A DNA stretch of 64,000 bases. It comes from Amoebophrya sp. A120 (taxonomy: Eukaryota > Protista > Dinoflagellata). Positions 1 through 64,000 of the stretch are shown one piece after another. The position numbers and the translations under genes were made by a program. How positions within the stretch are numbered: the first letter of the stretch is position 1; each line of letters opens with the position of its first letter. Below the pieces are notes generated by a model. It had not been told where the DNA came from and made no database searches. It saw nothing but the letters and a program-made list of their open reading frames with translations. The DNA lies in contig CAJINV010000002.1 of NCBI GenBank assembly GCA_905178155.1, positions 5,802,859 through 5,866,858 on the forward strand, in the 5' to 3' direction.

Positions 1-840
1 CAAGAAGGGCCCCCGGCCGCGGGGCCGGTCGAAGCCCGCCGGGGTTTTTCCGGTAGTCGCCGCGAAGGGCGGGCAGCTCGGGAGCAGCCGAAAAGGTTGC
101 CCGCCCGCCGAGGCCGACGGGCCAACTAGAAAGAGCCCGGCGGCCGACCTCCCCGGCCCCGGCCGTCTTGGCGCTCGCCCCTGAAGCCTGCCGCGTAACC
201 GGTCTGCCCGCCCTGTTGGGCGGGTCCGGCCACTAAAATGGCTTCTCGTTTCGAAGGAGTGGCAGCCGGAGCCGGCCCGCGCGCTTGCTTGTCGCATTGG
301 CGGGTCGACGTTCCTGGCCGGGTGTCCGTGCGAACGGCGCGACCCGCCGCGCTCGGCATGTTCCGCAGCTGTAGTCTCACCAGGGTTTTGCCTCGCTTCA
401 CCCTGTGGCCTGGGTCCTGAAAAATTGCTGCGTCGATAATAACGTCGTGGTCGAGCCGCGCACTAGCACCCACACGGAACCATAAAACGTGGCGCGCGGT
501 GTTCTGAAAGGAGAAGGATTCGGATTGTTTTTGGGTGTAGAGAATGGAGCGACGTCACTGCATCGAAAAACCAACCAGGAGAGTTTTCCAAAGCGGCCGC
601 TCGTGTCAGAAAAAGGAGCGACGGTCTCAAAACGAAGCTCTGTGTCTGCAACTGGTGCCGATGTCGAGGATTTTGCATGCATTTTTCCGAGAGCTAGTTC
701 GTGTGGAGCGGAACGTTGTTGATAGTGGAGATCTTGTATGAAGCTGGTGCACCAACAAGAGGCATTCATCGGAATCTCCGAGAGCTGCATGACGACTTTT
801 TGAAAACCTCGTTGGAGTCGAAGCCGCACCGCAGCCCAGT

Positions 841-3800
841 ATGACGACGCCAACAAATAACACTTCCGCCACCGCCGCCATGGAGGAAACCGAAGCGCAG
901 GCCGCCCAGCTCGACGAGGAGATGCGGGAAAAGCAGCAGCGCATCCGCGCATTTGCGCGCCACGATTCCATGGACCGCAACCGCATGGAGGAACTGTCGC
1001 AAACCGTGTCCGATAGGGACTTGAACAAGAGTCAGATGAACACGAGCGACGGCGATCGACACAGCGAGAGAGATCTTCACGACAACTCGCTGACTGTGCA
1101 TGATCAGGAGCCGCCAGATCTGACGAAGCTTCCGTTGGAAGAACGGCGAATCAGCATGGGCAGCGACAACGAGCTTGTGCGGGACTTCCACGAAAAGGTA
1201 GGCCGAAGGGGCACACCTGGCTACTACCACTCCATGTCCTCGGTTGGGCAAATCCTGTACGGCTCCAGCCCCTCCTCCCCGAGCGTGTTCCCGCGGTTGT
1301 CGAATTTTCTCAGCGCTCTGACCACGCGGCCGCGCGCAACTTCGATCGTCTCCTCGGTCGCAACGCCTGTGAACGGGAAGGGCGGCGACATTGCCGTGAT
1401 GGAAACCGTGGAGCAAAACGTTTCGGTTTTGCCGATGAGCAAAGGCACGACGATGTTGACGAGCGGCGGGGAGATGAGAACTAGTACAACCAGTAGCGCG
1501 CCGCCCGCTGGGATGAATAGAGTTCGATCTGCGCCGGCATCTACTTCTTCCAAGAAGAAAGCACACGATGACGATCTGATCGGGAAGAATTTGCTGCTTA
1601 CTGCGGTAGGAGACGTCTCAAACAAACCTACTGATGCGGATCGGAAAACCACATCACAGACCATCGCTAAGATGCAGCTCCCAGCGACGTTTATTGCAGG
1701 AGCTCCTTCTTCAGACGGAAACAGCATGATTCCGGGGGCCGTGAATCAAAATATGATCAAACGAGACGACAAGGATATTCTCAACGCCGTTCCCTCCGCC
1801 CCGACTATTTTGGTGAATGGCTCAGAGTACCACACGACCCAGCAGCAAGAAGATGACGTCAAAGACAATTCAGTGGTCGTCAATGTCGGGGATTCTTCAG
1901 ATGGTAACCCTACAACTTTCAGCAACATGCAACTCAACAAAAACACCAAGTCTCTCTCCTCCGATCTCAAAACACACGTCGAGACAGCCTCCGTTCGTTC
2001 GAAAAACACGCTTCTGTCCGCACCACAGAGCGGATCTGGCACGACAGCAGGAAACACGAATTCTGATGCCAATAAATTCTCGACCTCCACGACCAGCAAT
2101 CGGCTCTCCGCGATTACGAACCGATCGAGCATGGTTTCCGTGACTAGCACCACTTTAGGTAGGTTGGAGAACTTGGTGACCACGTTTTTGGGTTCGATGA
2201 ATTTTGGAACACAACGGCGGGACAGTGGAAACCGGAAGTCGTCGCGATTTGGTAAAAATGGTGCAGCTCTCGACTGCGTTTTGGAGGATGATAGCTACGG
2301 GGAACCACGACAAATAATACCTGGACTGGAAAGGAGAAACGAATTGGAAGACGCCGGCTTAGCAGCTGCTCCATTGAAGGAAAATCTAGACAGGCAAGAC
2401 GAAGACTTCCTTGCAGGCACAACAAATCCGTCAAGCGGAAATAAACAAACCAATGCCAAACCGAACATTCACGCTCGCCAATCCGCCGCGTTACACCGCA
2501 GCTACAAAGCCACGCGACAAAGTTCCTGGCTGGCGCTATTGCCGCAGACGAGATCCTGGGTCAAGATGAAGTTCGACAACAGTTGGCAAAGGTCCACAAC
2601 TTTGTCGCAGGACTTTGACCTACCGGAAGGGCTGCAAAATAACGGAGTAGGCGATAGGAGCAATAAGTCCTCGCCCCGAGACGACGGATCGGGGTCAAGG
2701 TCCGGGCGTAGCTTCGGCTTTTTCTCAAGAGCGACGAGGAAAGACCGGGATTCGTTCCTTCAGTCCACTTCCACAGCGTTAAGCTACAACGCGAAGTTTT
2801 TCTGCGTCAATTGCGCGCCGGTGATTTACTTGCTCAAATCTCTGTTCCACATGTTCATGAACTTTCTGCAAAAGCTCGTCTACTTCCTCTGCAGCTACGA
2901 AACCGAGCAGGAATTGTTAAAATGGCAGGCGTGGTGGGAGAAGACGTTTCGGCGCTGGTACGAAAACGTGGAGAAAACGAGTGAGCACACCGTGCATAAA
3001 GAGAAGCTGTTGCATATGGAAGCGTCAGGATTGAAATCGTCAAAGTTGAAATAACTTGTAATGCATAAAATCGATACCAGTTGGAAGCCCAATTTCTAAG
3101 TGGTGCATGACAAATTTTCCGAGCACCGGAATCCAATCTGTCATGCTGTTTGGGCACAGACGACTGCTTTTGTCATGCTACTTTAACGGCTCTACTTCAA
3201 ACCCTAAACAGGCCGCCAGTCGGCTTCACTTGCCATCCCGGCAAGACAGGCAATTCATGCCTTGCATTTTATGCATGCCAAATCATTTCAACATTGTCGA
3301 TTTCAAACCTGACGCTTCGATATTGCACTCCCTCAGGTCGGAGATCTACGACAGCAAGACCCGATACAGCATTTACGACGTGTTTGAGCCGGTGACGATT
3401 TCGCAGTCACAGTATTCGACATCGTATTCAAAAAAAAAATACCATCGCAATCACTTTTGCACAATACAAAAATTTTCGTCATGCGCAAAAATGCATCACA
3501 GTCAAGAGTCATAGGCGATTTCCCTTTGTATTTTTGCAATACAAGAAAAATTTGTCATGCGGGGCAAACTTCTGATGCAAAACCTCCTAAATGTGATTGT
3601 GATGGTGTTTTTTTCTAGGATACATCGTCCTCTTCGAGTACTAACAAAAACGGTTCAAATCGGAACAACAGAAACAGCAAAGCTGCGAACAACGGAAATA
3701 AAGGTAGCAATGTCCGTTCCGGCCAGTCCGTGGCCTCCGGTGCCCGTTCGGCCTCTTCGAAGTCTCGTTGCAGCCTCGCTTCCAACCCGTCCGGAGGCGA

Positions 3801-6800
3801 GGAGCAGAATTACCAACACCAAGACGACCCGACTGAAAATTTCTTTGCCCGGAACCGGGCGTTGTCAAGACTCTCTATGTTTGCAAACCACGTGAACTCG
3901 ATCATTGCCGCGTGGAGCTTCATTTTGGGCACTGGGCTGATGGTGTTCTGGGATTTCATGCTGTGTGCGCAGATCGCGACGTTGCTGAAACTGGATTTGT
4001 TCCTCGACGCGGCGTACGTGCTTCTCGGACCAATTCTTTGCCTGCGCACGACGGTTTTGAACGTCTTGCGAGGGGTGGAAGTTGTGGGGCCGCCGCGGCT
4101 GATCATGAAGTTGCAAATCTCTGACTCTACCTGGTGGATGGACATGTTTTCCTGCGTTCTGTGGCCCTACCTGTTTTACTACGAAGACAACATGATCAAA
4201 CACGACCATTACCAGAGCGACCACTACCACAGCAACAGCGGTGGGGCGGACGGCGCCGGCGGCGCAAACATCGTGATCGTTTTGTCACTGTTGAAGCTGG
4301 TCCGGATGTGGCGGTTGGCAAGAGACCCGACCTACATGCTGGTGGCGTGCCGGACGTGGAACACGGGGAGGTTGGGCCGGCTGGTTCTGCTGATTTTGCT
4401 TTTCGGACACTTCTGCGGCGCGATTTGGTTTTACGTCACGGACAAAGAGAAAACCGTGCTGCAAATCGTGTCCCGGGACTCGATTGAATTTGCGGATTAC
4501 TACACCGATAGTAGTACTTCTGCCAGCACAACAAGCCTTCATATTTCCAACGAGTACCTGAAGGAACAGCTGTCCTTCTACGATCTGTACGCCTACTCCC
4601 TGCAGCACGGAATGATCATGTTCCTCGGCAGGATGAATTCCACCGGGAACTCCCCCGGGGAAAATTTACTTTTCGCCTTCGTTGCTCCGTATCCTGAGTA
4701 AAAACGTACCCACACCAGAGTCAAGATGGAAAATCTGCTAGACAAATCCACAAGCTTTGGCTGTTTTGCATGACAAATTCGGACTCGTAGTGTAGTGCTG
4801 TTTGAGCGTGCTCAGCAGCATTACAGATCTAGTCTCTCATGCTGATTGGAGCATGACAAATTTCAAAACAACATTAGAGAATGCTCCTCATGCGGCTCCG
4901 CATGAGAAACATTTTAAGCATGCAGATTTGCATTACAACTCTGGCGTGGGTACGTTTTTACATAGGATACCCCGGTTGGGATCATCATTCAGTCCGTGAT
5001 CTTCAGCAAAATGTCAATGATGTACATGTATAAAATGCAAATATGTCTGGGTCTGGAACAAGAGTGTAACTTGTCATGCTACATCTGGATCGTGGAAAAA
5101 CTTGTGTTGCATGATTACCAAAAGAGGTCCACTTTTGAACAAGTTTAGAGGCAGTTTCTCGTGCAGGAAAGGCATGGTAGAGATCTCACAGAACCTGTCA
5201 TGCTAGGCAGTGCATGCCAGACCGCGTGGGTCATGGAAAACCTGCATAACAAACTTGCATTCTTCCAGACCCAGACACTCTTGCACTTGATAACATGGCG
5301 CAAGACCAGCACATAGTGCGCCAGCAACAACTCCTCGTGGATCTCCGGGCTTCCATGAAGATGCTGCGGTTGCTATCAAAAGGAAAAATCCCCCCTCCCC
5401 ACACTGAACAGGTATGCTTCGTCTAAAAATTTGTGATGCTGATTTGTGACCACAAATCCTGTCTCTCTTGCCAGAGGGCAAACGCAGAGACCCCGCCACG
5501 ACATACAGGCGATTTGTAATGCTGCAAGGCCTATAGGGCAGCAGTCTGCCATGCTAGGCCCCTACACCAAGAGACCCCCCCTTAGGCTTACGATCTGCGT
5601 GCAGTCCTTTACTGCAAGACAAATGTGATTTGTGTACTCAAATACCGCAACACAAATTTCGTTTTCGATATGGGGAGGGGGGATTTTTCATTTTGAAAGG
5701 TGCCGTTGACGTTGCGGTCGAGGATTCTGTCTTTCTTCACCTACCAGCGGGTTATGCATTGCAAATATGTCCGGGTCTGCACGGCTCCGAACTTGTGATG
5801 TGAATTGCGGATCGTGCAAAGATTTGTGTTGCATGACTGGCAACAGGTGCTCACTACTTCTGGCCATGCTGAGAGGGTATTTCTCATGCAGAATAAGTAG
5901 GCATCACTGAGGGGCTGCAGAACCTGTGATGCTAGGACCCGCATTCCAGATTTGAGGACGCTAGGAGAAACTGCATGACAAAAATCTGCATTCTTCCAGA
6001 CCCAGACATATTTGCATTTGATATGGGTCCACAGAAACCAAGACTTTCTCGGCGTCCTCCACAGTTCCGGCGGGGGGCAGAGCCAGCAGCTGAAGTGGCA
6101 GCTGGCTTTGACACTGTATCGGGATTTGCTCGACCCCGACGTCGTGGGTGGCTTCTGTTTGCCGACCAGTAGCTTCGCAGCCTTGCAGGCAATCTTGCTC
6201 GCTCTGAAGGACGAAATTTGCCTCCCCGGGGACTACATCTGCAAGGAGGGGGACGAGGGAACGGGGATGTACTTCTTGCTAAAAGGGGAGTTGATTGTGA
6301 GCTCGAAGGGCGAAACGCTAGCGGTTCTGCAGAAGGGCCAGTTTTTCGGCGATCTGAGCTTGTTAACGGGGTTGCGACGGACGGCCTCGGTGCGGGCGAA
6401 CACGTTTTGCACTTTGGCTTTCCTTTCCAAACAAGCGATGGCTCCGATCTTGCAGAAGTATCCGAGTCAAATGGAGTTGATGGCCTCGGTGTTTCGAAAG
6501 ACGGTGATTGGCATGGGAGGGGGCAAACCGCCACCTGGAGGTGGGCCACGACAGGGTAGTAACAGTCAGAACCCCACGGGTGCCGCTGGACGGAGTAACC
6601 CGTCGTCGAATGAGAACTACGTTTCCGGGCAGCAGTCGCACTCAGGAGCACCGTCGGGAAGTAGAGCAGGTTTGTCTTCTGGTGGACAGCAGAAAAACAA
6701 GAACCAGAGCAAGCAAATGCACAACCAGATGCCACAAGTTGTAAACCCCAACATCCCGTCGTGGCGCAAATCGCAAATGCGCACGCAGTATCAAATGCAA

Positions 6801-9800
6801 AAATGTCTGGGTCTGGAAGAATGCAAGTTTGTCATGCTTGTCTGGCATGACTAGAAAATCTGTGTTTCATAGGTACGAAAGAGCCATCTTAACTGCCATG
6901 CAAAGAGGCAGTGCGCCATGCGGAATGCATAAGACATGGCAGCCACAAAATTTGTGATGCATAGCTGCGTATTGCGGCACGTCTATCATTCACTTTTAGC
7001 ATTACAAGTTTCCAGACCCAGACATATTTGCAATCCACACGCAGATGCAGGACCAGATCCAGCAAAAGTCGAAGCAGTTTTGCATCGACCCGAATCTCTA
7101 CTCTAACAAAGATACCTGGGTGGAGCGGGAGCTGTGGCAGCGGTGCGAATTGATGAGTGAGGAAAGTTCGGAAGGCAGCGGTAGCTCGGATGAACAATCG
7201 GAGGAAGAAGACTCGGACGAGAGCGATCACACTGAAGACGAGGACGATGATGTTCATGACAACGACCGCAGTCAAACCGAGTGCAGCCGAACCCAGGACT
7301 CCGAAGAGTCGCCTTACTCGGTTGAAACTTCGGAGACGTTTCCCAAAGCGAGGAACGGGAGAGGAGGACGACAAAGGGCTGCGAATTATCGCAACAATGA
7401 TAGTACTGACCAAACATCTGGCTACAGAACCAGCGGAACAAACGGTAGTCACCAGGGGTCCGAGAGGAGCGGCACTGGTCCTACTGCAACTCGGGGTGAA
7501 CAAAGTAGAAATCACAACGATTACAATTCATCACAGCTGGTGAACCGTTTGAAAACCTTCCAGTCTGTTCAAACTTGCGATTTGGAGTCTGGGGATGAGG
7601 TCTGGGACCCGAATGCCGATACGGATTCGGAAAACACCAGCGGCTCTGCGTCTGAAGGTGCAAATGAGGAGGACGAAAAAGAGGACAAAATGAACAGCAC
7701 GATTAATTCCAAGTCCTCCAAGCCTTCGAACGCCACCACGTCCCATTCCCACCGCCAGCACTACCAGGCCCTGCAAACCTTCGCGACGCACGCGGTGGTT
7801 GTGAGCAGAGAAACCACGAAAGACAGCACAGCGGTAGGAGCCGATGTAGAAGCGGACAACGCCAATAGTTCGCCAACCCGGAAGCAGGCGAAAAACAAAA
7901 AAAGACGCCTCTCTGGGCAGTCGGAAAGAAGGGTGAGGAAAATGTCGCAGCAGTCGAAGCTGTCCATGCGGTCCTCGGTGCGGACAGGCAATAGCAGTAT
8001 CGCGGATTCCAACATTCGACGGATTCGGGCGAGAGAAAAAGAGGGCTGGGCGGGGATCATAAAGAAAAGTGCGGGTCGGTCCGGGTCGAATCAAGAGCCT
8101 CTGGATGATCAGCTTTCACTGGACGAGGACGATCACCCGCTGCAGAGGAGGCTGAGTCACGACAGTCTCTGCTCCGAACTGATGCAGTTCAAGGATAACG
8201 TCTGCTCGCGGCATGCGCGGCACGCGAGGCGGATGAGCAATCCGTATCCGGAGGATGCGGGGTATGAACCAGTGTATGGTGGTGACCATGCGCCAGTTCT
8301 TAACCACACAAGAACTACTTCTACAGGGAACAAGACTCACAGTACGAAATCGAGCCCGAAAATGATGAAGGGTAGCAGATCTTTTGGCACCAGTAGAACG
8401 ACCAAGAATTTGGGACGACAACAGCAGAACAATAATAACGCGGCCCTGCTTTACAACCGGCCGACTTTGGAAAAGAGCACATCGGAATTAACGACCGAGC
8501 AGATTCCGGCGGATCAACTTCTGCATCCGCAACCGGTTCTTTCGCCTATCCCGGGGGAGACGTTGGTGCCCTTCCAGGAGCAGCTGCATCTGTTTCCGAG
8601 AGCAACGACCGATAATTCCTGTAGTTCAGGGAAGAAACAGCTACATCAGGCCCAGGGAGAAACTACTACGGAACTAATGCAGCAAGGGCCTATGCCTGCC
8701 GCGCCTCCTGCTGCTCTGACCCTGCCGCTCCGCCAAACGCAAGCCAGGTCTCAAGTCGCGGAGTCGGAAGTTGTACCGACTAAGGGCGGGGCGGGCCAAG
8801 CGTTAGTGGAAACACTAAACCCGACAGTTGATGTACTAGACCACGAAGATGTTGCAGCTCCGGTACTAGAGAACGACGATGGGCAGCAGGAGAAAAAGCG
8901 ACAGCAAGCTTCCCCCGTAGAACAGTCACCGGCGAGAAGTATCACCAGCAGCAGGAAAGCGAAGGACAGAATGATGTTGAAAAAGAAGAACAATTTTGAT
9001 GCTCAAGAAGTAGAACATTCTGGCCATCCAGGTGTTGTTTCCGCGTCCGCACCTCCCGCTATCCCCCCTATCCTCGAAGACATTGACGTGCAGCACCGCA
9101 CCGCGTCGGGGAAGTTGGTCAGATTTGATCTGCGAAAAACCAAACACACATCCAGCTCGGAATCAAACATCCGCAGTACGCAAATGGGAGGGGTTGTAGG
9201 CAACAAGGAAGGCAGCGGTTTGCACACCAACCACAGCTCGGGTAACCGCATGAGTGACAGCACGCCCGGTGAACTACGGACCAACAGCAGTTCCGAGGTG
9301 CCGGAAAGAACGAATACGTCTTCGGAGGTGGATCTACTTTCCGCAGCGGTGTCCGGGTTCAATACAACCAGTGCGGGAAGCTCGGTTCAGAACTTTCCGA
9401 CGCAGGAGGGGGATCATGATGACCTTCGACGTGTGGGTCGTGAGAGCAAAAGCAATCAGGATGTTGAGCAGGATCATTTTACATTCGCAGGAACTACAGG
9501 AGCCATGATGCCTGTGGTGCCAACTGTCGCTGGAGAAAACGCGACCAACGCGCGCGCTTTCAATGTTCCAGTCCGCGAGGACAGTGTCAGTGCGTCGAAG
9601 CCGAGTAGCACTGTGGGCAACACCTCGGACGACATGATTTCCTGGTCGTCGAAAAAGTCCAAAAGGTCGTCCCGCTCTCACCGAATAAAGGACCACAGGC
9701 GGGGGAGTGGTGGTAAAAGCGAGCGGAAGGAAGATACTCTCAGAGAGGACGCAAAAAACTCACCAAGAAATACAGTTGCGGATACACAAGTAAAACAGCA

Positions 9801-10671
9801 GAACACTTCCTTCGACACTCTGAATCACACTGCGCGCAGCAGCAGAAGCAGTAAAAGAGGAGACTATGATCAGAGAAGGAAGGAGGGAAGGGATGATCAT
9901 GAACACGATAGGAAACGAGCCGATGGTTACAGAAGCAGTTCGGGAGAGAGGAGTCGAGCGCACGCCGGGCGAAACAAAAAATCTGCCTCGTCGGATCATC
10001 AGGAAAAGAAACGAAGAGAACGCGACGACAATGAATGTGAAACGAGTGGCCCAGGCGACCATGGTGAAAACAATGTCGAGGGGGGGAGCTACAATTGCAA
10101 CACCAAATCCGGCAGTAGTCACTCGCAAAAGTCGCATGCGAATACCGGCCCCGGCACTAGCGCAGACAGCGTCGCTCCTCCAGCAGAGCAACAGAAGTCA
10201 AAGTCAAAAAAGCACCACAGCAAGGACAAGCATCTGCAATTACCGCGGAACAGCAACAACCTTGCGCAAAACGATGCTGCGAGTACGCTTTCTGATCTGC
10301 CGTCAAATTCCGGCTCCAAGTATTCCTCTTCTCACTTTCTCGACTATGAACCGCTACAGCAAGGAGGAAATAGTGCTGGACCAGGCTCGTACGTCGGAAG
10401 TTCCGTTGCGCCGGAAGGAGCTGCAATTGGGACCAATAGCAAACCAAAAACTTCTTCTTCGCACACGCACCGCCGCGCATCTGTTACTGCGGGCGGTGGG
10501 ACCACAGCGAGCCACGGAGCCGCGTCGAGGGGCAGGCGGAACAGTGCGGCCATTATGAACGTGGATTACTGCTTAGTCGATGTGGCGATGTTGCAACAGC
10601 CCCCCGGCGGCGCGGGTTCCTCGCAAGACCCGGAAAATCGAAAATCATCCCGACCCAGTGCGAGGAAGTGA
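841..10671 (+). CDS. Cyclic nucleotide-binding-domain (CNG/HCN/KCNH-superfamily) 6TM ion channel, ~2632 aa, 8 exons
   Basis: Exons 841-3014, 3328-3424, 3628-4689, 4975-5028, 5298-5373, 5704-5752, 6029-6788, 7045-10671 join in frame (7899 nt) on removing each element plus one DR. S4 LLKLVRMWRL, S5 LLFGHFCGAIWFYV, C-linker LPLTLRSRILSFFTY, CNBD PGDYICKEGDEGTGMYFLLKG...FFGDLSLL...RRTASVRA. Confidence 0.9.
3015..3322. mobile_element. Introner, family B (TATGGAAGCGTCAGG TIR)
   Basis: TIRs ~25 bp; exact DR TTGCA; 308 bp; removal gives EKLLH-SLRSE. Confidence 0.9.
3425..3622. mobile_element. Introner (TATTCAAAAAAAAAATACCATCGCAATCAC TIR)
   Basis: Imperfect TIRs; exact DR CATCG; in-frame join. Confidence 0.85.
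4690..4969. mobile_element. Introner, family D (TATCCTGAGTAAAAACGT TIR)
   Basis: DR CTCCG/CCCCG; join FVAP-VGIII. Confidence 0.9.
5029..5292. mobile_element. Introner, family A (TATCAAATGCAAAAATGTCTGGGTCTGGAA TIR)
   Basis: Exact DR ACATG; in-frame join. Confidence 0.9.
5374..5698. mobile_element. Introner, family E (TATCAAAAGGAAAAATCCCCCCTCCCC TIR)
   Basis: DR GTTGC/GGTGC; join restores C-linker RLPLTLR. Confidence 0.9.
5753..6023. mobile_element. Introner, family A
   Basis: DR CGGGT/TGGGT; in-frame join. Confidence 0.9.
6789..7039. mobile_element. Introner, family A
   Basis: Exact DR CGCAG; in-frame join. Confidence 0.9.
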
Positions 10672-12984
10672 TGCTGGGAGCATTGCGATGAAATTCGAGT
10701 GTGAAATAGAATGTAAGAACTGTGAGCATCTGAATCTCTTTATGTGTGTTTCACTGTTAGACAAAAGGGGGACTATGAACAGACAGAACATAATTTCATT
10801 TTTTCATGGAAAAAAATTATTGCGATGAACTTGAACATGAATATGAACCTTTTCCTTGTCGTATGATAAACCCGGCCACGGAATCAATATCAAATGTGAC
10901 AAGAACCGACAGCATAGCTTATGAACGTATTCGTATTGTCGCGACCTCAACATCCTTTTATTTTTTTTTGCTTACGTTACGCTCCGGCTCCGGCGAGTAA
11001 TCTACGTACTCTCGTCTGCTATGTCACAGCCAGCAGCGCATCCAAGATGTCTTTGTCTACTAGCTGAGGCTGGAGCCTATAGCGCGGCCTTCTGCATGTG
11101 CATTTTTTCACAGTCAAAAACTGTCTTTGTCCAATGTAAATGTTAGCCCAACAGCCAACTGCAGCTGTTGCATAGTTTTACCCGATTACTCAAACAGACA
11201 AAGGACATGGAACAGCTAAAGCACCCCTTCCACAATCCTGTACATACACATAGCGCAAAACCTTTTTGATGTGATATTGCTAATTTTTCGAACCAAGAGT
11301 GCGCAGCTGCGGCACACACAGCGCGAAGAGGCTACGTAGTGTGAACACAGGAAAGAGCTGAGCACTTTGAAAGGGCGACTCTTTGAATAAATTCAATCGA
11401 CTCTCGGCAGTTTTCGAAGTCAACTTCTTCTGCTTTTTTGTTCCGTATCGACCGGTGGTGCCGGCGGCGTCGCGCATTCACTTAGCTTGTTCCTTCTTTC
11501 GAGTGTTGCGCAACAGCGGAAGCAGTTGGCCATGCCATTTGAGAAAAGAGGAAGACGATTTCACAAGGCGCCAGATACAGACACGAGAGAGGGCGGCTGC
11601 AGCAAGGGCCCGCCAGCGCGGCTGCCGGGGCAGCTTTTGGCTTTGGTGAGCCTGCCGCCACACGGAGGGGCACTGCCCGAAGCCGTCGGGATTGCGCGCA
11701 GAAGCGGCCCGGGCCGCTTTTTGGCCGGCGCCATGTCTTTGCTTCGGGGGCGCATTGATGCATCTGCAAGGAAGAGAACGAGGCGCGCAGCATGCCCATT
11801 GGCGCTTAGCTGCCTGCGCGCTTTTGCGGCGACTTCCAGTGCATTTATCTGCAGGAGACCAAAACCGCAGGGGCGCCTCTCTGTTGCAGACCAAAACCGC
11901 AGGGGCGCCGTGCGCGCACACAACGCAACACCGCTGCGAGCGAGATCGTCGACAAATGTTTCAAGAGTAACCCGCTGCGCCTTGTAGTGCCGCGCAATGA
12001 GGTAGACAACTACAAGGCTCTCGCGGGGCGCGCGCAGCTTGAGGGCGGGCCAGGCAGCCGCGCGCGCGGCGCCGGGCCGGCTTTTTCGATCGCCGAAAGG
12101 CGGGCGCCATTGCATGGCGCGGACGCCGGCACCGGGCGGAGCAATTGGCCCGCGGCGCGCGCTTCCCCGCCCGGCGCCGAGCACGGCAGAAATCTCGACA
12201 CGATAGAAATGCGGGCCAAGGATGAAGCAGTGGGCGCCGTAATCCCTTCCTCATATCTGTAGCCATCTGCCATGGAAGCCGGGCCCAGCCGCTGGGGGTC
12301 CAGGCCAACGAGCCACCGCGGCGACCAAAGGGCGGCGACCCGTCGCGGTCGGCGAGCGAGGGCGCGAGCCTTTTGGAAGCACGACATGAAGGCGCCCGCC
12401 GCGGCCGCCGGCGAAGGAAGTGAATCAAGGCGGGGCGGGGCCTTTGGGCCATCCGAACAGGTGTGGCACCCAGCGCGCGCGCCCGCATGTCGCCTCCCTT
12501 GCGAAGGGGCACCCGCGCGATGTCTTTGGCGAGTTGCACGCGCCGCCTCGGTGCCCGTGGCCGGGTTCTGATGTTGGTGCCTCGCTATTGATATCCTTGT
12601 TGTGGTATAGCAATAGACCAACAGCAGCAAGACCAAGATCGGCGAGAGCGAACGCTTGCATCTTTCGCCAGGACTTAGTAGCGGCGCTACCAACTAGGTA
12701 GGTTGTTCCTAGTCGCCCGCATGACAAGTGGCGCATTTAGACTTGGAGAGAAATCACCATGAAACCTGAACTGCGTGAGCTTGAGTAGCAACATCGATAC
12801 GAAATCCACCGGCGAAGATAACAAAGCTTGTGAGCAAGAAGGAGTTTCAAGAGAGGTCCCGAAAGCTATGACCGCACGAAAAATTCAATCAAAATTAATG
12901 ATCATGCCTCAAAATCCGCCCACCGCGAAAGCTGCACTTGTTCCCCTCTTCTAACTCGCGGCTCCGTTCCCGGAACGCCCGGCG

Positions 12985-15900
12985 ATGACGTGGGCCACGC
13001 GCGGCGGGTCGTCGAGTAGCTCCGCGCCGGGAGGAAGTGCTACCGCTGCCACTGCTTCTAGTGCACGTTGTAGCGCAATGAAGTCTAGTGCATCTGGAAA
13101 CACCAGGATACGGAAGTTTCTCTTTCTCCTTCCGTCCGCAACCACAACCGCCATTCAGCTTCATGACACGGCCGAAATTAAGCAGACCACAACTAGTAGC
13201 ATGGTGCACTCCAAGCTCGCCGCCGCAGCACTGAAAGAAAAGGAGATCCAAAGGGGGAAACGGAAAGAGCGACTGTCCAAGGCAGCCGTTTCCTTGCACC
13301 AGCATCACCAGTCTGGCGGCGCAACTAGTACTAAAGAAACTTCTTCATCTGCGGCTGCAATCTATTCCAAGCATGCCAGCAGTGCGGGGGGAAAGACAAA
13401 GAAGGGGGAAAAGCAGACGAAAATGTTTTTCACCTTCATAGGCGATCCAAACCCCTTCGACCAAGACGACCAACTTTTTCCCAAAGCCTGCTACCCGGAG
13501 ATCACCGAAGCGGCGGTGCGGTGCTGCAAAGCAAACAAGAACGAGACGGACAAAGTTATGATGGAGGATTTGCGGGACTTGTCGGGCAGGCGGGGAGGCA
13601 ACGACGATAAATTTTGCAACGGGCAAGGTAAATGCAAATTGAGATTTTGTTTGGCTTCCATTTGTTTCCACTCAACAACTTTTAGCCGGTTCTTCTGCCA
13701 CTGATGTTAGTGGTCGCACATCAAGCATCAGAGAATTAGAAGCAGTACCTTCCACCTGAAGAGCAACAGAGGGAAATTTGACAAATCGTCCACGTTTTCT
13801 GCACCACAGGCGAATGGGTCGACGGCACGCAGGTAGCCGACTTGAAGGGTCTCACCCAAGCCGAGGCGATGCAAATTTGCTCCAACGCCGGCGCGCGTCT
13901 GTGTGATTTCGAGGAGCTACGCGCCGACAAGACTGCGGGGACTGGGTGCCAGTTTGACGATCACAACATTTGGAGCAACACCGAGTGCTACGAAGAAGGA
14001 GTGTACGTCAACAACTGGCTCACGATCGAGGGTATGGATGAGATGAAAAGTAGAGAGCACCTCGTCGTGTAATGTTACCTCGATCTGCATGAGGAGTTGA
14101 GTTCACATGGAAGTAGCACTTCAAACTTGTCATGCGCTAGCTGCACGCATATTGTGTAAAAATGCGCGCATTCTGACAACGTTGTACTACACGGGGATGC
14201 ACTCCGACTTTTCTCATCGATACAAGAAATCAGACTCTCCGATCCAAGATTCATGAACGACGCGAACAAAAACGTGAGTTTTTTGCTGCTGCTTTAGCTT
14301 ATTTTCACTTCTATGTACTGCCGACGGATGCAAATAGATTTAGATTTTGTGATGCGAAACTGACTCGTACCAATGAAACAACTCAGGTGATGATGGCCGC
14401 TGCATTCAACTGGACCTACCCCTTGACGGCAGAGGCAGAAAATATGGGAGTGTCAGAATTGAAATCGTCAAAGTTGAAGTGATTTGTCATGCATAAAATT
14501 CGACGCAAAAAGTGCCTCTATTGCAGAGGACGCACGGAAGGCAGATTATAGTCCCGGCAAGGGTCAAAAGTTGGACTGCTGACTAGCATGACAGAAGGCA
14601 GCGCTTTTGCCCTAAACCGCATGACAGACTCGCTTCCAAGTCCGGGAAAATTTGCCATGCACCGACTACAAGCAACAAACAAGTCGTGACTGATTGTGCA
14701 CAGTAGTGTAGTGCTTTATTATAGAATAGCATTTATAGACGTATAGGGTGAATAGGTAGTCGTTACAACGAAAAAGCAAACACTATATGCGATTAGTTCT
14801 GCGCTCTCATGATGATAAGTGCACGCTATCACTCGGTACGTCTTTCGTGTGAATGCGTTGAACTACGTCAATCACTCCACTGAGATTCCGTTGAACTACC
14901 TTCGTTGCACGACCCACAACGTTTAAGTAGATGCTGCATTTCTCTTCGCGCGTGCCCGGCCCTCGACGCATGACCTCTGCTGCTTTGCTCTGATTGACCT
15001 GCTGGTTCCAATCGCTTGGGTGGATGTCTTGTTGCGGTTGGCCTGCTGGCTCCAACCTGTTTTTTGCTTTGCACTTCCTTGTTTTTCAGCAGCTTGTCTG
15101 CTGGCAGACGGTAAAGAGATTATCCTACAGTGGTGAGCATGCACCCTCGGGCGCTGTAGGTTTGGTCATCTTTCTCTTTACGCGAGCACCTACCCTGCTT
15201 CTGTACTTTTTGTGGTATGTTGGCCCATACCAGTACAGTTTTCGGTCGGGTAGGACCCCGGGTGGCGGTAGTCTGCTTCTTGTCTTGATTTTTTGCTGCT
15301 GCTGGGCTGCTCTGCTTGCGCGCCTTTCCCTTCTTCGATGCTGCTCTCGTTTTCCTCGTACTTGACCAGCGGATAGAAGTGTACCAATTCGTTGCTCTAC
15401 CCACTAAAGCCCAATCGTGACCATGCCCGTAGGAACTACTTTATTAATGTCTCTACGACTTTTGACTTCAATCTTAACCTTCACATGTATTCCTACCTAA
15501 CTTGTGTTGTTATTTTTTGTTTTTTCTCTGTACGACTACGATTGGCCAAAGCGCCACCGGGACAGCCTGCCCGTAGATCACCGATGCCATGCACCGACTA
15601 CAAACTGTAGGCGTAACTGGTATCCGTTCTATGCATGACAAACTATTTCGACTTTGACGATTTCAAACCTGACGCATCCATAGAAAAATGCACCAAGGGG
15701 TGGAACCCGACACCAGAAAGTTTAAACGAAACGCACTACGGAATCATGTGGGACAGACTAGCCCGTGTGAGCAGGGTACAGATGATCTGATGCAAATGTA
15801 AGGGCGATTGTCTGTTTTTTTCCGTCGATGCGCGAGAATCTTTAAGATGTAGCTCCACTGTTTTTGAATGTTGCTCGTCCAATCGATAGGCGTAAATGCT

Positions 15901-16266
15901 TGTTCAAAAGGACGTAGCTACCGCCTCGTGCTCGTCCATCACCCCCCCTTCACACGACATCAGGTCGAGCTGTTTGCGCAGAGCAGCGAGGGCGCGGCGT
16001 TTACGACTACCACCAAGATCATCGGACTGAAACGCGACGAGGACGGGACACAGACGGAGATTTTCTCCTTCGACAACATACAAACCGTGACGCCCGACGG
16101 CATCTCGATTTACCTCGACACGAAACCCCATGAACTGGTGAACACCCTGAAGCTGATCAAAAAGTGCTCCGACCGGCAACCCTGTTTCGAGCTGTGCGGG
16201 CTGCGGGTGGCGGTTGAGAGGGCCTGGCGCATGTGGCCCGGGGATCCGGGAATGTTGGATCGATGA
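12985..16266 (+). CDS. Hypothetical Cys-rich, probably secreted protein (~466 aa) with a small lectin/Link-like Cys module
   Basis: Exons 12985-13627, 13810-14031, 14227-14273, 14387-14442, 15688-15764, 15911-16266 (last junction and start codon uncertain). Motif AVRCC...LTQAEAMQICSNAGARLCDFEEL...GTGCQFDDHNIWSNTEC. Mix of GT-AG introns and introners. Confidence 0.7.
14033..14222. mobile_element. Aged introner now bounded by GT-AG (intron 14032-14226)
   Basis: TIR TATGGATGAG..AAAAGT / ACTTTTCTCATCGATA; DR decayed GAGGG/CAAGA; join IEE-IRLS in frame. Confidence 0.8.
14443..15682. mobile_element. Introner, family B, carrying a nested insertion
   Basis: Exact DR GAAAA; 1240 bp minus 932 bp (insert plus one duplication) = 308 bp, the same length as the copy at 3015. 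Confidence 0.9.
14672..15584. mobile_element. 913-bp unclassified insertion with 19-bp target duplication
   Basis: TGCCATGCACCGACTACAA at 14653-14671 and 15585-15603. Confidence 0.8.
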
Positions 16267-17269
16267 GTTTTTTTCTTTGCGATTTTTTCCCTTTTGAAAC
16301 CTGATGCATAAGAAAGTGGGCATGACCCAACAGAAGCCGTCTGTTGAGTAAGTACCTCAGTATAGGACAGCTTCGTCGAAAATGCACGAAACAGACAAAT
16401 GAGGAAACGGAACATACACATCTAACGATAAATATAGCGAAACGAATAGAGCTACATCTAAAGAAAATTTCGAAGAAAACATCGGCGTGAACGTCATACG
16501 AAATCAAAATGAATTTGTACCATAAGGGCAATCTCCTCGGTTTCATTTTTTTCAAGACATGAATGGGGATTGCAGACTTGAACAGATTCTTTCAAGAAGA
16601 AACTCCGATAAGCATGAACATGACAAAAGAAGAAAAAAAAAAGTAGCGGCGATCATGTGTCGAAAAGCACAACCATCGACGATTTTCTCTCGCATGATTG
16701 TGCACATATGTAGATACCGGGTTCTATTATGGATATTCGGCGTCACATTGAATTCGGCGTCCTTCCAGCACCCGCCGGGCTGGACAGGAAGAAATCCCAG
16801 CAAAAGAAAAGGCAAGGCTCCAAGCCTAGGCGGTGGCAACTGGCGGCGCAGGGCATAACTCCGTGTTTTCCTGTGGCCCCCGGTGGCGTCGGTATACCTC
16901 TCCTTCCGCTCCGGCGTTTTGAGAGTCAGCAAGACCTCTGGTTGCGCTGTGGTTCTTGGATCCGGTTTGACGTCAGGCTGAGCACATGAGGAGGGTTGTT
17001 CAGCACTGGCGGCTCTTTGGAGGTTGATCTGCTCACACGGATGAGGAGGTAGTGTGATGCTTATCTGAAGCGCAGCAGCAGTGAGTTTTCGGACTCACTC
17101 ATACTGTGCGACTCCCTACGCTTGGTCGTTCACCGCTAAAACGGGTGGTGTTTGGTCTTGTTGTAGTGCCTAAGCTCTCAAGAGTTATTCGCAAAGGACT
17201 TGCTCTCAGGATTCTTTAGCTGTATATGTCAGACAGTTACTCGCAGGCCATAAGAGGCGAGCAAAGGGT

Positions 17270-18460
17270 TGAATTTGAAATCAAAATCTGATTATCATAT
17301 CGGATTTGATCGTGAATCTGAATGGGTGTCCCACTAAATGTGTGGCGCTAGCTAACAACATCCAAAATGCAATAATTCCAACATATTTTCTCATGATCTG
17401 ATCATTTCCGTGGTAGGATATTTCTTTCTTTCTTTTCGTGTCTGGGTATGGTATCAAAAGGCATGATATTTGATGTTCTTATTTTTGAAATGAAAAATTT
17501 GATTGAAAAATATTTCGGATCCATAGTAATTCATCGATATGTTTTTTGGAAAATAAAACATTTCTAGGTTATATTTCATCAGAAAAGAAATTTCGTCGAA
17601 ATTTCGAATCTAAAGTTTTGCAATTTGGGATCTTCGATGATCGATATACATTTTTTTCGATTTTTCTTGTCATGAGATTCATGGAAAAATTTGAGATTCT
17701 CTTTGATGATTTTCGGATATCAATTTATTCTTCCTGATTTATGAGGATCATTAGATGTCGAAATTTTTTTTAAAAAAACATCGAGAAATTTATATAGATT
17801 TTTTTTTTAAAAATATCAAGAAATTTTTCAATCATTCAAAAGATGAATATCAGGTTTCATGTTTTTCAGAGAAAAACGAAAATTTCAGAGATCATTTTGC
17901 GATTTCGAAACAGAATAAAAATCATGTTGATCGATATGATAATGATTGAGACACCAAAAAACTATATCGATATGATAATGATTGAGACACCAAAAAACTA
18001 TCAAAAAATTTCTGCAGATATTCAATAATTTTTTTCTATACCGATTCTTTCCTCACCATGAATATTTTCAAAAAAAATATTAATACCCCGACATCGATCA
18101 ATCCAGATCCTAGATTCCAATTGATATCATCTTGAATTCCTATATTTGAATTGAGAGAAAAAGATTTGATGATGGGAACAGAGATAGACAGACAATCATG
18201 GACCAGACCAAAGATAAATTATGAAACAGGACAAATTTGAATCATCCCCAGACATGACCAGGAAGAAAAAAATTGGTTGTTGCTGCGTGATTTTTTGTTT
18301 TGGTATGGTGATCATCATCAAGAAGTTTTCAATTTGGTATTTTTTTGTCTTTATTCTCAGCAATTCATGCAGTATTCTTCTGCAACCACCACTATGCATG
18401 TTGCACATCAATTTCAATAGAATAAATAAGTATTCACATGCTGCATTTCCTTTTCCATCC
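17270..18460. other. AT-rich island at the convergent strand-switch region
   Basis: Visibly A/T-run rich compared with flanks; lies between the 3' ends of the + and - gene blocks. Confidence 0.75.
17930..18001. repeat. 36-bp tandem duplication
   Basis: ATCGATATGATAATGATTGAGACACCAAAAAACTAT x2. Confidence 0.9.
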
Positions 18461-18464
18461 AATA

Positions 18465-19292
18465 TCATTCCAAAACCAACCCCCACCCGTCGTGTTCTTC
18501 TTCGATAGTCCCTTGAATTCGCCACAGTGAGTCGTAGTGCAAGTGGTTGTGCCATTTCCCCAACAATCGAACTCGCGAAAATCTTCTCGCGGTCGTATCG
18601 TAGAACAGCTTCACGATGAGACTCATCGGCCGATAGGATTCCCATTCCGGCCGCGTGGTGTCTGTTGTCTTTACCACACAAGTATACCCGACGATGAACT
18701 CAATGACCACCTCGCGCTCGATGTACTTGTCAATCTCCGCAGAAGGATCTCGGATTTCTTCTGTTCTTCTTGTGTCGTTCTGCATTTCAATTTCTTGCGC
18801 TTGCCTGTGCAAGAACAACTCATGATCTTCGCTCTGCCTAGCAGAAGCTTGTTGCCCCCGCTGCTCTTCATCTTCTTCCTCCTCATTTTTCGATACATTC
18901 AAAATCGAGCGTCCGTAGTCGAGTTTCTCCCGATACACCCTCCGGAGATAGAAATCCTGCGCCCCCCGGATAAAGATCCGCTCAACTTTTGTCGCGAAAA
19001 AACTCGGCTCGTTGGTCGCTACTAATCGGGTTCCTTTTCTTCTGCCGGAACTCTCGAAGTTCTCATGCCACGCCGCTCTGGTCGGACGCTTATCCACCGG
19101 CGCGCTGCGTGGAACTTCTTCTCGCGGCGCGATATCCGCCTTTGTAAAGCCCAATCCATTTATCGGTAACGAAACGGGAAGAATCTCGTCCTCCTCGAAA
19201 TTCGTCGCCCTGTCATAAATTTCGTTGAAGACGGCGAGGTAGTCCAGCTGTTCCATCACATGCGAGACCAGCGGATGTGCGTAGGCTTCCAT
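18465..19292 (-). CDS. Hypothetical protein, intronless (~275 aa; ORF open to 19592)
   Basis: Long ORF, protein-like composition from MEAYAHPL; no recognised domain. Confidence 0.6.
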   Translation of the reverse strand: MEAYAHPLVSHVMEQLDYLAVFNEIYDRATNFEEDEILPVSLPINGLGFTKADIAPREEVPRSAPVDKRPTRAAWHENFESSGRRKGTRLVATNEPSFFATKVERIFIRGAQDFYLRRVYREKLDYGRSILNVSKNEEEEDEEQRGQQASARQSEDHELFLHRQAQEIEMQNDTRRTEEIRDPSAEIDKYIEREVVIEFIVGYTCVVKTTDTTRPEWESYRPMSLIVKLFYDTTARRFSRVRLLGKWHNHLHYDSLWRIQGTIEEEHDGWGLVLE

Positions 19293-20055
19293 ATCGAGAT
19301 TTTGATACCTCCAAACCCCGGCGCTGGTACTACCAAATATAGCCGCCGGGGCGGGGGTAGTGAGGTCGTGGGCGTTTTTTTGCCGACCGCCGCCTTGGCC
19401 GCGCCTTTGTTTTTTCTGGGCTCGCCATACCGCCGTGAGTAACGTTATGCCGCACGGTATGGCGGCCACTTGGGAAACATCACAAATTTTGGCACATTTC
19501 CCAAATTCCTTCCCGAAAGCCAGCCCCGATGCTATGGGGCCGATCCGGGTGCCACGGGGGGCGCCCAAAAAGCGAAGAAAAACCGGGCCCATAGCATGCG
19601 GATTGGCTTTGCGCGTCTGGGGCGTTTTTTATTTTTCGCGTTTTTATTTTTCACGCCGGCGCTTTTTGCAAAGCTTCCCAGGCTCTAAAACCGGCGAAAA
19701 GGCGGCCGCTTTCGCGGCCGCCCAAGATGCTCCGAAATCGCGGCCGTGCCATGCTGTTTCGCTGTTCTGATTTTGGGCGCGTTTTTTGCGCGCCCCTTTT
19801 TGGGCGCCCCAAATCGCCAGAAACCAAGGCGGCGGGCGCCTCGGAACGGCGCCCCTTTTGCCGGCTTCCCTGCGTCGTTTTATCCAGTGCGAATCGATAG
19901 TTTTCGACCGGGCTTGTTTGACTTCAAAGCCCCGGAGGCTTGATAATTGAAAATCTTTTATGTCAAAAAACGCTTCCGGCCGCTTGAAAACTGCCGGTCG
20001 TTTTTCACGGTAGGTGGCAAAAAAACTCCCCGGTTAGAACCGTTCGGTGACCTCA

Positions 20056-21772
20056 CTACATACTATCGGGGTACGGACTGCTCAAAACTTCCTGGACCTT
20101 TGCGTCCCAGTCTGTCTTCAGGCGGTCATGCAGAACCTCGTTTTGAAACTTTTCCAGCGCCTCGATAAACGGAAGGACTCGGTTCGCGGTCGGGTACCGG
20201 ACTTTTTGGAGGCGGAGGAGGTGCGTGGCGGGCCTCTTTTCCCGCACACCAGACGGAGTTACAGTGACGCCTTCTACTAGCATGTCTACGTACTGCTGCT
20301 GCGGGTGACACAGTAGAGCATAACTGCGCAGATGAGGTTGAAGATGAGGGCCTATTGTTTCTCTCAGAGCAATTTCTCAGAAGGTATTTTTGATCTTCTT
20401 CGGCTACAGTAGCGACATTTACCGGCACCAGTAACTGATCCAATACTTCCTCGGCTAGCAATACAGATACACCCGGACGACGAGCAAGGGGCCCCCCGCG
20501 GGAAATAAGCAGCTCCGGAGCAGCGCCATAATTCGACGGGCCGGTGGGACGAGTTCTTTCTTGGACATCATTATACTCCTCCTTGCTACAAGTACTACTT
20601 CTCCTGAAGAACCTCGTGTTGGGCGAAAGCTTCTTCGGCGGAGGAGGTTCTTGTGTTAGTACACCAGGTGACTCAACATCTTCCGATGTGGAGATGAACC
20701 TCGCAGCACGAGTGGCGTCGTGATTTGTTACCTTTGTTGTGCTGCAGCTCCGCCGTGGGGGTGAGGGAAAGGTAAGCAGGTGCCAGTTGTAACCGCCGTC
20801 TCTTGATGTAGTTTGTCGCATGCCGAAAGTTGTTGTAGCGTGGTCCGAAGATGCTGTAGTCCCCAACAACCCAGTCACGGCGTCGTGCACCTTATAAAGC
20901 GGCCAATCGTTGGAATTCTTAACAAATTCGCTTGTTCCAGTGCCTCTTTGTCTGTCCTCCCAGTCGTCCGCCCCACCGATCACGAGGTGCGATTTGGGGA
21001 AAAGATTTTGCACAACCAAACTTTTATTTCTACCCTCTTGGTCGTTGTAAACGATCTTGTCGCCCGCCGCATTGAAGATTTCCACTAGGACCCACGTGGT
21101 ATCTTCTGGTTGTATTTTTTCCTTTGATTTATTCTCAGTCTTATTTTCTGCCAGCTGGAAGCGATCTGGATCTACTTCACGTTCACGCACAAATTCATTG
21201 TCCCGGATAGAAGCAGTTCCACGTGGATTGCCAAATTCTTGTGACGCAATTTCATCTTCTCTGCAATTATCATGACGACGACGGTGGGTCGTGTCCGGAC
21301 TTCTGTCCTCCGCCTCTTCATCTCTGCTACGCTTTGGCGGTAGAAGTATGTTTCGAGATGAAGGTGTTAATGCTGGTGAACAAGCAAGGTCGCTACTTGT
21401 ATTGTCGTGGTCTGTGATCATGTTTAATATGTCGCATAAAAAAGTTTCATCTTCTTCACCTTGTCCAGGCACCGGGGACGATGGCACTGCGGGCGGTTTC
21501 GAGGAGACAACGTCATTTTGTGTAGTTTCCTCCTGTGCAGGAACTCCGCCTCCTTCTTGAACGTGACTCGCGTCCTCCTGTCGATCCGGAAAAAGCGGGA
21601 ACCAGGACGACGAACTGGAGCTGAAAATACTGCGGGAAACCAGGTTTAGAGCGTACCCAGTCTTGAGTGAAGACAGCGTGGCACTGCAGGTGAAGAGAAG
21701 TTTCACAAGTTTCACAGCGCACCGCAAAAGGACACCAGGGGCAGGGAGGTGCCGTGGCGGAGAAAGGCGCAT
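20056..21772 (-). CDS. Hypothetical protein (~530 aa), one GT-AG intron 20299-20422
   Basis: Phase-0 GTAAAT...CCGCAG intron joins DQLLVP to QQYVDMLVEG; hydrophobic N-terminal stretch. Confidence 0.65.
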
Positions 21773-22414
21773 TTTATCTTTCTGGTGATCAGCAGGTACA
21801 ATGAGTTTATGTAGACTGCAATGACAATGTCCAAAAAGTCAACCGACGAGCAGACAAGGAAAACCGATGAAATGATGCAAGCCAAAATGAAAATCGAAAT
21901 CCATCAAGACTGCATCAATTGTCTTTACCGACGCACGTGCGGCTTGCGTCGCAGGTGAGGAAGAAATCTCTCGTCGATGAAAGGCCTGACAGACCTCCGG
22001 ACCGACTCGCACAGAAAAGCGTTGTGGAGTTGAAATACGAAAAAACAACACACAGCGATTCTTTCAGTGGCCGAGTGATGTCTCGCAAGAGCAGAAGGCG
22101 CACAGATTGGAAAATTGAATGTCAAGGAGCCATTTAGAATCTGGCCAAAAAATCTGTGATGACATTGTTCATATGTGTCCACCAAAATTCAAATTATTGG
22201 CGTCAATCAGATCATTTTTGTTGAAACGGGCACGATAAGTGCAAAAAGAGTTCACGACCAAAAATATTCTTGGAGAAACAACACCGTGACAACGACCGTC
22301 CGGTTCCACAGGAAATAGCAGACTGCAACAGAATCAAAAAGACCGCATCTTCGGTCCGCTGCCATCAAGAGACTTTCAGAAGCAAAAAGGTCCGCTGCCA
22401 TCAAGAGACTTGTT

Positions 22415-23835
22415 TCAGAAGCACGGAAACACCGCACCGCACTCATCGGCCAACACAGCGCGCTCCAACGCGGTCAAGCCGGAAAAGTCAACTCTCTTCG
22501 CGCACGGCCCCGCGTACCCAACGGGGGACAGACACTCGGTGCCAATCGCGCCCCACCCCTGCGTATCAAATGTAAAAATGTCTGGGTCTGGAAGGTTGCA
22601 ACTTGTGATGCTGTCTTTGGAAGGTAAAAAAAATCTGTGTTGCATGACCAGCAAGACCAAGAGGAGTTCAGTTTGTGCTACGCGGAGTGCGCGTTTCTCA
22701 TGCGGAATACGCATCAGATTCAGAAGGCCGTTTAAAAATCTGTGATGCTCGGCAAGGCATTACAGGCATCATGGGTTATGCAAAATATGCATGACAAACT
22801 TGGCAATCTTCCAGACCCAGACATTTTTACACTTGATACTGCGGACAGCCCGCGTAATTTCGACCGCACTGCTATCAAAATGAAAAATCCCCCTCCCCAT
22901 ATCAAAACGGAAATCTGTGATGCAGATTTGTGGTCACGAATCAGCTTTGTCATGCTACAAGGGAAAAGATGCGGACTGTAGTGCTGGACTGCGTGGGAAA
23001 GCCTTGCATCTGCAGCATCACAGGAGACAGCTGGAAGTGGGAAACAGCATGACAAACTGCCTCCAAACGAGGCCACAACTGCGCCTCTTCGCCTTCTAGC
23101 AATACAAGTCGATTTGTGTACACAAATACAGCATCACAAATTTCGTTTTCAATATGGGGAGGGGGGATTTTTCCTCGCAATAACTGCGCCGCAGACAGAC
23201 TGACCCCTTCCGCCATGGCAGCGGACTGCAGCGCGTCGGCGAGATATCAAATGTAAAAGTGTCTGGGTCTGGAAGAGTGCGCGATTTGTCATGCAGCTTT
23301 TCCATGACCCATGAGGTCTGGAATGCAGGACCTAGCATGACAGATTCCGTGCGATCTCTCTCATGCCTATCCTGCATGAGAAACTTCCTCCCGACTTGGT
23401 CAAAATTGGACGACTTTTGGTAATCTGCAGATTTAGCATGACGAGTTGCATTCTTCTAGACCCAGACATTTTTACATTTGATACGAGAACCGCCTTGATC
23501 ATGGAGCCCGGTTCGCTGGGATGTAAGGCCTTGATGGAAGCTTCGATGCCGAGGAGAGCCGGGGCTTTCAGAAACGAGGTGGAAATCGTTGGGCTTTCGT
23601 GAAGACCGTGTTTCATCGGAAGTGGCTTTATCGGAGCGTTCTTTTTTTCCTGCTGCTCGACGGGAGTAGCCGTTGCATGTGGCTTCGTCGTGGTGCCACG
23701 GTCCACAGGAGAATCATGGCTTTGTTTCGTCGACAGAAACAAGTCGAAGGGCACGGTGGCTGCACAGAGGCGCGAATAAAACATCGTCATGTACGCGACA
23801 GAAGCCACGAGGTTGTAGATGTTGAGCAACGGCAT
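22415..23835 (-). CDS. CPW-WPC domain protein (193 aa, signal-peptide-like N-terminus)
   Basis: Exons 23835-23484, 23239-23183, 22867-22839, 22558-22415 give CGRNYAGCPQGWGAIGTECLSPVGYAGPCAKRVDF...ECGAVFPC, matching the CPxxW...WPC pattern (FPC here). Confidence 0.85.
22564..22838. mobile_element. Introner, family A
   Basis: Exact DR CTGCG; splits CPQ-GW. Confidence 0.9.
22873..23182. mobile_element. Introner, family E
   Basis: Exact DR ACTGC. Confidence 0.9.
23245..23483. mobile_element. Introner, family A
   Basis: Exact DR CGAGA; internal orientation opposite to 22564 copy. Confidence 0.9.
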
Positions 23836-24390
23836 GATGTTGGTATTTCGGTTTGAATGATTGCTTTTTCGTATTGATTGAAAAAACGAGCAGGGCTGTC
23901 AAAACTGTTCTTACGGAGGTCGCGTTGCAATGATGAAAACAAAAGCTGAAGAGGCATCAAACAGAGCATTGCGGCGGTTGTCGTGAAAACAGAATTTGCA
24001 GCCTTACTACCACAATCTTTCAAGCTTTTGGTTTTGACCACTCTCGCCTCACTCACGCAGCGACTATTTTTTTGCGGCGATCGAATCCCTCGCCACGAAC
24101 AGATAAAGAATATCAATATGGCAGCGCGACCGCATCCAGGACAGAAGCAAGACTCGGCCAGCCGAGGTCCTTCAATCACTCGTCGCATTTTTTTTTATTT
24201 TTCATTTCAAGCAAAAAATTAACAAGGCCGAAGCTCTTCCAAAATCAAAAGTCCAAGAAACAGTGTGAGGATGATAGAAACAACCTCGTCCACAAGGTGC
24301 ATTTATCCAAAATTGAAGGTGACTCGAGGAGATATCAAGCACATTTGGAAACATCAGAGTGTAACGTCAGATAAATGCACAAAAAACAGT

Positions 24391-27234
24391 TCACGCGTTG
24401 GGCACCTTGGACACGCCCGTGCCGCTGAAGGGCGACGGCAGAATTTCGTCCTTTCCGGTGCTGTAGAGATCGAAGTCGCTCTTGGCGTTCTCGACCGCGG
24501 CCAGGGACGCCGGCGCCGAGGGGCACTCCTCGGGCGGGGGCTGGCTGTCTTCAAAAGAAGAGTACTGCGGCGGCAGGGACGCAAGGTTCCAGAAAACGGC
24601 CATGGTGCACATCGGGGGCGCGGAAACCGTCATGCACTCATCCATAATGTCCGTGATCCAAAAACCTGAAATGGAATATGATAGTGATGTTGTATTTTTT
24701 TTGAATACAAAGCAAAAAAGTAAATATAGCGGTCACGACACGGCGACGGCGAAAACATATCATCAACAGTCAGAATTTCAATCCCCAATTGTTTCTCTCT
24801 CAACCAATGACACCAGCGTATCGGTAATAATTCTACTTTGCCTTTGCATGATCATTTTTATAGGAAGTACCTGGGCAGGACACCAGCGTCAAGATGCAGT
24901 GCGTGAAGCACATCGGCAGGCGTCCCACCGGCGTAGGCTCGTAGCGGGACATCGGGGAGTTGCAGCGCGGGAAGATGCTGGCGCACTGCTGCGACATGTA
25001 GGAGGCGTAGCAGGCCTTGTACAGCTGATCCGGCGCCTTTCCAATCCGATCCTTGAACAGCCCCGGAAAGCCCGCGATCACGCTATCCCGTGCAGAAACG
25101 TCCCCACCCAAAAGTAGATTTGCAACGACAAGAACGTTTGTGATGCACAGCCCCACGACAGGCATTTCCAGTCGTGGTTTGACATTTGTAATGCTGTAAA
25201 CAGGATGATCAGCTGGGTTTGCAATGCCGCTGCCCTTGCTAACCTGCGCTACAATACGGACCGCAACTTGTCATGCGTGACTCCCAAAGCTTCTAAAGTT
25301 TGTGTTGCGAAGTCCCCATCTTGATTCTGGAGTGGAGACGTTTTTCCTCAGGATACACGCCATCCAGTTGCGCATCGGTGACGTCCGCGATGACGAAGTC
25401 CGCCGCCGTGATGGGGTAGAGCACCGCGCCAAGGTATCCCGTGTACTAGAAACGTCCCCACCCCAGAATCAGTTGTAATGCAAATCTGCATGATTGCAAA
25501 AATGTTTCTCATGCGGAGACCCATGAGAAGCAGTTTCTAGCTGTGTTTTGAGATTTGTGATGCTTGAATTAGCATGATGTGCGAGATCTTTGATGCTGCT
25601 GCACTAGCTAAAGCTTTTCGATTTGTCTAGCAGATTTCCCATCTCGACTATGGGGTGGGAGCGTTTTCACTCAGGGTACAAAGCAGTTGTGTCCGGTGAT
25701 CATCGGCAGACAGGGCAGTGTATGAAATGCAAATATGTCTGGGTCTGGACCAAAAGAGCTTGTCATGCTAAATCTGAATCATGTACAAGTCTGTGTTGCA
25801 TATGCATGATTACCAAAAAAAGCTGTCCACTTTTGACATAATTGAGAGGCAGTTTCTCATGCAGGATAGGCATGATATAACTCTCACAGAATCTGTCATG
25901 CTATGTCCTACATATCAGACCTCGTGGGTCATGGAAAACCTGCATGACAAGTTTACACTCTTCCGCTTCCCGACCGAGACATATTTGCATTTTATACAGT
26001 GGCTGGTTGATCCAGATTGGCGGCGGGATCAGTGGGGGCACGATCTGCAGCACGATGTTCATGGCTATGGCGTTCTCAAACGTTACATTTTCACCTGTTA
26101 GATGATTTGTCATGCAAAATTACAATTAGAATTGACACGATCAAGCTGCTTCGCATGACAAATTATCGAAGAGGAAGAGCCAAACAGGCCGAGAATCTGT
26201 GCCAGCTCTGTCATGCAAGACGCGCAAGGTCACCCCTTTCACGGTTGTCATTCTTGCATCACAAAGTCATGTAACAGTTGAGAATGTAACAACTGAGACC
26301 GCTATAATGGCGCCCTGAATCAACCCCGCGCCGGACGCCAGCCCGCTGACCGCCAGCATGATCGGCATGCCGCCCGCGGCCCCGGCGGCGCCGGAGGCTT
26401 TGCTGGCCAGGTCGGATGTGAGTTTTGCGATGTCGAAGCCAAACAACCGGCTGACGACCCCTCCCGGAAAGGGGGAAACGCCCTTCAGCGCCGCAGCCGG
26501 CGGGGGGATACCGAAGTCGCAGTGGGCACCCCCGTATGCAATGCAAAAGTTGTATCGCCGTGGTTCTACTAATTGCAACGCATGTTCTACTACAATTCTT
26601 CTTCCTAGGGTTATACTAGAGTAGGATGACAAATTCTTGCACTTTTGTTATTTTCGGAAAAGTTCGTCGGTCATGCAATGGCGACTAGTACGATACTTAT
26701 TTGCAATGCCTACCGCGACGGAGGACTTGTAGCCGGGAGAGGCCTTGAGAAACGACACCGCTTGGTGCAGTTGGTCGACGTGCTGCTTGTAGGCGGCCGT
26801 GTCGAAGTATGCATTGCAAAAGTGTCTGGATCTGGTATTGCGTGTTTTGCATTCCTGAAAAATTTGTATTGCGCAGCCAGCAAAGGCGCCACCTTTTCTT
26901 CATGCAAAAAAGCAGTTTGTCGTGCGTTCTACGCATCAGACGGCGTCAAGCGAACTTGTCATGCTTGGCTGCACTAGAGCTAGCCAGACGTATCCATACT
27001 TTAGCATCACAAGTGTCCAGACCCAGACATATTTGCTCTTGATACGAAGTCCTTCGCAAGGTGGTCGTACGCCTGTTTGAACGCCGCCTCCACCTCCGGG
27101 GATTGCTTCTCGTTGAAGAGCGTGATATACGCATCCTCTTCGGACAGGTTGAGGCGGTCCATCTGCTCGGCGCTCATCACGGCTTCGGCGCCTGTGGCGG
27201 CCGCGGCGGCGAACAGGAGGGAGCGGTAGAACAT
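24391..27234 (-). CDS. Secreted Cys-rich protein (386 aa); C-terminal Cys spacing reminiscent of Frizzled-CRD/Mid1-like domains
   Basis: 8 exons (27234-27045, 26802-26713, 26529-26307, 26060-25997, 25715-25679, 25429-25356, 25078-24871, 24665-24391) total 1161 nt; signal peptide MFYRSLLFAAAAATGAEA; CYASYMSQQCASIFPRC...PMCFTHC...SCPG. Confidence 0.85.
25084..25355. mobile_element. Introner, family D-like
   Basis: Exact DR CACGC. Confidence 0.85.
25435..25678. mobile_element. Introner, family D
   Basis: DR CAAGG/CAAAG. Confidence 0.85.
25721..25996. mobile_element. Introner, family A
   Basis: Exact DR CAGTG. Confidence 0.9.
26066..26306. mobile_element. Introner, family G (TATGGCGTTCTCAA..GTTACATT TIR)
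   Basis: Exact DR ATGGC. Confidence 0.9.
26535..26712. mobile_element. Introner, family H (TATGCAWTGCAAAAGTATCG TIR)
   Basis: DR CCCCG/CCGCG. Confidence 0.85.
26808..27044. mobile_element. Introner, family A
   Basis: Exact DR CGAAG. Confidence 0.9.
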
Positions 27235-27936
27235 CCTGTGTCCTTGTGTTGTTGTACTTCTTTGAAGTTGTCGAAGAAAATACTTACAAGCCAGGGAAGT
27301 TGTAGATCAGCACGAGTTCGTTTTCTGTCCAAGGATTCAGATACCTTCTTCTATAAGGCGTTTTACTTTTGCAGATAAATAAAATGTTTGCATATAAAAA
27401 TTGTTGTCAACAATGCTAAAAATGCTGGGCGGGTAGAGTCTTTATTTCTCAAAGCAGTACTTATTTCTTTGCCGAGGAATTCTGTTTCGAAGCTGATGGT
27501 GCTGTCAGTGCTAGAAACAGCGCCACTTTTTGATTCTCTCGTTTTGCTCGCTTTTTGACGACGATGAAAAAGATGAAATTGAAATTACGCTCGTTTTAAC
27601 GCGAGTCTCTCGGTCATCTTTGCGGAAGAAAAAACGGACTATAGCTTGCAACGTGTTATTCTTGCGATGATCAAAAGCAATAGCGATTGCGATTGGTTAG
27701 ACTAGCAGAGTAGATATTAACAAGAAGCGAAACCAAGAGTAGAACATCGCACTTGTTTTCCCGAAAGAAACAAGCATGACAGTACAGCGACAAAGCGTCG
27801 GCTGAGCGACTACGATAGCGCTCTAGATGAAGCACAGAAGTGGAGAAAGGTGAGACGCTGGCGCTTGTGGTCGTATGGTATTTTTGCACTACATTTCCGC
27901 TCTTGTTTGACCCTCGCTTATTTCTACATCACGTTC

Positions 27937-29962
27937 CTATTTTACTTCCGGTTCGAGTTTTGTCACTTCATCCTTCATCATTCCTAGGTCAATCACTTTG
28001 TAGCCGAGATATTCCTTAGACACCGGGTCTAGCGGCGTCGGAAACCCTTCGTACCCTTCCTTAGGTTCGGTGCCGGTGTAGATACATTTCCGCGTCATGT
28101 ACGTCTTTAGACAGGTGTTGGGGCAGTTTTTCGGGCACTCCTTCCGGTACACATCCCCGTGCTCGCTGTACTCCGACACCTGGGCCTCTTCCAAACACCG
28201 GTCCTTGTAGCCGACACAGGTGTTCTATGACCGCGCACAACTCGTCCCCAGGCCCCTTGTTTGTCGTGCTAAGTACATGAAATCCGGCCTTCGGTTCGCT
28301 TTTTAGCAGTGCTTGCATGACAAATAAATGCTGAGCGAAGTAGACCCAAGTCGCGCTCGGGTAAGCAGCAAGTTCGTGTGATGTGGAAGATTTGTCATAC
28401 GGAAGCGACATTTCTTTTTTACTTATTTCTGCCCTTCCGTGCTGCGGTGGGGTTCTTGTTCATGTGATAAAAAGATAGTGAGCACTTACAACTTTTCAAA
28501 GAATTATGGGGAGGGGGAGTTCGTTGCCAACTACGATATTTTCAGTCCGCAGTAGCCATCGTACATGCGCTTGACCGACTCGCGCTCAACCAGCCGGGCC
28601 TTTTCGCAGATCATCTGCCCCGTCCCGTCGTCGTCCTTCGGGACGCAGCACTTGTGCCAGTTCTCCGTCGGAAACTCCAGCGTGTCGTTTGGGGCGGAGG
28701 GAAACCAGTTGCCCTTCGCGGTTCCGGGCCTGTATCAAATGCAAAAGTGTCTAGGTCTGGAAGATTCTGAGACTTGTCATGCATGTTTTGCATGACCCAG
28801 GATGTCTGCAATGCGCGACCTAGCACCACAGATTTTTAGAGGGCTTCCTGATGCCTACTCCGCATGACAAACGCCCTCCCCGCGTAGCGCAAACTAGACT
28901 CCTCGTCTTGCTGGTCATGCAAAACAGATTTTTTTAGAGTGGAAGGCTAGCATCACAAGTTCCAACCTTCCAGACCCAGACATTTTTGCATTTGATAGCG
29001 TGAGGTTGTTCACGATGTAGTACACCCCTCCCGAGTGGACCGCGCACTTGCTTTCGTCGTCGTGTGGCAGCATGTCGACGAACTCTGCGTTCTCGAATCG
29101 GCTTCTCGTGTCCCGTATGCACTGCAAATATGTGGTCTGGGTCTGGAAAAGCACCAAGTTTGTCATGCATATTTTCTATGACCAATGAAGTCTGTGACGC
29201 ATGCCCGAACATCACACAATCTGCGAGAGCTTTCTAATGCTCATACCGCATGAGAAACAAATGCTCCCTTCGCGTGGCAAAAACTGGACCTCTTTTGCTG
29301 TTCATGCAGTACAGCAGGTTTTATGTAGAGTCCAAAGGTAGCATGACAAGTTGCATCCTCCCAGACCCAGACATATTTGCAGTTGATATCCTGGCACTCC
29401 TGGCCCTCCTGCTTCCCGCGGAAGGAGTACCAGCAACGAAGGATGAAGGAGGTCGGGGTTATCAACTGCAAATATGTCCGGGTCTGGAAGGATGCGAGGT
29501 TTGTCATGCATATTTTGCATGGCTCATGATTGTCTGCAATGCATGATCTAGCATCACAGATTCTTAGAGGGATTCCTAATGCCTATTCCGCATGAGAAAT
29601 ACCCTTCCCGCGTAGCACAGACTGGACTTCTCTTGCTGGTCATGCAATACAGATTTTTTTTAGAATCGAAAGACAACATCACAAGTTGCAACCTTGCAGA
29701 CCCAGACATTTTTGCATTTAATAGGGGTTTGCGTGGTACTATTGCCCCTGCTGTGTCGGAGGTCGTGCGAAGATGTCCTTGCGAGGGGGTGGTGGTGGGG
29801 ATGATGGTGCTGAATCTTCGGACGACTTGACTGAGGGATTGGTAATTCTGCTCCGACGACGTCGGAGGTCGTGTGTGCCGTCCCTGCCCCTGAGAAGCTG
29901 ATCAAACGCGGCTCAGCAGAGTAGTGAAGATGGTGCGAAAAAACATCGGAGAGGAAACCCAT
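27937..29962 (-). CDS. Hypothetical Cys-rich protein (~296 aa)
   Basis: Exons 29962-29724, 29454-29389, 29110-28998, 28727-28539, 28220-27937 join in frame (891 nt); start uncertain. Confidence 0.75.
28226..28538. mobile_element. Degenerate introner
   Basis: TA..TA ends, weak TIR, DR TGTTC/TTTTC; join YCGLK-TCVGY. Confidence 0.65.
28733..28997. mobile_element. Introner, family A
   Basis: DR GCCTG/GCGTG. Confidence 0.9.
29116..29388. mobile_element. Introner, family A
   Basis: DR TCCCG/TCCTG. Confidence 0.9.
29460..29723. mobile_element. Introner, family A
   Basis: Exact DR GGGGT. Confidence 0.9.
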
Positions 29963-30269
29963 CTTCAGATTTTTGGACGTAAAATAGACTTACTGCCGTG
30001 GTTTTATTTGCTGGATAACACAACAAAACGAAAAGAACCAAATCAAGGCTAATACTGAAAAGTAGAGCTGCTTGTTGTCCTCATTTTCGTTTTCAAGACG
30101 AACCAAACTGCGGGAGAAGGGGCCAACAGAATAAAGGAAATTGATATTAGAAGCACTTTGAAGATCATATGGATCGTCTGTTGTACACTCATTCTCAAAT
30201 GAAAGGTAAGCTGGCGAAACGAAAGAATCGATCGAGCACGAAAAAATCAACGAGGCCCCTGGGATAACG

Positions 30270-30395
30270 AGCGACGACTGTCACGAAGTTCCTGGATTTC
30301 CACGAATATTGGATAAACGACAACAACGAGCTAGCGACGACTGTCACGAAGTTCCTGGATTTCCACGAATATTGGATAAACGACAACAACGAGCT
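30270..30395. repeat. 63-bp tandem duplication (intergenic)
   Basis: AGCGACGACTGTCACGAAG...CAACAACGAGCT x2. Confidence 0.9.
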
Positions 30396-31078
30396 TTACG
30401 ATGAATGTACGTGTCACGACAGCGACAACTTCTCTGCTGACCTCGGTGACCGGTTTTAATTGACGCCAAGGATGATTGAATGGGCGGGCGTCGGCGATGG
30501 AACATACTGCGCTGCTTTTTCAGATCTTGGTGTCAGTTGCAATAAGAGAACGACCATAGAAGCTCGCGCATTGGCCGTTCTAGCCAAGTGGCAAAACTAG
30601 CTAGGTAAGGGCACGAGGCTGCAAGCAAAGAGTCAACTCCTGGCACGGCGGGCACAATACAGATCCATCCTCGTCCTGCTGTCACCCGCCTAATAGAATC
30701 AAATGAGAACACTTGACGCCGAAGTAAAGTATTTACGAAGAGGGACAACGCTGGTTCTCCTCTATCACCCGCACAGACACAAACACCCTGCCGACAGGGG
30801 GGTGCAAACAAGATTATCGCGGCCGGCAGCTTCTTGAGCCTCCGGCGCGCTGGCCGGCCGGGCGGCGCGCACGAGGCGCGCCGGCCCGGCAGCAATAATA
30901 CCGTCGGCCTTCTTGATTCGCAGCTTCGAAGGATGGTCTTCTTGATTCGCAGCGAACACCAAAAAGCCGAAAAAAACTAGCTCGCGCATCTTTCCTGGCT
31001 CCATCAGCATCAAGCAACAGCCTCTGATTCATGTTTTTTTCCAAATTCTAGTCCAATCTTCACTAGGGCTGTACCTTC

Positions 31079-34000
31079 TTACTTCCGTTTCAACATGTTA
31101 CTCAACAGATTGTCGTCGTACTTTATGCATGTCAGTTTCAAGAACTTTGACTCCACTTTCGGATACTCTTTCTTCATCCCAGCACTATGACTCATGCTAG
31201 TACTACTGCTTTTAAACGGCGAAGTGGTTGATGTGGACGTGTTGGCTTGAAAATTATGATTACTGGTATTACTGTCCCACTTACACGACTTTTCTAACTT
31301 TTGCATCTCTTCATCCACTGCGTGACCGTAGACCGACCGGAGACGCTGCTTCTTGAAGTTCTGCTTGGTCATGCTCACCGTATCAAATGCAAAAATGTCT
31401 GGGTCTGGAAGATTCCCAAGTTTGTCATGCATATTTTGAATGACCAGCGATGTCTATGATGCATGGCCTAGCATCACAGATTTTTAGAGGCCTTTGTGAT
31501 GCCTCTACCGCATGAGAAATGCCCTCCCCGTGTAGTCCTCTTGCTGGTCATGCAGTACAAACTTTTTTAGAATCCAGCGACAGCATTACAAGTTTAGAAT
31601 CTTCCAGACCCAGACACTTTTGCAATCCATACACCGCAAATTGGTACAATTCGGGATTTTTCACGACGGAGCCTAGCCCCCCCACGGGCGATGGAAGCGG
31701 GTTGCTGGCTAAATGAGGGTAATATTGCAGCGGCACGACACCATCGGCGGTCGAAGATAGTTGTGACGACTTCGACTGCTCTGCTGCGTCTGAAGAACGT
31801 CCGGTACTATCTTTGATGCTTGCACCCTGCCACGTCCGTCCTGGTTTTTGTTGCGCATCACCTCCTTGTTCATTGGAAATAGAGTCGGTTCCTTGCAGTT
31901 GCACGGTTCTGGGAGCAGGTCCTGCTCGGGTGTGATCATGCGGGTTTGGTACTACTTCTTCTTCGACGACTTCGTCCTCCTCGTTCGCCATAAACCGCAC
32001 GTTGCTGGAATTGCTGGACACCGACAGTGCGGTGGTGTCACCAGGCACCATTGCCGCGGCTTGGTCGGAAGTGCCGCCACTGGGTTTGTTGTCCGAAGAA
32101 GTTGGGACGGGAGCCGTTGTGGGGAAATTGATGTAGTTTCCTTCTTATGCATTGCAAAGATGTCTAGGTCGGGAAGGGTGTAACTTGTGACGCTACAACG
32201 TTTGCACTCTACATCTGTATTGCACGAACAGCAAAAGAGGTGTACTTGTTTTTGCTACGCGGAGAGAAAATTTATCATGCGGTACGAGCATCAGAAAGCC
32301 CTCGCAGAATCTCTGATGCTAGGGCATGCATCACAGACATCATAGATCATGGAAAATATGCAAGACAAACCTGGCACTTTTCCAGACCCAGACATTTTTG
32401 CATTTGATACTTCTTCACCTCCCAGAGTTTGTGTTCTTATCGACGCTTGGACGAGAGGTGCTGGCTCCCTCGTACAGTTTTTCTCCCTCGTACTGTTCTT
32501 CTCCGCTGCACATGCGGAAGAGTAAAAATCATGTTGCACCAAAGTAGTAGTTAAGATCCTCATTTCTATTTCATCCTCCTCGGTGCCACTGTTGCAGGAG
32601 GAGCTGTGCACCTGATTATCAAACTCGAATAGCTGTTCGTAAACACCCTGCAACACCGCCATAGTCAAAATCTGCTCCTCGAGTTCGGCTGCGGCGGAAA
32701 ATTTCAATTCCCCTTCTTGGGTTTGCTTTGCTGCGGTCCACGACCTCTCCGTCTGCACCAGTGGTGCTTTTTGATTGAAATCTGACCGTGGTCCAAGCTG
32801 AGTACCGCTTTGGCTTTTCGCTACCGAAGTCTCAGTTTGCGCCGCGAAGCTGTGGCGTTTTGTTCTCAGTGGGTTGTTCGTTTCCTGATCGTGTTGATTC
32901 ATGTTCCCGCCTTCGAAAACATTCAAGAACTGCCTCGGCGGAGCGCCTGTAAGAGTAGTACCGGGAAATAGAAAACCTCTTAATGCACTTGCATCGCCCT
33001 GTCCTCGCGAATCGTCCATCGTATCACCGCCTGTAGTACTAGTAGGAGGGGGAGGTCCTCCTGTCGCTGTGCTGTTATTTCCTCCGTTCGACGGCGAAAT
33101 CGCCGACGCCAGACTTTTCCTCGCTGACAACTTGTAGTTCGTTGTTGCACTAGTATTCCCGCCATGCTGTTGTAGGGTCACCAAGTTGTTGTTTTTCGCC
33201 ACGAGATTGTACTGGTTTAGATCAAAAATGGTGTTGCTTGTAGACCCAGAACAAGTACTAGATAGGTCCCGTAGCAAATCCTGCACCGAGGTACGGCGCT
33301 CGGTCGTCTTCGCAATGGATTGCCGCTTCTGCTCCAGCAACGACTGGCGTCGCTGCTCGTTGAACTCAAACTGCGGAGCCGCAGCTCCACCGCCGACGGA
33401 GCTGCCCCGGATGCTCGGCCGCGCGCTGCTTTTTCGGCTTCGATTGGGCGTGACGCGCTCGGAGCTGTTGGCAGACGAAGTGTTGTTGTGTTGCTTTGCA
33501 GTCATCATGCCACCACTGCTGTATTGCTGCGAGTTTTCTCGTATTCATTGAAAATATGTCTGGGTCTGGAGGGGTCATGCGTGGCTGGCATGACTCTTAA
33601 CTCTGTGATGCATGAGCAGGTTAAGAGCCCATTGCCTGTACTGCAAAAACGCGACTTGTCATGCGCAAAACGAAACACATAGCAGCTCAAAAACTTGTCA
33701 TGCCTGGCTGCGTATTGCAGTGCGCCCACCATTCACTGATTTGCATCACAACTTTCCAGACCCAGACAATTTTGCAGTTGATATCTCGGGAGCGGGGCTT
33801 CGGGGTGTTGTTCAAGCTCGTGCTGTTTGTGCCCGTGTTTTTTCCGTGACTACCTCCCGACGACTGTGCTGGCTTTTCCTTGGAAGAGGAATAAGATGTA
33901 GACTGGTTGGACCATACCCCGCTTTGCCTCTTGGCCCCCCTCGTAGACGAACTGTCTACTTTCTGCGGAGATGATTTATTACCACCATTTGAGTGCGTGC

Positions 34001-36118
34001 TGTGCTGCTGCTGTCCTCCCGCCTGCGAGCCTCCGCTCGCGTTGCTTGTGTTGACGCTATATCAACTGTAAAGATGTCTGTGTCTGGAAGATTCTGACAC
34101 TTGTCATGCACGTTTTGCATGAGCCATGATGTCTGTGATGCATACCCTAGCAATACAGATTATATGAGGGCTTCTTGATGCGTCTTCCGCATGACAAATG
34201 CCTTCTCAGCGTAGCAAAAATTGCATTTCCTTTGGTACTCATGCAATACAGATTTTTTTGGAATCCAAACGCAGCATCACAAGTTGCATTCTTCCAGACC
34301 CGGATATTTTTACATTTGATACGCTATCCGCGGAGTGGTCGGCGCGCTTCGTCAAGTCTGCCGGCTCTTTCGGGAGCTCCTGCATGGTCGTGTTATGCAT
34401 TGCAAATATGTCTGGGTCTGGAAACTTGTGATGCTGGGTGGCGTATCATGAGGAGGCCACAAGTGCTGGCTCAGCATGACAAGTTTCTCAGCTTCTAGGT
34501 GTTGCCTATTCTGCATGACAAACTGCGTTTCTGCATGACAGAAAAGTGGCGCTCTTGGGTAACGTGCATGACAGATTTGACAGTCATGCCAGACAAGCAT
34601 GACAAAAATGCACTGTTCCAGACCGAGACACTTTTGCAGTTGATACATGTTGGGTGGCTGCAAGTCTCCTACTTGCAGGTTGTTGTAGTACTTCGCCTTC
34701 TCCTTCTTGTTCTTTTTCAATTTGCCAGCCTGGGAAGTAGAGGTGGAAGCAGATTTGTTCGTTTTAGTTCTGTTGTTTGTCAGGGTGAGCGGCCCGCTCG
34801 GGACAGAGTGGTTCTGCTGCTGCTGGGGAGGAGCAAAATAAACTTCTCCTGCGTCTACGTTTTTATAGCCTGTTCAGCAGGTACAATCTCAAACGTTACG
34901 AGTAGAAATCTAAATCTGTGATGCAAAAAAATGTGCATCATCTAGCCTACTATTACAGGAGTACGCATGTTGACAAGGTCCGGTCGTGTCCGAAATCCCA
35001 TTAGCATTCTGGCGAAAGTTGTATTGCGAGAAGCGCAAGGGCAGCAGCAAGACTCTGCATGTTCCTCATGCTCTCTATGCAACACAACAGCATCAACACA
35101 GATTCAACAAGATTCTATCGTAAGAACGGTTGAGATTGTAACACCTGAGCGGGTCATATTTTTGTGCAACTACTTCTTCGACCGCTGTCGTGGGCGATTG
35201 GCCGAGCTCGGGAGATGTGGTCAGCGATTGCCCCATTCGCGGCGAGTCGGGGTTTTCGGACACGGGTGACAGCATGTTCCCGAAGAGGTTCGAAGATCTT
35301 TGCACGTTACTCGCGTTAATATCGCTGTCCGAGCAGTACTCCGGGGAGGAAACCGCGTTCAGATTCTGTTCAAGCAGCCCATCGAAGCTCGTGTCGACTT
35401 GCAGGCCGTAGCTCCACAGCGAGGTCGTCGCGGACCCGGCGGTGCGCTCGGGCCCGTTCGGGCCGCCAAGCGACGATGCGTTGGACGAGGGTACAGCCAT
35501 GCTGCCAATCAAAGTTGTACTATCACGGCTGCAATGCAGCGGTGTTCGCTGTTCAATAAATCCAATCAAACCCGGGCAGCTAGCAGCTGCTCCTCAAAAA
35601 CTCCGCTGTGCCCGCCCGAAGGGTTCATTGCCGCCACGACCGCGGTATCCTGTGCAAAAGTATCGTACTCGTATTGCAGTCATGCATTACAAATCTTGTT
35701 CTTAAGGCAAGTCCGCATTACAAATCTTATTTCTCATGCTGAGGAAATTTGTAATGCATTTATACGAGTACGATACTTTTGCAATGCATACACGGCCCCC
35801 GCCGGTGCGGGTGTGGGACAACTCGTCGTCAGGGAACTGCTCTTTCGCGTCTGCAGATGAGAGGGTGGTGGTACTCAACTGTTACATTCTCAACTGTTAC
35901 ATGATTTGTCATGCAAAACTACAATCAGAATCGGCACGGTCAAGCTGCTTTGCATGACAAATTCTTGAAGGGCCAAACAGGCTGAGAAACTGTTCCAAAT
36001 CTGTCATGCAAGACGCGCAAGGTCACCCCGTCCACTTTTTCCATTCTTGCATCACAAACTCGTGTAACAGTTGAGAATGTAACGTTTGAGAACGCCATAA
36101 GAGGGTGGTGGTACTCAT
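31079..36118 (-). CDS. Large low-complexity hypothetical protein; 5' structure unresolved
   Basis: In-frame joins across five family-A elements from 34869 down to stop at 31079; upstream of 34870 one junction and one in-frame TGA (35594-35596) are unresolved. Confidence 0.65.
31381..31631. mobile_element. Introner, family A
   Basis: Exact DR CACCG. Confidence 0.9.
32146..32409. mobile_element. Introner, family A
   Basis: Exact DR CTTCT. Confidence 0.9.
33542..33783. mobile_element. Introner, family A
   Basis: Exact DR TCTCG. Confidence 0.9.
34060..34321. mobile_element. Introner, family A
   Basis: Exact DR CGCTA. Confidence 0.9.
34394..34645. mobile_element. Introner, family A
   Basis: DR CGTGT/CATGT. 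Confidence 0.9.
34878..35147. mobile_element. Degenerate IR-bounded intron, ends unresolved
   Basis: CAGGTACAATCTCAAACGTT / AACGGTTGAGATTGTAACACCTG inverted repeat; no clear DR. Confidence 0.55.
35646..35790. mobile_element. Introner, family H
   Basis: DR CGCGG/CACGG; 145 bp. Confidence 0.85.
35865..36099. mobile_element. Introner, family G, with left TIR tip replaced by exon sequence
   Basis: 18-bp DR AGAGGGTGGTGGTACTCA at 35860-35877 and 36100-36117. Confidence 0.85.
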
Positions 36119-37256
36119 GATTCATCTTTTACTTTTTACTTATGATTGCGAAGGTCATCGAAGATTTAGATTTACGCTACTTTAAGAACGAGGGCACGAC
36201 GACCAGAGCTAGTTTAATTTCAATATTTTTCCATCGATGGATTTAGATTTTTATGTTGAATTGTATCGACGAAAAAAGGAGGATATGACAAGCAAAATCG
36301 ACACGATGATGTACCCAACTGGGGGGTCTATCAACGCACAAGAGTGCCCGACGAATGTGCGACATTCGCAAGCCGGGACGAGGTCGAGGACGACACGCAG
36401 CTGTGAATTCACAGAAGATCCATCCGCAGCACACACAGGTTCACTCTCGACGTCTGCAGGACGAACAAGCGTGTGGTGCTCGTCTCTTCACAAGGTCTAC
36501 GCACACACAGGTTGATTCTCCTCGTCGTCCCTCAATACAACAACGTCCACTGCGCCCTCTCGTATTCTACATCTACTTCCTCCGGGAAAATATATGTCAT
36601 CTCGTATTTTTCTTGTTGCCTGGTGGGAATAAAACAAGCACTGGAAGTACTGGACTGTGAACAAGTCGATGTCCCCATCATGATTATCGCAACGAAAAGA
36701 TGCGACGCATCCACGTAAACGAGGTGTTGGTGCGAGCAGGTGCATCTTGACCTCTCGCGAGTCACAATCTCTATCTCGGGGTCTCTGAGTGACGCATGAT
36801 TGGTGGTTGTCATTGTCAAATATGAAATTGAAATTCCATTTCCTTCACTAAATATATGTAATGGAACGATTTATATCACGGTATGACACGACAACCTGCA
36901 CCTATGTGACGAGAGGAGCCTCGACCTGTGATTGCTTTTTCAAAAATAATGCGTTCCTCAATCGAGAGAGCAAAAATGAAGCGCCAAAAATTACGCAACG
37001 CGGATTCAGCTCAAGGCAGATGGGATAATGGTTGCGGAGTCAACATCTTTTCAAAAATATTACACAAATTCCGATAAGCCGGTCGACGTAGTACTGTTCA
37101 AAACATAAGAGCGATGATCCGGTCGTAGAATCGTGTGGCGGCTTGACAAGGGAATGTTTTTTGCCAGCATCTGCTTGGAGAAGAGAAGTGCTGCTTGTTT
37201 CATCCTGGTATCGAGGTCACTAGTTGGCACACTGATGGATGATGCAGTGGTCCTCG

Positions 37257-40200
37257 TTAAAAGTCTGCATCCCACTGGAACTGCTTGCGCACCCAGTTAA
37301 AGTCACAGAATGTATACAGGTCGAAATAAAAACAAGTGTCGCAGTTCGTTGCACAGTTTTGCAAATTTGTATTTCGCAACACACACGACAGGGAGGTCTC
37401 CTGCATGACAGGAAAAATTTTCTGCAATCCATGCGGAGAGATCAGGAGGGAATAAAACATCAACAAAATTTTCAGTTGTCTCCTGAGCACTATGCCGATA
37501 ATGTCCTCGAGCATATCCATAAAAAATTCACATCAGAGGTTGTCTATCTTGCCTCTGTCTTCTGCAAAGAAGCAGAGCGTAGCGACGTTGACACTGATTA
37601 TATATTATTTCTCTGGATAGTTGGACAAGTGCCCGCAGTACCCCGTGTTTGGACTGTGCGGTCGGGAGCAACGATCCTCGCCATCAAACATGTCATAGCC
37701 GTTGTCGCCAGAATCTTTGCCTTGGCACGACTCCGGCACAAAGAAATTAATCTGCAACTGGGTCGGCGTTTTAGATAATCCACAACCTGAATCGTCACAG
37801 TTCCTATCCGAGTGCAAAACTGGAACTTCGTTCCACCCTCGGCCAGCATTCATAAAAATCAGTATTAAAGTATCAAATCAAAAAATAGACGAAGACGCAC
37901 ATCTTCCATGATCCACAGCAGTTTCACAGGCGGTCAACATCTTGACACAGCTGCAAGTTCTGCATCACAGTAGGTTCCGATGCTGGACGGCAGTGCGGCT
38001 GTCTCGTGACTTCCTGGAACCTTGCTGAAGATGAAACTTCTCATGTGTATACATAGAACGAGGCTAGAAAAATTATTTGGCGTTTTTTTTTTTGCATGAC
38101 AAAAAATTTGAGGGGGACGAGTTGAAACCCTTCTTGTGCTGCAGTTTGGTAAGTCCAGTCGCGGTCGGACCACGCGCTGCTTTCGCTCCGGAACCCTCCA
38201 ACGAAGCGCACACACGTGGCGTACGCCAGAGCCCGGGCCGGGTCTGGGGCCACATATGCATTGCAAACATGTGCTCGGTAGAGCTCGCGAGGACTAACAT
38301 GTGATATTATTTGTCCTGCATAATTCCTGCAAGATGCTCACTGAGCACCACGAAAAGGGGCGAAAAAAACTTGTCATGCTGGGCAGCGGCCCATACTGGA
38401 AGTGGTTCAACCATCTAGACGAGTTCAGCATTACATATTCTTTTGCAATTCATCATCAATATTTGCATTGCATACCGCCACCGCAGAAACGAAATCTGCA
38501 AAAGAGCCGAACCACGCGGGCTGCGGGGCGACGGACGGGATATCGTCTCTACCATCCTTGGACTGCCCTGCACCTTCCTGCGACGAAGTTCCCATGTCTT
38601 GGATCATCTTCCTGCCAGCGTGCTCCGCATCGGCAACACCATCCGTGGCCTCCAGGGCGTGCAGTTTCTTTCCCAGGTAGCTGTATCGCGGACTGCCGGG
38701 ATTCAGTTCCTGCACAAAAAACCAGGTGATGGAATCCAGCATCTTTTCCGTGTCCCGTGGAAAAATAGACCTAGCATGTGGCCTCGGTTGTAGTAGTCCT
38801 CTAGCTTCTGCTTCTAGTCGGAAGAAAGAGAAACATAACTACGCGTCAGAACAAAAAATACAATTGCACTCCTGCGTGCTTTTCTTTCAGCGGAACGAGA
38901 AATGGGTGAAAAAAAGTAGCCAAAAACGTGCAACAAGAGCTACACTTCATGCTGCGAATAGTACTTATCCGCCCAGTCACCTACATGTAGGTGGGTCCTC
39001 CACCTCTCCTCCCTGTGACGATGCGTCTTCCGATATTATATTTCAACATGAATCTTGAAAACATTTTCGCATTTGCATTCCGAGACATCAACACGCTGTA
39101 GCCTTTTTCTCCCTTGGATATGCCTCCGCAATGGCAAGCTGTTCCTCCCGCACGCTTCCCTCCGAGTGGTACAGCCCGACAAAGTAGTTCGCACACACGT
39201 GCATATCTTGATACAAAGAAGATCCCTGCAGCTGATCCCCAACCAGCGTCGCCGCCCGAGTCGCCCACTCCGGCAGAAGCTTCAAATTGATGTTCCGAAA
39301 TATTAACTGCTGCTCCTCTTGTTCCAAAAACGATTCAGTTTGCGGAGGACACGGCGTGTCAGTTTCTCCGGGGGCCGCATCATCCTTAGCATTTCCACAG
39401 TTCATCTGGTGTTTCTGCAGCTGCAGGTGTTCGAAAAGTTTCTTCAGGTCGTCGTGAGCCAGCCCAGATTGTTGCTCCTCGAAAGAAGATGAAGTAGAAG
39501 AAGCAGTTGTGCTGCTCCTGCTTCGCGTGTTTGGTTTTGTCGCTTGTTGTTCGAATAAATCGTGAGCGCAAAATCGCTCCACCTCCCGCACTGCGTCCAG
39601 CTGCACGGTTGCGTCCTGCATCAACTCCTTGACCTGCACGATGAAATATCCCATTTCTCGGCCGAGGTCGCTTCGTGCGGTCCGGTACAGCTTCTCCTGC
39701 AACAGAGCGCGGAAGCGGTCGTACTTCTGCATGACGTCGGGGTGATACAGCCAGTTTTGCCACTGCCGCTGGTCCTCGTGCGCAGCGACACCGCTCGCAA
39801 CTGCTACTGCACTGGTGGTATCTACGACCGGAGAAGTGGCGGCGCTCCTAGGCATCATCTCCACAACATCCATGCCGGCGGCAAGGTACGGACCACTGCC
39901 GATAAGAGCCGCCGCCGCCAGAAACGGGACAACGCCTTTTCGCGTCCAAGTCGTGACAGCATGATCTTGAATTTGATGTTGTTCTACGCTGGTTTCACCG
40001 GTGCCCAAGTTTTGGTGCGCCTTCTTTTTATTGGGCATTTTGAGTTTCCCACTGTCACGGTCGTGCCCATATCAAATGCAAAAATGTCTGGGTCTGGAAG
40101 ATTAAAACTTGTCATGCTAAATCTGAATGATGCAAAAATCTGTGTTGCGTGAGTACCAAAAGCTGTCCGCTTTTGAACAAGTTGACAGGGAGTCTCTCAT

Positions 40201-40764
40201 GCAGGAAAGGCATGATAGAGACCTCAAAGAATCTGTCATGCTGGGTCTCGCATTCCAGACCTCATGGGTCATGGAAAGCCTGCATCACAAATCTTGCATT
40301 CTTCCAGACCCAGACATTTTTGCAATCCATAGCCCACCAGTGCCCTTGTCGTCGAACCGCTTGAGGAACTATCAAATGTAAAAATGTCTGGGTCTGGAAG
40401 ATTGCCAGGTTTGTCATGCACATTTTGCATGACTCCTGATGTCTGTGATGCATGTCCTAGCATCACTGATTTTGTGAGGGCTTCCTGATACCTATACCGC
40501 ATGACAGATGCTCTTTCCGTGTCGCAAAACTTGGAATCTCTTTGCTGCTCATGCAATACAGATTTTTTTAGAATCCAAAATCAGCATGACAAGTTGGATT
40601 CTTCCAGACCCAGACATTTTTGCATTTGATAGGAACTTCTGCCCGAGCCCCGTCGGGCGCACGGTCTTTGACGAGGACCCAGAAAATGCTTTCGCGGAAG
40701 CCTCCAGGGCGAAGGCAGCTTGCACGGTGGCAGTGCCGAGAAGGGCAGAGAAAAATTTCCCCAT
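37257..40764 (-). CDS. Hypothetical secreted/membrane protein (~591 aa)
   Basis: Exons 40764-40632, 40364-40332, 40064-39121, 38745-38475, 38249-38152, 37865-37620, 37307-37257 total 1776 nt in frame; signal peptide MGKFFSALLGTATVQAAFA; last four introns are degenerate elements. Confidence 0.7.
37313..37619. mobile_element. Degenerate introner
   Basis: Weak TIR TATACAGG/CTCTGGATA; DR GAATG/GTTGG; in-frame join. Confidence 0.6.
37871..38151. mobile_element. Highly degenerate introner
   Basis: TATCAAA/TTTGGTA ends; DR lost; the +5 rule still gives the in-frame join RDWT-ILIFMN. Confidence 0.5.
38255..38474. mobile_element. Degenerate introner
   Basis: TATGCATTGCAAA/TTTGCATTGCATA; DR CCACA/CCGCC. 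Confidence 0.75.
38751..39120. mobile_element. Degenerate introner
   Basis: Weak TIR; DR TTCCG/TGCCT; join AEA-KMLDS. Confidence 0.6.
40070..40331. mobile_element. Introner, family A
   Basis: Exact DR GCCCA. Confidence 0.9.
40370..40631. mobile_element. Introner, family A
   Basis: Exact DR GGAAC. Confidence 0.9.
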
Positions 40765-42088
40765 CTTCGTCTTCCCGATGAGCTGGTAAGAATGAGAGGG
40801 AGCGCTTTGATGCTCGGCCAAATAAATTACTATAAGCGAGGACGCGGCTTCTTCTGCTTGTCGACCTACTTTTGCTAAAACCCCAAGCACGACACGGTGG
40901 CACAATTGAATTTCTAGAACAGAAAATGTGATAACTTATTTGGATTTGGTAAGATCAGAGAGAGTATAAAAAATAGCACAGACAGCAGCCAACCTGTTTT
41001 TTTCGGCAGCTGCGTATCTCAGCAAATTACCACGATGACCTGTGCGGGATTTATTATAGTTCTTTTTGCAACAATGATAAATATAAATTCAATTGCTTGC
41101 GCTTCTTGGAAAAAATGTTCAAGAGGAGACAGCACCAGAAGAACGAAATAGGGGGTCACTTTCTTGCTTTCTTCACTGGTGCTCTTGTGCCGCCACATGC
41201 TTAGAGGACGTGACCCGACACACAAATATTTTACACTAGGCGGCAGATGAATACGAGTCTTGACGAAGAAGATCAGACACAGGAGTTCTTTAATAGACCA
41301 TAATATATCAGATACTTCTACCTCAAAAAGCGGATCTTCCTTCAAATCACGAAGTTCCTCCCCTTTTGCGTCCTTTATCCGATCACGACCATCTTAGTAG
41401 GGGCGGCCTCCAACAAGCAGCGCGCTATCCTATGCAATTATATCAACCTAGAAATAGATAAAAGATCTTCGATGAACATCTGTGCGAGGAGAGAGTACTA
41501 TACACTAGATCTTCTTGTTGGCGTCACCACTTCCTTTCGTGTATCATGTCGATGCACTTTTTTGATCGCGAAGAGCTAGGTTGTGATGATCGTGTAAGTA
41601 CAAGAAAAGCAAGCCGGGAGTGTAGCAGCAGCTGTTTTGATATTATCATATGCTCATGAAGATCGTCGTGATGTTCGGCTTCGGTGTATCCAATCTCTTC
41701 CATGCCTTTCCCTGCCAAAAGAACAATTGAATCTGATCCTTTGAACGTACCACCAAAACAAGCCCGAACACAGAATTTCCACTGTCACACGGTGACTCCG
41801 CTGCTTGAAAATAATCCTTCGTTTGCTTTTGGTTTCCCACATCACATTTGACTGGAAAGCTTTATTTCTACGAAGATGAAGCTGTACTTATTCTCTCCGG
41901 CAAAAATAAATCGCAGCGAATTTCTAGATAGACATGAATACATCAATGTGGGTCATTAGAATCAGGGAATGCAATGATCATGGGAATGCGTAGGAAATCT
42001 ACTTGAAAATGAAGCTTAAGTATGTTGCAAACGAGTAAAGAAGTTTTAATTCGTTAGCTGGGCCAACAGTTCACACATTCGAATTGAC

Positions 42089-42174
42089 GTTGTTTTTTTG
42101 CATCGCGCAGCTACACAACGAAAGCTGTGGTTGTTTTTTTGCATCGCACAGCTACACCACGAAAGCTGTGGTTG
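42089..42174. repeat. 41-bp tandem duplication (intergenic)
   Basis: GTTGTTTTTTTGCATCGCRCAGCTACACMACGAAAGCTGTG x2. Confidence 0.85.
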
Positions 42175-42456
42175 AAAGCACTTGTAGGAAATGGCCTAAA
42201 CCTAGATCCGTTTCCTGACGCTTGTCATGCACTGAAAATCGTTTACAACTAAGTACATGTGTTTTTATAGGAGTTCTCTAATTTATGCAACATGATCATT
42301 AATTACTGTGCCAGAAGGCACCAGATGAAGCAGCGTTTGAATTCAATATCAATGCAGCAATTCCTCCAAAAACAAAATCAAAACGCGAACTTTGTGATAA
42401 AAAGGGTAGATGTGATGTGACAGCAACGCCAACTACTTCCTATGATAAAAGCAACT

Positions 42457-45400
42457 CTAACTTTCTACTTTCAGAGGACGAAACATAGCGTCGCCGTCGT
42501 CCGCGCCAAAGTAGTACGCTCCCGCTGCTCGACCTCTAGCGGAGACTCGCGCCACTGCCTGCGCCGCCTCCGCTTCACTCGCGAAGAATTCCGGAGACGT
42601 CTGCAGCACGCCGCGAATCGGCCGGGGCTTTTGCGCAAAATTGTCATTGATCTTCAAATCTTTCCATTCCGGGAAAATTTTCGGCTTCGACTGCTTTGTG
42701 TCGAAAGTTCCCTCGCTGGGGAAAGTTTCTTTCCAAACTAGGACCTTCTCAATGAGCCGCGTCGCTTCCTTCTCTTGCACCAGCTCAGGTTCTTGTTGAC
42801 CGTGATCTGCTGCTGCTGTTGTGGTGCTGTTGGTCGTCGTGAAAAAGCGGAAAAAGGAGTTCAGGCCGCTGTGTTCTTCCTCTTTCTGGGACACCGGGGT
42901 GAGAACCGCCAACGGGGTCGTGTGGTACGTGTTCCGATTGTACTGCGCATTGTAGTAGACGACTTGCAGTTGCAGCTCCTTCAGGTACGGCTTGCAGTAC
43001 TGCTTCGCCTGCTTCTTCTCCTTCTCAATCCGCGCTTGCCTCGTGTTCGGAGAGAGGTTTTCCTGCTCGTAAAAGTTTTCCGTTTCACCTGCAGTTCCCG
43101 TCTGCGGCGGCAAGACGGAAAAGACGAACCGGGCGTCGAAATAGACGTTCAGGATGGTTTTGTTCTGGGTTTTATTCTGATTAAAAACGTCCCCACACCA
43201 GAGTCAACATGAGAAATCTGCTAGACAAATCAGCCAGCCTTGGTTGTCTGGCATGACAAGTTTGTCCTCGTAGTGTAATGCTGTTTAGCTAGTTCAGAAG
43301 CATCACAGGTCTAGCATAGCATTCTGATTCTGGCATCACAAATTCTAAAACACGAATAGAAAATGCTTCTCATAGGGCTCCGCATGAGAAACTTTTTTGG
43401 CATGCAGAATTGCATGACAACTCTGGGGTGGGGACGTTTTTACTCAGAATAGGTTTGCAACACGCCGACCGGCATGCGGTAGGCCGCGGAGTAACTCAGC
43501 AGATCGTCCGAGGCCTGGTACTCGTGGACGTCTTATCAACTGCAAAAGTGTCTGGGTCTGGAAACTTGTAATGCTGCGCTGGGAATATTGAGTGCTCTGC
43601 AATGCACAGGCAAGTATGAGAAATTGTTGCGTTTTTCGCATGACAGACTGCGTTTTTGCATGACATTGGCAGGCCAAAGGGTCTCTTCTTGGACACGCAT
43701 CACAAACTTTTTGGCCATGCCAGACAAGCATGACAAATCTCGCAATCTTCCAGACCCAGACATTTTTGCATTTGATACGTCTTTTTTCGATAAATTCGTC
43801 GGGGGCAGCAGCTCGAAGGGAATGACATTGTTGAAGTCTCTCAGCTATGCATTGCAAAAGTATCGCACTCGTACTAATCGCAGCCACGCATTACAAATCT
43901 ACTAACCAAGGGAAATCCGCATTACAAATTACATTTGTAAAAATGCTGAGCCAATTTGTAATGCAATTTATACTAGTACGATACTTTTGCAGTTCATATC
44001 AGCCGGTTTTCGCATAAAAATTTCAGCTCCTTCAGATTGTTTTGTTTCTCGTCTTCCGTCCGGACCAAATCCGGCTTTTCCTGGTTTTCACAGTAGACCG
44101 CCAAGCCCTGCCACAGCTCCTGCATCAACTCGCTGGACTTGGCAAGGAGCGGAAACTCGTACTTCTTCAGGAACTGCCTGTGCTTCGCAGCGTCCTCTTC
44201 GGAATGAAGAGTGTCAGCAGGTCGTTGATCATGTCGTGGTTGATTCAACGATTGTTGCCCTGGCTGTAGTTGCTCGGACTGGCGCAACGCAGCGGCTGGT
44301 GCAACGGCGGAAACGTCAATATCTGTTACACGCCTTGTTGTGCTGTTGCTTGCAGATCGAGACGTTCTTGAAAAGGGACCTCTAGCAGCTGCTCCAGGGG
44401 TCGTAGTGCCTGCACGAGTTGTAGAATTTCCACGACGCCCGCTGGTTCCTGCTGCACTCGTCGTCCCTGCCCGACTAGTGCTTCTACTTTCCCGGCGGGG
44501 ACCACTCTGACTCGCACCAGCACCTTCTGCAACTCTGCTGCTGCTGGAGCTACGGCTGGGGTACGTGACATAATTGTAGTTCTCCCCGTACGCAGAACTC
44601 GAAGCAGCTCCGGCACTACTTCTAGATGAAGCTGCAACCTCGCCCGCACTTGCTCGTGGTCCACCTCCTGCTCCTCTACTGAGTGCCCCACTGCTGCTGC
44701 TACGAGTTGCTGCACCAGCTCTTGTCACAGCAGCGCTACTTTGGGTCGACGTGGTGCTCAACATCGTCGTCTGCTGCGCAGAAGTCCCGTTAAAAAATCG
44801 GGTTCGTGCTGCGGCGGCGAGGGACGACCCGGATCTGGTGGAAGGGGAACTACCACGACTGGGAAGAAGATGGTCAAGAGCACCTGTACTTCTACCCCGC
44901 ATGTTCATGTTAAACTCATCATACGCGACCGCGGCCTCCAGCTCGCGTTGCTTTTCGAACAGCACCATCCTTGACACAATCGTCGCAAATTCCGCCAACG
45001 TCAGCCACAAAGACCCCCTGTTGTTCGGAATCGAGGGCCGGATCACTTCCGCGACCAGCACGCTGTCGTGTCCCGGGTCGAAAAAGTTGTTTTTCAATAA
45101 GGAGACCAGGGACAAATCCACCTGCTTGACGTAGAGGGTGTAGTATCAAATGCAAATATGACTGGGTCTGGAGGCATGCCCTTGTTTGTCATGCATCTTT
45201 TGGACTATGCACATGGTCTGTAAAAATGCACGCAAAAGCATTACAGGTTTTGCGCAGGCCTTCTGATACCTATCCTGCATGGGAAATTCCCAATTTGCCT
45301 AGCACGAAATGGGCAGCTTTTGGCGATCATGCAATACAAATTTTTGCCTGTTCCAGAATCCGCATCACAAGTTCCAACCTTCCAGACCCAGACATATTTG

Positions 45401-46301
45401 CAATGCATATGTAGAAATTCTGCTCCATCAACTGATTCAACTCCCGCCTCGTGCGGCTCGCCATCACTTGATCAGCGACGTTCATGGGGTTCTCCGCAAA
45501 GGGGAACTTCAGCTCCAAGTCCCGAATTTCCTCCCAGGAAAGGCGGAGTAAATCGTGGTACTTCACCTCGCCGCCTGTTGGGTTCATGTTTTTGTACAAG
45601 AGCTGGCAGTTCCGGGGGTCGTACCCCTTGATCCGCTTCTGTAATAGTCGGTCTAAATTCTTGATTTTCTGGTAAAAGTTTTCCGCGTTCCGGGCCTGGG
45701 CGGTAATCAGGTTGGACCTGGACGAGGTCGCAGCTGCGTCTCCACTACCGGAGGACCTCCGTCTTGCCTGTTCCACTGCGGACGGAAACGGAAAGCCGTG
45801 TGCCATGAAAACTTGCTCAGGTTCGGACCGAAATGTCACCGTGTTTTGCCAGTAGATGCCCTCGGCGTCCGGAATCACATCTTCCACGACCTCCCTTTCT
45901 TTCACAATCGTGTAGGTCCGAGATTGGTCGTCGAAATTTTTGATCTGTAAGTGCCACCCGAGCGGGCGAGTCGGACTGGCGTCCGGGTCGCGGAAGGTGT
46001 TCAGTTCGCCGACGAGGGGCTGTTCGTAGTCCGCGTCGACGATGGGAAACGCGAACTGGTTGATCACGTCCCCCATGGTGGGCGCGTCCGGGATCGGAGC
46101 GCCTGTAGCCGCATCAGTGATCACCAGGTCCGGCTGGGCCTCTTTCAGTTTCAACTGGAATGCGGAAACAGGCTCTGTGGAGAGACTCACCGCCAGAAAA
46201 CCGGCAAACAGAACGGTTTTGCGGCATTTAGAGGACGACACAGAGGACATGACGGATGTGGAGAACATATCTTTTTGTTTTAGAACGAATGTACTAGTCA
46301 T
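42457..46301 (-). CDS. Hypothetical protein (~960 aa) with signal-peptide-like N-terminus
   Basis: Exons 46301-45410, 45138-43999, 43840-43778, 43528-43452, 43167-42457 total 2883 nt in frame. Confidence 0.8.
43173..43451. mobile_element. Introner, family D
   Basis: Exact DR GGTTT. Confidence 0.9.
43534..43777. mobile_element. Introner, family A
   Basis: Exact DR CGTCT. Confidence 0.9.
43846..43998. mobile_element. Introner, family H
   Basis: Exact DR TCAGC. Confidence 0.9.
45144..45409. mobile_element. Introner, family A
   Basis: Exact DR TGTAG. Confidence 0.9.
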
Positions 46302-48149
46302 AAAAACAAGTTTTGGACGATTGGATGAAGTACTAAAAGCGGACCCCAGTAGTTAGTTTTTCTCCGCCCAAGAAAAAGAACAGTACCCAATTTTTGGGAA
46401 GAGATTGCGATAACAAAATCCCCGAATTATGTCAGAAGAAATAGATAGCCAGAGTATGCAATGGACAGCTGAATACGCGTGCAGAGAGGACCACAGTGGA
46501 CGTACAAGGCGATGCAGGAATGTGACGAATTTGCAGAGGACACGACTCGAATAGTTTAGTGTGAACTTCTTTACGAGGATCGTGTAATAGTATATGCAGA
46601 TGCAATTGATCTTTATCCTGTTGTGGTTTGAAGTTCGCGGTTGTTGGTAACAAGATCGACATCTTATTATCAGCACCAGTTGCCGCTGATCGCATTGTTC
46701 CGTATTAAGATCTCCCTTCTGATCCCTCTACTTTTGCAATCCGATTTAACACAGATCAAACAGATGCACATCGCAATTGTCACCGATACCGACTCGATCT
46801 CGAGCATTTAAGAATTACTAGCGTTAGTAACCAGGTGGCACCAGACCCAACTGGCATAACCGATGTGCTGTGTTGAGACTCTCCATCGCAGGATCTGGAT
46901 CTTTCCTCGGGCCGATTTTATATGGCCTTCGACCTTCCGCTGTGCTCCACTGATTGTTCTCAGTTCTTTTCCTATAATACAAATACAACATAAGACAGAG
47001 CTGGGCTTTCTGTGTAGTGCACGGAGGTGGGAGACGGTGCCATGTAGTTATATCACGTGCGTCAACGCCATGATCTGTTCTGAAGCTCAAGTTTGTGATC
47101 TTGGATTTATTTGTGCTTTCTCTGGGATGGTTGTGATCCGTGACTCGTACTACTCCGACGAACACGTACGAGGTTTTTCACCCTTACCTGACCGAGCGTA
47201 CGCACGAGTTGCATAACCGCTCTCGAGCGGGCCTACAGTTCGTTTTTCGAAGAACGGAGTAGTTGTAAAGCAGCTTTTTCACGACCAGCTTATACGTCTT
47301 TGGCTCGTTTTTTGAGGTACTCAGTCGGGATATGGAAGTGTAAGTAAAATGGTTTGCGAAGAGGGTTCAAACATTCGGGTTGTTTTCAGCAATTTTGGTT
47401 TCATTGGTTTCGCAACTGTGATTTGAGGCGGTAGGAGTTTCGTTCGAATGGGTGTTGGGGGTAGAACGCCGGCTGCACATGAGAATAATGCGCAGCTCGA
47501 GAGAATTATTGCTAATTGCAATTGCTACCATATCAGAAGAATCTGACTCAGAAGAATCGGACGCGCCTGTAACTATTCCAAGATTTGATGTTCTCGAAAT
47601 TTGCAAGTAGCATTACATCTTACGCTTTACCATTCTCGAACAAGCTTCGTCGTCTCGATAGTTTTTCATTTTTTAGTGCAACCATCTCATGTAAAAAGAA
47701 ATTGAAATTCGCATCAGATGACCGCTCGCGGGCGCGCATGAGACGACTGCCTACGCTCGGTCAAAATCCACTAAGGTTTGACATACTTAAGTACTTATCT
47801 TTGTGTACACTCAGCCAGTAGTACAGCAACCATTTCCGCCTTGCTTACATACTTAGCCCCTCGATGACAAAAATATTATGGCGGCTTCTCAGTGAGTCCT
47901 GTGGCCTGTTCCGGTAGCTCCTCTGTCATCATTACACGTACAATGCCACTCTTGTGGCAGGAGATGAAGTGACAAAGGTAATTACGTGTGAAGCCAGAGA
48001 TGAGAGTTGCAGCTACTGGGTAAAATAACTGTTTCACTCCCAGAAGTCTGCTAGCGCGAATGGACTTCTGAAACAACCTGTGTTGATTGATCATTACTTG
48101 TGTTGGTCCGCATAAAGGTAAATCCATAAAAGCTTTCGATTCAATTGTA

Positions 48150-48613
48150 AGAATAAGGTAACAAGGAGCTTAGACGTGACCGGGGGGGTCACGTCCGTCC
48201 GTCCGGCCGGACGGACGGCACGTGACCGGGGGTCGGTCGTGGCGCGCGGACGTGGTGGCCGCTGGAGCAAGACAACCGCCGGCCTCGGCCTCGCGACCGG
48301 GGCCGGAGCATTGGGAGGATTCGCGCCCTTTTTTCGTGAAGGCCGAACTCATGACCTTTTTTTTTTTTAGTTGGGCGCCCGATCTAGCTGACGGCCCCCG
48401 GCGGCGTGACCGGGGGGCGGAGCGTGGCCAACAGAGGCGCTTCTTCAGTGACATGCCGAGCTCATGACCTTTTTTTTTTAAGTTGCCCGGGCGCGCGCGT
48501 CGCAGCGGCCACCACGTCCGCGCGCCACGACCGACCCCCGGTCACGTGCCGTCCGTCCGGCCGGCCGGACGTGACCCCCCCGGTCACGTCCAGGCTCCTT
48601 GTTACCTTATTCT
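48150..48613. mobile_element. Intergenic GC-rich MITE-like element with ~115-bp TIRs
   Basis: AGAATAAGGTAACAAGGAGC...GCTCCTTGTTACCTTATTCT; internal CGTGACCGGGGG subrepeats; possible TA duplication at 48154-55 and 48608-09. Confidence 0.85.
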
Positions 48614-48888
48614 GATGATGATGTTGGCAGTGTGCCCTTTAGCGGACTGCTGCGTGCTACTCCCTCCTCCAGCCCGAGAGCAGCTGAACGCCGATCCTCT
48701 ATGGCGAACAGTTGATCTATACCTTAAGGGCGCGGCTGTTATGAGGCTAGGTTTTTCCGGACTTGGGTGTGGGCCTCACACTCACACACGTCGTTCAGAG
48801 GGGACCAAAAACGCACACACTGTAGCACTCTGCATTAGTGTAGGGCGAAAAATAAATACTATTTAGCAGTGTCTAATGATCTTCTTCC

Positions 48889-50310
48889 TTAGGCGATGTA
48901 GTTGTCGACGCCTCCCTCCTTGTTAAACTCGCCCACACCCTCCATGGTGGGGGTGAGCCCCTTCTTGCCCAACTTCCACTGGGCCGGGCACACCTGCTTC
49001 TTGCCCTCCGCAATGGACTATCAAGTGTAACAGTGTCTGGGTCTGGAACATTTCTAGATTTGTCATGCATATTTCCATGACCCATGATGTCTGTGATGCA
49101 TGCCGTAGCATCACAGATTTTTAGAGCGCTTCCTCATACCTATTCCGCATGACAAATGCCATCTCCGTGGAGCACAAAATCTACTCCTCTTACTGGTCAT
49201 GCAATACAAATGTTTTTCGAATCCAGAGACAGCATCACAAGTTTAGATTCTTCCAGACCCAGACATTTTTACATTTGATATGGACTTCTCGTGGAACTGC
49301 AACGCGTCCAACAGACGCAGCGGCTCGTCCAAGTTGCCTGTAGTTGTGATGCAGTCACGCATTACAAATTTTTTTCTTAAGGCAAGTTCGCATATACAAA
49401 ATGCATTTCTCATGCTGAGGAAATTTGTAATGCATTTATACGAGTACGATACTTTTGCAGTTCATATATTTTTCAGTTGTTTCGCAAAAGCATCGCTCTC
49501 GCACCGGGAGGAACTACGACATTCGTCTAAATTTCTCACAAGATGTTGGACAAAAAATGGAGTTTGCCATACTGAAAAAAACCACACAGATGAACGGTCT
49601 ATCTGTTATGCAATATGCCAGTCAACAGGAGCTAAGCCTAAATCTAATAAATTCAAATACGGCCCAGGGGATCGCAGTTCTTGCTCTCCGCACGGACGAT
49701 GCCCTCCTTGTCGATGAGGAACACACCCCGGGCGCAGAGGCCATCACCCTGCAAAACGTCGTAGGCGGCGGCGATCTCCTTCGTTTTGTCCCCGATCATG
49801 GGATACCTGTGACAAGGGTTTTCACATAAAATTCGTTGCATCATTTTTTTTTGTCCACCACCACTGCTGCTTCGCTATGCCTTTGGCTGGTGCACTCCAC
49901 AACCATAGTTCATCAAGGCAGATCTTTTATCTTTTTTTTCGAGCAGGCATCATTAAGGGCGCTTCTTTATACCATGCCATAAAAAAAATATCTTAAGCAG
50001 AGGTCAAAAATTTTTAGTACTGGATGTCACAGCCGAGTCCTCCGAGCTCCTTGGGCAGCAGCTTCCACCCCTTGTGTGCGTGGTGGGTGTCCGTGGAGAC
50101 GCCCAAGATTTCGCATCCGCGCTTCTGGAACTCCGGGAGCAGCTTGTTGAAGCCCGGCACCTCGGAGGCGCACACGAAGGTAAAGTCCGCGGGCCAGAAG
50201 AAGACAATCACATACTTCCCCTTGTAACTGGACAGCGTCACCTCCTGAAAACTGTTGTCCGGCATGCAAGCCAGGCAGGTGAAATCCGGAGCGGCCTGAT
50301 CGATCAACAT
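48889..50310 (-). CDS. Typical 2-Cys peroxiredoxin (AhpC/Prx1 class), 205 aa
   Basis: Exons 50310-50021, 49806-49661, 49337-49281, 49013-48889; FFWPADFTFVCASE, GGLG, RGVFLID, GRNLDEPLRLLDALQ, VCPAQWK; two GT-AG introns plus one introner. Confidence 0.95.
49019..49280. mobile_element. Introner, family A
   Basis: Exact DR TGGAC. Confidence 0.9.
49347..49466. mobile_element. Truncated family-H introner inside GT-AG intron 49338-49660
   Basis: Matches the body and right TIR of the 35646 copy; left TIR absent. Confidence 0.75.
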
Positions 50311-51284
50311 CTTTGCAGAGTGGTGAGAACTACTGTTGCGATGTTGAACAAGGTTGTCAGATCTGTGCTTCTCAGAACAAATATTCGTTTATTTTGCTGA
50401 AAAAAACAAAAGCGCCACTACGTTTTTTTGAGATAATGCTCTTAATTTCAAGAAATTGGATTCGGTCGTGGCTTTAGGACTTTTTGGAAAAAAATTGTCG
50501 CGACTATCGTCTCTTGAGAAAAAAATGTTTTCCGAGTTTGTTTCGACTGCGATTCGTTGGAGACACAAGTAGATTGATTCGTTTGGAGACAGAAGTAGAT
50601 TGCTTCGTTCGGAGACAGAAAAAACGATCGGAGCAATTCGATTTGCATTATGCCAAGAGCAGGGCTAGAGTAGAGAGTTTATTTCAGATCCCACAGACGA
50701 TGAAAGAAAAAGAATGTTTTGTTTTCCTCCAACAGAGTGTAGATCAAGCAATTTCTCATCTGTTTCTTGATTTTGGTCTTGTCAAGATGGTGCTGTTGAT
50801 TTCGATCCCGTGTATTGATGATCCTGGCGGCAATTTTTTGAACTTGCATTAGGTTGACCTGCTGGAGCAGAGGTCCGAAAACTTCTAGTTTCTTACCGCA
50901 CGAATATAAGTACACTGATTCAGGTCCATTTCACAGGACAGAGACTCCGCGCTCTTCGCTATTCTCAATCGCGGAACAGGACGACGCATGTGCATCTTCA
51001 AACGTGCACGAATTTGCTTCCCCGCCACAGTCTCATCGGCGCCTAGGCCTCTTGCTCTCTTCTCTTGTTCGAGTACTTACGGAAGAAAATGATTGTGTTC
51101 ATCAAAGCGAAAAGATAAGTGTGTCAAAAATCGCTTCTTCCACTGCAAACAGTGTGAGTAGGTACTTACTGCGCAATTCAAGTGACGTGGACTTATTGGT
51201 TTGTAAAAGAACAATGAAGAAGATTTTTAATTATTGTCAGTGGGATTACAATGAAGTTCTTCTCAACAGCGCCCTCCTGTCTCC

Positions 51285-53886
51285 TTACGCCCGCTCTTTC
51301 GAGCCCGCTCGCAACCTTTTCGGCACAAATTTCTTCCATGTCAACGGAGAGCGCTCGTCGTCATCGGAGTTCTCCTCACGCTGCCGGACCTGCGACTGCG
51401 ACCTGGACTTAGATTTGCTGCGACTGCGCTGTCGCTTCGAGGATGTGGCAGCAGTGGCGCCGGGCTTGCGCTCCTTGCACAGGAAACACTCGCTACGCAA
51501 AGCGAAGTTTACCACCCCGCACTTAGCGTTGGGCTGGCGTTTTTTCATCGATTCGTTGATATATCATGATTGGATCCCCGTCTATCATTTAGTGAACATC
51601 ATGTCGTGTTTATTCAATAATGGTCGGGACAAAAGCATGCACACGACTACTTCTTACGTGCACCGAATAGACGAAAGGCAAAAGCAATACGCAGTCCCAG
51701 TCTCCAGGCAGGCGCTTCCCGAACTTTCCTTTGCCCTTTTCTATTACACCTAAATCGGGCCACTGCTCGCGGGCCCTCTTCCACTCGCCTTCTCTGCAGA
51801 CGAGCGGACCCCACCCTCCCTTCCCGCGACGACTACTACGGCCCCGTCGGCCGCGGCTGTCGTTTCGGGGTGACGACCTGCGTCTTGGCGCTGGATGGCT
51901 GCTTGATGTTCTCTTGTCCTTCTCCCTACTTTCGTTGTCCTTAGTACTGCCATTATCTTCATGCCCTACGCCGTCCCCGGCCCCCCGAACACGTTCGTAG
52001 ATACTGGCCTTGTAGTCGCGTTTTTTGGGAGGTGGACTTCCGCTTCGCGAGCGACTTTTGATGCGGTCGCGGCTAGTTTTCTGTTCTTTGCGGTCCTCAC
52101 GACCGCTCCGTGGAGGTCCGCGGCTGTGCCGACGCGGTCCCTTGCCATAGCCGTAATCTACTCTGTCGTGGAGCCGCCAATCCCGACCGCTGTACCAGTC
52201 GTCATAACGGCGCCCACTGCGGTGCCAGTCGTCGTAGTTATAGCCGCGGTAGCCTGGTTGCTCTCTGTAGTTTCCGCTGTAGTGGTAGGTATTCTTCGCA
52301 AACGTCGCATTCCTTTTGGCGCGTTGGGAGGACGTGGTGCGGCTACGGGCAGACCGGTTGCTCTTGTTGCTCTTGCTCTTCGTCGTCCGCGGAGACGTTT
52401 TTTCCCGCTTTATTTTTTCCGCGGAAAGTTCTTTTGTCTTGCTATTTGAGCCGGTGCTTTTCTTGCTTCTCGCACTGTGGTCCCCACGACGAGCAGCGCC
52501 CTCACTTTTCTTGCTCTTCTCACTCTCCCTACTTTTACTTCTGTTCTCCTCATCGTCCCTGCTTGGAGAAGGCGAGAAGGGGTTGTTTTCGTTCTTTTTT
52601 CGCTTCGGCTTCGGGGTGGGCGTTTTCTCTTGCTTCTTGGGAGACGGAGACAAGGAGTCAGATTTCTTTCTGGACTTCTTCGATCTGGACGATGAAGCTA
52701 CTTTCTCTGCTGCGCGCACTGGACTAGGACTTCGATCGCCAGCAGGTCTTTTGTTCTTCGACGAGGCCTCCGGACTTTTCTTTTCCACCGGAGACGCACT
52801 GCGCTGTCGCTTGCGGCTGTCCGAACTACCTTTTCTTCTTTTGTCCCCTCCCCGAGCTCCTGGACTCGCACTGCTTTTCCGACGGGCTGCTCGTCCGCGC
52901 GATCGTGAGCGTCCGCGCGATCGGGAGCGTCCGCGACTGTGGTAGCGCTTGTCCGAGGAGGGCCGGCCGCCAGCGCTGCCCTTCCCCTTGCCCTGGTAAT
53001 CGTACCAGTTGGTGAAGCATCCTGTGCAAAAGTATCGCACTGCACTCGTACTAATTGCAGATATGCATGACAAATCCAACTTTCTACCTGAAATAGCATG
53101 ACAAATTGATTTTTTTTCTTGGGAAAATTTGTAATGCGTTTTATACTAGTACGATACTTTTGCAATGCATATGAAGCCGGAGGGCTTCACAAACTTCTCC
53201 TCACCCTTGGCCACCACCGCCTTCCGGTTCTTTTCGGCGCCGCAGCGAAAACATTCGTTGCGCGACGCGAAGTTGTGCTTGCCGCAACTCGAGCAGTACC
53301 AATCGCCCGCCTGGGTTTCGACAGTCATGTTTTAGGAGTCGCTCTAATCTCCTTATCTTATTCTGTTTAACAACAACATCGAACACACATGCCCAAGGTC
53401 ATAATCATGACTACACGAATGAATATCGAAGAGGTGTATTCGAAAAAAAAACTCCGATCGAGAATTTCAATTTCACCACGAGATAGTAGAACAATATTAG
53501 TCTTGTACCCGCTCCACGTACTGCTTGAATTTTCCCTTTCCCTTCCCATCCTCACTGTCCCGACGGTCCTTGTCACTGTCGTAGAAATCTGCCTTCCACC
53601 GGTCGGAATCTGGCTCGTGGAGGTCGCCTTTAGCCCGCTCACCATCTCTGCTCCTGTCACGGTCTTTCCCCTTGCCCCAGCCGCCCCCGCCGTGCGCGGC
53701 ATGATCCGAGTTGTACTTTCCCTTCCCCTTGGAAGTTGTCCAGGTGTCCGGGTGGTCGCACTCGTGCGCCTCGACGATCCGCCCGTCGGCGCGGGTGGCG
53801 TTACACTTGTAGCAAAAGTCGCGGCTGGCGAAACAAAGCACACCACACTTGCCGCAATACCAGTCCCCTGGCTTGACGGCGGGCAT
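51285..53886 (-). CDS. RanBP2-type zinc-finger, RS-rich RNA-binding protein (~701 aa, 3 fingers)
   Basis: GDWYCGKC...CYKC, GDWYCSSC...NFASRNECFRC, GDWDC|PNAKC..NFALRSECFLC; RS repeats; GT-AG intron 51534-51690; first junction (~53328-53508) is non-canonical and uncertain. Confidence 0.8.
53018..53171. mobile_element. Introner, family H
   Basis: Exact DR TGAAG; left end CA instead of TA. Confidence 0.9.
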
Positions 53887-54795
53887 GTTGACTGAGCAAG
53901 CTATTGCTGTCGTTAAGTTTTTTTCAAACAATCGATCACCAAACCGTTGCGGACGAACGCTTTTCTTTTGCTTATACTTCAGATAGCAGTTCTTGTTGTG
54001 CCACGACCGCAGCCAACATGAAACCGTCGTTCATACCCACACGGCATCTTTTGACTTTTGTAGTTTTTCGCTATTTTTTTGTGAACGAAAAATTGATGCA
54101 GCTCTTTTGGAAAATTATAGCATGGAGAAGGAAAATGAGAGACACAGAGTGAACGTCGTGATAGCCGACTTTAGAGAGCAAAGTGGTAAAGACCGCCTTC
54201 GCCGGAAAAGTGAAAATGGTAGTGCACCTTCCTGGAAAAAGCAGAAAAAAAGATCTTTTTATTTCGTTGTGCCTCGCTGCGTCGCCTCAGTACGCCACAG
54301 GTGCGGAAATCGTAGTGGAAATAGTGCTGCCAAAACGACAGCTTGAAAGAATGTTTTACCTTTACATTCGGGATAGGCAACGCATTTCGAGTTTGAAATA
54401 GACGCTGCAAGGCGAGCTCATCGTTTTTGTATTGTGATCGCGGTCATAGGCTTTCTTTTTGCAGAGTGAGAGAGAGATGTACAGGATGCCCATGCAGACT
54501 TCTTAAGGAAAATGAAAAACGCTGCGAGTACAACTCTGAAATCACTTTTCTTCTTCTCTTTTCTTGCGCCGTGGTGTCTAGCTTCGTCTTGTTCCTTGCA
54601 TCATCATACGAGAGTTGTTGTAATTTTGGTTTAGTGTTGAGGATGTGTCTACGTGCTATGGTTCTATCGGTTTATGGTCGTGATTCTTTCGAATGTCTTT
54701 TCTTCCAAATTCCTGCTCTTGTAGTTAGAATCAGGAGATGCAACATCAAAGGTCCATTCGTAAACTCAAAGCAAGTACCGGACAAAAATCAGAAC

Positions 54796-56917
54796 TCACG
54801 CCCCGACACCAGCTGCGCCCGAGCTCAGATTATCGGGCGGACTGTTCACCAAAAACTCATCGGAATTTCCTCCCACACTGGAGCTTTCCGTTTTTCCGAA
54901 ATTTTTGTTCTGCACGCGCTGCTGCATCTGCTTCACATAGTGAATTAAATTCTGTAACCCGTAGAGGTAGCCGTCGTCTTTTTCTGCATTTTTGGAGCAT
55001 TTTTTGTCCTTGGAGGTCTTGCAGCTTGCTTCGTCTTTGCTTGCTGGCTTGGTCTCTGTTGCTGTTCTTTTCTCCGCGACTACATCTTCCGTTTTCGTCT
55101 TGTCACTCTCCCGGGTTGCAGTTGCGCCCTCTTCAGCACAGTTATCTACCTCACTGTCCTCGTCAAGTTCAAATTTGCTCATGTCGATCTGGAACGCGTG
55201 CGCGAAGTCGATCAGGTAGACCCAGAAGGTGTTTACCGGATCCGCCATGTCGTACACCAGCAGCAAGGAACTGGAAAACAGCTTCCAGCGCGGGGGCAGT
55301 AGAGAAGAAGGTCGATTCTTTTCGCAAATAACTTGTGTTGCGTCACGCAGCTCATGCGCAACACAACTCGTAGCTCCTGCACCCACTTCCTCGTCCTGTT
55401 GATGTTGTTCCTGCTGGTGCGCATCATGCTTTTTATCCGACGTTACGGTTGCACCGGTCGTCGTTCCGCCCGCAGCAGAAGTTGCTGACACGACCTCACT
55501 CTCCTCCCCTGACACGTCCTTGCTGATTACCTCCCCGGACGTCGGGGATTCTAAAATTTCGTAGATCTCCTCGAGTAGCATCAAAAACTTCTGCAGCATC
55601 TTCGAGCGCAGTTCCAACTGCAATTTCTCATCCGTTTCATCCGGAATGTGCACGTCATGGTGCACGACCTCCTGCGCGACCGGCTTCTCGCCATTTAACA
55701 TCACCCCGGCTGCGTGCAGACCGTGCTGATCTTGATCTTGGACTACGACCCCTTTCTTCAGCGACACGGCTTCGATGTACTTGAAAAACAGCTCCAGGCC
55801 GTGCAGCACCGTCTTCTCGTTCAGCCGAAGACCCCACTTGCTGTCTCTCTTACTCACCCGGAAAATCTTTTCTAGACGGTTGGAAAGATCATGTTTGTGA
55901 CTAGGACCTTCTTCTTCTGCTGTCCCTTTGCCTTGGCCTGTTTCAACACCGTCATTAGCTGAGCTGCTGGTGATGTCCTCGACGGCCGCAGTACTAGCTT
56001 CGGGTGAAGATGTAGTCTTCTCTCTGTCAGCGCTAGCAACTTCCTTGCATTGTTGTACTGTGCCTGGATCTTCGTTTTTGAAATGCAGTCGCATCACTTT
56101 TGTGTATTTCATCCCCACCAGTCGAAATCCCAACTTCTCTTGCAGTGGGTACTTTTCGATGCACTTCTTGCGCTTTGACGCGCTCGCCAGCGGGTCGTAG
56201 GTTTGCTGTCCAATTTTGATGTCGCAGACACAGGGCAACAGCATGTTATGCGTCACGTCCTGCAATACCAAGTACCGGTTGGGCAACCGCTTCTGGTGCG
56301 GGCCAGATTTGTTCCGTAAATGGTCCGCGAAATACCGGTTACTCCCGGAGGTGCCCCGTTTATTCATTTTGCTGAAATCCAAAGCGCCCGAACCTCCTGT
56401 GTTGCCTGTGGTCGCGACATTGTTCAGAAAAGGCGGGATCCCGATCCGGCTGTTGTGCGGTTCGATGGACGAAAAGCCTGGATGCGACCGGACGCGTTCC
56501 ACAGGCATGGATCTTGCGGACCGGAGCAATTGTTGCCGGTACGCAGAGTTGGAGCTCGCGGCGAATATGGTGCTTGGGTCTACGACAACCGGGGGGGAAT
56601 GAACCCCCGATCGGAGCGCAGATTTCATCAGTGCGGAATTTTTTGCGGCGGCGATCAAGCCCCCCGAAGAGCCGTGCGCGGAGTGAAGCAAAGACTGGTC
56701 GAGGTTAGACCGGGAAAACGACCCCATCCTGATTGACGGAGTAGAGAGCGGCGAATCCGTCGCGTCCGAATGCTGCCCGTCCTCTTCGTCTCTGTACATG
56801 GTCTGAACCACAAGTGTGCTGTTCTGCAACTCGTCCTGTTCTATGCACTGCAAAGGAAACAAATGATGTAGCTCCTGGGTCTCCACCCGAAAGAATGTAT
56901 GAAGATCGCGCCCGGAG
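54796..56917 (-). CDS. Inositol polyphosphate kinase (IPK/IPMK superfamily) catalytic exon
   Basis: YLVLQDVT, PCVCDIKIG (PxxxDxKxG), LGFRLVGM, SSSLLLVYD, LIDFAH, DDGYLYGLQNL; no ATG or N-lobe at the 5' end, so upstream exons are expected. Confidence 0.9.
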
Positions 56918-56922
56918 GGCGA

Positions 56923-58131
56923 TATTGGTAACCAAATGCGTGCGCGAAAATCTAACCAGCGCGCGGGCCGCGCTTTCGCCGCGCGGCTGCCACCACCATT
57001 TCTTTTTAATTAGAACCCCGCTTCTTCTTCTTGAGTCGCGGGCCGCAGTTGTGCTCGCGGCCCTTATCTACTGTCGCCCGCGGCGGCCCGCGGGCTCCTG
57101 CGATAAGCATTGAAGGCGAAGTCCGGCCATCTCGCAGCGGGGCATCCTTTCGATGCCCCTTGAAAAACATGCAATTTTTTGGAGGCCACTATGCCGTCGC
57201 GCATAATGTTATGCACGACGGCAAGCTGGCTCGGAAAAAACACAAATTTCAAAAAGTTTCGCAATTTTTGTCATTTTCGGCAGCCCTTCCGGGCCACCAA
57301 AGTCGTCCATTTCAGATGCGGCGGAGGTCCCGAATTGGTGCCCACAACACCGGCCAAATGGGGATTTTGTAACATGCCTCCGCCCGATGCCAGCGCCGTT
57401 TTTTTTTTCCAATCGCGAGGGTATGACGCAAGTGCGCGCCCCCCGAACCGCCCTCGGTGGCCAGTTTGTAATGCGGCGTAGCGATTTCGTTTTTTTGCAT
57501 TTTCTTCTTGTTTTTCCGGAGACTTAGCGGCGGAAGGCCTCCGCACATTTTCCAAGTTCCCCTCCGGGCGGCGTCTGCCCATCCTGTTTGCAATTCGCAA
57601 AATTTTCCGTTTTTTTCCTTTTTTCCGGGTACCCATCGGGCGGGCGGTTCTGCACAAAATTCGACGACGCCCTTCCCCCGCCTACAGTCGGCATCTTTTT
57701 CGCGTTTTTTTCCCGCTTTTTTTCGCCGTGGCATCGGCCCTGGGTCTCCGAACAGGTCCGAAAGCCTGAATCGGCGACGAGCATCGCACCGAGGATTCGA
57801 AATTTTGCGTAGTCTTTTTTTCGGATACAGCTGCGGCCCAGAGGGAAAAACGCTGATTTTTCAGCTTCCCCCGATGCTCCGGCGCGTTTTTTCTCTGTTT
57901 TTTGCGGATGGCCGCACTTTGCTTCCGCGCACCTTCCGCGGAGCTTCCCCGCACCTGTATCCCCCGACTTCCCTGACCTTCACGCCTCCCGGCGGTTGCC
58001 CTATATGGTAACGGCAACTGCCTTCGCGCTGCGTTTGCTAAGCAATATCGCAAGAGCGCAGAGCGCGCGCGCCGGCTTCGTGGGCCGGCGCGCGCTCTGC
58101 GCGCGCGCGCGCACGCATTTGGTTACCAGAC
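56923..58131. mobile_element. 1.2-kb GC-rich IR-bounded segment, probable large intron of the IPK gene
   Basis: TGGTAACCAAATGCGTGCGCG at 56926-56946 and its reverse complement ending at 58128. Confidence 0.7.
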
Positions 58132-58499
58132 TACTGCGGACGTCGAATCATGAAACAAAAATGCACAAAGCGCGGCACAGAGACATAAGACTGTTGCGCA
58201 TTTTTGCGCGCGATCCTTCAAAACAATTGTCATGGAAGCCGTTCTACTAGAGTGCGTAGTTTCTCTATTATTCTTAGAGATATTACTGGCAAAGTCAAAG
58301 TTTCCAGACCCCGATATCACATGGTAAGGATTTCCCTTGCATATGTTGCTGCTGTCGTAAAGCGTCGAGCCGGCGCTGCGTCCCGGTCCAACTGCTTCCA
58401 CCACTGCTTCTCCGTGCTGCGATATGGAGGGAGAATGTTTTTCCAGTCAGTACTTATATAAAGTCTTTCACGTTCATGTTCATCTTCACTTCACCGTCG

Positions 58500-58905
58500 C
58501 GGAAAAAAATCGAAAAGAAAATTTGGCGCAATCTAAAAAATTCGCGATCCCTGCCGCAAAATCACACAAAAAATAAGTGCGGCTCGACCTATGTGAGGGC
58601 GGCTTGGTAGCTTGGCGTGCGGCAGAGATCGGAACAGAAATTCAGCCAAATTTTGTAAATTGGCGATACTTTCGCGCTGCAAAATGCAAAGAAAAAACCG
58701 AAAAAGCTGCGCCTCGCGTTTGAGGACGGCTTGGTAGCTCGGCGGGCGGACGAAGAACGAAAAGAAAATTTTGCAAAAATTTTGAAAATTGGCGATACTT
58801 TCGCGCTGCAAAATGACAAGAAAAACCCGAAAAAGCTGCGCTTCGCGTTTGAGGGCGGCTTGGTAGCTCGGCGGGCGGGCAAGAACGAAAAAGAAATTTT
58901 GCAAT
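58500..58905. repeat. ~128-bp tandem repeat, about 3 copies
   Basis: Units start GAGGRCGGCTTGGTAGCT at 58595, 58722, 58851, plus a diverged partial unit upstream. Confidence 0.85.
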
Positions 58906-59060
58906 CAATGAGATAGATGTACTCGACAATACTTTCCATGAGACCGACTTTGAACCCCAAAAGTAAGTAAGTACTTACAACCTGTGGGACCAAAGAAAGC
59001 GCCTGTGGCTTAAGAACACCCGGCTTGACTCAAAAAACTCTCCTGCCATCATCTGCATAC

Positions 59061-62000
59061 TTCGATGAGGAATGTGACAAAACCGGTCGGTTTTTCATCG
59101 CGATGTCATAGCTCGTTTGGTGCGAAGACACCGATAGCGGATCTAGCAGGTAACGCCGTTCCCGCCGGTATTGAGAGGAAAAATCCCCCCTCCCCATATT
59201 GAAAAAGCATGCTTTCGAAAATTTGTGTTGCTGATTTGAGGTCACGAATCACATTTGTTTTGCAAGAAGGCAAGGGCAGAAGCTTCCGCCCCATTACGGA
59301 GGCGATTCGTCATGCTGTTGGGCCTCAAGGGAATCCGTTTGCCATGCTGAACAACTAGACGCATACGCCCCTACCTAGCCTGGGGACCTGACTGCAATGC
59401 TTTCCTGCAATACAAAGCTGATTTGTGTACTCAAATCCAGCATCAGAAGTTTCGTTTTGATATGGGGACGGGGGATTTTTCCTTTTGATAGCCGGGACGG
59501 TGAGTTTTGTAGCTCGTCAACATCGTTTTTTATCCCACGGAAAAAGACCGACAGGTCATATTTGTAATGCAAAAAAAAATACACAGGAAAATCTGTCATG
59601 GGCGAGGCCATAACATCCTGTTTAGGGCATGCAATACAGATTTTTTTGTCTATTTATTTTTGCATTACAAATATGACCTGTCGGTCTTTTTCTGGGGGAT
59701 ATTTTTCACACTGTTCTCATCGATCATGCTGGTTGTACAACTCCCATGGAGACCATCCTGGTGTTCCCCCGCTGGGTTCTTATCCTTATCCCCCTGCGGC
59801 ACACCCCCGCCAACGTTATCCAGGAGTCCCTCCGGCAATAACAACGGCGTTTGGCGCTTCAGATCCTCGTCACTCAGCAGCGTTGCCTGCGAATCCCTAG
59901 CGGTTCCGAGGTCCGACAAAGCGTTTGCGCGCGAAGCAGTTCCCGCCGTGGCACCGCCGTAGGTGGTTGCGGCAGACTTTGCTTTGCTGCTCGTCGCGGA
60001 GGAGGGTTGCTCTTCAGAGAGTCGTGGGTCGTTTGGGTTATTCATTTCACGACCAAGGTCGCCACTAGTGAATTGGTGAATCTGATCTACATCTTTCTGT
60101 CTGTTCAGCATCATCTGCTCGATACTGTTTTCGTAAGTGTGTACTACCATTTGCCCTTGCGCTTTCTCCTTCGAACCCACCGGACTGTGTTGTTCGCTCT
60201 CCGTGTTGCGATCCTGATCCTCGTTCCGATCAGTTGTGGTTTCCATGTGGTCCTGTTGTCCTTGTTCTTCGGCAAGCTCGTTCAATAGATCCAATTCGTC
60301 TTGCAACTCTTGCAAATCTTGGTCGGACGCATATCCAGGAAAAAACACCCACCCCCATCCATTTTTTGCATGACAAACTACACTGCATGCAATTTATGCA
60401 TGACAAATTGGATGGGGATGCGTGTTTTTTCCTGGATAACGCAGGGCTACTCAACACCAGCGATTCCACGACGGATTCCTGATCCGAATTGTTGTTCCAG
60501 CCCCGGGTGTATCAAGTGCAAAAATGTCTGGGTCTGGAAGAATGCAACTTGTGATGCTGCGTCTGCATTATCCAAAAATCTGTATTGCATGAACAGCAAA
60601 AGAGGCCTGCTTTGGCCACGGCGGGAGGGCATTTTTCATGCGGTATAGGCATCAGAACGCCCTCACAATATCTGTGATGCTAGGGCATGCATCGCAGACA
60701 TCAGGAGTCACGCAAAATGTGCATGACAAACCTTGCATCCTTCATCCAGACCCAGACACTTTTGCATTTGATAGGGTGCCCATGCTTGTGGTCCAGTTTC
60801 TCCCCCCTCGGAATTCGTCGAATTCCTGATTGTAGTAATCGTCGGAGACTATCACACAGCAAAAAGCAGGCAGGTCATGTAATCCCAAAAAAAAGACATA
60901 GACAACAAAAAATCTGTATTGCGTGCCCTAAACAGCATGCTATCAGGTCGCCCATGGCCACAGATTCTCTGTTCATTTATTTTCGCATTACAAATTATTT
61001 GCCCTGCCTGCTTTTTTCTCTGGGATAGAGGAGGTCGGGAACAGTTCCGCCTCCAGGGAGGGAATGGCGAGGTTGACGTTGGTGGCAACAATGCCACCAG
61101 GATCCTCTTCACCAGCACCAGATCTCCCGTGAATTGAATCCGTCTCCTGATAATTGCTTTCATCTTCACTGGAGGTGGTCTTCGATTTCGTCTCCTCGCG
61201 TTTCGCCATATTGTTATCACTTTCTTGATGTGGTACTACGAACATCGGGTTCTCGACTCGGTGCAACTCCATACTGGATGCTGTGTTCTTATGGCGTTCT
61301 CAAATGTTACATTCTCAACTGTTACATGATTTGCCATGCAAAATTCCGACCAGAATCGACACGATCAAGCTCCTGCTTCGCATGACAAATTCCCGAAGGT
61401 CCAAACAGGATGAGAATCTGCGCCAAATCTGTCATGCAAAGGGCGCAGTCTTCCCCCTTTCAGTTTTGCCATTCTTGCATCGCAAATCCATGTAACAGTT
61501 GAGAATGTAACAGTTGAGAACGCCATAGTTCTTCTTGTCGTGAAGCTCTGCGCTCGTCCCAGGACTGCTTTTCTTATCGCTGTCTCTGTTGTTCTCGGCT
61601 GCAGCACTTTTGGCGAGTATCAAAGGACTGCGCTGAGCAGGAGCAGAACCACTGCCAGCCCCGCTTTTGATGTTCTCACTCTTCGCGCTTTGCGGACTTC
61701 TACTGTTTTTCGAGGAGTTCTTGCCGCTCGTCGGCAACCTCATCGTACTAGCCAGACGTGTCGAGGATTTGTGAAAGAAGTCATCCGCCAGGCCTTCGGG
61801 GGTCCTATTTTTGTCTTCTTCACGACCAGCTGCGCCACCATCTTCTTGCTCCTTCAGCTCGAAATCCAACTGATTTGGCTTCAGCACATCCTCTTCTAAG
61901 TCGTGCAAGTTGTCTGGCTCGGTGTCCTATGGATTGCAAAAGTGTCTGGGTCTGGAAGAATGCAACTTGTGATGCTATTTTTGGAATCTAAAAAAATCTG

Positions 62001-63801
62001 TATTGCATGAGCAGCAAGAGGCGTCCAGTTTTTGCTCCGCGGAGAGGGCATTTGTCATGCGGGTTAGGCATCAAGATACCCGCAAAAAATTTGTGATGCT
62101 GGGGCATACATCGCAGACATCACGGGTCATACAAAATGTGCATGGCAAACCTTGCAATCTTCCAGACCCAGAAATATTTACATTTGATATGTCCTTTTCC
62201 TGGCGCCGCATCTTCCGCCCGGACTTCGTCGCGTTGGATTTGGAATAGATACTGGGAGACGAAGAATTTTTAAACGCGGTTTTCTGGTACGTCTGGAAGG
62301 ATGGACGTTTTTTCTTGGGATCTTCATTATCCCCTGTTGTAGTTGTACCACCATCGAGCACGGCTGTTCCTGCTTCCTCCATCCCCTTTCTCGCCGCCAA
62401 CAAGGGCAAATGCGGCGAGCTCTCGCTCTGGCGGTGGACCACGTAGTTGTACTGGTTTTTAACGTTCTTTCGCTGCTGCGCGTCCGCACCAGATGTACTT
62501 CCGGGGGGAGCAGGAAAAGGAAAACCAAAACGACTACTGTCATTCGCATCCCTTATTTGCAAGTAATCTTCGACCAAAGTGTTGGTCTGCGTGCCAACCT
62601 TTATCTTCGTGTCCATCTCAGAGAAAAGTTGCGCATGATTGCTACCACCTTCGTGGTTGTTCCAGTCAATCGACTCCAAAGACCCAGGGCAACCTCCGCC
62701 GACCCCATTCCGGAGGCCTCTTCAGAGGCCTCCTTGGGGGGCCTAGTTAGCTCGGGATTGCATGAAATCCAGGGGGGGTGATCCGGAGGCCATCCGGGCC
62801 GCCATTGTGGCCCACCAAGGGTTGCCCAAAAGGCCTCCGAAAGCGGCCCCAATGAGAGGGCTTCAGAATGGCGCTTCGAATGGGCGCCCAATTTGGGGCG
62901 CTGGCGAGCCGGGGCTTGAAGGGGGGCTTTTTAGGCCGGCGGCCCTGGCTGGTTCGGGCGGGCGGGGCGGTTCGGAAGGATTTTGGGGCGGCCTAGCCTT
63001 GGGGCCGCGCCTCCGATGCTAGACCACAGGGGCCACGCCGCAACAGGGAAAACACCGCACGCGTGGCAGCAGCCTGTCTCGGCGGAGAGGCGCGGCAATG
63101 GCCTTGCCGTGGTTGGAAGGCGACCAAAACAGTAGAGGCGCGAGGGGTGGCGCGGTCACTAGGTCTGTTGTTACGGCTGGTTGGGAGGCCAGCGTGGTGG
63201 CGCCGTTGTGGGGTCGCAGCGATGCAAGCTGAGGCAACAGGCGCAGCGCCCGCGGCCTTGCGCTACGAGTGTTGCTTCACTTCCGGGGATGCGGCGAGAT
63301 GTGAAAATGGATCGCGTGCACTTGCTGGCAAGCTTGCTAAAGGCGGCAGTAGCGTCGCGGCGTCCAGCCTCCCGACGGTGCCAATTCTGGCGCATGGCAA
63401 AGATTTCTTGGCGACACACCCAAGGCAAGGCGTGCGGCGTTTCGCCTGCCGGCATTTAACTGAACTACCCGCGTGCCCAGTTTTTGCGCCACCTTTCAAA
63501 AAAAAAAACTATGACTTTTAAAAACGCGACTTTAAGCGCGCCATAAAAGTTGCGCATGATTGCTACCACCTTCGTGGTTGTTCCAGTCCATCGACTCCAA
63601 AGACCCCCGCGTACTGTAACTTTCGGAGTGAAATCGGCCTAGCAACTGGGTGGCTTCTGAAACGCGCTCAAAATGTCCACTACCATGGCCATGGGACGCC
63701 AGGCGGCGATAGGGAGTGGCGCTGTCGAAGTGTTTCCTTTGGCCCCAGAGCCCACAACAAGAAACACAAAAAGAAGACGCGCAAATTGGACAAGTTCCCA
63801 G
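59061..63801 (-). CDS. Multi-exon low-complexity coding region with N-terminal CxxC..FCxxCC finger; 5'-partial; probably the upstream part of the IPK gene
   Basis: In-frame joins across seven introners from 62685 to ~59061; exon 63801-63545 (CPICASSFCVSCC) preceded by CTAAC and TTGCAG acceptor. Confidence 0.7.
59169..59490. mobile_element. Introner, family E
   Basis: Exact DR GCCGG. Confidence 0.9.
59531..59701. mobile_element. Introner, family I (TATCCC..GAAAAAGACCGACAGGTCAT TIR)
   Basis: Exact DR TTTTT; ~45-bp TIR. Confidence 0.9.
60332..60438. mobile_element. Minimal 107-bp introner (TATCCAGGAAAAAACAC TIR)
   Basis: Exact DR ACGCA; almost entirely palindromic. Confidence 0.9.
60510..60773. 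mobile_element. Introner, family A
   Basis: Exact DR GGGTG. Confidence 0.9.
60850..61027. mobile_element. Introner, family I
   Basis: DR GAGAC/GAGGA; inverted relative to the 59531 copy. Confidence 0.85.
61290..61527. mobile_element. Introner, family G
   Basis: Exact DR GTTCT. Confidence 0.9.
61928..62189. mobile_element. Introner, family A
   Basis: Exact DR TGTCC. Confidence 0.9.
62624..63606. repeat. 62-bp exon duplication flanking an 859-bp GC-rich insert
   Basis: 62624-62685 and 63545-63606 identical except for one base. Confidence 0.9.
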
Positions 63802-64000
63802 CTGCAAGTTTCCAGAAAAGGCCTCAGTTAGCGGCCAGGCACAAATGCGAGGGAGGGCCTAGGGCGGAAGGTCACCGGGCCCCTCCGGCCAGGCAGCAGC
63901 AAAAGGCGCAGCGGTCTTGTTCAACAGGTCTCGGCTGACAGGCTTTTTCGACAAGTTGGGGCCGCCAAGTTGCAGAAAAAGCTCGTCTTTTCGTTTCTTC

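What the first reader, a model, noticed from the sequence alone, without database searches (positions are those of the whole stretch)
3015..61027. Same element family is removable in either orientation
Seen: family B copies at 3015 and 14443 are reverse complements, both in + genes. Family D copies at 4690 (+ gene) and 43173 (- gene) have the same genomic orientation. Family A at 22564/23245 and family I at 59531/60850 are opposed within a single gene. Inference: no strand-specific branch point or polypyrimidine tract is needed; the TIR stem or symmetric motifs define the intron.
Basis: partly seen in the sequence, partly recalled or inferred. Interest (0 to 1): 0.75.

Follow-up and report, generated by a model that had tools for sequence, protein, structure and literature searches.

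The report
Two-way transposon introns, fixed cut
In the plankton parasite Amoebophrya A120, small transposon-like inserts already published in 2021 sit inside genes facing either way, and copies of both orientations are missing from transcript contigs or protein records although almost none has GT-AG ends, likely because a relaxed splicing machine reads their mirror-image ends and cuts at fixed distances from them.

Summary
Observation confirmed. All four named pairs are opposed relative to their transcripts. The window holds 48 TAT...ATA elements, nearly all with 5-bp target duplications; 5 of 7 families occur both ways (family A 14:8, p=0.29). Removing element plus 5 nt restores long ORFs. 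RNA-contig joints show removal of 14443 and 22564; contig lengths fit removal of 43173, 43534 and 59531. Three public A120 proteins match my splice across 18 junctions. Copies 3015 and 4690 rest on ORF repair alone. None of 47 elements reads GT..AG. The inference is partly supported: interior strand does not matter, but each strand carries the same terminal U-run and often a branch-like motif, so branching is not excluded. A pure stem model is weakened: no G-U bias, and the cut is lopsided (1 nt before TAT, 4 after ATA, if one rule holds). These are the published A120 introners (PMC7789003). Two-way introners are known elsewhere, but with GT/GC/GA-AG ends. This scan noted the same features before on other DNA of this genome.

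The parts
3015..3322 (+). Family B element, perfect 5-bp duplication, in the cNMP-channel-like gene
   Evidence: removal inferred from ORF repair only; no RNA joint was listed
14443..15682 (+). Family B element in the opposite orientation, 1240 nt, with nested cargo of about 920 nt
   Evidence: RNA-contig joint 14436 to 15682 skips 1245 nt in 4 of 4 runs, 2 samples; orientation
4690..4969 (+). Family D element, duplication 4 of 5
   Evidence: ORF repair; orientation
43173..43451 (-). Family D element, opposite to 4690, 25084 and 25435 relative to transcription
   Evidence: X1 contig leaves the genome at 43167 and has exactly the 83 further letters expected
25435..25678 (-). Family D element, reverse complement of 43173, also in a - gene; duplication 4 of 5
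   Evidence: junction gap-free in 5 of 5 homologs and in public protein P0001; conserved Phe requires the upstream copy to be kept
25084..25355 (-). Family D-like element
22564..22838 (-). Family A element, minority orientation, inside the CPW_WPC domain
   Evidence: RNA-contig joint 22558 to 22839 skips 280 nt in 4 of 4 runs; domain covered from profile position 1 to 58 in P0007
23245..23483 (-). Family A element, majority orientation, same gene as 22564
   Evidence: public protein P0007 identical to the splice model; contig continues unbroken (indirect)
22873..23182 (-). Family C element between 22564 and 23245; its orientation within family C is weakly determined
   Evidence: loose end at 22872 equals the sequence from 23188 in 4 of 4 runs
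59531..59701 (-). Family I element; duplication is AAAAA on the transcript, so no G is available at either border
   Evidence: X1 contig gap of 213 nt equals the prediction of 213; P0008
60850..61027 (-). Family I element, opposite orientation, duplication 3 of 5
   Evidence: P0008 identical to the splice model at this junction for k>=2; contig support indirect
43534..43777 (-). Family A element, majority orientation
   Evidence: X1 contig length 1159 fits the spliced form with a 30-nt overlap
25721..25996 (-). Family A element, minority orientation
   Evidence: gap-free junction in 4 of 4 homologs that cover it and in P0001
26808..27044 (-). Family A element, minority orientation
   Evidence: P0001; homologs are gap-free here but divergent
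14033..14222 (+). Aged TAT...ATA element (arms match 10 of 11) that reads as a GT..AG intron, 14032-14226
   Evidence: RNA joint skips 195 nt = element + 5; only registers k=3 or k=4 fit
56842..58343 (-). 1502-nt TAT...ATA element with GC-rich cargo
   Evidence: contig piece ends at 56836, which excludes k=0; P0008
58423..59059 (-). 637-nt TAT...ATA element with a decayed duplication
   Evidence: 642-nt removal fits contig length and frame, whereas a GT..AG reading of 644 nt would not; P0008 requires k>=4
5029..7039 (+). Four more elements in the channel-like gene: A at 5029, 5753 and 6789; C at 5374
26066..40631 (-). Further elements: A at 28733, 29116, 29460, 31381, 32146, 33542, 34060, 34394, 40070, 40370; E at 26066, 35870; F at 35646; singletons at 26535, 28226, 34864, 38255
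43846..62189 (-). Further elements: F at 43846, 53018; A at 45144, 49019, 60510, 61928; C at 59169; E at 61290; singleton at 60332
3425..3622 (+). Singleton TAT...ATA element with a perfect duplication

Best explanation
These are the MITE-like introner elements of Amoebophrya A120: they insert with a 5-bp duplication in either orientation and are missing, with one copy of the duplication, from RNA contigs or protein records in both orientations, likely because the host's spliceosome, relaxed at the GT and AG positions, reads the short motif that both ends share and likely cuts 1 nt before TAT and 4 nt after ATA. Shown: structure, both orientations, exact removal of element plus 5 nt, and absence of a GT..AG register. 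Inferred: a single fixed register, sequence reading of the ends rather than stem geometry alone, and the identity of the machinery. Because the arms are mirror images, either strand presents TAT-n7-AAA at the start and UUU-n7-AUA at the end. Polarity would then come from the machinery moving on the RNA, not from the element. The stem, predicted equally on both strands, would help bring the ends together. Any branch adenosine would lie in the shared end region or be loosely chosen.
For: Removal of element + 5 nt gives ORFs of 2648, 972, 959, 309, 292 and 1399 aa; removal of element + 0, 3, 4, 6 or 7 nt does not repair the multi-element genes of 2648, 972 and 959 aa. RNA joints of 1245 and 280 nt fix the offset at +5. 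Register k (nt of the upstream duplication kept in mRNA): k=3 or 4 from an RNA joint (14033); k>=1 from a contig end (56842); k>=2 from Phe in 5 of 5 homologs; k>=3 from P0001; k>=4 from P0008. Only k=4 satisfies all five. At k=4 the aged element 14033 is an ordinary GT..AG intron, which links both classes to one machine. Terminal TAT/ATA changed at 5 of 270 sites against 16 of 225 in the duplications (p=0.006). No G-U bias. Farhat et al. report nearly all spliceosomal proteins, U1 snRNA undetected in A120, and the same IR/DR layout in 15% of canonical A120 introns (PMC7789003).
Against: No lariat, branch point or spliceosome dependence was measured. At 5753, k=4 puts Arg where cyclic-nucleotide channels usually have Trp or another aromatic residue (conservation recalled, not tested; one search shows the R/W choice), which favours k=0 there. 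P0001, P0007 and P0008 are annotations of this same genome and may favour a GT border at 58423. Conservation of TAT is partly built into my detector. The ends are predicted to pair in 40 of 43 elements, so a stem role is not excluded. Farhat et al. describe splice sites as variable relative to the hairpin. RNA support comes from contigs of 2 samples in 1 study; the raw-read runs laid almost nothing.
Confidence: 0.6

Rival explanations
1. Stem-defined, spliceosome-independent removal, as proposed for euglenid nonconventional introns: the paired arms are recognised as a structure, and a nuclease and ligase join the exons.
For: Ends are predicted to pair (probability above 0.5 at positions 9-13) in 40 of 43 elements, equally on both strands (mean energy -92 kcal/mol each, p=0.98). 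No GT..AG register in 47 elements. U1 snRNA not detected (PMC7789003). Euglena uses a self-complementary CAG/CTG motif with unequal spacers (PMC12501133 abstract).
Against: No G-U excess among arm mismatches (23:27, 31:42, 44:55, 83:90). The outer arm is conserved as sequence, not as pairs. Element 25435 has a predicted end pairing of 0.09 yet is removed on protein evidence. Element 14033 is GT..AG at the same register.
Confidence: 0.22
2. Conventional-type, strand-specific interior signals: each orientation uses its own branch point and pyrimidine tract from the interior, and copies lacking them are purged.
For: Short branch-like words occur on both strands. Families E and F are 3:0 each in this window. 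Roy et al. report an orientation bias in two-way classes of Polarella.
Against: Family A is 14:8 (p=0.29). The motif near the 3' end is no better kept than its 5' mirror (29 vs 33 of 48), and pyrimidine content is the same on both strands (0.55 vs 0.57). No AG acceptor is available in 27 of 47 elements.
Confidence: 0.12
3. The joints are reverse-transcriptase template switches across a hairpin with direct repeats, or the elements are excised from DNA in part of the nuclei.
For: Hairpin plus short direct repeat is the recognised signature of such artefacts (recalled). The joints table of the DNA-like run X7 was cut (2025 rows not shown), so rare DNA excision is not excluded.
Against: 44 of 48 elements have stops in all three sense frames, yet conserved proteins run across the junctions. 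The 14443 joint lies on the same contig as four GT..AG joints in run X1. X7 contigs run from exons into elements at a flat depth of 43-47. The 14033 joint has almost no direct repeat.
Confidence: 0.05

Closest known systems
Amoebophrya sp. A120 introner elements (Farhat et al. 2021, PMC7789003; seen: abstract, sections 11, 12 and 16, passages of 5, 10 and 32, supplement text passages; figures not visible)
   Same: Same organism by database name. Same TAT + 7 nt + AAA inverted repeat, direct repeats at the borders, non-GT-AG ends, repeated families, about 240 nt.
   Different: The passages I saw do not treat element orientation ('orientation' refers to gene orientation there; 'strand' 0 hits), and the paper calls splice positions variable. 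Here both orientations are shown and one fixed register fits five constraints.
Two-way introners of Aureococcus anophagefferens and Polarella glacialis (Roy et al. preprint 10.1101/2020.10.14.339549, passages seen; Huff et al. 2016 not held, known here only through that preprint)
   Same: DNA-transposon introners with target duplications that form introns in either orientation.
   Different: Those carry or recruit GT/GC/GA and AG sites, and a bias to one orientation is noted. Here 0 of 47 elements can be read GT..AG, 1 GC..AG, and no bias is detectable in family A.
Euglenid nonconventional introns (PMC12501133 abstract and passages; PMC11282704 section 6)
   Same: No GT-AG, inverted repeats near the ends, self-complementary motif at unequal distances from the two cuts, probable MITE origin.
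   Different: Motif CAG/CTG with spacers of 3 and 5-6 nt and a purine at the exon start; excised as circles; hybrids with canonical ends are rare. Here the motif is TAT/ATA with inferred spacers 1 and 4, and a GT..AG hybrid is present.
Fritillaria borealis non-canonical introns (PMC11282704 section 6; 10.1101/2025.08.15.670264 passages)
   Same: MITE-derived introns with inverted repeats and duplications, removed by an adapted U2 spliceosome.
   Different: They have preferred end dinucleotides (AG-AC, AG-AT) and duplicated U2AF genes; here no terminal dinucleotide is fixed at the 3' cut.

Membership tests
Amoebophrya A120 introner elements | Inverted repeat of 8-20 nt or more starting TAT, 7 looser bases, then 3 or more A | tested here: met
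   TAT at the 5' end in 44 of 45 and ATA at the 3' end in 42 of 45; A at positions 11-13 in 38-43 of 45
Amoebophrya A120 introner elements | Direct repeat of 3-5 nt at the exon/intron borders | tested here: met
   5-bp duplication perfect in 31 of 45; 16 mismatches in 225 positions (35870 and 58423 left out)
Amoebophrya A120 introner elements | Removed from mRNA with non-GT-AG borders | tested here: met
   listed RNA-contig joints at 14443 and 22564, loose end at 22872; 0 of 47 GT..AG
Amoebophrya A120 introner elements | Repeated, multi-copy families in that genome | tested here: met
   7 families in the window; summed contig depth of 10^4-10^5 over elements in run X7; three window proteins 100% identical to A120 records
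MITE / non-autonomous TIR DNA transposon | Terminal inverted repeats, fixed-length target duplication, no coding capacity | tested here: met
   stops in all three sense frames in 44 of 48
MITE / non-autonomous TIR DNA transposon | A cognate transposase or autonomous partner | not tested
   no genome was held; the cargo of the three long elements was not searched against protein families; PMC7789003 found no transposase in A120
U2-type spliceosomal intron | GT (or GC) donor and AG acceptor | tested here: not met
   0 of 47 GT..AG and 1 of 47 GC..AG in any register; the later-found element 14033 is GT..AG
U2-type spliceosomal intron | Branch adenosine, lariat intermediate, snRNP dependence | not testable with these tools
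   needs lariat sequencing or inhibition; only a branch-like motif was counted
Euglenid nonconventional intron | N3-CDG ... CH'G-N5-6 followed by a purine | tested here: not met
   ends read TAT...ATA; the exon base after the 3' cut at k=4 is G or A in 31 of 46 and C or T in 15
Euglenid nonconventional intron | Excision as a full-length circle, pairing required | tested here: inconclusive
   pairing predicted in 40 of 43 but no G-U signature; circles not testable

The most novel reading that the evidence does not exclude
Amoebophrya A120 has a splicing mode with no donor or acceptor dinucleotide and no strand-specific interior signal: the machinery recognises the transposon end motif itself, on either strand, and cuts by ruler (1 nt before TAT, 4 nt after ATA), which removes exactly one target duplication. 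Any sequence placed between two such ends would be spliced out without a scar, making every exonic insertion of these transposons harmless in either orientation.
Probability: 0.45. Interest if true: 0.8.

Novelty: new variant of a known kind. Interest (0 to 1): 0.52.

Why it matters
How Amoebophrya removes more than 60% of its introns without GT-AG and apparently without U1 snRNA is an open question stated in PMC7789003. Orientation independence narrows the signal to the symmetric ends. The 1/4 register gives exact predicted cut sites for lariat mapping and minigenes. It would also explain how these elements can fill coding exons at such density: no insertion needs a lucky orientation or a lucky target sequence. 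The elements themselves are published, and two-way introners are known in other algae, so this is a sharper rule for a known system, not a new system.

Tried and rejected
No whole genome was held, so all counts are for one window. Raw-read runs X11 and X12 laid only 45 and 190 reads, nearly all partial, so splicing efficiency by orientation could not be measured. Laying the DNA-like run X7 swamped the joints table with repeat-to-repeat joints; only contig end points and lengths were usable there. The channel-like gene had low, patchy cover in X1-X4 and no joint was listed for 3015, 3425, 4690, 5029, 5374, 5753 or 6789; this is no evidence either way. A G just before TAT (GT mimic) occurs in 19 of 46 (p=0.048), but the mirror C is nearly as frequent (17-20 of 46), so I read it as a palindromic target preference, not donor selection. 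Family A 5' arms looked better conserved than 3' arms (51 vs 77 of 660, p=0.02), but this vanished on dropping one copy with an insertion (48 vs 61 of 630, p=0.23). A PDB search to test the Trp/Arg position at 5753 did not reach that residue. Removal of element + 0, 3, 4, 6 or 7 nt was rejected by frame in the multi-element genes; the 22415-23898 gene stays open under all offsets and does not discriminate. The genes at 37200-40800 and upstream of 35593 were not fully modelled, so removal of 35646, 35870 and 38255 is unassessed. Huff et al. 2016 could not be read. Literature searches found no paper stating orientation independence or a fixed register for Amoebophrya; subscription papers, the supplementary figures of PMC7789003 and bioRxiv supplements were not visible and may bear on this.
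Full report
What the window is. The window is eukaryotic DNA with long runs of co-oriented genes. Three of its proteins are 100% identical to records named Amoebophrya sp. A120. No whole genome was held, so every count below is for this window.

Anatomy. I found 48 elements that begin TAT and end ATA (or one change from it), nearly all flanked by a 5-bp direct repeat: 45 from the sequence, two more from RNA-contig lengths (56842-58343 and 58423-59059) and one hidden in a GT..AG intron (14033-14222). Most are 107-325 nt; three are 637, 1240 and 1502 nt. A strict detector gives 37 hits against a mean of 1.5 in 30 shuffles. The duplication is perfect in 31 of 45 elements (35870 and 58423 left out as irregular). 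44 of 48 elements have stops in all three sense frames.

Orientation. After trimming the arms, interiors fall into seven families, and the orientation calls are consistent in 157 of 157 strong pairs in family A. Relative to transcription the splits are A 14:8, B 1:1, C 2:1, D 3:1, I 1:1, E 3:0 and F 3:0. The orientation of C copy 22873 is weak, but 5374 versus 59169 is clear (190/95). Family A shows no significant bias (p=0.29).

Removal. Taking out each element plus 5 nt gives ORFs of 2648 aa (7 elements), 972 aa (6), 959 aa (4), 309 aa (6), 292 aa (4) and 1399 aa (9); offsets of 0, 3, 4, 6 and 7 do not repair the 2648, 972 and 959 aa genes. Contigs of runs X1-X4 (RNA by guess, but they carry GT..AG joints; 2 samples, 1 study) skip 1245 nt at 14443 and 280 nt at 22564 in 4 of 4 runs, and jump from 22872 to 23188. 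In one search the joints table was swamped by the DNA-like run, but X1 contig lengths fit exactly: 83 letters beyond 43167 (element 43173), 1159 letters across 43846 and 43534, and a 213-letter gap across 56842, 58423, 59169 and 59531. Public proteins P0001, P0007 and P0008 equal my splice models across 6, 3 and 9 junctions. These are annotations of the same genome, not independent data. Independent support comes from five homologs of P0001, which are gap-free at 25084 and 25435 (5 of 5) and at 25721 (4 of 4 that cover it), and from the CPW_WPC domain, which spans the 22564 junction. For B, 14443 is shown and 3015 rests on ORF repair. 4690 also rests on ORF repair. Efficiency was not measured.

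Signals. In the six registers allowed by the duplication, 0 of 47 elements read GT..AG, 1 reads GC..AG, 27 have no AG available and 13 have neither GT nor AG (12 after correcting the border of 25435 by hand). Across unrelated families the conserved arm positions are TAT (1-3), G9 and AAA (11-13); positions 4, 5 and 7 pair in only 49%, 60% and 36% of elements. TAT/ATA changed at 5 of 270 sites against 16 of 225 in the duplications (p=0.006), with some detector bias. Mismatches between arms show no excess of G-U over A-C on the transcribed strand, although the ends are predicted to pair in 40 of 43 elements, equally on both strands. A CAT-N-AC motif, which resembles a branch consensus (recalled), lies near the 3' end in 29 of 48 elements and as its mirror near the 5' end in 33 of 48; 19 lack it on the sense strand. 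It is therefore not a required strand-specific signal and may be a transposase site. A U-run 10-14 nt inside the end is part of the arm and present on both strands.

Register. Earlier notes of this scan suggested a cut 1 nt before TAT and 4 nt after ATA; I tested that here. With k as the number of upstream duplication bases kept, the RNA joint at 14033 allows only k=3 or 4, the contig end at 56836 excludes k=0, the Phe of HNCFGA in 5 of 5 homologs needs k>=2, P0001 needs k>=3 and P0008 needs k>=4. If one rule applies, it is k=4. One case points the other way: at 5753, k>=1 gives Arg where I recall an aromatic residue in channel C-linkers (not tested). At k=4 element 14033 is an ordinary GT..AG intron, and at 58423 the 642-nt removal is used although a GT..AG reading lies 2 nt away. 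A symmetric element cut asymmetrically implies that polarity comes from the machinery.

Mechanism. The most likely reading (0.6) is a relaxed U2-type spliceosome that reads the shared end motif and cuts by ruler, with the stem as a helper. A stem-defined nuclease-ligase route (0.22), strand-specific interior signals (0.12) and an artefact or DNA excision (0.05) are the rivals. The machinery is inferred, not shown.

Comparison with what is known. The elements are the A120 introners of Farhat et al. 2021 (PMC7789003). The passages I saw report the TAT-7-AAA repeat, direct repeats, missing U1 snRNA and variable splice positions, and do not address element orientation. Either-orientation intron formation is reported for Polarella and Aureococcus, with GT/GC/GA and AG sites (preprint 10.1101/2020.10.14.339549, passages). 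Gozashti et al. 2022 allowed opposite-orientation matches in their search (PMC9860276, passages); the 2025 paper describes a same-orientation filter (PMC12130899, passages). Euglena's rule is the closest analogue in logic (PMC12501133, abstract and passages). Six searches found no statement of orientation independence or a fixed register for Amoebophrya; figures and subscription papers were not visible.

Verdict. The system is published. Two-way removal without GT or AG, with a probable fixed 1/4 cut, is a variant that makes the open splicing question testable. The scan has recorded it at other places in this genome. Interest 0.52.

Noticed in passing
window 19331-20060: RNA contigs of X2-X4 skip 730 nt here. 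The stretch has no TAT...ATA arms and no GT..AG in its four registers on the - strand (GT..TG at best); my simple join did not extend the 570-aa ORF.
   Followed up: partly
window 14653-15603: About 920 nt of cargo inside the family B element, bounded by a 19-bp direct repeat; the enlarged 1240-nt element is still removed exactly.
   Followed up: partly
window 56842-58343 and 58423-59059: Two long elements with GC-rich or internally repeated cargo (58499-58904 has tandem copies); candidates for larger or autonomous relatives, not searched for coding capacity.
   Followed up: partly
window 35870-36099: Family E copy that has lost one terminal arm and is instead bounded by an 18-bp direct repeat; whether it is spliced is unknown.
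   Followed up: partly
window 49340-49467: Half of a family F element, with one arm only, near the 3' end of an apparent GT..AG intron of the peroxiredoxin gene.
   Followed up: no
window 48150-48613: Intergenic GC-rich element with 111-bp inverted arms and high summed depth in the DNA-like run; no TAT...ATA ends.
   Followed up: no
window 5748-5752 and 6024-6028: The duplication mismatch gives Trp (k=0) or Arg (k>=1) in the channel C-linker; the one case that may not fit the fixed register.
   Followed up: partly
window-wide: Target duplications lean to C at the first and G at the last position on the transcript (20 and 19 of 46), a palindromic preference. Almost all elements lie in coding exons and none of the 48 was found in the long intergenic stretches.
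   Followed up: partly
window 49249-49281: A few raw reads of X11, which otherwise hardly match the window, carry a family A arm with different flanks, so a related population seems to have the same element ends.
   Followed up: no
window 30270-30395; 62624-62685 and 63545-63606: A 62-bp tandem duplication and a 62-bp dispersed repeat in non-coding DNA.
   Followed up: no

What the first reader, a model, noticed from the sequence alone, without database searches (positions are those of the whole stretch)
4685..61032. Direct-repeat decay is polarised by transcription: the 5th base is spared
Seen (hand count): 16 elements have mismatched DR copies. Read in transcript direction, mismatches at DR positions 1-5 number 6, 7, 6, 6 and 2. 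Position 5 is identical in 14 of 16, and the polarity flips with gene strand. The exceptions are the GT-AG-converted element (14033) and the most decayed one (37871). Inference: the junction lies at position 4/5 or just after 5, and splicing needs identity between the base before the 5' TA and the base 5 nt after the 3' TA. That would be a one-nucleotide rule for this splicing system. The sample is small.
Basis: partly seen in the sequence, partly recalled or inferred. Interest (0 to 1): 0.8.

Follow-up and report, generated by a model that had tools for sequence, protein, structure and literature searches.

The report
Fifth-base rule fails for Amoebophrya introners
In the already published transposon-derived introns of what is likely the marine parasite Amoebophrya, the fifth base of the flanking repeat changes about half as often as the other four but does not have to match, because introns with a mismatched fifth base are still missing from assemblies that are likely RNA; the cut is likely set instead by a U-A at the intron start and perhaps an A seven bases before its end.

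Summary
The elements are TAT…ATA hairpin introners with 5-nt direct repeats (DR), as published for Amoebophrya A120 (PMC7789003). Corrected, it is 5,6,5,6,3 in 17 of 48 elements (P=0.23). In 347 independent elements the count is 22,17,19,26,11, so the trend repeats and follows gene strand (shuffle P 0.01-0.04). Part is a codon effect: DR bases 1 and 4 are often wobble positions. A roughly twofold residual remains, borderline (P 0.03-0.12). Likely-RNA contigs place the cut between DR bases 4 and 5 and refute a strict identity rule: two elements with mismatched base 5 are removed in 4 of 4 runs, one with no possible slide. The stronger polarised signal is the terminal TA: changed in 1 element at the 5' end and 19 at the 3' end, of 385. 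This points to a likely N-U-A donor and possibly a branch A at -7. The scan noted the register, UA and A(-7) before on other DNA; the refutation, the codon control and one shifted junction are added here.

The parts
37801..38152 (-). Intron = element 37805-38151 plus 1 nt before and 4 nt after (transcript sense). Repeats GGACT/GGAAC, mismatched at positions 4 and 5.
   Evidence: Joint 37800→38153 with no alternative placement in 4 of 4 runs; unspliced and letter-identical in contig 36074-40095 of run X5
34860..35159 (-). Intron around element 34864-35158. Repeats AAAAA/AAAAC, mismatched only at position 5; the transcript takes base 5 from the downstream copy.
   Evidence: Joint 34859→35160 in 4 of 4 runs; the cut could slide upstream within the A run
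34390..34646 (-). Intron around element 34394-34645, mismatch at position 4; cut at or after base 4
   Evidence: Joint 34388→34646 in 4 of 4 runs
35642..35791 (-). Intron around element 35646-35790, mismatch at position 4, likely in a 5' UTR; cut at or after base 4
   Evidence: Joint in 2 of 4 runs
35860..36100 (-). Element whose 3' terminal 9 nt are overwritten by a copy of upstream exon (18-nt perfect repeat). The 5' cut is in register. The 3' cut is 1 nt late, which puts an A at -7 (the usual register would have C) and drops one base.
   Evidence: One contig, 1 of 4 runs, depth 5.3
37309..37620 (-). Intron around decayed element 37313-37619, mismatches at 2, 3, 4
   Evidence: Joint in 4 of 4 runs
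38251..38475 (-). Intron around element 38255-38474, mismatches at 1, 3
   Evidence: Joint in 4 of 4 runs
38747..39121 (-). Intron around decayed element 38751-39120, mismatches at 1, 4; 3' end ACA instead of ATA
   Evidence: Joint in 4 of 4 runs
14032..14226 (+). GT-AG intron that coincides with element 14033-14222 at the 4/5 register; mismatches at 1, 3, 5
   Evidence: Reading frame only; no reads laid here
4690..4969 (+). Element, mismatch at 2
   Evidence: removal restores a 7.9-kb frame
5374..5698 (+). Element, mismatch at 2; 3' end AAA
5753..6023 (+). Element, mismatch at 1
6789..7039 (+). Element, perfect repeat; 3' end ACA
25435..25678 (-). Element, mismatch at 2; 5' end TAC
   Evidence: gene model length matches an X4 contig, 698 letters
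26535..26712 (-). Element, mismatch at 3; 5' end TAG
28226..28538 (-). Element, mismatch at 4
28733..28997 (-). Element, mismatch at 3
29116..29388 (-). Element, mismatch at 2
53018..53171 (-). Element, perfect repeat; 3' end ATG
60850..61027 (-). Element, mismatches at 1, 2
3015..62189 (.). Span of all 48 catalogued TAT…ATA elements; 31 have perfect 5-nt repeats
   Evidence: one search lists each

Best explanation
These hairpin-ended introners are cut one base before the 5' TAT and four bases after the 3' ATA, so the upstream copy of repeat base 5 is the intron's first nucleotide; its modest under-mutation likely reflects weak selection on that donor position plus a codon-phase effect, not a need to match the next exon, and the cutter is likely a relaxed spliceosome that reads N-U-A and may measure the 3' cut from a branch A at -7. 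Shown: the 4/5 cut; removal despite a position-5 mismatch; excess mismatches at third codon positions; transcription-polarised conservation of the 5' TA. Inferred: weak selection on +1, the spliceosome as the enzyme, A(-7) as branch point.
For: Cut: 9 of 10 joints in 33300-39300 fit the 4/5 register, and one fixes it uniquely. Run X5 holds four of these elements unspliced and without other letters. No identity needed: 2 of 2 laid elements with a position-5 mismatch are removed in 4 of 4 runs. Codon effect: 53/606 at third positions against 20/593 and 22/536; DR1 and DR4 are wobble in 158 of 347. Terminal bases changed in 385 elements (48 window, 337 loci): +2T 0, +3A 1, +4T 8, -7A 2, -6T 8, -5A 12. 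The 5' TA is changed in 1 element and the 3' TA in 19 (P=4e-5), and the side flips with gene strand (Fisher P=0.001). Intron +1 is any base (G 115, A 82, C 76, T 74) and only 6 of 347 are GT-AG. At 35860-36100 the 3' cut moves by 1 nt onto an A at -7 and ignores an 18-nt perfect repeat. 6 of 7 hand-modelled GT-AG introns of the window have A at -7, one of them the converted element. In window plus loci (strand margin 5 or more) the position-5 deficit is at non-synonymous sites (5/242 against 47/852, P=0.025) and not clearly at wobble sites (6/95 against 48/496, P=0.44).
Against: The residual deficit is borderline and depends on the set (P 0.03-0.31). In the loci alone it is about twofold at both wobble (4/80 against 43/427) and non-wobble sites (4/210 against 31/733), which a soft identity preference would also give. 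No base is favoured at +1 (P=0.71 against exon background), so why any +1 base should be kept is unexplained. A(-7) is not significantly better kept than its palindromic partner +4T (2 against 8, P=0.11), and two elements lack it. De novo GT-AG intron calls in the loci show no A excess at -7 (18 of 70; noisy, unverified). The shifted junction rests on one contig. The four runs are one sample, their RNA status is the tool's guess, and contigs drop rare junctions. Strand and codon phase in the loci come from a Markov model, right in 44 of 45 window cases on which it was also trained. 13 of the 15 loci elements with a changed 3' TA lie on the assembly's minus strand, which I cannot explain. U1 snRNA was not found in these strains (PMC7789003, section read).
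Confidence: 0.6

Rival explanations
1. Soft identity rule: splicing works better, though not only, when the intron's first base equals the first base of the next exon.
For: Deficit of about twofold at both wobble and non-wobble sites in the loci; strand-shuffle P 0.01-0.04. Of 4 frame-restoring elements whose repeats match at 2 of 5 or fewer, 2 still match at base 5. A low-depth unspliced contig lies in the position-5-mismatched element 37805.
Against: Both laid mismatched elements give clean spliced contigs in 4 of 4 runs. An unspliced contig also lies in 37313, whose base 5 matches. With the window added, wobble sites show no clear deficit (6/95 against 48/496). I know of no chemistry for it.
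Confidence: 0.15
2. No real position-5 effect: the pattern is codon phase plus sampling noise.
For: Expected counts from codon position alone (20.3, 17.0, 17.3, 20.3, 17.0) fit the observed 22,16,17,25,12 (chi-square P=0.60). The window alone gives P=0.23. Non-wobble position 1 against 5 is not significant (P 0.13-0.65).
Against: Position 5 is lowest, or tied lowest once, in every subset, and the test was fixed beforehand by the window. Stratified odds ratios stay at 0.44-0.66.
Confidence: 0.22
3. Strict one-nucleotide identity rule.
For: Position 5 matches in 14 of 17 window elements and 64 of 75 loci elements with a mismatch. At 34864 the cut could slide within an A run to keep first-base identity.
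Against: 37801-38152 is removed at a unique register with T against C; 35860-36100 likewise T against C in one contig; 11 of 347 loci elements differ at base 5.
Confidence: 0.02
4. Position 5 is kept because it supplies the G of a GT donor (G + TAT).
For: 14032-14226 is GT-AG at this register; G is the commonest +1 base (115 of 347).
Against: G is not enriched over exon background (91 against 85 expected). Position-5 mismatches occur at all four bases (A 2/72, C 2/55, G 4/88, T 1/57).
Confidence: 0.04

Closest known systems
Introner elements / non-canonical introns of Amoebophrya sp. A120 (Farhat et al. 2021, PMC7789003; read: abstract, sections 10-12, 16, 32, supplement legend passages)
   Same: Inverted repeats starting TAT, 3-5 nt direct repeats at the exon borders, about 240 nt, no GT-AG, many families, removed from transcripts.
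   Different: In the parts I read, the paper leaves the border position unknown or variable and gives no analysis of mismatched repeats. Here the cut is placed at 4/5 and decay is scored by transcript direction. Supplementary figures S19-S25 were seen as legends only (S19-S23) or not at all.
Euglena nonconventional introns (Nomura et al. 2025, PMC12501133; abstract and introduction read)
   Same: Non-GT-AG introns whose cuts lie at set offsets from paired terminal motifs; hairpin, likely MITE-derived (PMC11282704, passages).
   Different: The Euglena code is N3CDG…CH'G N5-6 followed by an exon purine. Here the offsets are 1 and 4, the motif is TAT…ATA, and the first exon base shows no purine bias (P=0.62).
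Fused branch point / 3' splice site introns of Giardia, Trichomonas, Spironucleus (PMC6679479, passages)
   Same: A fixed short distance between a branch A and the 3' cut (-8 or -9 by my count on their consensus strings), the model proposed here for A(-7).
   Different: Those keep GT-AG and a long branch consensus. Here there is no AG, and the branch is inferred, not mapped.
First/last intron nucleotide interaction (Parker and Siliciano 1993; title seen in a reference list; content recalled)
   Same: A known one-nucleotide rule that involves intron +1.
   Different: It pairs +1 with intron -1 (here DR base 4), not with the next exon's first base. GG plus CA pairs are 61 against 44 expected, but CT is also high and position 4 shows no deficit.

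Membership tests
Amoebophrya A120 introner elements | Terminal inverted repeats beginning TAT | tested here: met
   44 of 48 window elements keep at least the TA at both ends; the rest differ by one base
Amoebophrya A120 introner elements | Direct repeat of 3-5 nt at the exon borders | tested here: met
   31 of 48 perfect 5-nt repeats, 17 with 1-3 mismatches
Amoebophrya A120 introner elements | Removed from transcripts without GT-AG | tested here: met
   10 joints in likely-RNA contigs; not skipped in run X5 contigs
Amoebophrya A120 introner elements | Repeated families across the genome | tested here: met
   Shared termini within the window, very high element depth in X5, 158 loci in a metagenome assembly
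Amoebophrya A120 introner elements | Sequence identity to the published A120 family models | not testable with these tools
   No genome or family library is held; the organism is inferred from features and from the scan's earlier notes
   37801-38152 and 34860-35159 are removed with a mismatch
U2-type spliceosomal intron | G at +1 and AG at -2,-1 | tested here: not met
   6 of 347 are GT-AG at the 4/5 register
U2-type spliceosomal intron | U at +2 and purine at +3 | tested here: met
   +2T changed in 0 and +3A in 1 of 385, against 12 and 8 for their palindromic partners
U2-type spliceosomal intron | Branch-point A near the 3' end | tested here: inconclusive
   -7A changed in 2 of 385 (against -5A P=0.013; against +4T P=0.11); one shifted junction; no -7 signal in noisy de novo introns
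U2-type spliceosomal intron | Lariat intermediate and snRNP dependence | not testable with these tools
   Only contigs of the organism's RNA were available; the one raw-read run laid did not cover these genes

The most novel reading that the evidence does not exclude
Amoebophrya A120 has a spliceosome that has dropped both G(+1) and the terminal AG. It reads N-U-A at the donor and a branch A inside the transposon's own 3' inverted repeat, and cuts six bases after that A like a ruler. Any TAT…ATA transposon with a 5-bp duplication is then a perfect intron at any site in either orientation, with only a weak leftover constraint on the first intron base.
Probability: 0.4. Interest if true: 0.8.

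Novelty: new variant of a known kind. Interest (0 to 1): 0.42.

Why it matters
How tens of thousands of non-GT-AG introns are removed in Amoebophrya A120 is an open question in the paper that described them. The same data give a narrower, testable code: a fixed 1-before/4-after cut, a conserved U-A at +2/+3 and a candidate branch A at -7. They also show that any tally of repeat decay in coding genes must be corrected for codon phase.

Tried and rejected
No whole genome is held, so the genome-wide tally was replaced by 158 loci of one metagenome assembly. The same pattern found nothing in viral contigs. No run was on record as RNA among holders; X1-X4 are guessed RNA. Laying a DNA-like run beside them swamped the joint table. 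Elements at 4690-14033, 25435-29116 and 60850 have no base-level junction data. Rows dropped before counts: 23 of 347 first-caller calls with repeats matching at 2 of 5 or fewer; 1 duplicate locus; 5 nested-looking and 4 hand-removed internal calls of 346 second-caller calls; 35646 left out of codon tables as likely UTR; the phases of 14033 and 37313 corrected by hand. differ because I first mis-placed element 37313 by two bases; one search is the corrected one. The second caller uses repeat score in ranking and needs 4 of 5 for decayed ends; the first does not use the repeat. GT-donor bias at base 5: rejected. Purine bias at the first exon base: rejected. +1/-1 pairing: weak, not accepted. 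De novo GT-AG prediction was too noisy to test A(-7). Single-strand folds pair the arms in 2 of 4 junction regions and fold otherwise in the two most informative ones, so they were not used. Literature searches for a published register or branch point found none in the held library. Subscription papers such as Roy et al. 2023 were not seen, and PMC1169679 is not held.
Full report
What the elements are. The window is eukaryotic coding DNA interrupted by 107-400-nt (one 1240-nt) inserts that start TAT, end ATA, carry terminal inverted repeats and sit between 5-nt direct repeats. Removing each insert plus 5 nt restores long frames, for example 7.9 kb on the plus strand. This matches the introner elements of Amoebophrya A120 (PMC7789003; abstract, sections 10-12, 16, 32 and supplement legends read). 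The organism is inferred from these features and from the scan's earlier notes; no genome is held.

The count. I list 48 elements, 17 with mismatched repeats, giving 5,6,5,6,3 by transcript position. The corrected tally is not distinguishable from uniform (P=0.23 for position 5), and only 4 of 17 lie in plus-strand genes.

Independent sample. A pattern from the main family retrieved 158 loci (562 kb with overlaps) of one metagenome assembly with the same families. Two callers were merged into 347 elements, with strand and codon phase from a coding model that masked the repeat. Mismatches are 22,17,19,26,11; position 5 differs in 11 of 75 mismatched elements.

Codon confound. Third codon positions mismatch at 53/606 against 20/593 and 22/536, and DR bases 1 and 4 are third positions in 158 of 347 elements. 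This accounts for the excess at 1 and 4. Stratified by codon position, position 5 keeps an odds ratio of 0.46-0.55 (P 0.034-0.12), or 0.56-0.66 (P 0.10-0.31) with the first caller alone. A twofold residual is plausible, not established.

Where the cut lies. Four runs of one sample, guessed to be RNA, were laid on 33300-39300 and gave ten joints. Decoded, 34394, 35646, 37313 and 38751 place the cut at or after base 4, 34864 at or before base 4, and 37805 uniquely between 4 and 5. 38255 and two perfect repeats are compatible. Run X5 holds 36074-40095 as one contig with no other letters and no skip, so those mismatches are in the DNA and the skip is not.

The identity rule. At 37801-38152 the intron starts with T and the next exon with C; at 34860-35159 A and C. 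Both are skipped in 4 of 4 runs. The second could slide within an A run; the first cannot. In the loci, 4 of 9 tested elements whose repeats match at 2 of 5 or fewer still restore long frames when element plus 5 nt is removed, and 2 of those 4 differ at base 5. Identity is therefore not required.

The real polarised signal. Inverted repeats make the two ends equivalent as DNA, so unequal decay should reflect transcription (inference). In 385 elements the terminal bases are changed as follows: +2T 0, +3A 1, +4T 8, -7A 2, -6T 8, -5A 12. The 5' TA is changed in 1 element and the 3' TA in 19 (P=4e-5), and the affected side flips with gene strand (P=0.001). With the 4/5 cut the donor reads N-U-A, the canonical G-U-A (own knowledge) without its G; +1 is any base and 6 of 347 are GT-AG. 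A(-7) is kept better than A(-5) (P=0.013) but not significantly better than +4T (P=0.11). At 35860-36100 the 3' terminus is overwritten by exon sequence; the single contig cuts 1 nt late, onto an A at -7, and ignores an 18-nt perfect repeat. 6 of 7 hand-modelled GT-AG introns have A at -7, but noisy de novo calls in the loci do not (18 of 70).

Mechanism. Most likely a relaxed spliceosome cuts before N-U-A and about six bases after a branch A in the 3' arm, as fixed-distance introns do in Giardia and Trichomonas (PMC6679479, passages). The mRNA takes repeat bases 1-4 from the upstream copy and base 5 from the downstream copy. The upstream base 5 is intron +1, the one free repeat base that lies in a splice site, which would explain a weak deficit. 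In window plus loci the deficit sits at non-synonymous sites (5/242 against 47/852, P=0.025) more than at wobble sites (6/95 against 48/496), but the loci alone do not separate this from a soft identity preference. Enzyme, branch point and selection on +1 are inferred.

Novelty. The elements are published. I found no paper in the held library that gives the register or a branch point. Earlier unreviewed notes of this scan report the 4/5 register, the UA and A(-7) on other pieces of this genome; one search gave me the lead of 'two strand-specific conserved bases' before I tested it. Added here are the refutation of the identity rule, the codon-phase control, an outside sample of 347 elements and the shifted junction.

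Noticed in passing
loci L001-L158 and window: Codon-phase bias: with the 4/5 cut, 158 of 347 loci elements and 22 of 47 window elements are phase-0 introns (P about 1e-5 for the first-caller set). Whether this is target choice or selection was not tested.
   Followed up: partly
L075:5096-5375, L043:7379-7706, L033:1933-2255, L071:3334-3590: Elements with an 8-nt duplication, a 3-nt insert beside the repeat, or almost no repeat left; removal of element plus 5 nt still restores long frames.
   Followed up: partly
window 14443-15682: 1240-nt element with the termini of the 3015 family and a perfect repeat; cargo not examined.
   Followed up: no
window 49338-49660: Modelled GT-AG intron of a peroxiredoxin (AhpC-TSA) that holds half of an introner next to its acceptor.
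   Followed up: no
window 48150-48613: Intergenic element of another kind with 65-nt inverted arms and GC-rich internal repeats.
   Followed up: no
window 56926-58128: 1.2-kb insert with perfect 21-nt inverted ends, unlike the TAT…ATA class.
   Followed up: no
window 37302-37491 and 37833-38159: Low-depth unspliced contigs inside two decayed elements (runs X2, X3); may be pre-mRNA or poorer splicing.
   Followed up: no
loci, 281 elements: Pairs of intron -1/+1 bases deviate from exon background (P=0.017): GG 32 against 25, CA 29 against 20, CT 23 against 13.
   Followed up: partly
loci: 13 of 15 elements with a changed 3' TA lie in minus-strand genes of the assembly; unexplained.
   Followed up: no
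window 17001-18400: AT-rich block (34% GC in 17001-18000) in a 50% GC window.
   Followed up: no
window 841-10671: Long plus-strand gene with seven elements and a cyclic-nucleotide-binding domain, likely a channel.
   Followed up: partly

What the first reader, a model, noticed from the sequence alone, without database searches (positions are those of the whole stretch)
14028..14227. Introner caught converting to a canonical GT-AG intron
Seen: a 190-bp TIR element whose DR copies read GAGGG and CAAGA. GT (14032) to AG (14226) spans exactly 190+5 nt and leaves GAGG|A in frame. Inference: only the intronic DR bases changed, creating GT and AG in the 4/5 register. This supports that register and shows a route from non-canonical to ordinary spliceosomal introns. 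Several others already start with GT in this register (e.g. GTAGGC at 26713, GTACCC at 25679).
Basis: partly seen in the sequence, partly recalled or inferred. Interest (0 to 1): 0.75.

Follow-up and report, generated by a model that had tools for sequence, protein, structure and literature searches.

The report
Aged transposon intron with GT-AG ends
In the marine parasite Amoebophrya, one old transposon-derived intron is missing from transcript-type contigs at ordinary GT-AG ends; it likely gained one or both ends by chance mutation after landing, but the sequence cannot show which, so it hints at a conversion route and does not prove one.

Summary
Observation confirmed; 'caught converting' only partly supported. 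14033-14222 is a real TAT...ATA inverted-repeat element (0 of 10,000 shuffles as good). Likely-RNA contigs of two runs (one study) join 14030 to 14226 with one base of slack, fitting GT-AG at 14032-14226. The spliced frame equals an annotated Amoebophrya A120 protein. Six informative junctions fit only the 4+1 register, which this scan already noted on many other windows. Direction is unproven. The flanks GAGGG/CAAGA match at 2 of 5 bases, no outgroup covers the site, and the AG-making difference is a silent codon position. A neutral model gives about 0.5 for one end new, 0.17-0.38 for both, 0.08-0.35 for born canonical. One GT-AG element among 44 is what chance predicts (0.8-1.6). In 18 of 19 GT-starting elements the G sits in both repeat copies, so these did not convert. 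0 of 7 other informative mismatches carry the canonical base in the intron. Canonical introns with this repeat layout (15% in A120) and the NNAGG geometry are published. Within this window, the match between mismatches and splice signals is somewhat unlikely by drift (1-2%), which leaves a testable genome-wide question.

The parts
14032..14226 (+). 195-nt GT-AG intron = last base of upstream repeat copy + element + first four bases of downstream copy
   Evidence: joint 14030>14226, both=1, GT..AG at +1 in X1 and X3; spliced frame equals annotated protein
14033..14222 (+). 190-bp TAT...ATA terminal-inverted-repeat element (introner); carries the internal AAACTTGTCATGC motif shared with other elements; no full-length relative in the window
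14028..14032 (+). upstream copy of the inferred 5-bp target duplication, GAGGG (four bases exonic, last G = intron +1)
14223..14227 (+). downstream copy, CAAGA (four bases intronic ending in AG, last A exonic)
14220..14220 (+). A at intron position -7 (first A of terminal ATA); candidate branch or ruler base, inferred
   Evidence: A at -7 in 44 of 44 elements and 5 of 6 other GT-AG introns
12823..16266 (+). host gene from the start of transcript cover to the stop codon (452-aa protein, no Pfam family, Cys-rich repeat at ~225-280) with three further GT-AG introns and a 1240-bp introner
34389..34650 (-). comparison element (GT-AC): transcript keeps repeat base 4 of the upstream copy, so cut k>=4
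   Evidence: table 8
34859..35163 (-). comparison element (AT-AA): transcript keeps repeat base 5 of the downstream copy, so cut k<=4
   Evidence: table 8
26530..26717 (-). comparison element starting GTAGGC at 26713; G present in both repeat copies; ends GG, not AG
25430..25683 (-). comparison element starting GTACCC at 25679; G present in both repeat copies; ends TT

Best explanation
This is an aged Amoebophrya introner that is missing from transcript-type contigs at GT-AG ends, and it likely reached that state by ordinary drift of its two target-duplication copies, with one splice signal likely present from insertion and the other likely gained later. Shown: the TIR, the cut position, the fixed register (one base before, four after the element) and the frame. 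Inferred: a MITE-like element made a 5-bp duplication; the fixed register makes intron +1 the fifth duplicated base and -2/-1 the third and fourth, so any target ending in G gives GT and any NNAGN target gives AG. The single most likely history is that AG was original (silent GAA to GAG change in the exon copy) and GT arose by A to G at +1. Inferred too: one relaxed U2-type spliceosome handles both intron kinds by reading U+2, A+3 and an A at -7. On that reading the change is a strengthening of signals within one pathway, not a switch of machinery.
For: Junction and frame. Register k=4 is the only value that fits 6 of 6 informative junctions. Neutral posterior for exactly one new end is 0.49-0.54 over omega 0.1-1; from the same numbers 'GT new, AG old' is the larger part for omega up to 0.5 (my arithmetic). 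Chance expectation of GT-AG elements is 0.8-1.2 or about 1.6 (3.7% each) among 44; observed 1. Focal-like cases by drift alone: 7-14 per 29,850 elements (total from PMC7789003 section 11). 0 of 7 other mismatches at +1/-2/-1 carry the canonical base in the intron. An older-looking element (28226-28538, TIR score 4) stays AT-AC (restores the frame, junction not seen in RNA). +2 T, +3 A and -7 A hold in 44 of 44 elements, and the 5 terminal-triplet changes all fall at +4, -5 or -6 (p=0.03). -7 A in 4 of 4 contig-confirmed and 1 of 2 predicted GT-AG introns (p=0.015). All 9 predominant A120 non-canonical ends in the published Table S4 are NT-NN.
Against: Within this window the coincidence is unlikely under drift: a GT-AG element with mismatches at both signal positions is expected 0.011-0.021 times per 44 elements, and it is the most diverged repeat of the 44. 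That favours selection for, or longer survival of, canonical ends; the look-elsewhere correction (229 windows noted) is my argument, not a test. The simulation is crude (third positions free, assumed omega and transition bias). My catalogue was chosen by eye (45 of 72 rows, one then set aside), favours intact repeats and misses old elements. TAT/ATA constancy is partly built into the search (at most one terminal mismatch allowed). U1 snRNA was not found in these genomes, and no lariat was tested, so the shared-spliceosome step is untested.
Confidence: 0.5

Rival explanations
1. Full conversion: the target was GAGGA or similar, the intron was non-canonical at both ends, and both GT and AG arose later in the intronic copies, possibly favoured by selection.
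For: Two of the three mismatches sit exactly on the signal bases; only 1-2% per window under drift. The GT-making and -4 differences would be non-synonymous if exonic (E>G, E>Q). It is the only one of 19 GT-starting elements whose G is absent from the exonic copy. Boundary conversion over time is reported in Symbiodinium (GA towards GC; bioRxiv 2020.10.14.339549).
Against: Neutral probability only 0.17-0.38; the AG-making difference is silent in the exon; the site lies in an unconserved linker, so exon changes are cheap; 0 of 7 other informative mismatches carry the canonical base; GT-starting elements do not have clearly weaker TIRs (p=0.08, 0.12 without the focal one).
Confidence: 0.28
2. 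Born canonical: the element landed in an NNAGG site (such as CAAGG), was GT-AG from the start, and the exon copy has since drifted while the splice signals were held.
For: The intronic bases read CAAG+G, which fits the C-N-N-N-G bias of the duplications (C at 1: 18 of 44, p=0.05; G at 5: 18 of 44, p=0.04). The same geometry (5-nt TSD NNAGG, donor from the last TSD base plus the first element base) is described for Polarella class 12. About 3.7% of insertions would be GT-AG, nearly all from birth.
Against: Needs a non-synonymous exon change (G>E) plus a silent one; only 2 of 14 other coding mismatches are silent, which suggests that intronic copies do most of the drifting. Neutral probability 0.08-0.35.
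Confidence: 0.2
3. An ordinary old GT-AG intron whose ends pair by chance, or into which an element merged; the 'repeat' is not a target duplication.
For: Flanks match at only 2 of 5; no full-length family member in the window.
Against: TIR 0 of 10,000 shuffles; TAT at +2 and ATA at -7..-5 exactly as in the other 43 elements; shared internal motif; the four contig-confirmed GT-AG introns show weak end pairing (best 11-13 against 24).
Confidence: 0.02

Closest known systems
Introner elements of Amoebophrya sp. A120 (Farhat et al. 2021, PMC7789003; read: abstract, sections 10, 11, 12, 16, 32, supplement passages incl. Table S4 rows; figures not visible)
   Same: TAT start, seven bases, run of A (right arm); inverted and 3-5-nt direct repeats at the boundaries; the paper states the same DR/IR organisation in 15% of A120 canonical introns; host protein carries the A120 label.
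   Different: The paper calls the splice position relative to the hairpin variable or unknown (Fig. 3 legend, Fig. S23 legend: 1-5 nt); the sections read do not discuss conversion or a -7 A. Here one register fits all 6 informative junctions and this copy has a decayed repeat.
Polarella glacialis ILE classes 12 and 14; Symbiodinium boundary conversion (Roy et al., bioRxiv 10.1101/2020.10.14.339549; read parts 1-2 of 4)
   Same: Class 12: 5-nt TSD NNAGG, acceptor from the TSD, donor from the last TSD G plus the first element base, i.e. the same 4+1 geometry. Splice-site conversion over time is documented.
   Different: There the acceptor is consistently recruited from the TSD; in this window only 3 of 44 elements end in AG, so canonical ends are the exception.
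Euglenid 'intermediate' introns (Milanowski et al. 2016, PMC4770533; read: 12 passages)
   Same: Hairpin-ended nonconventional introns, some with a GT/GC start and one with GC-AG, proposed as open to transformation into conventional introns; the authors warn that a GT/C end alone is no evidence of kinship.
   Different: Euglenid nonconventional introns are reported to leave as circles, not lariats (review PMC11282704, section 6 read), so conversion there would change machinery; here a shared pathway is inferred.
Fritillaria borealis non-canonical introns (PMC11282704 section 6; PMC13326754, 9 passages)
   Same: MITE-derived TIR/TSD introns removed by a retooled U2 spliceosome.
   Different: Dominant AG-AC/AG-AT ends and duplicated U2AF; none of this was tested here.

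Membership tests
Amoebophrya A120 introner element (Farhat 2021) | Terminal inverted repeat of 8-20 nt or more, forming a hairpin | tested here: met
   score 28, 0 of 10,000 shuffles; fold z -3.95
Amoebophrya A120 introner element (Farhat 2021) | IR begins TAT, seven bases, then at least three A | tested here: met
   right arm TAT-CGATGAG-AAAA; left arm has the same with a 3-nt insertion
Amoebophrya A120 introner element (Farhat 2021) | 3-5-nt direct repeat overlapping the exon/intron boundaries | tested here: inconclusive
   flanks 2 of 5 identical; removed length is element+5 as in the other elements
Amoebophrya A120 introner element (Farhat 2021) | Repeated in the genome as a family | not testable with these tools
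Amoebophrya non-canonical intron | Splice sites other than GT-AG | tested here: not met
   joint fits GT..AG; it belongs with the published 15% of canonical introns with DR/IR layout
U2-type GT-AG intron | GT and AG at the removed ends | tested here: met
   one base of slack; alternative GG..AA breaks the register fixed by 34394
U2-type GT-AG intron | Lariat at a branch adenosine, spliceosome dependence | not testable with these tools
   only contigs available; -7 A conservation is indirect
Introner converted after insertion | Ancestral target site lacked GT and/or AG | tested here: inconclusive
   no orthologue; 35 of 431 alignments to distant homologues span the site, none conserved there; model only
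MITE / non-autonomous TIR transposon | Cognate transposase in the genome | not tested
   genome not held; PMC7789003 section 16 reports putative transposases only in A25

The most novel reading that the evidence does not exclude
In Amoebophrya A120, introners enter as non-canonical introns through a fixed ruler (U+2, A+3, A-7), and selection or longer survival then turns their intronic target-duplication bases into GT and AG, so that part of the 'ordinary' intron complement is made of domesticated introners; 14032-14226 is a both-ends convert caught with its TIR still visible.
Probability: 0.2. Interest if true: 0.65.

Novelty: new member of a known kind. Interest (0 to 1): 0.32.

Why it matters
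How transposon-made introns with odd ends become ordinary introns is an open question in intron evolution. With a fixed register, each mismatched target duplication becomes a small natural experiment: the exonic and intronic copies started identical, so a genome-wide count of which base sits in the intron tests selection for GT-AG without an outgroup. One case cannot carry that claim. Here it mainly confirms the register and shows that the GT starts are inherited from the target site.

Tried and rejected
No whole genome was held, so the genome-wide count was not possible. Raw RNA runs X7 and X8 did not map (11 and 0 reads): no test. In one search the DNA-like run X5 filled the joint table with repeat artefacts, so those junctions were read from the contig-piece table; for 38255 only one side is displayed, and 35646 (one unlocated mismatch, 5-nt overhang) was left out of the six. 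Polarisation attempts failed: two homologue searches returned only the A120 protein itself; the metagenome scan gave three short domain hits; 592 distant homologues match mainly residues ~225-280 and are unconserved at 288-289; no Pfam family. An exact TIR pattern had no match in viral contigs. Scans for further GT-AG introns with TIR at +2/-5 gave only shifted versions of known elements or AT-rich noise in the top rows inspected. The four contig-confirmed GT-AG introns show no convincing introner remnant. TIR decay in GT-starting elements was not significant. The automatic frame for the focal site was wrong and was corrected. Literature searches found no paper on conversion or a fixed register in Amoebophrya; subscription papers and figure images (Farhat Figs 3, S19-S23) were not visible and may bear on this.

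Full report
1. Observation. The window reads GAGGG (14028-14032), a 190-nt element TAT...ATA (14033-14222) and CAAGA (14223-14227). The two ends align as an inverted repeat of about 30 nt (score 28). 0 of 10,000 shuffles reach this, and 1 of 10,000 with the terminal triplets fixed. The 195-nt intron folds into a long hairpin (z -3.95, 0 of 200 shuffles). It carries a 13-nt internal motif shared with other elements but has no full-length relative in the window. The flanks agree at 2 of 5 bases, so the direct repeat is inferred.

2. The junction. Contigs of runs X1 and X3 (RNA by the tool's guess, one study; they skip many introns and have no cover in two intergenic bins) join 14030 to 14226 with one base of slack: GT..AG at 14032-14226, or GG..AA one base earlier. 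The spliced frame contains, letter for letter, a 452-aa protein labelled Amoebophrya sp. A120; that annotation may rest on the same data and is not independent. Retaining the intron gives stops in all frames. In another stretch, contigs of the DNA-like run X5 run through element ends unspliced.

3. Context. A scan gave 72 candidate rows. I kept 45 by eye (family TIR, frame rescue), set one aberrant copy aside (35872) and analysed 44; a further decayed element (28226-28538) turned up later. Removing element+5 nt opens long frames and gives the strand. 31 of 44 have perfect 5-bp duplications, 10 have one mismatch, 2 have two, and the focal one has three. Removal is seen in contigs for 11 elements (15 of 31 joints shown) and 6 more, plus one side of a seventh. 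This is the published A120 introner system (PMC7789003).

4. Register. Where the two copies differ, the transcript shows which copy each base came from. Allowed cuts (bases kept from the upstream copy): 14033 {3,4}; 25435 {2-5}; 26535 {3-5}; 34394 {4,5}; 34864 {0-4}; 38255 {3-5}. Only 4 fits all six, assuming one rule, and two non-canonical elements bracket it without the focal case. The published Table S4 agrees: all 9 predominant A120 non-canonical ends have T at +2, although the paper calls the position variable. Earlier notes of this scan report the same register on other pieces of this genome; they are unchecked, and I had reached it before looking.

5. What the register implies (inference). 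Intron +1 is duplication base 5, +2..+4 is TAT, -7..-5 is ATA, and -4..-1 is duplication bases 1-4. No lariat was tested, and U1 snRNA was not found in these genomes.

6. Is it converting? G at position 5 is mirrored by C at position 1 (18 of 44 each), as a symmetric target preference would give. (b) 3 of 44 end in AG, as expected from AG frequency 0.065. One GT-AG element is the chance expectation (0.8-1.2; 3.7% each). (c) For the focal site, position 1 is GAG/CAG (E/Q), position 3 is GAG/GAA (silent) and position 5 is GAA/GGA (E/G). The AG may therefore be original. A neutral model with omega 0.1-1 gives both signals new 0.17-0.38, one new about 0.5, born canonical 0.08-0.35, and all three changes intronic 0.06-0.32. 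(d) No outgroup: searches returned only the same protein or distant domain homologues that are unconserved at residues 288-289. (e) No trend: 0 of 7 other mismatches at +1, -2 or -1 put the canonical base in the intron (one of the seven is the late-found element, one lies in a UTR), and the decayed 28226 element remains AT-AC.

7. Comparison. Farhat et al. state that 15% of A120 canonical introns have the DR/IR layout. Roy et al. describe the same 4+1 geometry on NNAGG targets (Polarella class 12) and boundary conversion in Symbiodinium. Intermediate introns open to conversion were proposed in euglenids. Seven literature searches found no paper on conversion in Amoebophrya; the library is incomplete and figures were not visible.

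8. Verdict. A real introner-derived GT-AG intron with a confirmed junction, and a new member of a described class. At least one canonical end was likely gained after insertion (about 0.75-0.8), both about 0.3. A selected route to ordinary introns is not shown (0.2) but is directly testable genome-wide. Interest 0.32.

Noticed in passing
window 35860-36117: Element whose plus-left TIR (13 nt) is replaced by a copy of the exon sequence beside its other end, giving an 18-bp direct repeat on both sides; looks like template switching between the duplication copies or an assembly error. It removes the transcript-3' ATA and the -7 A; it lies upstream of the gene's long ORF and its splicing was not seen.
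   Followed up: partly
window 14443-15682: 1240-bp TIR element with perfect GAAAA duplication in the same gene, related at its ends to the 308-bp element at 3015; removed as a 1245-nt AT-AA intron. Its ~800-bp interior was not characterised.
   Followed up: partly
window 48890-50311 (minus): Peroxiredoxin-like gene (named from recalled motifs, no family call) with one introner and two predicted GT-AG introns; the 323-nt intron 49338-49660 holds a one-armed copy of the ~150-nt introner family whose internal sequence abuts the 3' splice site.
   Followed up: partly
window 28226-28538 (minus): Decayed introner (TIR score 4, duplication 4 of 5) missed by the scan; removal restores a 915-nt frame; ends AT-AC. 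Shows that old elements can stay non-canonical and that the catalogue misses them.
   Followed up: partly
elements 34394, 35646, 28226: All three mismatches at intron position -1 have C in the intronic copy; GT-AC heads the published list of predominant A120 non-canonical ends. Too few to judge.
   Followed up: no
window 24666-24870 (minus): Ordinary GT-AG intron flanked by an exact 5-bp repeat (both=5) but with no TIR or introner motif; proto-splice-site coincidence or fully eroded element.
   Followed up: partly
window 48150-48620: Large GC-rich palindrome of about 450 bp in an intergenic region.
   Followed up: no
window 16900-20150: Repeated sequence without clear TAT...ATA ends (contigs from other copies map at 17094-17098, 19412-19726, 20011-20014) beside a very AT-rich stretch at 17300-18500; possibly a larger mobile element.
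   Followed up: no
window 793-10671: After removal of seven introners, a single 2,648-codon open frame with no GT-AG intron needed.
   Followed up: no
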